From: Raja brachyura
Taxonomy: Eukaryota
Length of the DNA: 64,000 bases
Reading direction: 5' to 3'
NCBI GenBank assembly: GCA_963514005.1
Contig: OY740807.1
Span: forward strand, 23,994,001-24,058,000
The position numbers and the translations under genes were made by a program. Under the pieces are notes generated by a model, which worked only from the letters and a program-made list of their open reading frames with translations, searched no databases and was not told the DNA's origin. Of this stretch, positions 1 through 64,000 are shown piece by piece (the first letter of the stretch is position 1; each line of letters starts with the position of its first letter).

Positions 1-637
1 GCTGAAACTATGAATGAGTTGCTGACATGACAAAGAACCATGAATAATTAAAGAAAAAAATGAAGCATGTCGCAGGTTTCCTTTTATCAGTTAAGAACTA
101 CAGCTGTTAATGCTTATTTCCCCAAATGTTTGGGGAAAAGTTCCTCTTGCATCGGGAACTGTCTTGCCATTGTCCTTCTTCATGTTCTATGGCTTCAGCA
201 TGCAATTCGTATCTGCATGAATTTTCTTCCTTTCTGAACACTAATCAGTTCATTACCCTCTGTCACAGAATAAAGCAAACTTAAAACAATGACAAAAAGG
301 GGTATTTATTTCATGTCTCTGTTATCCAGCTGAAACAGGGCAGTATTTCAGTTTGCTGAGTTCCCTATCAAAACATGGATTACGCTCCTACTTTTCCAAT
401 ATCGAAGAATCAGTCGGGTTATTTAAAGGACAGTGTAACAGAATAACATAGGGTATTACATTAAAGCTCTTGTTCCTATGTACTGTTATTGGAAATATGA
501 ACACCATATCATGTATTTTGTCCTATCTGTAATCAGTGCTTATATTCAGGCTCAGCATAAGTCTCCTCCCATCAATAAAATAGCATACCATATGAGCAAC
601 GCCAAACTGCATCTTGAAGGAATCAAACAAATGATTA

Positions 638-838
638 AGATATACATGAAATGCTGGAGTTACTCAGCGGGTCAGGCAGCATCTCTGGAGAAGACGGAGC
701 CATCTTCAGACTCAATTTTTGGTCTCGACCTGAAACTTCACCTATTCCTTTTCTCCCCAGATGCTGCCTGACCCGCTTTGTTACTCCAGCATTTTGTGTC
801 TATCTTCGGTGTAAACCAGCATCTGCTGTTCTTTCCTA
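638..838. mobile_element. Penelope-like terminal-repeat derivative, fold-back (inverted) dimer insertion
   Basis: Inverted arms (ATGCTGGAGT...CAGGCAGCATCT / AGATGCTGCCTG...ACTCCAGCAT); flanked by CAAACAAAT[G/A]ATTA at 624-637 and 839-852 (13/14 match). Confidence 0.75.
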
Positions 839-1559
839 CAAACAAATAATTATGTTTTGCATTTGATGTGCTGGGCCAGTTTTGACCCAAGCAATTTGAA
901 ATGAGTTGTGAGAATTGCGCAGTCTAGGGGGAATGTATCAGAATCATGTTGATAGCTGTAGTAAGGAGGTACCATAGCTGGTGCTATGCATCAGAAGCAG
1001 TATTTGTAATGATCCTTTTGCTGGCATGGTAGAAGGTTTGTGGCCAGTTAATGCGGTTTGCAGTTTCCCTGTGCGATTCCCCTTGGAAAGTTTGATAGTG
1101 GCATGGTTTTCAGCATCTGGCTCGATGTTAAGACCCACAGCAGCCACTGTTGTGGCAATTTCGCAAATCATTGATTCTTTTTTGTTCATTTTAAAAAAAA
1201 TGTGATTTTCACAAATTGCCCTTGGGAAATGGTGGATGAGCTGCAGCCCGCTATAGTATTGTATTTTTATGACTTGCTTAAGGGTTCATGTGGTGGTATT
1301 GGAACAAGGTTGAGAGATTTATTGGGAAGAGACTATTTATGTGACTCCAACAGTTACATTTCTAGTCAGCATTGGCACCCAAAGTGTTGGCAGTGTAGCA
1401 CTTGGTGATAGTAATGCCACTGAATATTAATGGTAGGAGATTGGAGTCCGTTATTGGGGATGGCGATTGTTGGTAATTTTGTGGGGCCTATTTTACTTAC
1501 TACAAATCATCCCTGGTTTGAATGCTGCCTACATCCCGCTGAATGCAAGAGCGGGCTGC

Positions 1560-2131
1560 TTAATCTGGCCGCATTTGGAATATTGCGAACAGTTTTGGCC
1601 CCCATATCTGTGGAAGGCCGTGCAGGCTCTGGAGAGGGTCCAGAGGACATTTACGGGATTGATCCCATGAATGAGTGGGTTAACATATGATGTGCATTTG
1701 ACGGCACTGCGCCTCTACTCGCTGGAGTTTAGAAGGATGAGGAGAGACCTCACAGAAACTCACCGAATAGTAAAAGGCCTGGATAGAGTGGATGAGGAGA
1801 AGATGTTTCCACTAGTGGGAGAGTCTAGGACAAGAGGTCATTACCTTAGAATAAAAGGACGTTCTTTAGGAAGGAGATGAGGAGGAATTTCTTATGTCAG
1901 AGGGTGGTGAATCTGGAATTCATTGCCATAGAAGGCTGTGTAGGCCAAATTCAATTATATTTTAAGGCAGAGATAGATGGATTCTTGTTTAGTACGGGTG
2001 CCACGAGTTATGGGGAGAAGGCGGGAGAATGGGGTCAGGAAGGAGAGATAGATCAGCCATGATTGAATGATGGAGTATACTTGATGGGCCGAATGGCTTC
2101 ATTCTGCTCCTATCATTTATGAACATATGAA
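1560..2131 (+). mobile_element. CR1-clade LINE (HER1-like) 3' fragment
   Basis: LIWPHLEYCEQFWPPY resembles the CR1 RT C-terminus LVRPHLEYCVQFWSP; LYSLEFRRMRRDL; typical 3' end GGCCGAATGG...TTCTGCTCCTATCA. Confidence 0.88.
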
Positions 2132-2199
2132 CCTATCTGCTGAGAAGTTGGAAATGGTATTGAACAATGTGCAATCATTAGTGAACATTGAACTTCTGG

Positions 2200-3000
2200 C
2201 TTTATGATAGTTTGGAGATTCATGTTCCTTAGGACTAAGTCCTTATCCCTAGATTTGTTGATAAATTTCTCAGCAGCAGGAATATTGTTGGAAATAATTG
2301 TGCATGTGGTGTAAATAACACAGGGTTGCTTGTTGAGAAATAAAATTTGGTGGTTTGCCAGTGATAGTCTGCTATTTGCATGCTTTGTGGGAGTGTAAGG
2401 GTGTAATTTCAATGTTGTTGCCCCATCCAAGATTTTGTCATGTGGTAGGAAGAATAAGGTTTGGGTTCTTCGGTAAACATTTGGGCCTTTGTGAACAACA
2501 GAGGAATAATCATAACAGCAGTCCTGGAATATGCTGGAATTTAAAGATTTGCACTTGGTCTGCTGCCCCATCTTTTTTTGTTGCGGTGGATGTGACTTTG
2601 GAATTCGTTTCCAAAGGTGATTTTCTTTCCTTTGAAAGGCACTGTTCGACCTGAGTACATTTGATGCTTCTGGTTCTTTTCATTTTAAAAGTTGGGTCCA
2701 ACAAAATTAATTCTGTTTGCATATGCATGGGCATGTTAAAACTCTAGTGTCACATACTGCCTGTGCTGATGCTGCACGAAGCCAATGGAGAAAATTGTCG
2801 TGGGTCCCTAGACTCTGGGAAGGAGGGATTCACATCTACGCGTCCTCCTACCTTGGTTTGTAAGATCACAAGGGAGGAGAAGAGTTGTCCACATCCTTCA
2901 AGTATTGTCCAGACAGTTAACCCCCACAAGCCTTCCTTTGTACCTCGCATTTCCCCCCTCCCCCCCCACCCCCCCGCCTCCTCTCAATAAATCTCTCAAC
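2200..3000 (-). pseudogene. Possible highly decayed Ty3/Gypsy integrase relic
   Basis: ORF 2113-2571 has a loose match to integrase core order: SIF...VVHKGP (cf. IVSDNGP), LHPYTP (cf. APYHP), YTTCTIISNNIPAAE (cf. YRTTPHSTTG.SPAE). Confidence 0.3.
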
Positions 3001-3217
3001 TCCTTTTTCATACCGCCACATGTTCTCTTGAACAGGGCATAAAAAGCTACACAGGAGAACACAAAGACAAAATAATTTGTTTTAAAGACACCTTCTGCCT
3101 TTGATAGGATTTCTGACCTAATTGAGAACAAGTTCCTCGCCACTTTGGCAATGAAGTCAGTATCATCATCCTCACTGCTTTCTGGGATTTAAAAGTACCT
3201 TAAAACACCCACCAACT

Positions 3218-3343
3218 TCTGAAGAAAGGTCTTGATCCAAAACGTCACCTATTCCTTTTCTCTCGAGATGCTGCCTGACCCGCTGAGTTACTCCAATTGT
3301 GTCTATTGTCGGTGTAAACCAGCACCGGCAGTTCCTTCCAACA
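3218..3343 (+). mobile_element. Penelope-derived short element with degenerate hammerhead core
   Basis: CTGAAGA-AAGGTCTTGATCC-AAAACGTC (GAAA mutated to AAAA) followed by the family consensus tail. Confidence 0.75.
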
Positions 3344-3475
3344 CATTCCTCTTACACAGTTGTTGTTAAAGGACAAGGAGAGAAAACAAAACTTGGACTT
3401 GATTAGAGATGTTGGTTTGGCAGAAGGTAGTTAACACAGCAGCGATACACTTTATTCCAGTACTGATGAACCTGA

Positions 3476-3660
3476 TGTATAAACACAGCTGTAATTTCTA
3501 CATGGTGAAACCAAAATGTATAAAAATGGTCTTTGATAAAATCTGACAATGTGCACTTTAACCACATGTGATTTTTTTCTATTACAAATCTCAAATTGTG
3601 GAGTACAGAGGCAAATAAATAAATGATGGGTCTTTGTCCCAAACGTTATGGAGGACACTG
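3476..3660. mobile_element. Solo Tc1 terminal inverted repeat (right end)
   Basis: Near-identical to the right IR of the Tc1 at 26488-26673; ends CACTG followed by TA. Confidence 0.85.
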
Positions 3661-3839
3661 TATATATTTATATATATATATGTATATATGTGTGTGTGTA
3701 CATATATATACTGAACTTTTTTCTCTCTTGTTTATTATGTTGTTTACAATGTACTATGTTTACATATTCTGTTGTGCTGCAGCAAGTAAGAATGTCATTG
3801 TTCTATCTGGGACATATGACAATAAAACACTCTTGACTC
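3661..3839 (+). mobile_element. TA/TG microsatellite plus Rex1/Babar-type LINE 3' tail
   Basis: TGTGCTGCAGCAAGTAAGAAT...GACAATAAAACACTCTTGACTC, the same tail as at 41130-41209. Confidence 0.65.
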
Positions 3840-4641
3840 AACACTTTTTCCAGCTAGGAATCTGTTTGATTCTCATGCATCCATATTACTGGATCAAATT
3901 AAGAATTCAGCTATGTTGTTAGCTATGCTTTGGGTGGTAGAATGATATCGTGTTTCAAAGGGAATTGGTATTTGGTTGAGTTGAGAGTGAACATTTCAGT
4001 ACTATTGGCAGTGGCAGGATATTTCTATGAAGTGAATAACTCTTCATGTTAATACAATTTCCCATTGAGCCATTAAAAGTCACCCTGATTGGAGGCTGTT
4101 ATTGAGGATTAAATGGATAAACGCGACTCAAGAGGAAGGTTACTGAGGATATCTGGGCTGCTGGGCAGGTATTTTGATAAATGTATTTTCTATGGGACAC
4201 ATGTGGATTCCCTCTGTGCAGCAATTCACTGTACCTCGGTACACACGTGGCCATAAACTAAACTCAAACTCCCAGGTCTATTGTTTTATTACATTTGTTT
4301 TCTACCAACTAAGTAATTTTAATAAAAATACTTATTGCTCACCGGAGTCACTGCTGAGATTGCAGACTCTTCTTCCTGCTCAGGGCTTAATAATTTTCAT
4401 TGTATTTTTATTGCCTTTGTGACAACGTCACTATTTTGAATAGGACCCCACTGTTCTTGCCCATTATTAGGTATATCAAAAATCAAACCTAGTATGTAGC
4501 TGTGAAAACGTTTTTTCCCCAACTCGGGATATTGCAAGGTGATTTACAACCAATAAAGTGGCTGCAAAGCACTTTGAATAAAGTCATGATTGTAATGTCA
4601 GTAATGTAGCAAGGTTTTACACAGAGATATGTGCAAACTAA

Positions 4642-4920
4642 TGCCCCTGTCCCACTTAGGAAACCTGAACGGAAACCTCTGGAGACTTTGCTCCCCACCC
4701 AAGGTTTCCATGCGGTTCCCGGAGGTTTTTGTCAGTCTCCCTAATGGTCGAAAGTGGTTTCCGTTTTAAAAATCAGTAATTTTCTAGTCGAAGCCGGTTG
4801 CGATGCTAGTTGAAGGTGGTTGCCGGAAGACAAAAACCTCTGGGAACCGCACGGAAACCTTGGGTGTGGTGCAAAGTCTCCAGAGGTTTTCGTTCAGGTT
4901 TCCTAAGTGGGACAGGGGCA
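4642..4920. mobile_element. PIF/Harbinger-type MITE
   Basis: Long TIR TGCCCCTGTCCCACTTAGGAAACCTGAAC... matched by ...GTTCAGGTTTCCTAAGTGGGACAGGGGCA; TAA target duplication on both sides. Confidence 0.88.
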
Positions 4921-6037
4921 TAACTGATTTTTATTGATGTTGCTTGAGTGATAAGTATATTTCTGTAAAAAATATTTTAAATTTGTCTTTCACTGAAATA
5001 ATAACTAAATGTGAGAAACATTCAATAGGTCACGCAGTATCTGTGAGAATATAATTCAGTTCTACTGATGGGTCCCCGGCCTAAAATGTTAACTGTTTCC
5101 CTTTCCACAGATCCTGTCTGAGTGTTCCCAGCATTTGTTTGTTCTTATTTCAGATTTTCAGCTGCAGTTTTTTTTTTAACATTCATTGTCCATAACTTGT
5201 CTTTCCTGGGTGCCGTAACCAAATGCAACTAACTTGAATGAATCTTTGTAAATGGCCATTTCTGTTATATGCAGCCTTAGTAGAACCACTTCACGTAATT
5301 CTGAGTTGTTTCAGAGCATCAATAAATTCTTGTTTTAGGACCAGCCAATCCTTCCCTCTTTGCTGTTGGCAGCCAGACCTTTATTTTTATTTCACTTCTT
5401 CATGAGGAGCTTCCAGATGATTCTACTTTAATCAGGTGCTCTAATTTGGGGGTTTCAGGAATGTTAATGGACTTGGCTGTTTAGTAGTAACCTGCAAGGT
5501 TGATCAAAAATTAATCTTGAATTAAAAACAACACTTTCCTGCAGCTGACTTTGACAAATCTGGTGGATTTACTCTGAATGCACAGTTCCTGCAGACTGTA
5601 ACTGGTCATTGTGTGCAGTCATTCATGATACACAAGTTCTAATTGCACACGTTCTAATTTCTATCTAAGATTAAAAGGTTGATACATGATGCAGTTCCTG
5701 TGCATTGCCTCATAGCTTTTACATTTTAGAGTAGCCTTTTTGAGATGGTTTTCAATTAGTGTGTAAGAATCCCACTTGTTCCTGATGCTTGGAGATTGAG
5801 ACTTGAACACCCCGACGCACATTCTGCCACCAGTTTTCCGCACAAGTGTAAATTCATTGTTCTTTAGACTTACCTGGTGTGCGTTCAAAATCCAATCTTA
5901 CCGCAGAATGCTCAGAAGAAATCATAGACTTGCTCTGCGATCAGCTTATATGTTTTGTTATTTATTAATACTGCTATGTTTGTGACTCCCTCGACAATTC
6001 CCCTTTATTCCCCAATCAACATGGGAGAATACAATGT

Positions 6038-6206
6038 GGAAACACCGAACTGCAGATGCTGGTTCACAAAAAAAAGACACGCTGTGCTGGGAGAACTGAG
6101 TGGGTCAGGCAGCATTCCTGGAGGACATGGGCAGAGGATATTTCGACCTGAAACAGGACCTGCTTCCTGACACGCTGAGCTACTCTAGCACTCTTTTTTT
6201 TTTTTA
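6038..6206. mobile_element. Penelope-derived fold-back insertion
   Basis: Family arms in inverted arrangement; perfect 13-bp TSD GAGAATACAATGT at 6025-6037 and 6207-6219. Confidence 0.78.
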
Positions 6207-6445
6207 GAGAATACAATGTTATGGAGATTATTTATAGTTTTCCCTTGTTTCTTCCCTCGGCCAATTAATCTTTCAACCACATATTGCCTGCTTAAGAACC
6301 TTGGATGCTTAATCAAAATCAATTTAATTTAACGCAATGCTTGTCCTTGTTCAGCCTGTGGACTTGGTTAAAATCTTCTACAGTCTTGTCCTTGATTATT
6401 CCTGTAATTATTGCAGCCCACCCCCAATTTGTTTATGGGGACAAT

Positions 6446-6685
6446 AAGGAACTGTAGTTGCTGGAATCTTTAGTAGAACACAAAGTGCTGGAGTAACTCA
6501 GTGGGTGAAGCATCATCTTTGTAGTACATAGATGGACGACTTTTCGGATCGGGACTCTTCTTCAGACCGATTGAGCTCCCGATCTCCCCCTCATCCCCCT
6601 ACTACAATCAAATCAATGTGTTGCCGATCAATGTTCTCCAGAGATGCTGCCTGACCCGCCGAGTTACTCCAACACTTTGTGTTTC
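6446..6685. mobile_element. Penelope-derived fold-back element with minus-strand hammerhead-like core at 6535-6567
   Basis: Reverse complement reads GTCTGAAGAAGAGTCCCGATCCGAAAAGTC; inverted family arms. Confidence 0.72.
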
Positions 6686-6714
6686 ATTCCTACTTGGTTT
6701 TATTCACTTCTTAG

Positions 6715-7570
6715 GCCATGATTATTCCCAGGCCATAATGCCTTTGAAAGGGTAACAGTGAGCTGCTGTCTTGAACTATCTCAATCCTGTTGGTGAAGGT
6801 ACTCCCACAAAGCTGTTGGGGAGTAAACTCCAGGATTTAGACCGAGTGACGAAGGAATGGTAATATTTTCAATTCCAGTTGGCATTCACTTGGTGGGTCA
6901 GAATGGCTGTTTAAGTTACTGCTGTGCATTTTTAGATGGTGCTTTCTACAGCTGTGGTATGTCAATGGGGGAGAGAAAAGTGATTTAGGAAGTGTGTTAT
7001 TTAGCAATTAAGTGGGCTGTTTTGTCCCAGATGGTGCAGAGCTGTTTGAGTGTTGGAGCTCATCTCGGCCAGCAGTCTGCATTCCATTACATTCCTGACT
7101 TGCGCCTTGCAAGTGGTGGAAAGATCTTGGATGTGTCAGAAAGTGTAACTCGTTGCAGGCTATCCAACCTCTCTGATCTGCATTTGTGGCCACAGAATTT
7201 ATGCGGCTGCTCCAACCGCCTTTGTGTTCAGCGGTGACCGCCGCAGAAGATTGATGGTGGAGAACTCGATGATGGTAAGGCCATTGAATGCCACAGGGAG
7301 TTAGAATTGATCAAGTGCAAGTCAACATTATGCCATCATCGATAAACGTCCCCCCTTCTGACCTTACGATGGAAGGAAGACCTTGATGAAGGAGAAGATG
7401 ATTGGGCCTAGGCTATAGTCCTGAGAAACTACAGCGGCGACATCCGAGGGCTGTAATGATCACAACTAATTTCCTTTGTGGAAGGTGTGGCTTTAACCGC
7501 TGGAATGTTTTCTATTTGCAGTATATTCGTTTTACTTTTCCCTGGTTGCTTGATGTCGAGGGAAGGTAGT
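6715..7570 (-). mobile_element. Ancient CR1/L2-group LINE fragment; related pieces near 18360-18720, 19780-20520, 31420-31600 and 38050-38560
   Basis: Mutual similarity among the copies; the piece near 31500 encodes a degraded GDFNVHH-like APE endonuclease motif on the minus strand. Confidence 0.45.
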
Positions 7571-9558
7571 CAGCTCTGGCCCATATTTCGATCAAGTCTG
7601 CCTTGGCTCGAGGGCGGAACTGTTCCAGTAAAACACTCTACTCAATCCTATATCATTCTGCATCTCCAGCAGCATTCATTTTGAACAAGCTCTAAATTTT
7701 CCTGATACAGGGGATCCCTGTGTTATGAAGACCTGGTTTATGTCAACCCAACCTCATGTATATTCCCCCCATAAAGTTTTTTTAATGATTTTCAAGACAA
7801 AAAACATAATTTTCAGAAAGCATATATCTTTGGGAGTTATGGAATAAGGGTAGTCGCTAGTTAGTTCAAAAGAAAACAATTAAAAAAAAAAAGTGTTTAC
7901 ATATAACCTCCCCACAATAATCAAAATGACACATTGTCTTTCATAGCAACCAGTGCATAACAGGTCACTTAAGAGATTTGCTTTGGAAACTGGCAAGGCA
8001 AATTGCTTCTGTTCATAAAACAATGTAACATCCATTGATACTTTTATGGCCATTGAACTATCCATTGAATATGGGACATTCTGTTTCTGTACTATTTGTA
8101 ACCACTTGGGGAAAGACACTAACTAAATGATAATTAACCAGCGTTGAAACTGTTTATGACTTATGAAGAAAAAATGATTTATGGACAGTTTTGAGGTACA
8201 AAACCCTTGCGTAAAACAGGGACTGTTTATATCTCCTTGGCTTTCCTTGATTAGGCGTAATTTTGGACAGAATATACTCCTGTGGAGCATCTTGGGAATT
8301 ATTAACTAGAGTGCAGGTTATATGCAATAAAGAAGTTTATAGATGACTATATTTTTTAGAGTGTGTACATATGTACAAATACGGTTTAAATCTCCAGACA
8401 CCAAGTTTTCAAAGTTGAGATTTCCCTGCATGAAATCTGTTTTGTTCATTATTAGAACCTGTACCATATGTCAGAACTGAATCTTATATCAGATTGTCTG
8501 CATCTTCTATGACTACACATCACATGAAATGAACTATTCTACTTTCTTGAATGTCTTGAGCACATTCTGAGACCAACAATCTTTTTGCATCCCAAGTTAT
8601 TCCATTTGTAACGTTTAATTATCCATGCACTGCCCAATGATCTGCTGTATCTTAACCATATTCTGCTGCTTGAGATCTGGGATGAATGCAGCTTGCTTGC
8701 TCATTTGACTTTAGGCCTTAGACTCCTGCATTGATCCTTTAATATCAGTATTTATTTATAATCCATTTAATTTCCTTTGAGATATTCACTATTATGATAA
8801 AACGCCAATTTTTGTTTCTCGTTTCCATTTATCTTTCCACAGTTCTGGCAATGCTTAATATTATTTACGTGTGGATTTTCTAAGTACACAATGTTGTCAA
8901 CATTACTTCAGCAACACATTTGACTCCAGAAGGCAGTAAATGTTTCTGGTGGAGAGCCATATGCAGTTTGTTGAGCGTACATTATGCTGCGTCTTTGCAT
9001 TATAGGAGATCGTTGACCTGAAATGTTAACAGTTGCTTTCTCCACAGATGCTGTCTGACCTCCTGACTATTTCCAGAAATAGCTGCTTTTTGTTTAGATT
9101 TACGGCATCTACTATTTTGCTTCTGTGTATTTGTTTTAACTTCTGGCACACAACACAGAATTAATTTTGGATCCCACCACAGCATGGAAAAAAAATCACT
9201 TTCATGATTGTATATTAGATTCTTTGCAACACCTCCCTCTTTCCTACTAATGACAGACAGCCCATCATTTCATTGAATTTACAGCACAGAATCAGGCAAT
9301 TCGGCCCAACTAGTTTCACGGTGGGAATAAATAGAGGAAATATTGATGGTGTTCAATAGATTATTGGGCAGCATCTCAAAAGCGGTGATAGAGTTTATGT
9401 CCCAGAACTAGGAAATATTCTGATATAAAGATGGTTTAAATAAGTGCAGAGGCTGGGAAAAGAGGAGCTAAAATAAATCAAGCCTTAATATAGGATGAAA
9501 GACAATTGCTAAATGACAAACAGGAATAATGTTGTAAGAAACAGGTGATAAATGGGTA

Positions 9559-9685
9559 GGAAGGAACTGCCTGGTTTTCACCAAAGATGCTGGTTTACAT
9601 GTAAGATAGACACTAAATGCTTGAGTAACTCAGTGGGACAGGCAGCATCTCTGGCGAGAAGGAATGGGTGACGTTCTGGATGAGA
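9559..9685 (-). mobile_element. Penelope-derived short element
   Basis: GGAAGGAACTGC...AGATAGACAC...GGCAGCATCTCTGG...GGGTGACGTT family sequence. Confidence 0.72.
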
Positions 9686-10315
9686 TATTTTTGTTTTGAA
9701 AATCACGAAGACCTCTGGTGGAATAAATAAGGAGAAATGATTCCCAGGACTGATGAACAATTCACCAGTGAACGCTGACTGGTAAACGATCTGGAGCAAA
9801 TGTGAGGAAATATTTTTTTTGCAGTGAGTTCTTTGGATTTGGAATGGACTGCCCGAAAGAAAGAAGGATAAAATTTCACTGTTGAACTTCAAAAAGAATT
9901 GAGTGAGTGCAAAGAAGAAAGGATTACAAGTGTGCTCGGAAAGTGAAGGGAATCAGAACTAACTGTTTGAAGTGCTGGTTCAAAGATTTTGGGCGGAATT
10001 GTTTCCTCCTTTGGTGTAACTGTTCTGTTTCCTGGCCTATTTTCCTTTGTTTCGTGGCAGTTCTATCCCTTTCTTTTAGAAATTAATCTCTTCCCATGCA
10101 TCTGGTACAATTAATTCATATTTTTGAGATTCACTGAGTCATTCCATTACATTCCAGTAAAGGTCAGCAGCTTCCTGTGTTTTTCTCATCGGGCCTACAG
10201 CATCAAAATATTGCACTTCCCTTTTAATGTTTTTTTTGCAGAGGAATCACTGCGTAAATAATTTTGGCGTCACTTTGACCTTTTTGTATTCTTAATTAAC
10301 AGCATACAATATCTG

Positions 10316-10885
10316 TGTACGAAGGAACCGCAGATGCTAGTTTACACTGAAGATAGACACAAATTGATGGAGTACCTCAGCGGGACAGGCAGCATCTTTA
10401 ATGGGCAATGTTACGGATCGAGACACTTCTTCAGACTGAGAGTCAGGGGAGAGGTAGACACAGAGATGAGGAAGGGGAAAAGTGTCAAAACAAGACATCA
10501 AAAGAGATGAAGTTCACGGAAAGTGTAGAATGGATCTTTGTCAGCAAGGATAAGTTGACAACAAAGCAAACAGAGATAAAATGTAATCAGGGAGACAGTC
10601 AGACTGTTTGGAGAACCGGGAAGGGGGAGGGATGGAGAGAGAGGGAAAGCAAGGGTTGCCTGAAGTTAGGAAGGTCAATGTTCATACCGATGGGGTGTAA
10701 GCTGCCCAAGCGAAATATGAGGTGCTCTTCCACCAATTTGCGCTGCACCTCCCTCAAGACAATGGAGGATGCCCAAGATAGAAATGTCAGTGGGGGAATG
10801 GGAAGGGTAGTTAAAGTGTTTAGCAATCTGGAGATCAGGTAGGTTTAGGCAGACTGAGTGGAGGTGTTCAGTGAAAGAATCGCTG
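10316..10885 (-). mobile_element. Penelope-like retroelement 3' fragment: GIY-YIG endonuclease C-terminus, 3' UTR and hammerhead-bearing terminal repeat
   Basis: ORF 10599-10826 reads QRKLVEEHLIFRLGSLHPIGMNIDL, the typical PLE endonuclease end R..E...I..L.TL.P.G.N; contiguous on the same strand with the repeat that forms the short elements. Confidence 0.82.
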
Positions 10886-10892
10886 ACATTAT

Positions 10893-11013
10893 TTGTTTAA
10901 GAAGGAACTGCAGATGCTGGAAAATCGAAGGTAGACAAAAATGCTGGAGAAACTCAGCGGGTGAGGCAGCATCTATGGAGCGAAAAAAATAGGCAAAGTT
11001 TCAGGTCAAAACC
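10893..11013 (-). mobile_element. Penelope terminal-repeat unit (second subfamily), in tandem with the fragment above
   Basis: AAGAAGGAACTGCAGATGCTGGAAAATCGAAGGTAGACAAAAATGCTGGAGAAACTCAGCGGG. Confidence 0.75.
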
Positions 11014-11689
11014 AGACGATATTTGGTCTGATATCTGACAATATCTGGTCAGATTTCAGCTGAAGGACCAAAAAATTCAGTGGGGCAGATGTATCCACCA
11101 TGCAACGGTGCAAATCGCCCTCCGGATCAGAGCCGTGTTGTGTCCACTGAAGAAGAGAAATCTGTGTAGTGATATCTGGAATAATTTTCAGTTTTCCCCA
11201 CCCAGAGCTTAATGCAGGCACTACCACGTCTTCTACTGCAGGATCTTAAGATGCAGAGTAGAACTCCTGAAAGGCATTTTAACTCCAATTCCATAAAATA
11301 AATATGCTGGACTTGTGTTACTGAATTTCCCCAAACCAGGCATCCTTGTGATCTTGTATGGTATTCCTAAATAATTGCTAATTATGTGCAATTCTGTTGT
11401 ACCACATCCACAATAAATTTGATTCTTTAAACTTGCTCAAACAAAATTGTTAACAGCTGGTTCGGAGTGGTTTTGATCAATGTGTGTGGTCAACCCAAGG
11501 TAAAAAGATAATGTGGTTGCGCCTGGTGACATTTGCTCAGTCTTCTGTGAGGTTTTTTAACTGTCAGGTGTTGCAGGACTGCCCTCTATGTAAGAAAATA
11601 CTGCTTTCAAACAATGAATTAGTTGTATTTATTGTTCCTTTGTGCAAAACTACGATGATTTTGTCGTTTTTATTGCTTTGTGCGTGCTC

Positions 11690-12470
11690 TGTTGAGGCGC
11701 TGCTGGGCCGTCCCCGTCCCCGTCCCCTCCTGGGTGTCCCGTTCCTATCCGGCTAGCGGGGCGCCGGGCGGCCCGGATTTGCAGCCGGCGCGGGGGGGGG
11801 GGGGTCTGGCTCCAGCTCTGCTCTGCTCCGGCTCCCGAGCGGGCCATTCCCCGGCGGGCTGGGACCGTCGGCTGCGCCTCTCTCCTTGTCCAGTGGCTGT
11901 CGGTTGGCCCCCTCGGTGCCGGTGGGCGTCGAGCGACGGTCATCGGTGGGGATGCACATGGGGTGCTGCACACGGGGTGGTTCGGCGGGCCAGGCAACTT
12001 CTCTGAGGAAGGGTATCGACCCGAAACGTCACCCATTCCTTTTCTCCGGGGATGCTGCCTGTCCAGCTGAGTTGCTGCAGTGCTTTGCGTGTATCCCCGT
12101 CGATGGCTGGTGCTCGACCTCCGGCGGCGCCGGTGGGGTTGTCTGGCGGCCGCTCGGTGGAGCAGCTGGTGGTCCCCGTCCTGTTGGGGGCAGGTTCCTC
12201 AGGAGTTGGAGCGGGGTTGGGCTGGAGTTGGAGCTTCTTCTCTGCGCTGGTTGTGGGCCTGGGGCTGCTGGTGTCCCGTCAGTCCGGGATCGCCCTGGAT
12301 GTCTCTGGCTTGCGCCCGGGCGGGGATGGGACACTCGGGTGGGGACACACACGCACGCACGCGCACACACACATATCCAGTGGCGGTTTGGCAACACTCA
12401 AACCTGGCTGCGGATGAAGTGCGGGTCTGTGTGTGCGCGCAGCTGCTGAGAATGCCTCTCCGCTGGTCCA
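11690..12470. promoter_or_regulatory. CpG-island-like GC-rich segment in the region upstream of the first HIP1 exon seen (probably intron 1)
   Basis: Abrupt GC/CpG enrichment in an AT-rich background; not assignable to a repeat family I recognise. Confidence 0.55.
12003..12030 (+). ncRNA. Minimal type I hammerhead ribozyme core with all catalytic boxes intact, inside a Penelope-derived unit at 12002-12095
   Basis: CUGAGGA-A-GGGU(AUCG)ACCC-GAAAC-GUC; helix I essentially absent in this copy. Confidence 0.6.
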
Positions 12471-13225
12471 GACTCTCCCCTGTCTCACTCCCTCTTGCTG
12501 TTACACCCCGCTCTCAGATTAAATATCTTTTTACACATAAATTATGAATAAAGATAAGAATTTATACGGCCAGCGCTTCGTTCGCTTTTTCTTTGTGGTG
12601 AATGGCCTTTGACAAATCCTATGATTCCTGGTGTTTTTCGGAATACCGAACTTGCTTATTAGGCATGCTTATGATTTGCACAGCCTGACATTTTCTCTTT
12701 ATTCCCTCTCCAGGGTAACACTTCTTGTTGAAGGAAGTTGAAATACAGGTTAAATTTTGTTTTTGGCTTCTTGTCTGAACATGGATTTTTAAAAAAAATT
12801 CAGGAAACATTAATTTCTATGTGATTTTTGTGGTGTATATTCCAACTCCACAAGCCTCCTGACATTGTATTGCCAGAGTCTGGGCTGACTCTTTGACCAT
12901 GGGAGGAGTTGCAATTGAGCCTGCTCTAAGCTGACACGCACACCACGTTGCAGTTTAGTATGTGATATTCAGGAGTGCTGCTTCCATATACTTCCTCCCA
13001 GTCCGTGCCTTATCAGTCTAGGAGCAAACTAATTGGAGTGCTTTTAGCCTAATCTCATCTCAGATTACTCCAAATTCACATGAATTAAAATGAGTGATTC
13101 AGGCCATCTGATTTTTGCCAGTGTTTATGTTTCACATCGCATTCTCCCACTGACGTGTATTTATCCCTATTGGCGCAATAGTCTGTGCCAAATGCACAGG
13201 AATTTCATGGCATTTATTTGGAAGA

Positions 13226-13500
13226 CTAGACTAAGTGCAGACCCATTGGGTATGCCTCCCCAACGCAACATCCCACCACTCACCCGTTCTCCCAACGCAA
13301 TATTCCACCACTCATGCATAGCCCCCAACTGCGCAGGTGCGGCTCATTTCACCTCATCTCCCATCTCTCCCTTCCCCTCCTCTTCACCCTCCCTCTTCTT
13401 TCCCCTCTCCGCCTCCCCTCCTCCAAACTCACCCTCAGGGTCGTGAGGGTGAGTTACCGTGGCGGCGGAGGAGATTTACGGTCGCAGCCATTCACCTGGG
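13226..13500 (-). mobile_element. Possible non-autonomous Helitron end
   Basis: Minus strand reads ACCCAATGGGTC (small hairpin), about 10 nt, then CTAG|T; the other end is not defined. Confidence 0.35.
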
Positions 13501-13589
13501 GGGATGCCCATCATCCTTGTCAGTCCCATTATTTGTAACATATTCTCTTATGTGGACATCAAATCGTCCCCATCCCACCAATACCCCTG

Positions 13590-13750
13590 CAGCACATCTA
13601 CTCTGGGGCAATTTACAATTAACTTACCTGTTTAAGATCTGGGACCATACTGGAGCTCCCAGTGGGAAATCATGCTGACAACACCTGACATCAGGATTAT
13701 TTCAGTATCGCTGGAGCTGTGCAGTAGGAGCACTAACTGTTACGTCACTT
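13590..13750 (-). mobile_element. Degenerate HE1-related SINE; similar pieces near 16860-17005, 31620-31755 and 61325-61530
   Basis: GGGGCAATTTACA...CTGGAGCTGTG...GCACTAACTG pattern resembling an antisense HE1/V-SINE. Confidence 0.5.
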
Positions 13751-14481
13751 CTGACTGCTGTGACTTCTTGAAAAGAAGTGTCATAGACTTTGGGTGATGA
13801 AGTTGGCAGGTTTTTAATCTTGACATCAAAAGCTGCTTTGAGAATTCATGTTTAGGGATCTGCACGTGCAACATCAGATTTCCCAACCTTTTTAAATGAA
13901 TCAAAATTTTCCAATGGATACTGTCAGGTGTTGAGGCGTTGTGTTGGACATGTAGAAACTGAAGGTTCGCCATTCACTTTCTGTCGCTCGGAGGGCAGCC
14001 TGTGGCTAAGAAACAATATCAAGTGAGGAGCAGTACCTTCTGGAAACGGAGAGGAAAAGTGCAAATTACTTATGTATTCTAGTCATTTTAATTTACACGG
14101 TGGTGACGGTAGTGGTTTGGCTAAGTAAGTCTGACTTTCAGCTGACAGAATGGTCTAATAATTTTCAAAATGACATGTAATTTGAATTGACAGCATGCTG
14201 CAATTTTAAATGCATTCATTTCATTTCATTTTGCTGTTTTATCATCTGGGGCATGCTATCTCAGTGTTATTATTGGATGGCATTTTTTCTGGTTGTTAAA
14301 ATGCTGACATTTTTTAAATATTAAATGGAGAGATAGGAATTTAAATCACTGCATCTTCGCTGCTAGTTCAGTCTAGATTTTGCTGACTTGAATGGTCTGA
14401 TGCACGGTGGAAGATTATGAAGGGGCAATTGGCTAACATACCCTTTGGGCAAAGGAGCGATATCTAATGTTACAACTAAAG

Positions 14482-14650
14482 GCTACATAGGGCAGAGATA
14501 GATAGATTCTTGATTAGTACGGGTGTCAGGGTATATGGGAAGAAGGCAGGAGAATGGGGTTAGGAGGGTGAGATAGATCAGCCACGATTGAATGGTGGAG
14601 TAGACTTGATGGGCTGAATGGTCTAATTCTGCTCCTATCACATGACCTTT
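14482..14650 (+). mobile_element. CR1 (HER1-like) 3' end; further 3' ends near 15215-15350, 23480-23740, 26822-26940 and 31900-32030
   Basis: GGCAGAGATAGATAGATTCTTG...GGGCTGAATGGTCTAATTCTGCTCCTATCA matches 1966-2115. Confidence 0.85.
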
Positions 14651-15549
14651 TGATCTGCATCCTTTATGACTTTTTACCTTGCAGTGGCTCCTGTCTAGAG
14701 AGAACATTCTTCTTTTGACATATGAAAGATATGTGGATGAAATTATAGAACGGGGTGATGCTATGAAGCGTAAGGGCATACTTTATCCCTTCTAGATAAA
14801 GTTATCACTGCATCAGATTATATATTGGACACAAAAGTGATTTTGAGGAATATCTAGAAGGAAATATTGAAGTGGAATTGAATTTCATTGCTTTGTACCT
14901 TGGCAGTGAAGGTGAATTCACTGTCATGCGAGAATCCAGAATAGTATGAATGCAGATATTTCAGACAATTGTAAGGCAAAGAATGAGGATACGAAGTGTG
15001 AAGATTGTGAAATAATTTTGAAGTGAAAATGTTCATTCTAGTATCGCCTTGCTGAAAGAACATGGGGGATATTTCGGAGCAAGTTGGAATGGTCAGGTCT
15101 TAAGGCAACAGCCATAGCTGAATGTTTCCATTACATATTAGCTGAGACAGGCATGAAGTATGGCAGTGCAGTAACAATTGTATATTCACTTAAACTATAA
15201 CATCACTTTAGGTACTAGATTCGTGGTAGGAAAGGTTTAAAGGTATATGGGCCAAATGCGGACCAAATGTGGGGCTAGCGTAGATGAGGCATCTTAGTCG
15301 ACATGGATCAGGTGGGTCAAAGGGCCTTGCTTCCATGCTGTATGACTCTGACCTATCTGCTTCTGGGCCGGTGAATAGAGATAAAGTAAGAAGAAAAAAT
15401 GATACACTGAATATAAATTACCAATCAGGATTTTATGTTGTAGCGGGAAAAGGTGTAGTGAACTAATTTGATCCCAACAATGAAATTGCAATGAGGATGC
15501 AACATCCTGAGAAGCAGGAAATTCACGGTGACCGAGGCATGTGATTTAT

Positions 15550-16100
15550 TGGACTGATATTGAAGCAAGCATTTTTGGATTGCTTTTGTTACCACTGAAT
15601 TTCCTGTTCCACTCGTGCTGTTCCTGCTGTGTTGAACATATGAGATATAGACAGCAGGAATGCCTTGCATCCAAAATTGATTTCGAACAAATGCCAGATG
15701 TTGTCATCGCTGGAAAGCTCAAGCTTATTGTTTTGTCAGCATGCGGATGACTTGTGGTGCTGGTTTTGGGACCGTATAATTGCAATGTTCCTTTGGCCAC
15801 ATTGTAAAGCCACCAGCAGGTCACGAGGAGGCCAGTAGCTGAAGAATGACAGAGGAATTTAACCCTCCAATTCCAGCCTTCCTGAAGAAGAATCACATCC
15901 ATGAGAGACATTGTTCTTGGACTCCACAGTACCATTTACTAATTGGTAAATGTTCCAAGCAGCTTGTTTCTTTTGCTCACTGTTTGTTCACAAACATGTT
16001 TCCAGCTGCATCTGCCCTCAGTGCAAAAGGGATTTAGAGAGAACAGTTCCAATATTGCACAGCGTAGGACAGACCCAAGTTCAGTGTCTGCTGTGTGTAA
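15550..16100 (+). pseudogene. Possible decayed Ty3/Gypsy integrase relic
   Basis: ORF 15846-16037 AFLKKNHIHERHCSWTPQYHLLIG resembles FLKxNGIxHxxSAPYHPxSNG. Confidence 0.3.
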
Positions 16101-16321
16101 TCGTCTTCACCATACAGATGGGAAAGGGAATGATTTGACCTAACCTTGTTTGCCATTTAAGTATTCAAGAGGATATTCAGCTTGGGCATGGTTTACTTTT
16201 CACCAAACATTCAGTTGGGTAAATTTCACCCGTGTGGTAAATTGGATAGCCTACTAACATAGAAAGGCTAGAATTGGATGGAGTTAAGTTGCTCTATCAA
16301 TATTCAAACAGTGGCCTACCT

Positions 16322-16415
16322 CTGAAGAAGGGTTTTGGCCCGAAACGTTGCCCATCTCCTTCGCTCCATAGATGCTGCTGCACCCGCTGAGTTTCTCCAG
16401 CATTTTGTGTACCCC
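16322..16415 (+). mobile_element. Penelope-derived short element with intact hammerhead core (16322-16349)
   Basis: CUGAAGA-A-GGGU(UUUG)GCCC-GAAAC-GUU; perfect 12-bp TSD GCCTACCTCTGA at 16314-16325 and 16416-16427. Confidence 0.82.
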
Positions 16416-17979
16416 GCCTACCTCTGACCTCCTGGTGGCTTTACAATTTGGGCAAAGGAACTGGCATGAAAACAAATTGGAAATCCTTAGCAGGCCCATC
16501 AGCATAAGTGGAGAGAGAGAGAGAGAGAACGGTCAACGTTTCAGATTGGAAAGTGTTTCAGTTGCAAAGGAGAAGGGGAGGAGTAAAGAAAATACATGAT
16601 AAAATGAGGAGAGGAAAGGCTGAATGACCAAGATAGTCACAGCATAAAGGAAAATAGGATGGTAATGGTACGTGAAGAAGTCTCTTGTGGTTCCTGATGA
16701 TTAGAAGGAGGCCATTTGGCCCCATCTGGTCTATGTCGACCCTCATGGGAGCAATCCCGTTAATTCCATTACCCTTCCCCATATTGCCATATACTGCTGC
16801 AAATTATTCTTTCTCACATATGCATGCCAGCCTCCCTTTGATTCTTTTTGCTGAAGCCAACACTAAGGTCTAACTTGAAGTAGCTAGTTACCGACCAGAA
16901 TATCTTTGGAGTGTGGGAGATGACCAATATGTCTAGGAGAAATACACAGTAATTGAGAGAAAATGCAAGCTCCACACAGTACCCAATATCAAGATTGAAT
17001 CCGAGTTAAACATTATTGAACAACCCCGCTTTCTTGGATAGACGCCTGTATTGTAATTTTGCTGCAGCAACTTGTCTAGAGTTGCAGCTCATCCAGAAAA
17101 AAAAATCGACATGACATTTGGGTTGTTGAGAGGACTTGTACCGTGATAGATCCAAATTTCTCAGATCTTTTTTTTATCCCATACTGACTAACTTGTAACG
17201 GCTGAAGGCTGGCTTGTGTGCCAGAGGGTACTTTAGGAGGAGGCAGCAATGGATCCTTACGCTGGACATGTGGCTAAATATGGTTTCAAATACTTCACTC
17301 ATGCATTTTGTGCTTGTGGTGTTGAGGAGGGAGATGGTCGGAAGTTCGCTATGACATCGGGGAAGGCCATTCAACTCATTATGTCATCCATCAGCAATCC
17401 CATTGATTGTTTACCCTGTTATTTGTTAGCCCATAGCTTTGCAAATCATTATCTTTAGCGATTGTACAATCCAGTTTTAAAAGCCTAATTGTCTCTGGTT
17501 CTTTCAACCCTGCAAACAGATTTACAGATCATAATTTCTCGATGCCTCAGGTCCTCCATTCTCTTGACCAGAAATTTAAATCTGCACCACCCCTCTCATT
17601 CCTAAAAAATGATTTTTCACATCAACAAAGGACACAAAGCAATCACAACTGTGGAAGTAGACAATTAGTTCCAATATTTGAACAGCCAGTAGACAGAAAA
17701 CCATTAGCAACCAGCAAACATAAGGAAACAAGCCAATGTAACTGCTCAAATTGTTTCAGACACTATCTTTATGTGAACTTGCTATCAGTCGTTCAATTTT
17801 ATATACTCAGAATGAAATTCACATCTAAATAATTGTAAGTGTGTCCAGAAGTTTGGGAAGATAACAAGAAACTGGCAATAGAAATTGACTTTTTGGCAGG
17901 TGTGTCGGTAGAACAGAAATTAATGCATTATAAATAAATGTTAATGTAATTTCACTGGGTTAAGATCTGCTAATATGAG

Positions 17980-18351
17980 ACTGCAGTTGCAGGAATTTTG
18001 AGCAAAAAATTCCAAGTGCTGGAGGAACTCTGGGTCAGCCACCACCTGATGGGAATGGACAGACAAAGTTTCTGTCTGGACCCTTCTTCAGACTGATGGA
18101 TTAGAGGGTAGAAAGCTTGAAATGAGTGGTAGGGTTGGGCATAGCCAGGTAAGTGACAGGCGGATACAGGTGAGGAGGGGGTGTGATTTGCTTATGGACT
18201 GAGTAAACGCTAAAGACGAGACCCTTCTTCAGACTCGACCCGCAATGTCACATATTCCTTTTCTCCAGAGATGCTGTCTGACCCGCTAAGTTACTCCAGC
18301 TTTTTGTGTCTAACTTCGGTTTAAACCAGCATCTGCAATTCTTTTGACACA
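17980..18351. mobile_element. Two Penelope-derived units: a minus-strand 3' UTR fragment and a fold-back unit
   Basis: CCCTTCTTCAGAC occurs twice; family tail AGATGCTGTCTGACCCGCT...CAGCATCTGCA. Confidence 0.7.
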
Positions 18352-19552
18352 TCTTTCCAAACACGATAGGCCTTGTGATGAGACTACTCCTACAATGCTG
18401 TTGGGTGCAGAGTTTTATAATTGGCAGCCATCAATTGGACAATGTGGTGGTGTTACCCTGTTTTGGAATTGACTGGCACTCTATCCAACCATGACATTCA
18501 CCCCTCTACCATCGGCTCAGTGTTTGCAGCTTGTATCTCCTACGAAAAATAGTGTAATTACTGTGGTGTTTTCAAGAAGTGCAGTCTCTTGCAGTACCGT
18601 GGCGGCCAGTGTTCTTCCACCTGTTCATTTGTGTTTCTGATGATTTGTTGACCCTGAAGATATTGACAGTGGGAAGTTTAGTGAAGGTGATATCATTGAA
18701 TATCAAGTGTAGGTAGTTCTATCCTGTAATTTAAAACGTAAATGGATAAGTGTACCAAAAGGCTATTTGCAGCTTTCACTATCCCTGTGTTTTCCTGAAT
18801 CTTTGCCTCATTGTCTATCACGGGAAAGATCATTACATGGGTCCTTTTTTTACCACTTGATCAGTGGTCAAAGTGGGAATTTCATCTATCAAGATGGAAT
18901 GGAGATCTTCAATGTAGTCTTACCCAGAGAAAAAAGTGGGATGTTTTATAGGCCGTGGAATGTTGCTTGTCATCAATAAAATGAAATATGGTAAATTTAA
19001 TAAAACTTATAATTCGGTGACCAATAAATATTTGGGTCTCCTGATATTTATACAGTACATTGAGTGGACCCTTTCCAGCTTTGTCAGTCAACACCATTAA
19101 GTTTCTAAGATGTCTTCTCTCCAAACTTGTCTGTCTTCTGCTGAAAGACTGCTTCACACTGGGCTGTAGGTTCTTCTTGTGCAAGAACAGCCAATGTATC
19201 CAATTTGAAGATTTTCACACAAGCCTAAACCATGCCAAGATGACTAGAGGATTGATAAGATAAGAGAAACAAATATAATTGTGACTGTTCACTATTTCAG
19301 GATAGTTGAAATGGTTACTTTTATTATTCTTTTGTAGGATTCAGCATTGATGGCATGACCAAAAGCTATGGTCCATTACTAATTACTGGACAGAAGCTGG
19401 CAATGAACTACTTGAATTACTGGAGTTATTTATGAGAGTTATTTCTGCAATGTGCTGAAGGAAGGAGTTCCACAAGTTATATTGAAGCAACTTCTATATC
19501 TTTCCATAGCTGCTTGATGTGTGACTCACAGGAACTCATAGTCAGTGGTATA

Positions 19553-19747
19553 CCCGTCACTTGCCAGACTTTGTCCTGCCCCCACCTCTCTTCCAGCTTT
19601 CTCTGTCCACAATCAGTCTGAAGAAACGTTTGGATCTGAATTGTCACCTGTCCATGTTCTCCAGAGATGCTTCTTGACATGCTCAGTTACTCCAGCATTT
19701 GTTTTATTTTTTGGTATACCAGCATCTGCAGTTCCATGCGTCTCTAC
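19553..19747 (+). mobile_element. Penelope-derived unit with part of the 3' UTR and a degenerate hammerhead
   Basis: CAGTCTGAAGAA...GTCACCTG...CAGAGATGC...CAGCATCTGCAGTTCC. Confidence 0.7.
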
Positions 19748-21649
19748 CATTATGGCACCTGGCTTTACCCATCTGGATGTCCATTTGATGTATTCAATTT
19801 GGGAGTTGATGTTGATGAAGTTGTGCTGAGTTAAAGTAGTGTATTTTGCACTTGGTACGGACTGCAACAAAAGAGCATTGGCGTTGAAGTGATTAAAATG
19901 GTGAATGGTCTATCTGTAAAGTGGACAGTTGTATCCAGAATACTTTTGTGTTGGTTGACAATTATTGGAGCTGCACTCAGCTGTGGAAATATAGAGTATT
20001 CCACCATTCACCTAATTAAGCCTTTAAATAGTGGAAAGGCTGTAGAAAGTGAATTTGAGTATGGACCTGCAGTAGTAGCGACAACATTTGCATTGATCCG
20101 GATACGTTTTGGACAGTAGTGGAGAATTAAATCATGCATTGTTGAAGAAGATCTCGCACAGATGAGTGGATTCACTAAGAAATGGTCACTGCTTGGTGTA
20201 AATGTTATGGCTATTTATCAACCAATTTCTGAATGTTGTTCAGATGTAGGACATGTGACCTTGGATGACTAGATTATCTAAGTGGCTGTAAATGAAAGTG
20301 ACTGTTGAGAAATGATAAGTGAACATTTTCACTTGTGACTTTATGACTGAATGAAGATTGTTAAGGAAGTTTAAAAGATGTTCTGTTGCTGAAATTACCC
20401 TCTGATGACCCCATGCATCTTAGTTTGTCAGGTGTAACCTCATCATTGGAGAATTTTCATTTAACCCCAATTCTTCAGTTGTATATAGGCTCCCGGATGC
20501 AAACAGCCAAATGCTTTATTGATGCCAAGGGCAATCTCTTTCATCATTTATTTTATGCTTCAGGTCTTTGCTCATTGCTTTAGTTATGTTTGAAGCTAAA
20601 TTTCCTCACAAGACCAAACCATGCCTGAACTATTTTTTAATTCCTGCTCTAACCCCTGGTTTGTCCTGATTACCGAAGACTAAAGTGAAATGCATTAAAC
20701 ACTGGAAATCTGAAAAGGATAGAAGATGCAGGAATTACTCAGCAGCTCAGATAACATTTGTTGAGAGAGGTCAATTTGACATTTTGAATGGATAACCTGT
20801 CAGCATGAAATCAGTAATAAGTTCCTCCAAGTGATGTCGCAGGTGATACACACCTATTGTGTGGGCAGCCAAACATCACCCTTCCTTTCTCTATTGCCAA
20901 AGGGACTATTTTGATGTATGCCTTTGCCACGATGACAATCAGGATAGTTCTGCTTCTGTATTGACAGTAATCCTCAGTATTCATGGTATTTGTTGCTTTA
21001 TTGAAGTTGGCATCACTAAACATATTACAGTGCAGCCCAATCTATTAACCTGTTACTCAATAAGGCATGTTTAAGGAATATTTTTGGCTTACTGTGTGGA
21101 GTGGAAGCTAGGTCACCTCATGCCATGTCAAATTGTCTAGTTCTTTATAATTAAGTCCTTGCCATTGTTCCGATTGTCGGTTTCTGGTGTCAAATTCATT
21201 GACAGATTCTTTGACACTGTTCTCCTTCAACAATTCAACTCAAATAATTCAATTTGTCTTTGCCTCATTAATGGTCCATTATTTGTGTTTGTGAAGAGAA
21301 ATAGTTTGTTATTGTCTTGAATGTTGAAAGACAGTGATCATTCTATATATTCACTGATAGTTGCAGCCTGTCGTTCGCATGGATCAACAAGTCGGCCCCA
21401 GTATGAGCGCAGTTCACGTCACTCGACACAGTTGGTTGAAGGGGGGGGGGGGGGGGTGGGGGTGGGGGGCGGTGGATGTGCCTGGCCCTCATAGGATTTC
21501 CGTATAAAGCCCTGGTGACATTGCTCGGTTGTGTCCTTGTTGCGGTAGGGAATAGCATCATACCTGCCATGCACCCTCAAGAAACACTCATGCACCACTG
21601 AGAAATGCCAAAATGTTTCAATGCCAATCATCTTGGAAGAAGCAGAATT

Positions 21650-22100
21650 CTGAAAAATACAATCAACTATTGTTTTTAATTCGGGCTGCTTCTGCCTTCA
21701 TTCAATTGTTTCCCCTATAAACAGCCTTGTTAGCTGGTCTTATGGGCAAACAATTATATAGGCACCATTCGCCAAATTTGCTCACACCTTTGGTAACCCA
21801 GACCAAGCCAGAGATGTTTACTCTTCCTGGGGTCATCCTGTTTCATAGGCCTCTCATCGTTGAGACATTCACTTGCACTAAAATTGTTATTGGAGCTGGA
21901 TAACTGAATGGTGGAGGCTGCCAGCCAGCATTAAGGGTGGGAAATTCCAACTGGGGTCATGGTGAGGAATGGGCTTTCATATGCAATGGTAATGTGGAAT
22001 GTGGTCAGTTTGGTGCTTCATGGACTATTTATACCCGGCCCTTTGCAGGCAGTGATGGTTGGTTTTGACACGTACTTTGACCATGCTACATTCTGATAAG
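21650..22100 (-). pseudogene. Possible decayed Gypsy RT relic
   Basis: Minus-strand fragments LTMTPVG (cf. TTFxTPxG) and GLV...SKF (cf. LGMVNYLSKF); very degraded. Confidence 0.2.
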
Positions 22101-24018
22101 ACAGAGTTGTCTTTATTTGTTATCTGAGTTGGATTGGCTTTCCAATTTTTCAGACAAATAATGCATTTTGTCAAAAGGCTTTACTTCTGATGGCATGTAT
22201 ACTTGAATCATTGATAATACTAAGGTTTCTCATAGGTTTAGGTCATGTTTGCATCTAAGTAGACCTTTCTGCACTTGATCTGTATGCAGTCCTGTTCACA
22301 CTAAGCCATGATGTGGACAGTGAAAAGATTGGGAAGTTGGATATTTAATTTGGAAAGAACTACAACATACAACAAATTGCAACATAAGTGCATTTTGCAC
22401 ACAGTACTGGCTAAGTGTATTTAGTGGTCTGCATGCAGTTGCTTTTTCAGTTGCGGCCTTTCATCGCCAGCGTTGATGTGGGGATTGAGCTGTTTACATA
22501 TCAACGTGCAGTCATTGCTTTGTGATCAATGTCAATGATTCTCAAGTGTTATTTTGCATAGAAAATAATTTTTGCAGCCTGGTTTTTATCCAAAGGCTTG
22601 GATTACTTCTGGTGACATTTGAAATTAAATAGTTTATACCACAAAAGTTTACTCTCGGCTTAATTTATGTTTGTATTTCAGCAGACGTTTTCAACACTAC
22701 AGGGTATTTTGAAGCTATTTATTGAAAAAGTCTTAATGTATCTATTTCTCTTGTCACTTCATTGGCACAATTTGTGTCAGCACTCTGCTTATTGTTGAGG
22801 CCCATTGACAGGATGCAGCTTTTAATCTTGTTTTACCCACTTTGAGCTGTATGTTATTAGTCCAAGTTGCAATGGTAATTTGCTAACATGTATCCAAACC
22901 ACTCTTGAGCGGTCTGTACCTTAAGTGCTCATTTCCTTCCCCATAACGAACAGGAACAGAAATTAATGCAGTCAACAGCTTCTGTTGAGTACATCTCTTC
23001 CCTCACCCGCTCAAATGCATGTAGCCATTGCCACCGTTCCTGGTCTGGGTTTTTCCATAAACTCCATCCAAGACATTGTTTTGATTGCAGCGACAAGAAA
23101 GACATGGTTAAATCTGCTGAGCAGCCTGGTATTTGTAATGTAATCAGGATGGCGTAGCCCTCCCTATACGTACTCTTTTGGCAAGCAAAATTGCATAAAG
23201 GAGACATTGGCCATTTTCTATAGCAGTTCTATTCATTCCATTGAAGCACTGCGTCCAGACTTTCTACCGCCAGGATGCGGAGAGTATAACCCAGTTCTCT
23301 GATTATAAGTAATAATCAGATAGCTGGATTTTGCACCTCAGTTCACAAGGATGACTAAAATGACTAAAAGAGCAGAGGCATGAAGTCTTCATGTGAGATA
23401 GTTATTTTGGTGAATTTGAATCATAGAGTTTAAGAAGCTATTCCTTATAGCTCATGGTGCAAAGATGAGGGTATACAAATTTAACATGGGCAAGGGAAAG
23501 TGTGAGTGCATATTTAGACAGTGGTACCTGGAACTTGCTGCTGCAAAGGTGGTGAAAGTGGCAACTTCCATAATGGATATAAAACTAAACCAATAGACTT
23601 TTGAATGAAATAAACTTTCTTTCAGAAAAATATCTTTCAGGGACATTGCGGGGAAATGGGAGTGTATGGATTGCTCAACTGAGAGCTGTAAAAACACGAT
23701 GGGCCAAACACTGCCAGTGCTGTAGTGATTGCATGACTGTATGACAGATTTAAATAAAACATTGCAATAACACCTGCATTTTTTATTCAGATGATATTGG
23801 AAATGCTCAGCAAATTAAATAATATTATGAAAAGAGAAAATAGAGTTGATGTATCAGATCCTTGATTTTCCATCTGACCCAATGACAGATCAGCCCAAAG
23901 AATTAATGGTCTTTTCTGTTCTCACTTCTAACATCCATGTTGTTCTGCTGCTCTATTTTAAAATTATTTTACTGGTATTCATTCCTTGAGAAAGATTTGA
24001 TCTCTTTTTATTTTGCAG

Positions 24019-24082
24019 AACGTCAGCATCAATAAGGCCATTAACGCACAGGAAGTTGCTGTGAAGGAAAAACATGCCAGAA
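24019..24082 (+). CDS. HIP1: HIP1 coding exon (likely exon 2), ANTH domain start: NVSINKAINAQEVAVKEKHAR
   Basis: Pyrimidine tract plus CAG acceptor ending at 24018; translation matches vertebrate HIP1 (TVSINKAINTQEVAVKEKHAR) including the K-x9-KxKH phosphoinositide-binding motif; 64 nt, ends in phase 1 before ATATCCTT. Confidence 0.95.
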
Positions 24083-24890
24083 ATATCCTTTCTTTTGGGT
24101 GGAGTTGGAGAGAGCACAAAACGAACCCTTATTCGGACTGTGTTTGTTTCTCATTGACTGGGCTGTGTGAGTGTACGGACTGTGGTTTCCTGATTCTCCT
24201 TCAGATGTTTTCAATGTGTTGATGCTGGGAGGCGAGATTTTCTGGATTACACTCCACAAACTTAGACACATTAGCCAGTGTGGAAACTGTGAGTGCAGAA
24301 TTTACAGGTGCATTTGGGAGATTTGTGTGGTTACTGCCTTACATGGGAACAGTGTTTGCCTCTGCTTCTTGACTAGACTTTGGCAAACCACCATGCAGTT
24401 CAAAGCCGGGAATGCTGTGTTTTGTTTTCTATTCTCCCATGTATGTATAATTTGCCTTTGGTCTATGGTTCCTTGCCCAAAGGTATAATTCTTCTGTATG
24501 ATATCATCCTTACATTTATATATAACCCCTACATTCTCTGGCAAGAGTCCGTAGGTGGTGAGCAGGTGTTAGAAATCAGCTATTTTTATTCTTAATATAT
24601 AACATATTCTTAATATAAATTTCCCCCCACCCATGCAAATGTTTATTTTTGAGAAGCCAAGGAATTCTGATTCTGACAAGGATTAGAAAATGTACATTTT
24701 GTGCCTACCTTCAATTTAAATCAGCATCTGCAGTTCTTTTCTACAGAAAAGGAACATCAGCAGGTGCAAGAGTGCAAGTCGAGTCTGTTTTGGTATCTTG
24801 AAATTAAACTACAATTTACTTTTCAGGTAATAGATACTCATTCTGACTGATCACATGGCTCGGATTGTATTTAAATATCACATGCTGCTA

Positions 24891-26673
24891 CAGTGCCCTC
24901 CATAATGTTTGGGAGAAAGACCCAACATTTATTTATTTGCCTCTGTACTCCACAATTTGAGATATGTAATAGAAAAAAATCACATGTGGTTAAACTGCAC
25001 ATTGTCAGATTTTATCAAAGACCATTTTTAGACATTTTGGTTTCACCATGTAGAAATTACAGCTGGGTTTATACGTAGTCCCCCACATTTCACGGCACCT
25101 TAATGTTTGGGGCACATGGCTTCACAGGCATTTGTAATTGCTCAGGTGTGTTTAATTGCCTCCTTAATACAGGTATCAGAGAACTCTCAGCATTTAGTCG
25201 TTCCTCCAGTCTTTCCATCACCTTTGGAAACTTTTATTGTTGTTTATGAACATGAGAACCAACGTTGTGCCAATGAAAGTCAAATAAACCATTGTGAGAC
25301 TGAGAAACAAGAATAAAACTGTTAGAGACATCAGCCAAACCTTAGGCTTACCAAAGTGGAACATCATTAAGAAGAAAGAGCACTGGTGAGAATCTAATCG
25401 CAAAGGGACTGGCAGACCAAGGAAGACCTCTACAGCTGATGACAGAAGAATTCTCTCTACAATAAAGAAATATCCCCAAACACCTGTCCGACAGGTCAGA
25501 AACACTCTTCAGGAATCTGGTGTGGATTTGTCAATGACCACAGTCTGCAGAGAAATTCATGAACAGACATACAGAGGCTACACTCCAAGATGAAAACCAC
25601 TGGTTAGCCCCAAAAATAGGATGGCTAGGTTATAGTTTGCCAAGAAGACATAAAAGAGCAATAACAGTTCTGGAAGAAGGTCTTGTGGACAGATGAGACG
25701 CAGATTAAATTATATCAGAATGATGGCAAGAGCGAAGTAGGGAGGAGAGAAGGAACTGCCCAAGATCCAAAGCATACCTCATCTGTGATACATGGTGGCG
25801 TGGGTCTTATGGCTTGGGGATGTATGGCTGCAGAAGGTACTGGCTCACTTATTTTCATTAATGATACAGCTGCTGATGTTAGTAGCATAATTAATTCTGA
25901 TGTGTTTAGACACATCCTATCTGCTCAAGTTCAAACAAATGCTTCAAAGCTCATTGGCGAGCGGTTCATTCTACAGCAAGATAATGATCCCAAACAGTCT
26001 GAAGAATGGTCTCGACCTGAAACGTCACCCATTCTTTCTCTCCAGAGATGCTGCCTGTCCCGCTGAGTTACTCCAGCATTTTGTGTCAACCTTTGATTTA
26101 AACCAGTATCTGCAGTTCTTTCTTACACAGTGATCCCAAACACACTGCTAAAGCACAAAGGAGTTTTTCAAAGCTTAAAAATTGTCACTTCTTGAGTGGC
26201 CAAGTCAATCACTGGATCTGAACCCAAATGAGCATGCCTTTTATATGCTGAACAGAAAACTGAAGGGGACTAGCCCCCAAAACAAGTATAAGCTAAAGAT
26301 GGCCGCAGTACAGGCCTGGCAGAGCATCACCAGAGAAGACACACGGCAACTGGTGATGTCCATGAATCGCAGACTTCAAGCAGTCATTGCATGCAAAGGA
26401 TATGCAACAAAATACTAAACATGACTACTTTCATTTACATGACATTGCTGTGTCCCAAACATTATGGTGCCCTGAAATGGGGGGACTATGTATAAACACT
26501 GCTGTAATTTCTACATGGTGAAACCAAAATGTATGAAAATGGCCTTTATTAAAATCTGACAATGTGCACTTAACCATATGCGATTTTTTTTCTATTACAA
26601 ATCTCAAATTGTGGAGTACAGAGGTAAATAAATAAATGATGGGTCTGTGTCCCCAACATTATGGAGGGCACTG
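24891..26673 (+). mobile_element. Full-length but inactivated Tc1-family DNA transposon (IR/DR type)
   Basis: TA followed by CAGTGCCCTCCATAATGTT and the reverse complement at the right end; ~220-bp IRs with inner direct repeats; transposase remnants from ~25252 to 26418 with WTDET, QQDNDPK and WPSQSLDLNPNEH (DD34E), broken by stops, frameshifts and an insertion. Confidence 0.93.
25997..26130 (+). mobile_element. 134-bp hammerhead-bearing Penelope-derived element nested in the Tc1 transposase
   Basis: Begins GTCTGAAGAATGGTCTCGACCTGAAACGTCACC; perfect 12-bp TSD TGATCCCAAACA at 25985-25996 and 26131-26142. Confidence 0.9.
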
Positions 26674-28127
26674 AATTTGATATGGTAGACATACATTGAT
26701 CTGGACGCATCATTCTATTAGAGACATGCTTACTTTTAACTTTTGTTTTGCTCATTTATTGTATCATTTTTGCCCATTTACAATATCACAAATGAAGAAT
26801 AGTTAATTGGATGTAAATTGGGTATCAAAGGTTAGAGGGAGAAGGCAGGAGAATGGGGCTGAGGGGATCCGTCATGATTCAGTGGCAGAGTAGACTGGAT
26901 AGGACGAATATCTTAATTATGTTCGTATGTCTTGTGGTCTTAAGAAAATTTGCAGGACCTAAGCAAGTAGTTTTATACAATAAATAAAATTCTGAAACCT
27001 GCGTTTTCCTGTGCAATGAAAATCCAGACTTGAGGAAATGTTAGGATGGTGTTGGTATTGCAACTCATGAGATTCTGGGTTAGTGTAGGAAAAGAGACTA
27101 GGAATAGAGATCCACACTGTACTTGGTATCTTTTGGTACATGTTGGCTGAGCAGAATTATCTTTGAGTAGCTTGATACTTACAGTCTGAACTTTCTGGTG
27201 AAATTTAGTGTATACTAGCAGGGAGGCTTGTGGAAGGGAAAATAACCAGAATAATTAACCTTCATTGGTTATCCCAAGTGCAGCATCCATTTACACAAAA
27301 AAGGAAGAGTGGGAAATGCCCCATGAAAATTGCTTTGTAGATGTTTTTTATCTGCAATTTTTCTAAAGTTTTAGCAATGTAGAGCAAAACCTTGGGATTG
27401 ATTGTAGCCAAAAAATTTTGTAACTTAATTCAGGAACTGACACATCCTCTAAACGTTATGCACAAATCTTCAGTTTGAGAATTCAGTCATTCGATGTCCT
27501 ATTTCTTTCTAAATAGTGCATTAATTAAGAAACTTGATGTGAATGCTCGATTTATTGCTCAGCACTGTAGACTATTAGCAATTGTCTAAGTAGCTTTTAC
27601 TAAAAGAAGTGAATAACCAAATCTTATTCGGCCATTGGTAGTATTTTCACTTTCCAGTGAAATATGGATTTCCAAATCAGGAGAAGTCTGGAGGACTTCA
27701 TAAATTTTGAACCTAAAGTTAAGTCTTGGTAGTGAAGAGAGTTCAGAAAGCTTGAAAAAATATATTTGAAAAAAAAAATCAATGCAAATAATCTGTTGGC
27801 TTGGGATGTATATCTACTGACTTCTTAAATAATGTGGGAATACCTGACTGGACCATCCTCTCAGGCAGTGAGAATTTGAAGCCAGATGTTAACCCAAGTT
27901 GCCATGCGATGCTTCAGTTTCTCGTTTTAAAATTCTATTTGTCCAGCTCAAGGCCGCCCAAAGTACAACAAGAAAGACGGGCATATGTGGGGAAAGCAGG
28001 ACATGCAACCATGCATCCGGCACAACACCTCTTGCTAGAACTTTCACAGTTAACCATTTTTTCATCTGAGCTCAAGAAAACCGTTAAAAGGATATGTACA
28101 TTTTAAAATAGACAAATGTGTTAGAAA

Positions 28128-28283
28128 GAAGTAAGACACAAAAAGCTGGAGCAACTCAGCGAGTCAGCCAGCATCTCTGGAGAAAAGGAATAGGTGATGT
28201 AACCGAAACGTCACCTATTCCTTTTCTCCAGAGATAAACCAACATCTGCAGTTCCTTCATACACATCTGCAGTTTCTTCCTAC
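28128..28283. mobile_element. Penelope-derived fold-back insertion with a perfect 25-bp hairpin
   Basis: 28173-28197 is the exact reverse complement of 28211-28235; TSD ACAAATGTGTT[A/G]GAAA at 28112-28127 and 28284-28299. Confidence 0.82.
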
Positions 28284-28387
28284 ACAAATGTGTTGGAAAT
28301 ATTTTGTTAGAAATATTTTTTTGGCATCTGTTTATATGCATGTTTTATGAAAAATGTATTTGCAGTTTCCTTAACCTGTTTCTGCAC

Positions 28388-28530
28388 CATGCATTCTGGG
28401 TACGCATCATGAAAAGGGTGCTCAAACCTTCTGGTCAGTGGTGAACCGGTTGCCTCTGTCCAGCAACGCTGTCCTTTGTTGGAAATTTTGTCACGTATTT
28501 CACAAGCTGCTTCGAGATGGACATCCAACT
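28388..28530 (+). CDS. HIP1: HIP1 coding exon (likely exon 3): (T)CILGTHHEKGAQTFWSVVNRLPLSSNAVLCWKFCHVFHKLLRDGHPT
   Basis: Near-identical to recalled HIP1 and distinct from HIP1R; AC acceptor at 28386-28387 and GTAAGT donor at 28531; 143 nt, phase-compatible with neighbouring exons. Confidence 0.96.
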
Positions 28531-31500
28531 GTAAGTCCTACCATATTAATTTTTACTTGGTTGCATGTGCACTGATTATTGTTGAAGAGATGATGAAGGC
28601 AAATCATGAAATTGTATGATATTCACACAATCCCTGAATCAAAACGTACTTCAAGACAACCTCTCATAATCCAAGATATTAAAGTTCCTTATTATTGGTT
28701 GTCTCAAATGTGTCAGTAATTGGAAGACAAGTTTTTGCACTTTACATGTGCTAATGCTTTGAGTTTGCAGCCAAAAAATATTTGGATAGAGCACGTAATG
28801 TTCCAAAGTAGAAAATAATTTAATTATCAGTTGTGACGTGCCCGTAAGGTTGCTATACAAGGAGCGTGTGTGGTCCATTTCCTTTCTTATGCCACAGTAG
28901 TCACCTGACCAATCTTCCATTTCATCTGGCCAAACGGTTGATTTCTGCAGAAATTTGATTTCCAGAGAGAAAGGGAAAATGTGCCTGATGTAGCCCTTAT
29001 GCCAACAGCAATGTATGTAGCTGCATTAAGCTGTGTGTAGAGCCCAAGTACAGACATCACTTGTCATCACATGCTGAGGTTCTCCCTGTCTTCTTTGTTA
29101 AGGAGGATGGGCCAGGTTGTTGCAGTGTTTTATTAATTTAGAACTTGCCCCATTTGTTCTTGGGGAACAAGAAAAACATTTCTGCAGAAAAATATATAGA
29201 GGCTGTGCCCTTTATAACACCTGCTCAAATGCTTCATGGATGAACTGTTTGTAGATGAATCCTTAATTAAACTGCATGTACTGAATTGTTAGGTGCAGTG
29301 CATGAAGATAATGAGACATCCCAATTGAATTACTATACATAACAAATACAATATAGGGGAAAACAAGATACGGTTCCTGCCTTTATATAACTGAATGCTT
29401 TCTGGGAGTAATTAAAGATTAACTACTATTTCTGTTGCATACCAACTTACTCCGTTTGCTTGAATGAATTATTGAAATCCGTAGTCTAAATTTTCACTGC
29501 CTCAGTCTATCTCAGCAAGTACGTGTTCATGATTTATGAACCCAAGGACCATTTCTGAGGCATAAGATAATTTCGTGAATGAAACTTACTTTTCAGTTTG
29601 CTTAGAAAAAACATAGAAACTCATAAATAATGAGTTTTTTGACTATTTTACATTTAAATTGCCTGAAACTTTAAGTTTCTCAGTACATTAATAAGATAAC
29701 AAATGTCTTTAATAGTTCTCTGCTGGTCATCAGGTATGTGATTAACCAATGCAGATGAAATTGGGAGAGTCTTTAAGGAGAAATATAGGATAGAGATTTT
29801 GAGGAGTTTGTGTCCTTGCAAAGTCATGATATTTAGGCAGCTGAAGAATGCGATCATTTTAGGTAATTGGGAGTGGTAAATTTACAAGCGGCAGGAGCCA
29901 AAGGAATCGATAATTCATGACATTTGTACAATGGGGAGGGGAAAGGTGATGAGGCATGAGACCGTGACTTGGGTAAATCAAGGCCCTGTCATCTTGTCAC
30001 ACTCACACTGTCAAAATGGAGCAGTAAAGAGCTTCAAATTAGCAGGATAATGTACCTCCTTATGACATATTACATTGTGATAATTTACTGTTATAAAACA
30101 ATGCACACTCAGTTTTCTGGAGACCACCAGAGTCATAACAAAATAATCCATTAGTTGAACGTTGGATCTTGGCAAGATTCAATTTGGGTATGATATTTTC
30201 CTGCTTTCATAGGATCGCTCTGAGTGCCGCCTAAGCACAACGGGCTTATGGTGTACGTCCTAAGGAAACATGAATAGGTGGATGTTCCCATCATACAATA
30301 GTCAGCCTATGACCTGGCTTGCAGCCAATTCCTTTCTGGTCAGTGATGACTCCATGTTATATATGATATAACTGGTGATGGCAATGATGCCATTGAATCT
30401 TTTTGAAGATCCCATTGCCTGATATTCGTGTTATGTGAATGTTTCTTGCCAACGATCAGTCCATCCGTGAATATGGACAATGGCAAGTTTATTATCTGTG
30501 AAGATGCACATGGAACGGAACAGTGAGAATCAGCACAGCCATTTTATCTTCTGAATGGAAAGTCATTGATAAACAACGCAAAGATGAAGCCTGACCCGGG
30601 GAGCTGAGCAGTGATGTCCTGTGATTAAAGTGTTTGGCTTACAAGAGAGCAGCCACTTTGTGAATGCACTGGGCATGATCTGAATTGTTGGAAACATTTC
30701 TGATTGATTCCCATTGAGGCCTCCTTGAAGCAAAACTTGGCCAATTGCTGTCTTGTTGCTAAAGGTATTCTCTCTGACCACATCTCTGAAAGTTAGCTCT
30801 TCTCTCCATATTTAGAAGTGTGGAATGTGGCCTGGAACTGAGCGAATGCCTTGTCAATCGAGTCTTTCTATGACCACGCTGATCGTGGTGAAGTAGATGG
30901 GACGGTTATTGACTCAGTTAATATTTACCTTTATTGAATGCCCAGTGCATATCTAGATAGTTTTCTTATTTCGTGAATTGCAGCATTTAAATGCAGTTTG
31001 GTCGGAAATACAGTTAGATCTGGAGATGTTTTCTTCTTAGCTTTTTTTTACACCATGCCGCTTCCGCTGTTGGTATATGTACACTCATTTATTGGTGTTT
31101 GACAATATTGGTTCTGCATTTCTGAGTGGGCTTATTGCAGTTCCTACTTTTCTTAATCTCAGTGAACCAGGGTTGGTTCCCCTGCTTGTTGTTTTTGCTA
31201 AAGTATGTTGGGCAGCTAAAGTATAGATTGTAGAGGATTGTAGTGTGTTTAATTTGTTCTCACGATAACTCCATACATGATAGATTGTGTCCTCAGTAAG
31301 AAGATGAGATATTCTCCACAAGACTGTGAATTGTCCACTCTTTCATTCTTGGGAGAGCAGAATATAACCAAGTGACTTTTGTTGCTATTTTTTCTTCCAT
31401 CAGCTGCAGTGGCCCACATTTGTCAGCTGCAACTTTCAGAGTTGCCCAGCTTGGACTGTGGTGTTGCTACTGAATGAATCTCAGTGATGCACATTGACGT

Positions 31501-31765
31501 TCCCATGACATCTTCAGAGCGTATCTCTAGAGTACTAACCCAGCTCATCTTTTCACTGCTGCTCAACATGGATCTATTGAGATCAACATGGATCTGCTGA
31601 TCTACTGAGCACACGTGGGCAGCATGTTGCTGCTCTCTCATGACTCCAAGGACAGGTTCAAACTTTACACTTGGACAATGTATGTGTGGACTTTGCATAT
31701 TCTCTCTCTGTCTGCTGCATGTGTTCCTGTCACATGCTCTATTCCCCTCCCAAAACCCAATGATA

Positions 31766-31849
31766 AGGGTTTTGGCCCGAAACGTTGCCCATTTCCTTCG
31801 TTCCATAGATGCTGCCGCACCTGCTGAGTTTCTCCAGCACTTTTGTCTA
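31766..31849 (+). mobile_element. 5'-truncated Penelope-derived element
   Basis: Starts inside hammerhead stem II (AGGGTTTTGGCCCGAAACGTT); 9-bp TSD CCAATGATA at 31757-31765 and 31850-31858. Confidence 0.8.
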
Positions 31850-32442
31850 CCAATGATATGCTGGTTGTTTAATTAGTTATTATGCCCGCAGTAAAGGGAA
31901 GCAGCAAATTAGTGAAAAGGGTTGAATGGACATGCAAGAGAAAATACATTGGTGGAGCAATGGGACTGATGGAATGACCCTTGAAGGTGGCATGGATCTG
32001 ATAGAGCAAATGGCCTCCTCCTATGTCATAATATGTCAGTACTGTTATAAGGTGAATGGCTTGGAACCATGAACTTCAATGAATCTGAAGCCAAATTTGA
32101 AGACTAGTAGACAATTTTGTAGCAAATTATGTGCTTGTTCTGCTTGCATGATAGGACCTCTCTTGGAATCCTGGTGGGACGATGGTCGAAAGGTTATGGT
32201 TCTCAGAGTTTGCTTGTCAGTTTGTAACTTGATCAGTAGGTGGGACAGTTTTCTTTAATCAGGCATGTCCTTGGATGTTTGTGAGTAGGGTTTTCGAGGG
32301 TCAACTGGGTTGTGCGTGCCTGTGTTGTGTGCAAATCTGTTACCGGCTTTCATGCTGAGTAATGTGACTAGTTTTGTTCTTGCTGTGTTTTGTTGAAGTG
32401 GTTTGATACAGCAGAGTGGCTTGACAAATCATAAATGTCAGA

Positions 32443-32715
32443 ATATAGAACAGTGCAGCATGGGAATTGTCCCCTCAGCCCACGAGATCTGTGCTGAACA
32501 TGATGCCAAATTATAGTAATCCCTTGTAACTGCAGTTGATCTGTATCTCTCCATTCCTGGCTATTCACGTACCTATCTATAAGCATCTGTGGTACCACTG
32601 TCATACCTGCTTCCACTACCGTCCCTGGCAGTGCATTGCAGGCACCTGCACTCACTCTAGCCTTTGCACCTGCACCACACATCTCCCTTAAACTTTCGCT
32701 TTCTCATATTAAACT
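32443..32715 (-). mobile_element. CR1 3' fragment; similar pieces at 38565-38815 and 43885-44280
   Basis: ATAGAACAGTGCAGCA...TGGCAGTGCATTGCAGGCAC is an antisense CR1 3' end (WNALPxxVVEA-like). Confidence 0.65.
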
Positions 32716-33434
32716 TATGTTGTTTACCTTTTATTCTGCATCCATTTAATTAACTATTATTTACCTTTTCTCAATCTTGGCTGGCACAAACACATTATTT
32801 ACAGAAGATTTAATAACTGCATAGTGGTTAGTGGTCATTTTATTGCAATTCCTAATTGTGAAGCTGTCACCAATGACCAAGGAAGTAAGCTGCTGTGAAA
32901 CATTGCATTTATGTTGGAATTTAACAGGCTGCTGACATTGTGCTGAAATCTTGACCATCAAATACCTTGTTTAGTTCTTTGAACTTCATTTGTTGAGGTG
33001 AGACTGCTGTTGAAAGCAAGAAAAAAGCAGACAAATTACATTGTCAGTTTTATCAAAGAGAGAGGCCACCCTTTAGCACTGTGGTAGTAGAAACATTTTG
33101 TATCAAATTATTGATATTGATTAATTTTCTATTTTATGAAGCGACCTTGAATAATGGCTCATACACTCCAGTTACCTTGTGACAACTCCAAGGAAGCTCC
33201 AACAGGCATTACTGCTGGCTGTGGCATAGGTTCTGTGTTTTAATGGGGCTTTCATAAAGAATATTGTTATTATGGCAACACAAATTGAACATATTTATAT
33301 TTGATTTGTTGTGAAGCTGTCATTATGTATTAATTGTGAGTGCATGTGTACCAAGAAAATGTTATGTTCTGATTGATAAGGTTAAATTATATCGGGTAGC
33401 TATTGAGCATGATCTCCTTTTCATTATGCTGTAG

Positions 33435-33491
33435 GTTCTTCAGGACTCCATACGATACAAAAATGAGCTTAGTGACATGAGCAGAATGTGG
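33435..33491 (+). CDS. HIP1: HIP1 coding exon (likely exon 4): VLQDSIRYKNELSDMSRMW
   Basis: TAG acceptor and GTAAGT donor; 57 nt, phase 0/0; matches HIP1 VLKDSxRYxNELSDMSRMW. Confidence 0.95.
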
Positions 33492-33954
33492 GTAAGTACT
33501 GTTGTTAATTCAGTTTTTCAAATTCTTTGGCCTCTGTGTTTTGTGGAGCCATGAACTTAGTCTATCAACGTAATATTTATAGGAAATAGTATCAGACCTT
33601 TAAAGTCACAGGCAATTAGACAGAATAAAGATGAGATACAATTGGAAGTCCAGCTGCAATGGATGCATATTGATGTTTTTTGGAGCATTTGAAGATTGGG
33701 GAAGGGAGGAAGCAATGTAGGAATTTATTCGGAAAAGTCCAGATTGCTGTAGGCAGAAAGTTCCAATATAAAAGGTTTCAGCAAAAGAGAACCATCATAG
33801 GAGTTAGAGCAGAAGGTGTACACAAAAATAGGTTTCTGAAGGTTTTTGAGATAAGGAAATCAGTATGTCCAATCACATGAAATTTATTTAGAGATCAATG
33901 GTGGTTATTTGATTGCTATTTACAGAGGGCACCTGATAGCTTTTACAACTAATA

Positions 33955-34330
33955 TCATCAATGAGACCAACACCCTGGCCACACTCTCATCTCGCTGCTA
34001 CCATTGGGAATAAGGTACAGGACCTGAAAACCATGACCTCCAGATTCAAGAACAGCTCCTGCCCAGCATCCATTGGGCTATTGAGCATGAGACAATAGTA
34101 ACTACAACCCTACCTCAGCAACTATTACCTACTATAAATATTGTATTAGTTGTACTTTGGAGTTTGGTATGTTCTATTATGGCCTGGTTACCGAGTATTA
34201 CTAATTTATTGTGTTATTGATTATTATATAGACATTTGCATATTTTGCATTAATGAGCCAGTAAACGTACAGCATGTAAGAATTGTATTGTTCTGCTGCA
34301 GGTAGATATGACAATTCAACACTTGACTCT
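33955..34330 (+). mobile_element. Rex1/Babar LINE 3' fragment
   Basis: Encodes a HPGHTLISLLPLG.RYR-like end and carries a CTTGACTCTTG tail. Confidence 0.7.
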
Positions 34331-36469
34331 TGTCTCAGATGCTGTGAATCTGAAATCAAAACAGAAAATGTGGGAAGCAGTCAGTCAGCATCTGTGGAAG
34401 GAAAAGAAGTTCAGGTTTCAGTTTGGAGATCCTTTGTCAGAATGGTCTCTGCCCTGAAGCATTATTACATGTTTCTCTTTCCACAAATGCTGCACGATTG
34501 TTGAGTGCTTCAAGCATTTTCTCTCTAAAATTTCCGATGCTAACATTCCCACATGGAGGGAAGGGCAAGCCAAAGATAAACATTACTCCTGGGAAATAAA
34601 GAACACGATGAACGGGGAACAAAATAATTTGATTGTTTTTTCTTTTAAACGCACACTGCAATGGTGAAGCACTTCAGGAAAGGTTGGCTGTTTCACAGGA
34701 ACATTTTGAGGCAAAATTTGTTGATAAGGTACAAATTGGAAATTTTGGGGCGGGTGACAAAAAGCTTGGACAAGGAGCACCGTAAAGGGAAGAGACCTGG
34801 GAAGTTTAGTTAAGGTGTGGTACTTTGACAGCTGCCGTTGAAGAGTCTGAAATCTTCTTTTCTTTCTCACTTGCTCTGATACAAAATTGTCAGATGCTGT
34901 TATTTTTTGAGAGATTCTATTCCAGTTGATACTTGAGCCTTTAAATCCACTACACTAACAAATACAAATATTTTGAAATATACTCCAAAGAAGGAATTTT
35001 AATTTTGACTAAATGATTTAGTAGTTATATTTACTTTGCTATCATGATATTATTATGACCATTTTTTTTCCATTCGTATAGTATATATTTAAAATCAATG
35101 TCACAATTATCACCACCAATCTGCCTCGTGTCCTTGAAGACAGGACATTTAACATGCGTTGAGATCAGAGTTTCAAAGTTAAATATGCTCTATTTAGCTT
35201 TGTTTATAGATTGTTTAGATATGGAAATATGTGAACTTGCTGTTATCCAAGGATTAATTCAGAAATCGCATACAGGAAAGTATATAAATTTTTGAAGGAG
35301 ATAGTGTTTAAATGGCTGCTATTTAGAAGCCGCTTTGTTTGAAGAACAGTGCAAAGCTTTGTTAAAGGTTCTGTGGATGTACGCTTGTAGCTTCAGCCTG
35401 ATCGTCCAACTTTGTCATCAGTGGTTATTTATGAATCCTGATATTGTTAAAGCAGTCCAAGTAAGCAGCTAATTCATAGGAAATTGCATAAAGAACTTGT
35501 GCAACAAAGGAAATACATCTGAATCCTGACCAGAAAAAAGTTGATCACCAACAAAGGAGAGAAAAAGGAAGGCTTTGTTTGCAGTGGTTATCCTAAAGCT
35601 TTATGATACAGATTTGTTAATGTGCTCAGGCAATGTGAAAGATATTTCGAACCTTCGTGACTGATAAATGCATTGTCCCGCAATTGAATAATTGCAGTCC
35701 TTATTCATGTGCATTTCAAAATGAAAACATAAAACGATTTTTCAGTGGTTACAAATTTAGATTTTTGAGGTGACATTGTGTACCAAAATGACTGAAAATA
35801 TAGGATGCACCTATTCAATATTCAGAATGCCTCTCACATTAGTTGTTGGTCATGGGACACGAAAGCAGATGTTTCCCGGAATTGCCGTGATGATGTGGAA
35901 AATATTGAAGGCATGATTAGCACTAAAAAAACATGAATCTTAAGAAATGTGGCACAGCCTTTGTTTTGGCTGTGATGTCTGCCTAAACAGATTAAAATGA
36001 CCAGCCCACTAACTGGCAGCTGGCAGCTGTGGGACAGTATCACTGTCTTTTCAGCACAGGGGATGGATGAAGCCCAGCAATTCATTATTTATTGCACAAG
36101 TGGGACATATTACATTTGCACAGATGGACTCCTGGTTCCCCACCAAACTTTATATTTCCTTTTTGCAAAACAAAAATGGTTTTCAAATATAAAGTGACAC
36201 ATTTCCCAATCTGGTTATGGTGCAACTTCTAATTTCTTTGCTGTATAGTTGCATTTTTTTAGTTTGATGTATATTGTGTTAGAATCAATATTCTCATTAT
36301 TCTATAATTACGAGACAACGGGCAAACCATTGGGAGTATCTGAAATCGGATAGTCTTTACCTAATTAAAATATAAATCTAGAGAATATTTCCTTTGTATA
36401 CAAATGTTTACTAATGCGTAATTGAGCCATGTAGAATTAGAAGGTTTCTGAATTTCATCTATAGACCTG

Positions 36470-37560
36470 GGACTTCCACCAACAAGTCTCCTGCAGCACC
36501 AGTGGACCAAACACCCTCGACCACTGCTACACGACCATCAAGGATGCCTCTCGTTCTATCCCTCGCCCTCACTTCAGTAAATCTGACCATACTGTGGTGC
36601 TGCTTCTTCCTGCCTACAGGCAGCAATTGAAGAGCGCATCCCCAGAGGTGACGACTGTACAGAGCTGTTTCGGGGGGGCAGAGGAACAACTCCAGGACTG
36701 TTTGGAGTCTGTAGACTGGGCAATGTTTAGGGACTCGGCAATGGACCTGAACGAATACGCCACAGTCGCTACAGACTTCATAAAGAAATGTGTGGAGGAC
36801 TGCATCCCTCCAAAAACCTTCCGAGTGTTTCCTAACCAGTAGCCTTGGATGAACCATGAGATCTGCATTCTTCTGAAGACCAGATCCCGGGCATTCAGGT
36901 CTGGAGATACAGAGGTCTACAAGAAGTCCAGATACGACCTTGGTATGGCCATCAAAAGGGACTTCTGCTCCAAGCTGGAGGATGAGATGGGTGTTCGGCA
37001 ACTGTGGCGCGGCTTGAATGCCACCACCTCCAACAAGGCAAAATCAGGAGGCAGGTCAAATGTCAGCGAAGTATCACTCCCTGACGAACTCAATGCGTTT
37101 TACGCACACTTTGAAAGGGAGAACACTGATGTGCCTTCCCGAGCCCCCATTGGCCGTGATGGTATTTCGGGGTGAACCCTCCGAAAGCGCCTGGACCTGA
37201 TGGTATACCCGGGCATGTTTTAAAAACCTGTGCAGCCCAACTGGCTGGAGTTTTTACGGACATTTTCAACCTCTCACCTCTGAGGTCTGAGGTTCCCACC
37301 TGCTTTAAAAGGGCATCAATTATATCAGTGCCCAAGAAGAGCAAGGTGACGTGCCTCAATGACTATCGACCAGTGGCACTAACGTCGGTGGTGATGAAGT
37401 GCTTTGAGAGGTTGATGATGGCGCAAATCAACTCCTACCTCGTCAAAAACCTGGACCCACTGCAGTTCGCTTACCGCCACAACAGATCAACGGTTGATGC
37501 GATCTCACTGGCTCTCCACTCCGCTCTGGACCACTTGGGCAACACAAACTCATATGTCAG
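36470..37560 (+). mobile_element. Rex1/Babar LINE internal fragment (endonuclease end to RT N-terminus), truncated by a hAT-like element
   Basis: SDH motif; [31 protein letters not shown]...[19 protein letters not shown]...LDPLQFAYR. Confidence 0.9.
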
Positions 37561-37775
37561 CAGGGCTGCCAACCCTCATGCTTTCAGCGTGAGAATCACG
37601 CCTTGGAGCTATTTCTCACGCCCTCAAGCTTATGACCGAGTTCTCACGCTGAGTTCAGTCCCTGCGCCAGTTTGTCCCTTTGCGCCGCCTGCCAACGATC
37701 TGTGCGGTCTGGGGAAGCGCGTTGGTTGACGGCTGTGAGTAACGTCGTATCTCTTCTCTTGTCGTTGGTCGAAAT
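37561..37775 (+). mobile_element. hAT-like left end, copy 1; repeated at 38853-39063 and partly at 39685-39760
   Basis: CAGGGCTGCCAAC terminus followed by CTCACG/CGTGAG subterminal motifs; ~200 bp shared with the copy at 38853. Confidence 0.6.
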
Positions 37776-38852
37776 TCACACTTCTCACATGTTGCATGTA
37801 GCATCCATGCAGCATCCTCTGCATCATGCTCCTGTTTCTCCATTATCTCACGGCCTATCAGTGACCTCCTACCCTTGGAAGTGGGACTTGGGGAATCTCT
37901 CTGGGGTGCCGCTGCTTTGACATCAGCTTGTGCGCCGTACGTGGTGATAGAACCTGCGGCGTGTGGGGCTTCCGGGAGTGTTCGTTATCGAGCAGCTCGC
38001 GCTGCTCCGCGAGTTAACCTGACCAGAATGGATCCATCACTGAGGTTGGAACTCTTCTCTCAGCTCTGGTGAAATGCCGGCAGGAGCTCTGCTGGGTGAT
38101 ATGAGACTTGTTGCTTGAGCTGAGGATGTTACACATGTCTCAGCAAGGGAGCAGTCTTTTTTTGGCTGCTATTAACCTGTAGTTTCAGTTGGTTGATTTT
38201 CAAAGCTTTTTAATATGTTGAATGGGACCCTTACTTGAACTACAGGAAGGAATGGCTGAGTAAGAGAGTCAATGCATTCCTTCTCTCCAGAGATACTGCC
38301 TGTCCGGCTGAGTTACTCCAGCATTTTGTGTCCACCCCCAAGGTTTAGGCTTAGTTGAGGTTTCACCATGGTGGATCAATCCAGATTGAGGATGATCAAG
38401 AAGCACTTCAGTGGCACAAATGCTTCTGGCCACTTACCAGCCCTGTCTGAATTGTGCCTGGGTCGATGGTCAGTCATGACTGGAATTGGCCATTGTGCAG
38501 TCATCACTGACCATCCCCATTTTTGATGGATGGTCATTTGTTGAAACAACTAAAGATGGTTGGTCTCAGCCCTCATTCTCCTGTCTTCTCTGTGGCAATG
38601 AATTCCACAGATTCACCACCCTCTGACTAAAGAAATTCATCTTCAACTTTCTAAAGGTGCGTCTTTTAATTCTGAGGCCATACCTTCTGGTCCCAAACTC
38701 TCCCACGAATGGAAACTTCCTCTCCTGTATCCCGGTCTTTCACTATCCGGTAGGTTTCAATGAGGTCCCCCCTCATCCTAAACTCCAGCGAGTACAGGCC
38801 CAGTGCTGTCAAATGCTGGCTGTTGGGTCTGACTCCAAACATTGTAGTTACT

Positions 38853-39063
38853 GAGGGCTGCCAACTCTCACGCTTGCAGTGTGGGAATCACGCCTTGGAG
38901 TAAATTCTCATGCCCTCACGCTCATGAACGAGATCTCACGCTGAGTTCAGTCCCTGCGCCAGTTTGTCCCTTTGCGCTGCCTGCCAACGATCTGTGCGGT
39001 CTGGGGAAGCGCGTCGGTTGACGGCTGTGAGTAACGTTGCATCTCTTCTCTTCTCTTTTGTCG
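38853..39063 (+). mobile_element. hAT-like left end, copy 2
   Basis: Direct-orientation near-duplicate of 37561-37775. Confidence 0.6.
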
Positions 39064-39802
39064 AATGTGCAGCTGCCGACAACAACAACCAGGTGAAGCA
39101 GTTGTCAAACATTTGGGGGGGGGGGGGGGGTCGACGACAACCACAATGAGGCCAAACATCTAGGACAGGGTTCAGACTACGGGCACACGACCCGTAACCC
39201 GATGAACCGCGTATTTATTTTCAAATTGTTTTCGCGGGGTTGGGACAGGCGTGCCGACCTGAGAACTGTGGCCAGTCCCTGGGACATGAGCTGACCTGGG
39301 AACGGCAGCCAGTCCCTGGGCACACAGAATGTCAACTTGATCAGTATGGACAAATTGGGCCAGCCATGTACATGTTGTATAACTGACTCTATGCAGATCT
39401 GAATGGGCTTAGAATTACCATTGAGAAAAGTTGCCCTCACTTTCCCCATTTTGATTCTTGAGATTAATATCCCTTTGCTCTGTTAACAACGTTAAAGTAT
39501 TTATGAGGTAGAGTCAGGAAAGGGAACATGTTATTTTTTTTTAAGTTTGCTTTAATTTGTTAGTTGATTTTTTGTTGACTGCCATAATTTCTGAAATAGT
39601 CTTAAAGTAACAACTGTTATAAAGCAATAATAAGTGATTTGTGTCCAAACAATTGGAACTTGCATAAAATGTTTGAATTATTAGCAGGGCTGCCAACTCT
39701 CACGCATTGAGCGTGAGACTCGCGCATTTCACAAAATTCTCATGTTCTCACGCTGATCACAAAATTATAAAATGAGAATTAGACCTGTTTTTAACAAATA
39801 GT

Positions 39803-39926
39803 GTAGGAAGGAATTGCAGATGCTGGTTTAAACTGAAGATAGATACTAAAAACTAGAAAAACTCAGCAGGACAGGCAGCATCTCTGGAGAGAAAGAATAG
39901 GTGATGTTTCGAGTCGAGACCTTCAG
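39803..39926 (-). mobile_element. Penelope-derived short element
   Basis: GTAGGAAGGAATTGCAGATGCTGG...GGTGATGTTTCGAGTCGAGACC. Confidence 0.75.
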
Positions 39927-40066
39927 CCTGAAGACGTTGAAAACCAGCCATAAAACACAATGACTGGACATGTGTGTTATCCAACTAAGGGCAGAAATCA
40001 GAATCATGTGTTCATCTTTATTCACGTGACACCATAATAAATATATTACAGAAAAAATAATTTAAT

Positions 40067-40290
40067 GGGGTGGCACAGTGGTGCAGCGGTAGAGTTGCTG
40101 CCTTACTACCTCATGGGTTTTCTCTGGATATTCCGGTTTCTCTGGATATTCCGGTTTCTCCCATATCCGAAAGAAGTGCAGGTTTGTACATTAATTGGCT
40201 TCTGTAAATTGTCCCTGGCGTGATGGATGGAATTGGTGTATGATAGATTGCTGGTCGGTGTGGACCTGGTGGGCGGAAGGGCCTGTTTCA
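40067..40290 (+). mobile_element. HE1 tRNA-derived SINE (elasmobranch), internally deleted, with an 18-bp tandem duplication
   Basis: GGGGTGGCACAGTGGTGCAGCGGTAGAGTTGCTGCC (A-box head); V-like domain GGGTTTTCTC...CCGGTTTC; CR1-like tail GGTGGGCGGAAGGGCCTGTTTC. Confidence 0.85.
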
Positions 40291-40395
40291 ATATATATTT
40301 TTGTATATATATCTTAATTTAATTGAATCATATATGATTGAATATGTGGCATTATTTTCGTCTTGTTTCTATATTCAAAGGGTAAGGTTGAATCC

Positions 40396-40526
40396 GTCTG
40401 AAGAAGGGTTTCGGCCCAAAACGTTGCCCATTTCCTTCGCTCCATAGATGCTGCCACACCCGCTGAGTTTCTCCAGCAATTTTGTCTACCTTCGATTTTC
40501 CAACATCTGCAATTCTTTCTTGAACA
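40396..40526 (+). mobile_element. Penelope-derived short element, hammerhead core with GAAA mutated to AAAA
   Basis: GTCTGAAGAAGGGTTTCGGCCCAAAACGTTGCCC followed by the family tail. Confidence 0.8.
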
Positions 40527-40828
40527 AGATTGATTGATTTATTTGTGCAGAACAGTGATGGAAGTCTGACTTTTGCTTATTTTCTCTGAGTTTTTTCTCT
40601 ATATATATATATATATATATGCATAACAGCATGAATATAATCTGATTTCATTCATGTGCTGCAGCTATTGAGCAGAGCCTGGCTCTATTGTGGAATGTAA
40701 TTTAGCCTAACCTTATTCATACCCAATCCAATTTAAAGCATAAATGCTGCATCCAAGTGTAAGTTAAAAGACTCGCTACAGTATGCACCAGATTGCACAA
40801 TTTCAAGCTGAAAAATGTAAAAGCTCCA

Positions 40829-41209
40829 CACCATCGAGGGGATCTATCGCAGTCGCTGCCTCAAAAAGGCTGCCAACATCATCAGGACTCACACCATCCT
40901 GGCCACACACTCATCTCTCCGCTGCCACCAGGTTGAAGGTACAGGAGCCTGGAATCTGCAACATCCAGGTTCAGGAACAGCTACTTCCCCACAGCCATCA
41001 GGCTATTAAACACAACGTCAAACAAACTCTGAACTATAACTACTTTATCTGTTTATTTATGTGTAATATATATATATATTACTATGGTATATGGACACAC
41101 TGAACTGTTCTGTATTTATGACAACAATATTCTGTTGTGCTGCAGCAAGCAAGAATTTCATTGGCCAATCTGGGACACATGACAATAAACTCTCTTGACG
41201 TGACTTGAC
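40829..41209 (+). mobile_element. Rex1/Babar LINE 3' end
   Basis: Encodes RCLKKAANII...HPGHTL...RFRNSYFPTAIRLL remnants; AATAAA and (CTTGA)n tail. Confidence 0.85.
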
Positions 41210-41998
41210 CTGGGAATGAGCAAGTTGATCCCAACCGTCCCTTTACTAATATGGAAAATGGGTGGCTCTTTATCTTGTGTAGTACAAGTTGAATTAATAA
41301 TATAATCCCCTTAAAAGGATAACTCCACTAAATAATGAAGTCATTCTTAAGTATTTCTGTGGGGATTTGCAACTTTGTCTTGATTTTTTTTTTAACACAA
41401 GTACTCTTTTAAGTTTGATGAGGCATAAATCCTACACTGCTCAATCATTCTAATGTGTAAATCTCTGTCTGTCAGAGGTCAACTGAGACTTGTTTCAGGG
41501 TTAAATGCCATGCTTGAATACTGAAACTCAAAACTACTTGCAGATAACTTATTTTGTTCATTTATTTAAAAATCTTGACAATACATCATTTGTGGAATTT
41601 AACACATTTTCCTTGCAATTATTGTGCCTCCACTAATTACTTTGAAACTTCATTGGGAAAAATTTAACTTGTATTTGAAGAATCTTTTGACAGAACCCTG
41701 AACTTAGACTCATTTCAAGCTTTGTGTCTTAAGAATGAGGTAACATTGCAGATTTGTCTTTTTAATGGTGTTGCAAAGTCACAATTTCAGTTATCATTTA
41801 TGTTGAATAAACTGATGTAAATTAGAACATGGAAGGAATGTGGCAGAACGGCTTTAATGTTTTCGATAATTCCATTTGATTAGGGTTGAGGCATTTACTC
41901 TGTGATTCCTGCTGGAAACTCCAGCTATGTTCATGGATTCAATCCTAGTTATGACTTCAGTTTTGATATTGTCTATACCTGAAGCCCATTGACTCTTG

Positions 41999-42080
41999 CA
42001 GTCAGGATGAAGGGCCTCTACCCAAAACTTCGACTGTTCATTTCCCTCCACAAATGGTGCCTAAGTTCCACCAGCAGCTT
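41999..42080 (+). mobile_element. Older Penelope terminal-repeat subfamily retaining hammerhead helix I
   Basis: CAGTC-[AGGATGA]-AGGGCCTCTACCC-[AAAAC]-TTC-GACTG: a 5-bp helix I (CAGTC/GACTG) brackets a decayed core. Confidence 0.55.
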
Positions 42081-42379
42081 TGCTGTCCAATCTGAAGAAT
42101 GAAAATTAGCTCTTTGAACTCCGAGCAAGATGCTGTAGAGCTAAACCATAAAAATAAGTAACAGCTGATGATTTGAGCAAAGAGCATTGTTCTTTACAGA
42201 TCACTTTTAAAGAATTAAACTCATATTGGAGATGCAAGTAATTTAGATTTTTCTGATCTTCAAATTCAGTTTACATTATTTTCTCTTTTTAATTTCCATT
42301 TTGAAAATAACTTGCATCCTTTCCCTTTCATGCTTCATATGTGGAGTTGGTTTTGAAACTCCGAGTCTTGTGGAATGTT

Positions 42380-42830
42380 CAGAGAGGAAGCGTAAGGCAC
42401 AGGAAGAGCATGAGAAAAGACTGGCAGCAAACATGAAAGAGAGTCAAAAAATATTCTGCTGGCATGTAAACAGGAAAAGTGTTGCAAAAGGAGAGATGGG
42501 GGGGGATCAAAGACCAAAAAGGAAATTTACTCATGGAGTCACAGGTCATTACTGAGTTATTAAGTAAATACTTTACGTCAATTTTCACCAATGAACAAGG
42601 CGTTACTGGAATCCTGGCAAAAGATAATGTGGTTGAGTCTCTGCAGGGAGCATGATGTCTGAGGGTGTGAAACTGCAAAAGGTACACCTTTATTCAAAAA
42701 AGAGTGTAGGAGTAAAATCAATAACTGGATACCAATCTGTTTAACCTCGGTACGAAAGCCCTACAAATTCTTATCAAAATAGGATTAGAATTTACTTTAT
42801 TGATGAGAGAAACCACGTTTGACTTGAGTA
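42380..42830 (+). mobile_element. CR1 LINE internal fragment
   Basis: EHEKRLAANMKESQKIFCWHVNRK, plus LLSKYFTSIFT and NWIPICLTS (cf. NYRPVSLTS) remnants. Confidence 0.65.
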
Positions 42831-44954
42831 AATATTTTGTGGGTGAGAGTGTTGATCCGGAAATATTAGGAAAGACAAATAATAGCGTGGTCAAAGTCAG
42901 CGTGCAAAAGAAGTGTTTTTTAAATAGGAAAGAAAGATAGAAAGGCAGAGGAGTTTATAGTGGAATGCGTGATGTTGCAGCTACCGATTTAGTGTGGATG
43001 GCAGGGATGTTGGAGGTAGTTATGCATAGAGAAATGCAGGATGGAAACAGGCCCTTTGACCCATCGAATCTATGCTAAATGTCAAACACCCATTGACACT
43101 AATCTTTCCCTAACCCATTTTATTCACCAACATTTCCATCACTTCACAGCCCCACCTTAATCTGGGTTATAAGGATTCAGTGTTGACATATTTGCTGGCA
43201 GCTGGGTATGAAACCCTCAGCATTTCACTGTCAATTAATAGGACCCTTAGCTTGCTGGCCATTTTCATTGGGCTTTGTTGATTGTGGTAGAGAAGGGCAC
43301 AAAATTTGAACTTGTTGCACGTCCTCGGAATTTAAGTCACGTCAAAGTTATTGTCATGCGCATAAATAAAGTGCGGTACAGGCACAATGAAAATCTGACT
43401 TGTAGCAGAATCGCAGGCAAAGACTCAGACAAACTCAAAAACACATACATAAATTGCACATGGCATTTCTGAAAGTAAGAGGATCGTAGAATATCAAGAC
43501 ATTAGTATCAGACACAATTAGAAAAAAAATCCACGGTAGTATGCAAGGGATCAAAAATTTGAAGCTGCAAATGCTCTCCATTATCAACTCACTGATGAAA
43601 ACCTGGGCATTGGTCTCCGAATATTTCCTTATATGGTTTTATTGACTTTGAGAGGTTGTTCTGATGGCACCATTCGAGCAGTGTTCTACTTCTCTCTTGC
43701 ACGCTGACTTGCAAACACCTATAATTCGGCCAACCTGAGCTGAGGAATTTATAGATGGCGCCGGAGCTGAGCTTAGTCACACCATTATGGGTGTAAAGGG
43801 TTAAGTAGGAGATTCTGGTGATTCATTGGTGCCAGGTTATACTTGGTGAATCTATTAAGAGGAACAGCTATAAAGGACAAAGGTCCATAAAACAGTAGAG
43901 AACAGGCCCTTTGACCCACAATGCTTATTGCGAACACGGTGCCAAGTTTATCGGATCTCACCTGCCTGTATATGATCCATATCCCTCTATTCCTTGAACT
44001 TCCATATGCTTATCAAAAAGTGTCTTAAACACCACTATTGTACCTACCATTCCCCCCCCCCCCCCCCCCCCCCCACCACCAGCAATGTGTTCCAGGCCCC
44101 ACTGTTCTGTGTGTAAACAAAAAATGTCCTGTTACATCTCTATTAAAGATTTTCCCTCGCACTTTGTAGCTATGCACTCTAGTGTTAGCCATTTCCACTC
44201 TGGTAAAAAGGTACTGACTGTTTACCCTATATAAGCTTTCATAATTTTATATACTTCATATGTACAAGTCTCCCCTCAACCCCCAACCTCCCTGTGTGTA
44301 ATTATATTTTGATTCTCCAAGTTAAAATAGGGAGGAAGCTAAGCAATTTCACATTTCTACTCTTGCTTCTATGATGACCGCACATTCGAATAACGTGAAA
44401 GAACTGGCACCAACAGTGGGCTACACCTTTTGGACTTAAATGTAATGCAGGGAACCGCAGATATTCAAAATGTGGGCCGATCTTACAGCATTTTAAACCT
44501 AGGTCTGGTAGAAAGTTTGGCATAATTACAAGGATCTTGAGTTCCATGGGGCTTGTGATCTTAATTATGATGCACTGAAATAGTCTTATATTATGAGATT
44601 ATGAACTGCTCTAGAGGAGCCGTAAATGGCATCAGGTGAAAAGTCTTCAATCTAAATAATCATTAATGCTCCTTTTACTGAATGTTCATTCCATGGGAAG
44701 CTTCTGATTCTTTTCCTGTAACAACTCAGCACTTCTGACTGTTGATAAAATATCTTGAAATAATTGCAACTTTTGCAAATTTGACATAAATACAGGAAAT
44801 TCAGGAAATAACTAGAAAAAGAATTCTACATGTTTTACAAAATCAGCTTGTACTCACATGGCACCATTAACACAGACTGTCTCACAAACGTAATATCAAA
44901 GGAGATTTAGAGAGAGTGTTCCTGGCTCCGAGCCCAGGCAGCGGACAGTGCCAG

Positions 44955-46750
44955 AGTCAAGTCAAGTCGAGTTCATTGTCATATGCACAAGGATAGTGGG
45001 ACACAAACGCAATGAAAAGCTTGCTTGCAGCAGCATCACAGGGATATAAACTCATGCAACACAAAGAACATAAATTATACATAAAACCATACATAAATTA
45101 TACATGACAGTGAAAAGAAAAAGACTGTGCACCTGGAGATTTATTAATAATATGGACCTGCTGAATTTCCTTAAACATTAGAGGTGCTGCCTTCTTGATG
45201 ATTATCAAATCATGCCTTCTTCATTATTACATCCATGTGCTGGGCCCAGGACAAGCCATCTAAGATGTTAAACCCTAGGAATTTTAAGTGAACACCAATG
45301 AATCACCAATGAACACTGGCATATGATCTCCCAACTTCTGCTTTCTGAAATCAACGATTAGTTCCTTAGTATTGTTGATGTTGATCAAGAGGTGAGTGTT
45401 GTGGTACCACTCAAGTTGGTGTTCTATTTTCCTGCTGTATGCTGACTCATCACCAACCATGATTTGACCAACAATAGCGGTGTCGGCAGCAAAATTATCG
45501 ATAGCATTAGAGTTGTGCTTCGGCACATGGTTGTGGATGTGAAGAGCAAAGAGCAGGGAGCTAAGCATGCTGCCTTGAGATGGACATGTGTTGCCGGTCA
45601 GTGAGGTTACTGATCTGCACTGATTGAGGTCTGTCGATGGGAAAGTCAAGGATCCAGTTGCAAAAGGACATACAAAAGCCTAGGTCTTGGTACTTGATGT
45701 TGAGTTTGGAGGAAATGATTGTGCTGAATACCGAGCTCACAGCAGTGTGCTTGCATCTGCAGATGCTTTATTGTGGCAATGAACAAAATGAAGTAGATCC
45801 AGTCATTTCTGAGGCAGAAGTCGATTTCAACAATTACCGCCAGGGGCGCCGGGGCGATGGTTGCCCTGCCGGCAGTCTGTTCGTTTTTTCATTATTTAAG
45901 TTATTTTTTTAGTGTGTTAAGAGTTTGTTTTAATGTTCTTCGGTTTGTTTTATGTGGGGGGAGGGGGGGAAGGGTTCGGGGGGAAACTTTTTTTCAAGTT
46001 CTTACCTTGCCGGAGATGTGATTAATTTTCGGATCACATTCTCCAGCGGGCTCTGCGGAGCTGGAAGCCTCCTCGGACTGACTTTGAGCCCTATCGCAGG
46101 GTGCGGACTCAATATCGGAGCTGATCCCTTGCCTGGGATCGCGACCACCGCGGACTTATCATCAAAAGTGGAAGATTCGACCAGCCTCGATGCGAGGTTC
46201 GATCGCCCGGCACGGGGGAGCTGACATCCCCCCCCACGCGGGAGCTGATTGCCTCGAAGCGGAGGGGCAAAACGCTGCCTGCTACGGGAGTCAAGATCAT
46301 CCCGTCAACAGCAGCTCGAGGCCCACAGCTGAGGAAGAACTAAGGGAAGGACTTGAACTTTATTTCGCCCAGCATCACAGTGAGGAATGTGTAGGAATCG
46401 CTGTGGTGGATGTTCATATTAAAATGTGTTTTTGAGTGATCTGTTGCTTTTAATTGTATGACTGCCCTGGCCAATGAAATTCCTCGTATGTTACAAAACA
46501 TACTTGCCGAATAAAGTATGATTCTGATGACAAGTTTACCATGAAGCGGATGCCACCTCCATCTTTTCCTGATATCGCCGTCCAGTCCATGCAGACGGAT
46601 GGAAAAACCCTTGAGCTGGAGTGCCATGTCTGGAGAGTTGGATATGAGCAACGTCTCTGTGAAACAGTACACGGCAGTCCCTCATGTCTCTCTGATCTGG
46701 CAGACTTGCTCTTCTATCTTGTTCATTGGCCAGTTGTTAGCTGGAAGAGG
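44955..46750 (-). mobile_element. Decayed Rex1/Babar LINE with a GC-rich repeat nested at ~45835-46528
   Basis: (CTTGA)n tail at 44955; SQGSMLSSLLF...NFAADTAIVG (RT); YCFTETLL...PDMALQLKGF (APE N-terminus) at 46540-46672; a similar older piece lies near 43325-43800. Confidence 0.72.
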
Positions 46751-47384
46751 TGGGGTGTGATGAGGGTCGCATGCCCTGATGCTTTAGTCTTACCTGAAGG
46801 CCTCCCTGGTGACCACATTTTATAGCTCCATGGATGCTTCCAAGTACTGTGCTCATGTTCCATGAGGTGAGTGGTGGCGGTCGAATATGTCAGATTCATC
46901 AGGTGATCATAAGAACACTAGTAGCATTTAAATGACTTATAACCCTGTTTCTTGCTGCTGTAGATCTGGCTGCCTCCCAGTCAGCACGTCACTGGGATGT
47001 GGTTAGAAGCCAGAGTTCCCCAGGGAACCTGTGGTCACAGGGTAAATTCACAAACTCCAGCTTCTTTGGTCACACAGGATGCAAACATTCTAGCTCCCAT
47101 TACCATACTCCAAACAGAAATATTTCCTGATGTAATCTTCATTCCCCTTCTCTGCAGAATGACTCTGAGATCAATTGAAGCACCTCAAATGACCTGGCTG
47201 ATATTGGCTCACTCAACTCAGTCTCAAAGAACATGCGATTTCTCGTGAATCAATGAAAGTACTGATAAGCTTTTGAAAAGCAGCTGCTAAAGCACATGAA
47301 CATTCAAATTGTATCAAAACTATTTTTTGTGCTTGCAACATTAGCCCGAGTCTAATTTGGTTGCTTATATTTTTAACCCCACAG

Positions 47385-47465
47385 GGTCATTTAAGTGAAG
47401 GTTATGGGAAACTGAGCTGCACCTACCTCAAGCTACTAATAACAAAGATGGAATTCCACAGTAAG
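47385..47465 (+). CDS. HIP1: HIP1 coding exon (likely exon 5): GHLSEGYGKLSCTYLKLLITKMEFHSK
   Basis: CAG acceptor and GTAAGT donor at 47466; 81 nt; matches HIP1 GHLSEGYGQLCSIYLKLLRTKMEYHTK. Confidence 0.95.
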
Positions 47466-47842
47466 GTAAGTAACCTCTCTGGCTTTATTTCCTTATTCAT
47501 GGCGGGATTCTTTCAATCTATTGAAAGAGATAAGGTTAGTTGAAAGAGGAACCCCCTGCAGTAACAAAACCAAAGAAGACCTTGATTCCCAAAAGTGATT
47601 GAGCAGAATCTAAATCAGTTGAGACAGGAGGAGACCAGCCTTTTGCTCTTGACAATGAACAAGGGGTTTTGCTTGACCAGGGGGTTGCAGATTAAAAATC
47701 TCATGCATTATGTAGAACTTCTACTGCATTTCATGCCAGAAAGATTTAAATCCAATAGGTAGTTACTGTTATATTACCCGATATGGAAAGTACTACCTTT
47801 GCATATCTGTTGTGCTGCTGCAAGTAAGAATGATTCCAGTAA

Positions 47843-48567
47843 TGGACCTGTCCCACTTAGGCGATTTTTTAGGCGACTACAGGAGACTATGCGGTCGCCG
47901 GGGAGTCACATTCATGGTCGTGAGTAGTGCCCTCAGACTCGCAACCAGTTGTAATGGCATTCTAGTCGCCGCTCATTTTTCAACGCGTTTCAAAATTAGC
48001 GGCGACCAGAATTTTGTCGCCATGGAGAGTAGCGGGAATTCTCATGACGAAGGTGCAGTGGTAGTGGGTCGCCAGGAAGTCGTGGGTTGTCGCTGTTGCT
48101 GACCGGTGAATTTAATTGGCTCATTGGGGGGAAAAAAAAACGTAAACAGTAGTTTTCAGAACCAAGGATAAACGGATGGTAATGTTAATGTCCGCCGAGC
48201 TTCACAACCGTGTATCTCTGGCTTCTTAAAAGTTGTCTCCACTCCTTCTCCCCCCCCCCCCCCCTCGCCTGCCCTCTCCCCCCCCCCCCCCACTTTTAAA
48301 GGACTTAAGTGACTCTTCCCGCACACTCTGCGTGCACCTTCTTAATTACAGCGCTATCCTTCCTGTTCATCGTGGAGTGCGTCTGTATCGCATTGGCTTT
48401 GCACCATGTGAATTTCACTCGGACAACGCTCCCCCCATTTGCCCTGTCCCCTGCCTGCATAACTGGCAGGTGAAGGAAGCGATGTGTTTGTGTGTTCCAC
48501 TCTGACAGTCGCCGATTTTTCAGCGACCTGCAGTTGCCTGAAAGATCGCCTAAGTAGGACAGGCCCA
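47843..48567. mobile_element. PIF/Harbinger-type MITE inserted in a Rex tail
   Basis: TIR TGG(A)CCTGTCCCACTTAGGCGAT / ATCGCCTAAGTAGGACAGGCCCA; TAA TSD on both sides. Confidence 0.85.
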
Positions 48568-49254
48568 TAAAGCACTATTGACTCCCTTGACTCGTGACAT
48601 AATTGAATACAGCAGGTCCCTGTACTCACTAGTAATAATTGTCCGATTTTGTATTTGTGGTATTGTGTGCAATGTAATGTTTTGCAGTAGAACTTATTTT
48701 CCTTCCATAGTGCCTTGTGATATTTAATGTTGTATGTGAAGAGGTGGCTGTGATCTGGGTTCTAAACCTCATGTTGAGGTTGACAGCTGAGAGATTGCGA
48801 TTCTGCATCTCATTGCAGCAGATGCAGTAGGTGAGCTTGGCCAGTGGACCTGAGGTGGTGGCATGATCCGTGAGGAGTGGCAACAACCACAGTAGGATGG
48901 TGCTGAAAATGGGTGCTCCAGGGTTCATTTTAAAGAATTGACGATGCTGGAGCAGCGAACCGTGTGTGCTGGTGGGTTCAGGTTAGATAGCCATACTCTA
49001 ATTCAGAGAGCATATCTGTATCTAAAACATGTTGTTGTCTGCATGAAATGAAACAAATTAATCATCAGGAACGTAATACCAAAATAGCATTTGTATACAA
49101 CATTTGATAAGTTGCATTGTATATTTTTCCACTCCAGTCCTCAAAGTGGTTATCTGTAACAGTGGCATGGTTCAGCAAGTATCATGAAGCACATGAGACC
49201 TTGTGTTAGTGATATTTCTATGTGAGCGAGTCAAGGCAGTTTAATTAGAAAGGA

Positions 49255-50170
49255 ATGAGGACAAAACATCCTCTACGATAATGCACAACACTGGTGCCCC
49301 GCAAGGCTGCTCCCTCAGCTCTTACCATATTCCCTACAATTTTGTGACTGTGGCTACATTTTGCTCAAATTCCATTTGCATGTTTGTAAATTACACCACT
49401 TTAGAGGGCTGTATCTCAAACAATGATGAGATGGAGTACAGGAAGGAGATAGAGTGCTTAGTAGCATGGTGTCAAGATGACAACTTCTCATTCGATGCCA
49501 GTAAAAGGATAGTGCTGGTTATTGACTTCGGGACGTAGGGTGGAGTACAACCCCCATCTGTATCAATGGCACCAAAGTAAATATGGGTGAAAGCTTTGAG
49601 TTCCGAGTCCAACACATTGATGCTATGGGCTAGAGAGCAAATCAACACCTATGTCTTTGGAAGACTAAGGAAATTTGGCATTTTTCTAATAATTCTGACC
49701 AATTTCCGTAGATGCACAATAGAACACATCCTATCTGGATACACCACAGCCTGGAATAACAACTGCTCTGCCCAAGACCACAAGAAATTGCAGAGAGATG
49801 TGAGTGTAGCCCACCCTCCCTCCCCAAGCCCATCAACTCCATCAACACTTACCACTGCATTGGGAAAGTTGAAAACATAATCAAGGACCACTCACACCCA
49901 AGTCATTATTTCTTCTACCCTCTCCCGTCGGGCAGAAGAAATAAGCTTGAAAGCACATTTCACCAGAATCAGGAACAGCATCTTTCTTGCTGTTATCAGA
50001 CTCTTCTACGTATCTCTTACATTCTGAGGCTGAATTCCCAATCTCCTAATCTACCTCGTTTTGGCCATTGCACTTGTCATTACTTGTACTTTCTCTGTAG
50101 CTACATCACTATATTCTGCATTTTGTTTCCTTTCTCTTTTGCACTACCCATTGTATTCATGTATAATATG
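49255..50170 (+). mobile_element. Older Rex1/Babar LINE 3' half
   Basis: NTGAPQGCSLS, NNDEMEYRKEIECLVAWCQD, RLRKFG, RCTIEHILSG. Confidence 0.8.
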
Positions 50171-50339
50171 AACCTTGTAGCTCTAGTTTCAAAGTGGTTA
50201 TATTTCTTTATAGTTGAAAGCAGTATCTATGGGCAAAATATCTATTTAACAAAATAATAGTCATGAGACCCGTGAGCTGAGTTATGCCTAATCTCCTAAA
50301 CATTTGAGCGTGATTTTAATGGCTGTTATTTTCTTGACG

Positions 50340-52250
50340 CATGCTATGCATTGGCTTTGATGAGCCATCACCAAGATTGGTTTGTCATGAATAAAGCTGG
50401 TGTTCAGGACTTGGTTGATCAGAAAAGTAACGCTCATTGCATGTGGCAAAAAGATATCTCATGCCAGTATAAGAGTCTTACTAGTAGCTCAAGCCTGAAA
50501 CCCATGAGAAGTTCTGTGCATTAAAGACAAGTGGTGACAAGAAACTGCCTGGAGATCAAACTTAATGCTGACGAACATGACATGACAAGCTCTTTCCAGG
50601 TCGTGAGGGACAGTTATGGCTCAAGTACTGCTCCACTGCGAGCCAGCGATGGGTTGATGATCCTCAGGGAAAATGAAGCCATCAGAGTGAAATAAAGGAA
50701 CACTACTGACTCAGCTGTGACAGATGCTAACTTTGACATTTGATCTCTTGAAGATTATAACAGCATGTGGGTCACTGAGGAATTATCATGTTCTCTGAAG
50801 CAGAAAAAATATTTACCTGTATTGTCTTGCACCAACGGTTTCTCCTTGCTGAGGAAGTCCTGCAGCAATCTCGGTGGAGTTTCAAACCATCCCATATCTT
50901 TGTTGCACTTCAAATTTAGGAAAAATGTCAAGAACAAAATTAAGACCTGCATATAATCTTCCTTGATTTGATAAATACCTTTGATTCCACCAGTCATGCA
51001 TTGTTGGTGAGGAGGCTGACCAGATTTTATCTTCCTTTCAGAATTGATTAAGACCTATGGTAGTTCATGATCAGATGAATGGCACCATTCTCAGTAACGT
51101 CTTTAACACAGACCAAAAAGTCACTCAAAATGATGTCCAGTGAGGTTGTATTATTGGTTTGTCCCTGTTCTCTATCTTCCTACCAGTTATTCTTTCCCTC
51201 CATAAAAAAAGCCTTCCCATTGCAATTCATGTAGAGTGCACAATGGATGGTTCTGTAATCCGTCATCTCCGAATGAAGATGAGCATCCTGAACATCCATT
51301 GTTGTTCTCTAATAAGCTGATGATTATGTCATTCATGAGCAGAATGAGAAAGACCGTGAGTCCACATTGAATCCTTTTGCGCACTTTTCTTACTTTAATG
51401 CTATAGATGCTCATAAGCCTGACTCAGACCTTGCACATCATTCAATGCAAATACTGTTGTGACCTTAGAGATGGTTAAGTGCTTCTGTTACCTTAGAAGA
51501 TATTATTTTCAGTGCTATCGTCACCATTAAGATTCAGTACTGGATCCAGCGAAAACATGTTTCTTTTAGGAAGTTGCTCCAGCACATGCTTACTGAACAT
51601 ATTCTGTGGAAGGACTCCAAGATCCAAGTCTGTAATGTACTTGCCATCACGTAATCCTCTATTGCAAGATCTGGATGATTTAATGACAAAAGGGTGGAGA
51701 GTTACCATCAACAAGCACTCCTCAACTGAGAAGAATGCTGCACAATGTGACATTCACACTGAAGCCAATGTCACCATCAGTGAGGCACTAATCTTCTGGT
51801 ACCAGCACTGCTGGACTGAGCTTTGTGTGTGGATGTCAGATTCTCATCTCTCCAAGGCCCCTTATGTCTGGACACGCATGATCAGAGTACCCATGGTGGA
51901 CAGCAGAAATGCTACAAGAGAGTGTAACTCAAGAGACTTTTTATAGACATATCGTTGTGAACAGTAAACTGTCAATTGGTCTCAGTGGCTCCACAATCAC
52001 AATTAAGTAGTAACTTGCATGTAGAAAAAGAGCTTTACTAACAAAGCTGAAAAGAGGGAGAGTGAAGAAAGGAAATAGAAAGAACCACCTCCAGTAGACA
52101 GCTGACCTGCATGGCAATGTCTATATCTTCTGTGGCAAGTTAGCACTGCAACCTCAAGTTGTGGCAAGTTAGGAATTGCAACCTCAAGCTATTTCACGAC
52201 CTATATGCAAATCTGTGGTTAGGTCATCCTCTAATCAAGGGACTCCTGGT
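50340..52250 (+). mobile_element. Ancient RTE-clade LINE relic
   Basis: ANVTISEALI...CWTELCVWMSDSHLSKA resembles the RTE C-terminus (SIEA.L...QLRWAGHVxRMxDxRLPK); heavily decayed. Confidence 0.5.
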
Positions 52251-52498
52251 ACCACTGACATGAAAGTTCTGATTCATTTATAGTGACTGAGTTAAGTGGT
52301 ATTTTATTCCAGAGTCATTTGGCAGTTGATCATGTTCGAATAGGAATGCAGCAGCTTCCCATTAATCTTCTTAAAACACAATTAGTATGAATTATTTATA
52401 TTAATTACTGTACATTTCTATTATTTCTCACTTCCAGCTAACTGTTCAATTTTCTTCTTTAACTTTATGGATACCTGTTTCAGCCACAGTTTATGAAA

Positions 52499-53078
52499 TA
52501 ATAATAATAATAATAAGAAATACTTTATTGATCCCTTCAGGGAAATTCAGATGTCTAGAAGCCCCCAACCAACAAACCCATGCATTCAGAACGAAAGCAG
52601 ACAGAAAATCCATAAAATACAATACAGACAGTACCTGAGAGCAATAAATACTTAAAAAGACCAATAATTAACAATTAAAAATGCAAAAGCATCCCTCTAC
52701 AACCTAGCGGTAGGTATTATATAATCTAATGGCTGCAGGGGTGAAGGATCTGCTGAACCGCTCCTTTCTACAGGGCAGGGAGAGGGGCCGGTTGTTGTTC
52801 CGAGTGCTTTTTTGACTCTCCAGAATTTCATGGAGGGGATGCCCGGGGTTTTCTAGGCTTACCTGCACCTTGCGCCTCATACGCCTCTCAAGCACATCCA
52901 TCCCCGAGTCCACACTTGCAACCACAGTATTGTAAAACATGTACAGCATATCATTACGCACATTGAAGGATTTGAGCCTTCTGAGGAAAAAGAGTGTGCT
53001 CTGACCTTTTTTGTAGAGGGCGTCAGAGTTGACAGACCAGTCTAGTTTGTTATCAAGGTGCACTCCAAGATATTTATG
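52499..53078 (-). mobile_element. Rex1-type LINE 3' fragment with (TAT)n tail and an internal deletion
   Basis: KYLGVHLDNKLDWSVNSDALYKKGQSTLFFLRRLKSF...ERFSRSFTPAAIRLYN. Confidence 0.85.
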
Positions 53079-53400
53079 TCTGCACCACCTCAATGTCAGC
53101 CCCTGCAGCGTTGACCGGCTGAAGGGGGAGCTTGAAAGAAAATTATGTTTTCTGACTGCCCTCCGTTGACAATATTTTCCATTGTAGCTACATTTCAAGC
53201 GATCCCTCATTCTGCAAGATGTTGTATCTACGGAGAAAATATAATTAGTTTGGAATGGAAATTTAAATTGTGAGAGATAAAGAACGTTGGCTTTTTTACT
53301 TTGGAAAAGGGAAGAATATTAGTTCTTTGAACGATGGCAATTTTTAAAAAAAAGCAATAGAAAAAATTGAATCCAGGTAAATTGTTGACTGTGACAGAGC

Positions 53401-55487
53401 TAATAGAATAGAATAGTTTCTTTATTGTCATTGTAACATGAACCATGTACAACAAAATTTAAAAATGTCAGCCAGTCAGTGCACCATTCAAACCATAAAA
53501 GCTAATGATACATACAAGGTAAAATATTAAAAAAGATGATAAACAACTAAAATAAATATGAAATATAAAAACAGCACGCGTAAACACCCAACCCTACATC
53601 CTTCTGTCAATTTCACAGTGTACCAACCACAGTCCCTTAGTCCCTGCGTTCCTTGGCGGCTACATTTAGTGCCTTTATAGCAGTGGGGTAACAACTGTTT
53701 TTAAGTCTGTTTGTCCTTGTCCTTGTAGATCTGCACCGTCTGCCTGACGGCAACAGTTCAAACAGGGAGTGTCCGGGGTGGGAAATGTCCTTTATAATAT
53801 TCTGGGATTTTTTGATGCAGCGGGAACTGTGTAAGTCCTCCAAGGTAAGGAGAGGGCAGCCGACAATCCTCTGGGCGTTGTCAATGGCCCTCTGGAGCGC
53901 TTTCCTCTGAGCCGCTGTGCAGCTCGTGTACCACATGCATACACAGTATGTTAGGATGCTCTCAATGGAGCACCGATAAAAGGACAGCAGCAGTCTCTGT
54001 GTGATGTTATTCTTCCTGAGCACCCTCAGGAAGTGCAGTCTCTGCTGGACCTTTTTCAGCAGCGTAGAGGTGTTCACGCTCCACGTCAGGTCCTCCTCAA
54101 TATGGATTCCTAGGAAGCGGAAATCCGCCACCCTCTCCACACAGTCCCCTCTGATGATTAGTGGTACTATTTCGGTTTTGGTCTTCCTGAAGTCTATTAT
54201 TATCTCCTTGGTCTTTAAGGTGTTCAGGAGCAGGTTATTTTCTCCACACCACACTGTCAGCTGCTCCACCTCATCCCGATAGGCTCACTCGTCCCCCCCC
54301 GCAGATGAGCCCCACCACCGTAGTGTCATCCGCAAATTTGACAATGGTGTTGCTGTGGTGGGCGGAGGTACAGTCATGTGTGTAGATGGTGTAGAGCAGG
54401 GGGCTCAGCACGCAGCCCTGTGGAGAGCCGGTACTGAGGCTGAGGGCCATGGATGTGTGATGGCCCATTCTGACTCTCTGGCTGCGGCCCGACAGGAAGC
54501 TATTTATCCACATGCAGGTGGAGTGTGGAAGTCCCAAGTCCCCCCGTTTGTCCACCAGTTTGTGGGGAAGGATAGTATTAAAAGCAGAGCTGTAGTCCAC
54601 AAAGAGCATTCGCACATAGCTTCCCCGCTGCTCCAGGTGGGACAGTGCAGCATGGAGAGCTGTGGATACAGCGTCCTCTGTAGATCTATTTGCTCTGTAC
54701 GCAAACTGGTGGGGGTCAAAGCTTCGGGGCAGGAGTGATGTGATATGACCCCGGACAAGTTTTTCAAAGCACTTCATCACCACTGGTGTGGGTGCGACTG
54801 GCCGGTAGTCGTTGAGGCTGGAAATGTGGGTTTTTTTGGGCAAAGGGACTATGGTTGCGGACTTCAGACAGGGTGGGACAGTGGACTGGGCCAGAGACTG
54901 GTTAAAAATCCTCGTGAAGACTCCAGCCAGCTGGTCTGCGCAGTCCTTCAGCACGCGTCCAGAGACGCCGTCAGGTCCAGTAGCCTTCCTTGGATTGATG
55001 GCCCGCAGCGTGCGCCTCACCTCATGCTCTTCTATTTTGAGGGTTAGGCTACTGTAGACCATATAGTGTGTTGTGGCTGTCTCGGGTGGCTCCACTTCAA
55101 AGCGAGCAAAGAAGAGGTTCAGCTCCTCTGCCAACGAGGCGTCACCCTCAGCAGCTCCAAGGTTTGTCTTATAATTGGTGAGATACTAGATCCCCTGCCA
55201 CACCTGCCTGCTGTTGTTACTGTCCAGGTGGTCCTCTATCTTCCTCCTGTAGTCTGACTTGGCCTCTCTGATGCCTCTCTTCAGGTTAGCTCGGGCCGTG
55301 CTGTATAAAGCCCTATTGCCAGACCTAAAAGCAGTGTTCCTCTCTTTTAACAGCCGCTGGACCTCCCGGGTCATCCAGGGCTTCTGGTTGGGGTAGACCC
55401 GGATTTGTTTGTCCACTGTGACCGTGTCCATGCAATTTTTAATGTAACACAGTACACAGTCTGTGAACAATTCCAGGTCCCGGTGTT
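53401..55487 (-). mobile_element. Young 5'-truncated Rex1/Babar LINE (~2.1 kb) with a near-complete RT broken by frameshifts
   Basis: ORFs 55186-55470, 54271-55134 (YRPVA, QFAYR, FVDYSSAFNT, GSPQGCVLSP, KFADD) and 53637-54269 (FRFLG, RFLRVLRK-like end); (CTATT)n tail. Confidence 0.93.
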
Positions 55488-55757
55488 ATAGCCAGTCACA
55501 TGTCAGATTGAGTTGGATGGTTGTAAGGATGTTCAGTGGACCAGAAATACCAGTGGTTATGTTCCTGAGCAGCCTCGAGTGGAGTCTGATTCAAAAATGA
55601 ACAATTTTTACTTGACCAAGGAACTCTGCATCTGTGTCCATAGCAAGGCAGACACAGCAGCAGAAGAAACCAACATCAAGAATTGTGAAAGTGCATTCAA
55701 AAAGTAATAGAGAATTCCATGTCTTTGTGGGCCATGCAAAAAGTACATTGACAGGTG

Positions 55758-55873
55758 AAATATGTATTGTCGGAGAGAGGCCTGAAGAGAGGTGTCGACC
55801 CGAAAAGTCACCCATTCCTTCTCTCCAGAGATGCTGCCTGTCCCGCTGAGTTACTCCAGCTTTTTGTGTTTAT
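55758..55873 (+). mobile_element. Penelope-derived short element
   Basis: CTGAAGA-GAGGTGTCGACCC-GAAAAGTC from 55782; probable TSD CA[T/A]TGACAGGTG at 55746-55757 and 55874-55885. Confidence 0.75.
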
Positions 55874-56622
55874 CAATGACAGGTGTAGTTGTTCTGAGAA
55901 GATGTATTAGCATAGTTGTTGTATTAATGGAGGACTGGTCTGGTTTGTTTGGTTGTAAGGTATTGTTCTGTGTTTGAGCACTAACCTTTCAAAAACATTT
56001 TCTCATTCTGATTGTGTTTTGAGCATAAGTTCAGGTTCAAATTCCAATATAGAATTATGTGTTTTCAAAATTAAATTCTTCCGAAGGATTATTTGTACTA
56101 ATATGTGAAATTACACAGTCCTCCCAAGTATTAAAGGAATGTTGCCAACCTGTCAGATAGCTTTCTCTAAAAGGAGCACAATAAATTCCAAGTATGGTCT
56201 CTGATGTTAATTTTAGCAACAGCAGCTACCAGATGTTCGACATCCTTTTCCACACCAGTGCCTTTAAACGTATGTAAGCTTATTCCCCGAAAACATCTAA
56301 ACTCTCCACAATGTTTCTAAATGGAGTTTACTACGCACGTTTTATGCAGTCAGGCTAATAAGCAAAAATACTTGCATTACAAATAAGCCCCATAGACAGT
56401 AACACAATGCTGGAAATAAAAATAGAACGTTACTAGAAATATTCAGCAGGTCTTGTGGTGTCCAAGAAGAGGCCTAACAACCTTTCATCAGAACTGAAAA
56501 TCCTAAAGTGCAAATTTCTGTGCATTGGTTCACTTTGTAATGCGATTGCCGAAACATTTCTGGCTCAGAATTTTTAAATTTGTTTTTAATGCTCTTTCTC
56601 ACCTTTTTTTGATTCCATGTAG

Positions 56623-56699
56623 AATCCCAGATTCCCAGGCAATCTTCAGATGACCGACAGACAACTCGAGGAAACAGGGGAAAATGATGTAAATAATTT
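56623..56699 (+). CDS. HIP1: HIP1 coding exon (likely exon 6): NPRFPGNLQMTDRQLEETGENDVNNF
   Basis: TAG acceptor and GTAAGT donor at 56700; 77 nt, ends in phase 2; matches HIP1 NPRFPGNLQMSDRQLDEAGESDVNNF. Confidence 0.95.
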
Positions 56700-57167
56700 G
56701 TAAGTATTGTGATTTATTTTGCTTCATCTAAAGTCAAGTAATTGTTTTTATGTTTTCAACGTAGCATGGTTTCCCACGTTACTGCAAGGGAGAGTTGCCA
56801 AATAAAAAATGATTACTTGAGAAGATAAAGAATAGATGAAACATGATTTATTACCTTATCTTTAAAAGATTGGCTAATTATTCAATTAGTTCAGAGATGC
56901 TCAGTTTCAGCTGAGCTCTTTTCGAAAGTGTTTACATTCATTGTGCAGTTCTGAAGGTTTTATGGAAAACAGATTAGTCTATTAGTCTGTTTTGAGCATC
57001 TTGATATACTCGTGTATGGTGTGCTTGGATCGTGCATACAAATATGTTTATCGGTTAATGTTACAATAATAAACTATTACCAAACTGTATATTTGCACAT
57101 TCCTAACAGCGGACTGCAATTAAATAAAAGTAAATATTAATGATAAAGAAGATCAGAATTCATGATG

Positions 57168-57254
57168 GAACGAGCAACTGCAGATGCTGGTTTACAAAAA
57201 GTTTGAGGTTTTTACAAAAAGGTGACGTTTCGGGTTGAGACTCTTCTTCAGACT
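57168..57254 (-). mobile_element. Internally deleted Penelope-derived unit with hammerhead core
   Basis: Reverse complement reads AGTCTGAAGAAGAGTCTCAACCCGAAACGTCACC. Confidence 0.72.
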
Positions 57255-58928
57255 TGAGTGAAATAGAATTGGTGTTCTGGTTGCTACAATGTCAGATTCT
57301 ATTCCGTATTCAGTGAGAGCATAGGCTTGTTAAAGGTATTCTGTAAGGTTTCCTGTAATCAAGACTGCGGATCAGTCTTGACTAAATCAAATTGAATTTA
57401 GATAGCACAATTTTGAAGTACCTGTTTTTTGGGCAATTGTATTCTGTTCAATTATTTAAGTTTTCAACTGAATGAAAACTAGTGACTTTCTAATTGTAAA
57501 GAATTTGCTAAAGAGAATAAATTCATGCAGCTCAAATCTTTTTTTTGCGTGTCTTCTTGGGAAGTTTTCCAAATTCCTTTGAGCAAATTGATTAATCAGG
57601 TTAACGTATACTTTTTGACCAGCTGAAGGCCACCATGCATAAGGATTTCCAAACCAGTTTACTGAGAATGGCACTTTAATTGAGATTACATTTCATAAAA
57701 TGGAGAACACAATCTATCCCTGTGTACACACTTATATTTATGTAATATGGTAAGGATTTCATTTTAATTAATGCCGTATTATGTGACTAGATCAGCTTAT
57801 TACCTCCCATATATGTTTGAACAACTTGGGTTTCCCATTAGGTTGGTTCCTGGAGTGAAGTTTATTTACTTTGACGTGCATTACTTTGACAGAAGGCAAT
57901 TTTTTAAACTCTTTTGCTTTCAAGCTGAATTGGTTATCATTCATTGCCTCAATCTTCCAGATCAAGGAGGTAGCTTCTCCTTCAAGTTTGACTTCTTCAA
58001 CCTCAAACCTGGCCACTAAAATTGGACAATATTGGTTTCCTTCTTGTCTTCCTTAGTGAAAAGCAGATAGCTCATTCAGGAAGAAAAACACCAAGCAAAC
58101 GGACATGTACAGTCTGTTGCACAGGTTACACGAGGATAGATAACCTAAGAGTGAGTTTGACTCTTAATCATGGCAGAATTGTTAATTTACTATAAGACCA
58201 GTGGCACAAAATTCACAGAATCCCTTGTTGTGAAAACATACTACGTTTGTTCTTATATTTCAGTATGTATAAAATATGTGGCTAATTTGTTAATAGGGCC
58301 TTAATCCTGTTCATAATTTATCACCCTTCCAGTGCAATGCCATGTCACTGCACCTGTCTCCAGTTCTATTTGTTCCTTATCTCGGTTAGTTCCCCTTGGA
58401 GATGGTCAGCCCATCTTCACCATCACATTCTCTTCCTTAATCTTTGCTCTGTGTTCTAACTGCCAAGACAATTCCAAGAAGGAGAAATATTTTCCATAAT
58501 TCAGCAGCAATAAAAAAATAACTAATTACTACAACTTAGAATCTGACCCAGCCCATCTGCTGTAACTTCAGGTTGTTTTCAGATCATTTGTCGTCTATTA
58601 AATATTTACTCAGCCAGAGTCAAATGCTCTGAAATGCTCCACGACACCCCTCAGACCTGGCGTTTATAATATCTCTCTTAAAACATCATTACCTGCATTC
58701 TGTTTGGTCATGTTAATTCTCACAGCTCCACATTCAACAGGCACAATTGATTCATTTTGCAATTTATTTTCAATATGATGTTTTTGTTTATCATTCCCCG
58801 TGAATTATGTTTGATTCATCTTCGCAAACTCAATCAGCTACATGTTCCTGATTCTGATTATAATTTGGCGCTACCTGTATCTCTATGTCTGCAACACACT
58901 CATTTGCGAGGAATGCCAAATTTCCTTA

Positions 58929-59502
58929 AGGGCCTGTCCCACCAGCATGCAACTCTATGTGATGAGCGCGACCTAACGTGGTCGCTTGAGCCGTCCGGCG
59001 TCGCGGGGCCGGTCCCACTTCGATCGCCGGAGCCGTGCGGAATTGTGCGGAGTTCGTCCCGACATCGGCGGGTTCCGAAAAACTGACTATGTTCAAAAAT
59101 TCCGCGCGGCAACGGCTTGTCAGCTCGCAGTCACCTCGACGCATTACACACCGTCTCAACGTCGTGCCTCCGTGACCCTCTCTGTAGGTGCCTCCGTGAC
59201 CCTCTATGTGTGTGGCTCCGTGGCCCTGTGTGTGTGCCTCTGTGCCCCTCTCTGTGTGCCCCTCTCTGTCGTGGCGAACTTACCTTTAAGACTTCGCTCC
59301 AAGTTCGCCTCACTTTGCGCCGCGTTGCGCCACTCACCCGACCTCCGCGCGGCCCTCGCTGCCGGTTTGGTCGCGCTTGCCGCATGCAGGCGCATGCTGG
59401 TGGGAACGGCTCTGTACAGGGATCACCCGACCTCCGCGCAGCCCCCGCTTCTAGTTTGATCGCGCTCATCGCATGGAGTCGGATGCTGGTAGGACAGGCC
59501 CT
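58929..59502. mobile_element. PIF/Harbinger-type MITE, CpG-rich
   Basis: TIR AGGGCCTGTCCCACCAGCAT / ATGCTGGTAGGACAGGCCCT; TTA TSD on both sides; internal GTGCCTCCGTGACCCT-type repeats. Confidence 0.87.
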
Positions 59503-61591
59503 TTAGTCTTCCAAAAACATAAGGCTCTCCTGCATTTTAACGATGATGCTGTCTGGTCTAAGAAAATAAAATTTAAAAAAGAGACAAGGTGAGGGTGTAT
59601 TTTAATTCATTTGGACTACAGGAAGAAAAAATACTTAAGTCTGTTCAGTAATTAAAGGAGTGAAATAAATGAGGGGCCACAAAAAAAATTGGGCTGTAAG
59701 TTGAGGTAGAAAAAAAATGCTCATCAACATCTGTTTGGATAGAATGGAAGGAAAAGATTCGGAAGTGCGAAAATGTTGGACTGTTAGAATTGAATGACTT
59801 TTTTCTATGTTCTGTATTTTTTTGCTTTAGTTCCATCTTTAGGCTTTTTTAATTGTATTCCATATAGCATTAGGATGGTTCTACTGGCATAATTCATTAT
59901 GAAATGCCCGTCCAGAATTAATTGGCAAGTGAACTGTTCACTAAAGTAGGCATCTCTTGATGCAGTGAAGTAACTTAAATTTACAGTATCATCGAATAAT
60001 GAGTATTGGGTGAGGAGCAGCTGTGCTTTGGTGTGTATAGAAGCCTGCGAACGGTGAATAAATAACCAGATGTATTTCTTCATCTTTGGTATTTGGAAGA
60101 AAGTTACAATGGCAAAAAATAGAATTCAAATTGATCATGTTTATAAGTCAACCCAAAAATAGAATTATAGGAAGCCATATCGGTATTGTAATCCACTATC
60201 TTTGCATGTATTGGGGACTCTTGTGCAGTGACACTACAGTGGTGTCAGACTGGATTCACCACGTAACACAGGGAAACTCATAGCATCTATCGAGTGAAAC
60301 CACTTGCTTACAAATCTCTCTCTCGGCTCGATTTCTGTCAGGATTGGTAATGGAAATAATGATGCCTATATGGTAAGTTTCAAAGGAATTTAGATGTTTT
60401 TTGGCTGTGAAAGAACCTACAGCTGTTTAAATAAATCGACAGCCGGCACATTATTCAGGTAAAGAGCTCAGACGCAATTCTTACCCGTTCTCTAAAAATA
60501 TCCCTGAAACTGTGTTGGGTCCCAAGAATAAGAGTGATATTCTTCATAACAGTTATCATTCATAAAACAGTTGAAGGACAGTTACTAATTATTGCTTTGT
60601 GTGCAGTAGTTTTGTATGAAGAATGTTTCATGTTGCAGCAATGCCTTGTGAAGCACTTTTAACAGTGAGAGTGATTCAGCTTAGACAGTGTTTTCTCAAT
60701 GTGTTTCTTTCAACTTTGTGCATGGCATTATGTCATATTGGCTTCGCTGTGCTGGAAGTGATTTCATTTCCTAAACATCCCATTGAACTACTCCTTCATA
60801 TCATAGGTTTCAACGGGGGTCATTCTCAATGTGTTAGTGTTTGTCTAGTCTGGAAATTGGTTGTTCTACCACTCCCAACAAAACAGAAATTGTTGTTTTT
60901 ATCGTTGCTTGTTAATTAAATCGTGCATTCTTTCTTTGCTAGATATAAAATATAAGGAGACTAAAGAAATGGGAAAATGCTCTCGAGAATGTACTTAGCT
61001 AAAAGGCAATGTGCCAAATATTAATGGATGCCCCTTGCACAGACAATTTGTAATGTGGGCATTCAGCAGTGCAAAACATTTGGCCATCCAATCTCTGTTA
61101 TTACAACATTATGTTAACCTGCAGTAAGCAAGTATTTCATAGCCTGACATGTTCAAAGACAGCTCCATTTTAGGGCTGTACCCTTTAGTTATTTTCCATA
61201 TTTCATTTGGGTCATCAAATCTATGCCAACTCTTTACAGTCATATGTTCCATACCCCACTTACAGGTCTGTAACCTCCCACATATGCCCTCCCCCCCCCC
61301 CCCCCCCCCCCCCCACACACTCCACCACAATTCTCCCACTGTTCACCTGCACTAGAGGTAGTTTACAGTAACCTATTAATCTGGCTACCAGCAAGCCTTT
61401 GGGGTGTGGGAGGAAACAGGAGCAACAGGAAATCCACACAGTCACAGGGAGAATGTGCAAAAGCCACATTGACACCCTTAGGGGTTAGAATCAAACCTGG
61501 ATCACTGGAGTTAGGTGGTAGCACTGGCGTGGAGTTCAAAAGAAAACTACTGTTCATTGACTTTTCACCGAGCAATTGGAAAACAAATACA

Positions 61592-61723
61592 GTTGAGGAG
61601 GGATCCTGACCTGAAACGTTATCTGTCCACACCCTTCATAAATGCTGCCTGTCTCGGTCAGTTCCTCTAGCACTTTGTGTTATGTTCAAGATTCCAGCAT
61701 CTGTATATAGTTCCTTGTACCTC
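61592..61723 (+). mobile_element. Penelope-derived unit, older subfamily
   Basis: TTGAGGAGGGATCCTGACCTGAAACGTT...ATGCTGCCTG...CCAGCATCTG. Confidence 0.6.
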
Positions 61724-62129
61724 AACTATTGAAGTAAAGTTTAGTTGATGTTATTTTTCCTAAATGAAGACCTGACCTTTATTTGGCAATGCCTCACTAT
61801 GGTGCCTGTGTAATTTTAACTTTGATGAAGTGCAGGTACAGACAGGCAATAAATTTCTGTTCAACATTTTAAAGAGTGGTTCTTTTTGCAAAACATTTGG
61901 CAGGATTGGAATCCTTGACTTGTACGTTGCGTGTAATGAGGATACTTGTTACAGGAATGTAAGAGACCACTTTAGGTAAAAGCACATTTTGAACGTAATT
62001 TGTGTTAATTGAACATTAAACACTGGCATTAGATGTGAAGATAAATGGTGCACACAGCTATAATTTACCACTAGATTGAGGATAGTTATTTTTTCTAACT
62101 TATTTAGTTTTCCATCATAACCCATACAT

Positions 62130-62610
62130 TCTAAGTAACAAAGTAAGCATGCGGGTACAGCAGGCAGTGAAGAAAGCGAATGGCATGTTGGTTCAACGTA
62201 TCATCACAAATTGCCGTGAATATAACCCCCCTGAAAGCGAGTACTGCAAATGTGCCAACATGCTGGAGAAATTTTTCTACTTCAAGATTAAGTAGAAAAA
62301 CAATCTTGTTCATAACAAGAGGAGTTGAGTATAGGACCAAAGAGGTCCTTGTGCAGTTGTGCAGGGCCCTAGTGAGACCACACCTGGAGTATTGTGGTCT
62401 CCAAAAGTGAGGAAGGACATTCTTGCTATTGAGGGAGTGCAGTATACGTTCACGAGGCTAATCCCCGGGATGGCGGGACTGTCATATGTTGATAGATTGG
62501 AGCGGCTGGGCTTGTCTACTCTGGAACTTAGAAGGATGAGAGGGAATCATATTGAAACATATAAGATTATTAAGGGTTTGGACACTCTAGAGGCAGGAAA
62601 CATGGTGCCA
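62130..62610 (+). mobile_element. CR1 LINE RT C-terminal fragment
   Basis: RGVEYRTKEVLVQLCRALVRPHLEYC; KDILAIEGVQYTFTRLIPGMAGLSYVDRLERLGL. Confidence 0.88.
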
Positions 62611-63840
62611 ATGTATTATCTATTATCAATCTCTCTGCACAATGTTGAGTATTTTGCCCATTTCATCTTGCCAGGGAGAATACCATTGCTATATTTTCCA
62701 TGCATTACAAATTCCTTCTTGACATTGATTCTAAATTAGCCCAAACTATTTTTGATTTGTGAGAATGCAAATAGCCTGCCAAAGGCTAACTGAGTGAACA
62801 AGATGAAGTTTAGTATGGGAAGAGTGTGAGCTTCTTTACTGTGAATGACAGAATAGAAAAACAAAGTATTTTCTACAAGTGAGAAACAGGCATATATGAT
62901 TGTACAGAATGAGCTTCACTTTCTGGTTCATGACCATAGAAAATAAGTATGAAGATACAGGAGCTAATTGGGAAGGCAAGTAATATCGTGGCCTTCCTTG
63001 CAAAGTGAATGGTAGACAAAATTGAAGAGTGGTAAACCATTGGCAATCTCTAGTTTAGTGTGTTGTGGCCATAAGTATATTCAAGGCTGATATAAATATT
63101 TGGACACTGAAGGGGTCCATGGTTATGGCAACCAGGTGATAAGGTTGTCTGCACTGAAGGATCAGCTGTTGGTATTTTAGATGAGAGGATTCTTCCTGTA
63201 TTGGAGGAACAGGTTTTGGTAGCCTGTAATTTAGCCACAGTGGTATTTCTTATATTCGTTTTGCCATGTTGTTGTAATGTCTTTTTCAAATAGTCCTCGT
63301 CGAACTTGACTAATACTGATGACACCAGCTCTGAACTGATTTGGTTCATTGCTCCCCCCATAATCCTTTCAGCATTGCTCTCCAAGTTAATGATCAAAGG
63401 ATCTATTATGCACTGTTCCAGTTTACGTTTCCATCTCGCTGCTTTCTCATCTCTATTAAAGGCCAATTGCATTGCAAGAATCACATTTTCTTTGACTAAT
63501 AAATTTTTTTAAAAAGTCATTTTATTCCCAATTAATTAATATTAGCTCACCACCATTCTCCTTCTTGCAGTACATTAAAACAATGATCCTTTGGATTTAC
63601 ACGTTGAATCTTCCACAAGATTCTTGTGGGCCCTTCCACACTAAGTGAGTTCTTGATAAAGGTGACCTTTGAGGGAATATTATGATCTGCACGTCTCCTG
63701 ATTGATTTTGGAAGATAGTGTTGTGCAAATTATCCTCCTGGTGCAAAACAGCCTCTGCACTCAGTTGCTTCCAGGTGGTCTGGCAGCATTGCTCAAGATT
63801 GGGTGTTGGCCCAGGTCCTTGCCTTATCATTAATTCTAAG

Positions 63841-64000
63841 GACACAAATTGTTGGAGTAACTCAGCGGGTCAGGCAGCATCTCGGGAGAACATCAGATCG
63901 CCAGTCTTAAGAAGGGTCCTGACCGGAAATGTCGCCAATACATGTTCTCCAGAGATGCTGCTTGACTCGCTGTGTTACTCCAGCACTTGGTGTTCTTTTG
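63841..64000. mobile_element. Penelope-derived fold-back element at the window edge
   Basis: Inverted arms flank CAGTCTTAAGAAGGGTCCTGACCGGAAATGTC. Confidence 0.75.

What the first reader, a model, noticed from the sequence alone, without database searches (positions are those of the whole stretch)
638..64000. Dispersed family of tiny hammerhead-ribozyme-bearing retroelements (retrozyme/SINE-like Penelope derivatives)
Seen: about 25 related 50-250 bp units with consensus gtCTGAAGA-A-GGGT(ctcg)ACCC-GAAAC-GTC-acc...gatgctgcctg...cagcatctgcagttcc. At least eight have their own 9-16 bp TSDs (638, 6038, 16322, 24698, 25997, 28128, 31766, 55758), so they are independent insertions. The same unit is physically joined to a GIY-YIG endonuclease C-terminus at 10316-10885. 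Established: the hammerhead core is CUGAnGA/GAAA/NUH, an extra A after A9 is tolerated, and Penelope-like elements carry minimal type I hammerheads with a palindromic helix III (here AC-GU). Inference: this is a very high-density population of non-coding, ribozyme-bearing units mobilised by Penelope machinery, usually mis-annotated as a generic SINE. Caveat: helix I is only ~2 bp in the young consensus, although it is 5 bp in the older copy at 41999-42036.
Basis: partly seen in the sequence, partly recalled or inferred. Interest (0 to 1): 0.85.

Follow-up and report, generated by a model that had tools for sequence, protein, structure and literature searches.

The report
Penelope retrotransposon ends carrying hammerhead motifs
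These abundant short repeats are the cut-short ends of a Penelope-type jumping gene of a shark or ray, each holding a mostly decayed hammerhead ribozyme motif of a known kind; they are ordinary apart from where so many of them start.

Summary
The repeats are real: 29 loci, 6.9% of the window; 8 of 28 testable loci have target-site duplications versus about 1 expected. They are the 3' terminal repeat (pLTR) of a Penelope-like element (PLE), probably Neptune clade. One copy is joined through a pyrimidine-rich UTR to a GIY-YIG C-terminus whose best relatives are skate and shark RT-EN proteins. A zebra-shark protein reads through RT, EN, UTR and the same motif. Copies show PLE anatomy: two 3' ends about 36 nt apart and head-to-head arms. 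The motif fits the published minimal PLE hammerhead, but no copy is complete, the core decays neutrally, and covariation is not above controls. 'Retrozyme' fails: no tandem arrays, and 1 of 29 copies starts near the cleavage site. 'SINE' has no support. One unexplained feature remains: 14 of 29 5' ends fall within 6 nt at the hammerhead's 5' edge. This suggests run-off at a transcript 5' end, or a stop at a hairpin. New member of a known kind.

The parts
638..838 (.). Head-to-head pair: inverted arm ending at the short 3' site (+95) plus forward arm +9..+129; 14-bp TSD with 1 mismatch (624-637 / 839-852). Unit numbering: +1 = C3 of the hammerhead core
3218..3345 (+). Single unit 0..+131, GAAA box damaged at a CpG; no TSD found
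4996..5181 (.). Old inverted pair; candidate 12-bp TSD (4980-4991 / 5194-5205)
6038..6206 (.). Inverted pair joined in the helix II region; exact 13-bp TSD (6025-6037 / 6207-6219)
6443..6690 (.). Inverted pair: minus arm with the whole hammerhead span and long end; plus arm with short end
9013..9122 (+). Old unit starting in helix II
9553..9680 (-). Unit starting near +20, long 3' end
10662..10893 (-). C-terminal part of the PLE GIY-YIG endonuclease gene, 5'-truncated, with one frameshift near 10755
10438..10661 (-). Pyrimidine-rich 3' UTR joining the EN gene to the unit
10313..10437 (-). Unit (pLTR end) attached to UTR and EN; hammerhead degenerate
10893..11013 (-). Subfamily B unit +10..+130 abutting the 5' end of the EN fragment in the same orientation
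11982..12097 (.). Forward unit with intact core and perfect helix II (C3 at 12003) but 1-bp helix I; short inverted stub at 11982-12005
16321..16415 (+). Subfamily B unit, intact core, short 3' end; exact 12-bp TSD (16314-16325 / 16416-16427); empty paralogous site at 15787-15832
16469..16686 (-). Old unit with probable upstream UTR (weak alignment)
17972..18200 (-). Older-subfamily unit with upstream UTR (68 nt or more)
18216..18351 (.). Forward unit +13..+131 with inverted stub -2..+16
19563..19742 (+). Unit with about 50 nt of UTR
20701..20790 (-). Old degenerate unit (E 0.01)
24695..24745 (+). 3'-only fragment +79..+129; proposed TSD not above chance
25996..26130 (+). Full unit inside a transposase-like reading; exact 12-bp TSD (25985-25996 / 26131-26142); base pair of helix II mutated
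28128..28286 (.). Inverted pair joined near +17..+24, internal deletion; TSD of 11 bp or more (28112 / 28284)
31765..31851 (+). Subfamily B unit +7..+93; exact 9-bp TSD (31757-31765 / 31850-31858)
34330..34533 (.). Old inverted pair joined at the hammerhead 5' edge
38275..38336 (+). Unit +32..+93, the only copy starting near the cleavage site
39801..39930 (-). Unit with altered core start, long 3' end
40395..40526 (+). Subfamily B full unit -1..+131; G12 lost at a CpG
41998..42093 (+). Old unit: 6-bp helix I, mutated core
55758..55876 (+). Unit +1..+93 preceded by 24 unexplained bases; 12-bp TSD with 1 mismatch (55746 / 55874)
57173..57254 (-). Unit with core boxes intact, 2-bp helix I, one helix II mismatch, internal deletion
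61590..61716 (+). Older-subfamily full unit from -3
63830..64000 (.). Inverted pair; forward arm from -3, cut by the window end

Best explanation
The units are dead-on-arrival 3'-terminal fragments (pLTR plus optional tail) of several generations of an elasmobranch, probably Neptune-clade, Penelope-like retrotransposon, written by the element's own RT-endonuclease from uncleaved PLE RNA. SHOWN: the unit is the PLE 3' end; TSDs; two 3' ends (about +93 and +130); head-to-head pairs with one short and one long arm; 5' ends concentrated in the 5' half of the hammerhead; neutral decay after insertion. INFERRED, by analogy with the Anolis Poseidon enzyme (PMC11167929): the endonuclease nicks the target and RT starts internally at one of two RNA sites. 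When both strands prime, two cDNAs meet and join through the self-complementary stretches of the hammerhead region (a palindrome at -4..+4, the helix II stem-loop, and an imperfect hairpin from about +3 to +44), giving the inverted pairs. When one strand primes, cDNA usually ends at about -3..+1, either because the template starts there or because RT stops there. The hammerhead motif is inherited from source elements, where it may be a weak, protein-assisted or dimeric ribozyme; it does not drive the spread of these copies.
For: EN-UTR-unit continuity at 10313-10893. The 43-aa piece finds 17 proteins, the best being Leucoraja erinacea and whale-shark models. Pfam finds GIY-YIG in 4 of the 16 scanned (1 above the curated cut-off), and a YIDD RT and a C-X4-CxxC linker are visible in them; PMC8557442 names a CX2-5CxxC linker as a Neptune/Nematis feature. 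Zebra-shark P0020 ends SLMKGLRPKR after RT, EN and a Pro/Ser-rich read-through, the same frame in which window copies read SLRKGIDPKR (1 of 190 proteins matched this pattern). 3' ends of 38 arms: 13 at +88..+103, 18 at +117..+131, 3 between, 3 stubs or weak, 1 cut by the window. All 6 scorable inverted pairs have one short and one longer arm, as in the 30-40-bp tail at one end described in PMC3846280 and PMC8557442. 27 of 29 5' ends lie upstream of the cleavage site. Core changes 7/89 versus downstream 36/485 (p 0.83); CpG 14/72 versus 43/639 (p 0.0008).
Against: 14 of 29 5' ends lie within 6 nt (p about 1e-15 under the most favourable geometric truncation model; ends were read by hand from alignments), and 12 such arms tested show no hidden UTR homology, so plain random truncation is wrong. 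Only 1 of 29 loci reaches coding sequence and no RT piece is in the window. Subfamily B (4 arms, support 97/97) has no UTR-bearing copy here. In 4 inverted pairs tested, the partner arm was never clearly the closest relative, so a shared template is not shown. Clade assignment rests on a motif, not on a tree.
Confidence: 0.7

Rival explanations
1. Dedicated non-autonomous short masters: a solo pLTR end of about 130 nt is transcribed by itself from about -3 and copied in trans by the PLE enzyme.
For: Sharp 5' boundary (14 of 29); 25 of 29 loci lack UTR; subfamily B is seen only in short form. Solo pLTRs can act in trans in rotifers (PMC3846280, passages), and non-autonomous PLEs such as MRC1 exist (PMC8557442, passages).
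Against: The same boundary occurs in young and old subfamilies alike, and A-type and older types also occur with UTR or EN attached, so several independent masters would have had to arise with the same 5' end. No unique head sequence; no tRNA gene found.
Confidence: 0.22
2. Non-LTR retrozyme: hammerhead-cleaved monomers circularise and are reinserted.
For: A type I minimal motif with the palindromic ACGU at helix III is present; 2 strict cores versus 0.0 per 64 kb in 100 Markov controls. Retrozymes derive from pLTRs (bioRxiv 2026.07.22.740005).
Against: No head-to-tail copy among 14 TRF rows or among the nhmmer hits. Ends are not at the cleavage site and units are not circularly permuted. Helix I pairs in 53.8% of cells and covariation is not above shuffles (76/500). 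A competing helix that buries the core pairs in 84.6% of cells, and the hammerhead fold is 5.5-15.8 kcal/mol above the MFE in 4 of 5 copies tested.
Confidence: 0.05
3. MITE-like DNA elements or a generic tRNA SINE with a chance hammerhead look.
For: 9 of 29 loci look like inverted-repeat elements; no Rfam hammerhead hit; RNAalifold predicts no consensus structure.
Against: Arms have unequal outer ends, TSDs vary from 9 to 14 bp, 5' ends are truncated, the unit is joined to a PLE EN in two species, and the motif matches the published consensus of PLE minimal hammerheads.
Confidence: 0.03

Closest known systems
Minimal type I hammerheads in pLTRs of metazoan PLEs (Cervera and de la Pena 2014, PMC4209133)
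   Same: CUGAnGA plus one extra base, G10.1-C11.1, GAAA followed by C-G-U-H with no helix III loop; mostly single dispersed motifs; opposite-strand pairs; a 2-bp helix I is listed there for Drosophila, Culex and Oikopleura.
   Different: Helix II is only 4 bp and helix I 2 bp in young subfamilies. The vertebrate rows I saw include no shark or ray (supplement file 2, part 2 of 3; file 1 not searchable). The density here is far higher if the window is typical.
Neptune-clade EN+ Penelope-like elements (PMC8557442, PMC3846280)
   Same: C-terminal GIY-YIG with a Cys linker in relatives, 5' truncation, inverted pLTR arm, 30-40-bp tail at one end, TSDs of about 9-14 bp.
   Different: Nearly all insertions here are under 250 bp and most stop in the hammerhead; no partial tandem of a full ORF in the window.
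Anolis Poseidon element PAc (Frangieh et al. 2024, PMC11167929)
   Same: Two RT start sites defining a tail about 100 nt downstream of the hammerhead; unprocessed RNA used as template; both target strands extended.
   Different: Different clade. In PAc the ORF starts in stem II; here the ORF start could not be placed. TSDs here are 63% AT, close to the window average of about 59%.
Metazoan non-LTR retrozymes (PMC7229834; bioRxiv 2026.07.22.740005)
   Same: Type I hammerhead, PLE pLTR origin, dispersed monomers known; one chondrichthyan genome was reported positive.
   Different: Defined by tandem units, which give circular RNA; none here.

Membership tests
EN+ Penelope-like element | C-terminal GIY-YIG endonuclease upstream of the terminal repeat | tested here: met
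   10662-10893 aligns with the C-terminal half of GIY-YIG-bearing proteins; the window piece itself lacks the GIY-YIG motifs and has no Pfam hit
EN+ Penelope-like element | PLE-type RT in the same ORF | tested here: inconclusive
   Absent from the window; present in shark relatives P0019 and P0020
EN+ Penelope-like element | Inverted pLTR arms and an optional 30-40-bp tail at one end | tested here: met
   9 of 29 loci inverted; 3' ends bimodal; 6 of 6 scorable pairs have one short and one longer arm
EN+ Penelope-like element | Target-site duplications of variable length | tested here: met
   8 of 28 loci versus about 1 expected
EN+ Penelope-like element | Partial-tandem pLTR-ORF-pLTR copies | not testable with these tools
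   No host genome available; none in the 64 kb
Neptune clade | CX2-5CxxC linker between RT and EN; RT phylogeny | tested here: inconclusive
   Linker present in the closest relatives; Nematis shares it; no tree against named clades was built
Minimal type I hammerhead | Core boxes, extra base after A9, helix II with G10.1-C11.1, palindromic 15.2-16.2, NUH | tested here: met
   Majority state of 13 aligned arms; 2 copies pass strictly versus 0.0 in controls
Minimal type I hammerhead | Helix I of 2 bp or more in a copy with an intact core | tested here: not met
   0 copies pass the strict scan at helix I >=2; the majority state would give 2 bp
Minimal type I hammerhead | Covariation in helices I and II | tested here: inconclusive
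   Covariation score reached by 76 of 500 shuffles, 13 rows only; the register beats all slid controls
Minimal type I hammerhead | Self-cleavage at NUH | not testable with these tools
   Needs an in vitro assay
Non-LTR retrozyme | Head-to-tail tandem units each with a hammerhead | tested here: not met
   (window only)
Non-LTR retrozyme | Monomer ends set by the cleavage site; circular RNA | tested here: not met
   1 of 29 5' ends near +29; RNA itself not testable
SINE | Head derived from tRNA, 5S or 7SL RNA with a pol III promoter | tested here: not met
   ARAGORN 0 genes; no such Rfam hit; A/B boxes were not scanned separately

The most novel reading that the evidence does not exclude
The short units are run-off copies of the 5' leader of the PLE's own mRNA. 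Transcription starts at the initiator-like TCAGTC just before the hammerhead (the initiator consensus is recalled, not tested). RT initiates internally 93 or 130 nt downstream and copies to the RNA 5' end, so each autonomous transcript can seed SINE-sized insertions with no non-autonomous master. At the density seen (about 450 loci and 30 strict cores per Mb, if typical) elasmobranch genomes would hold one of the largest hammerhead-motif populations known, and their young 2-bp helix I lineages would test whether PLEs need the ribozyme at all.
Probability: 0.25. Interest if true: 0.6.

Novelty: new member of a known kind. Interest (0 to 1): 0.32.

Why it matters
Minimal hammerheads in PLE ends, their dispersed single copies, inverted arms and tails are all published, so the core finding is ordinary. 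What remains: an elasmobranch example at very high density, not found in my searches, which matters for repeat annotation in sharks and rays; and a very large set of insertion ends with which to test the internal-initiation model of PLE transposition and the still unclear role of the PLE hammerhead. The piling-up of 5' ends at the hammerhead edge rather than at the cleavage site is in vivo-type evidence that uncleaved RNA is the template.

Tried and rejected
Rfam scan: no hammerhead family among 11 hits at E<=5. Pfam on the read-through EN piece and on the 43-aa piece: nothing. Word-seeded homologue search with the 74-residue read-through: 0 of 11 candidates. No look-alike result from the protein atlas was obtained, so that route is unchecked. 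Motif scan of bacterial and archaeal genomes for stray host contigs: 0. tblastn of 88 longer PLE proteins found only the 10662-10893 locus among PLE-type matches and nothing on the unit, so the ORF start was not placed. One search used five wrong anchors and one; they were redone, and only the 5'-end counts are used. RNAalifold gave no consensus fold, and none of 8 single copies folded better than shuffles (best z -1.44). Spliced-template idea (CAG before the core as an acceptor, as at the D. virilis hammerhead): not favoured, because most arms keep the bases 5' of that junction. The 10320 'TSD' was rejected as an artefact and 24698 as within chance. Fold-back of one cDNA as the sole origin of the inversions: not favoured, because inverted arms stop at the short site. 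Supplements of the 2026 bioRxiv preprint (species and family tables) could not be seen and may include this family.
Full report
Numbering: +1 is C3 of the hammerhead core; cleavage would fall between +28 and +29.

Observation. Blast with window copies and a profile from 17 copies find the family on both strands: 41 hits at E<=1, 36 at E<=0.012, against one hit (E 0.095) in the reversed window. These merge into 29 loci covering 6.9% of the window. The 16322 insertion has an empty paralogous site, and the 25997 insertion splits a transposase-like reading whose two halves overlap by the TSD. The units are independent insertions.

Link to Penelope. At 10313-10893 (minus strand) the unit follows a pyrimidine-rich UTR and a frameshifted coding fragment. 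The fragment has no Pfam hit, but its unaltered 43 residues find 17 proteins. The best are Leucoraja erinacea and whale-shark models, which place the fragment at the C-terminus of a GIY-YIG domain preceded by a Cys linker and, in longer relatives, a YIDD RT. PMC8557442 (passages) gives that linker for the Neptune and Nematis clades; Neptune is my inference. A zebra-shark model, P0020, reads through RT, EN and a Pro/Ser-rich stretch into SLMKGLRPKR, the frame in which window units read SLRKGIDPKR or RMKGLYPKLR: independent evidence that the unit is this PLE's 3' end. The host is therefore most likely a shark, skate or ray (inference). Three other loci carry UTR without ORF; no PLE RT piece is in the window.

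Nine of 29 loci are head-to-head: seven with two sizeable arms and two with stubs. Of 38 arms, 13 end at +88..+103 and 18 at +117..+131; 3 old arms fade between, 3 are stubs or weak and 1 is cut by the window. TSD-bounded ends fall at about +93-95 and +127-132. All 6 scorable pairs combine a short and a longer arm. This is the inverted pLTR with a 30-40-bp tail at one end described in PMC3846280 (passages) and PMC8557442. PMC11167929 (parts 1-2 of 4; supplement search without hits) shows in vitro that the tail lies between two internal RT start sites, that both target strands are extended, that unprocessed RNA is the main template, and that the hammerhead there cleaves only with protein present.

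The hammerhead. The majority state of 13 full-span arms fits the minimal PLE hammerhead of PMC4209133 (parts 1-2 of 4; supplement file 2 part 2): core boxes, an extra base after A9, G10.1-C11.1, and GAAA-C-G-U-H. Two strict cores occur versus 0.0 per 64 kb in 100 Markov controls, so the motif is not chance. But neither keeps more than 1 bp of helix I, no copy passes with 2 bp, and the 6-bp helix I copy at 42004 has a broken core. Rfam finds no hammerhead. Pairing is 80.8% in helix II and 53.8% in a 4-bp helix I, with covariation not above shuffles. A competing helix between the purine-rich core and the downstream pyrimidine tract pairs in 84.6% of cells (it was taken from folds of these same copies, which favours it) and dominates predicted folds of young copies. 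In 11 young A-type arms, core positions change as often as downstream ones (7/89 versus 36/485) and CpGs more often (14/72 versus 43/639): neutral decay. A tree separates a B subfamily (4 arms, 97/97) and an old group (4 arms, 95/96); the rest is unresolved (24 of 29 arms used).

Retrozyme or SINE? Retrozymes are defined by tandem units that give circular RNA (PMC7229834, passages; bioRxiv 2026.07.22.740005, parts 1-3 of 5). There are no tandem units here, and only 1 of 29 5' ends lies near the cleavage site, while 27 lie upstream of it. No tRNA gene was found. PMC4209133 already says that most such motifs are single and probably come from truncated PLEs, with some opposite-strand pairs.

What is left unexplained. 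5' ends: 14 of 29 at -4..+1, 9 at +5..+21, 4 far upstream, 2 downstream. Twelve boundary arms show no hidden UTR homology, while the 3 UTR-bearing controls are pyrimidine-rich and partly resemble one another. Six of the 14 are inversion junctions (a seventh, 39806, may carry a tiny stub), and the region holds a palindrome at -4..+4 and the helix II stem-loop, which would let two cDNAs anneal there. The other copies need either a template 5' end or an RT stop. In D. virilis the start site lies about 120 nt upstream of the hammerhead (PMC2377424, passages, read with PMC4209133), which argues against simply assuming a start at -2. A short non-autonomous master would also explain it.

Verdict. Most likely (0.7): truncated or run-off PLE termini made by the element's own enzyme from uncleaved RNA; non-autonomous masters 0.22; retrozyme 0.05. 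PLE abundance in a shark is reported (bioRxiv 10.1101/443036, passages). I found no paper describing this elasmobranch hammerhead (searches; listings only, in a library that lacks most subscription papers and Repbase/Dfam), but the 2026 preprint scored one chondrichthyan genome whose tables I could not see. Also consulted: PMC6155905 and PMC8969392 (passages) and bioRxiv 2025.06.08.657570 (term search, no PLE mention). New member of a known kind; interest 0.32.

Noticed in passing
window 24889-26676: Element of about 1.8 kb with 228-bp inverted ends (90% identical) and a decayed transposase-like reading (QQDNDPK/DPKHT); looks like Tc1/mariner (label recalled; no Pfam hit). A solo end lies at 3475-3663.
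   Followed up: partly
window 53637-55185 (-), 36465-37729 (+), 52704-53318 (-): LINE fragments: RVT_1 in 54271-55185 and 37160-37729; ALKBH8_N matches in 53637-54284 and 52704-53318. Rex1/Babar-like by recall.
   Followed up: partly
window 4641-4921: 281-bp self-inverted element, MITE-like.
   Followed up: no
window 1694-2115, 14488-14640, 38589-38816, 62335-62640: Related LINE 3' fragments, CR1/L2-like by recall.
   Followed up: no
window 37559-37773, 38854-39065, 39683-39760: Another repeat family in three copies, two of them 91% identical over 212 bp.
   Followed up: no
window 10893-11013 next to 10662-10893: A subfamily B unit abuts the 5' end of the EN fragment of an A-type copy in the same orientation, followed at 11015-11060 by a short scrambled repeat; possibly a template switch or insertion at a PLE end.
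   Followed up: partly
unit +32..+52 (e.g. window 26030-26050): Pyrimidine tract, CAG and then an ATG at about +50 resemble a splice acceptor and start codon. The frame is open to the unit end in B copy 40398 and closed in A copy 25999; no match to PLE N-termini.
   Followed up: partly
window 15787-15832 and 16416-16461: An unidentified repeat hosts the 16322 insertion and gives the empty-site control.
   Followed up: partly
window 11690-12450 and 58750-59510: GC-rich islands; the second holds 22-24-bp tandem repeats. The best-preserved hammerhead core (12003) sits in the first and keeps its three CpGs.
   Followed up: no
P0002, P0003, P0014, P0022, P0089: Several elasmobranch gene models are chimeras of host or LINE sequence and PLE coding fragments, a likely annotation artefact of this abundant family.
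   Followed up: no
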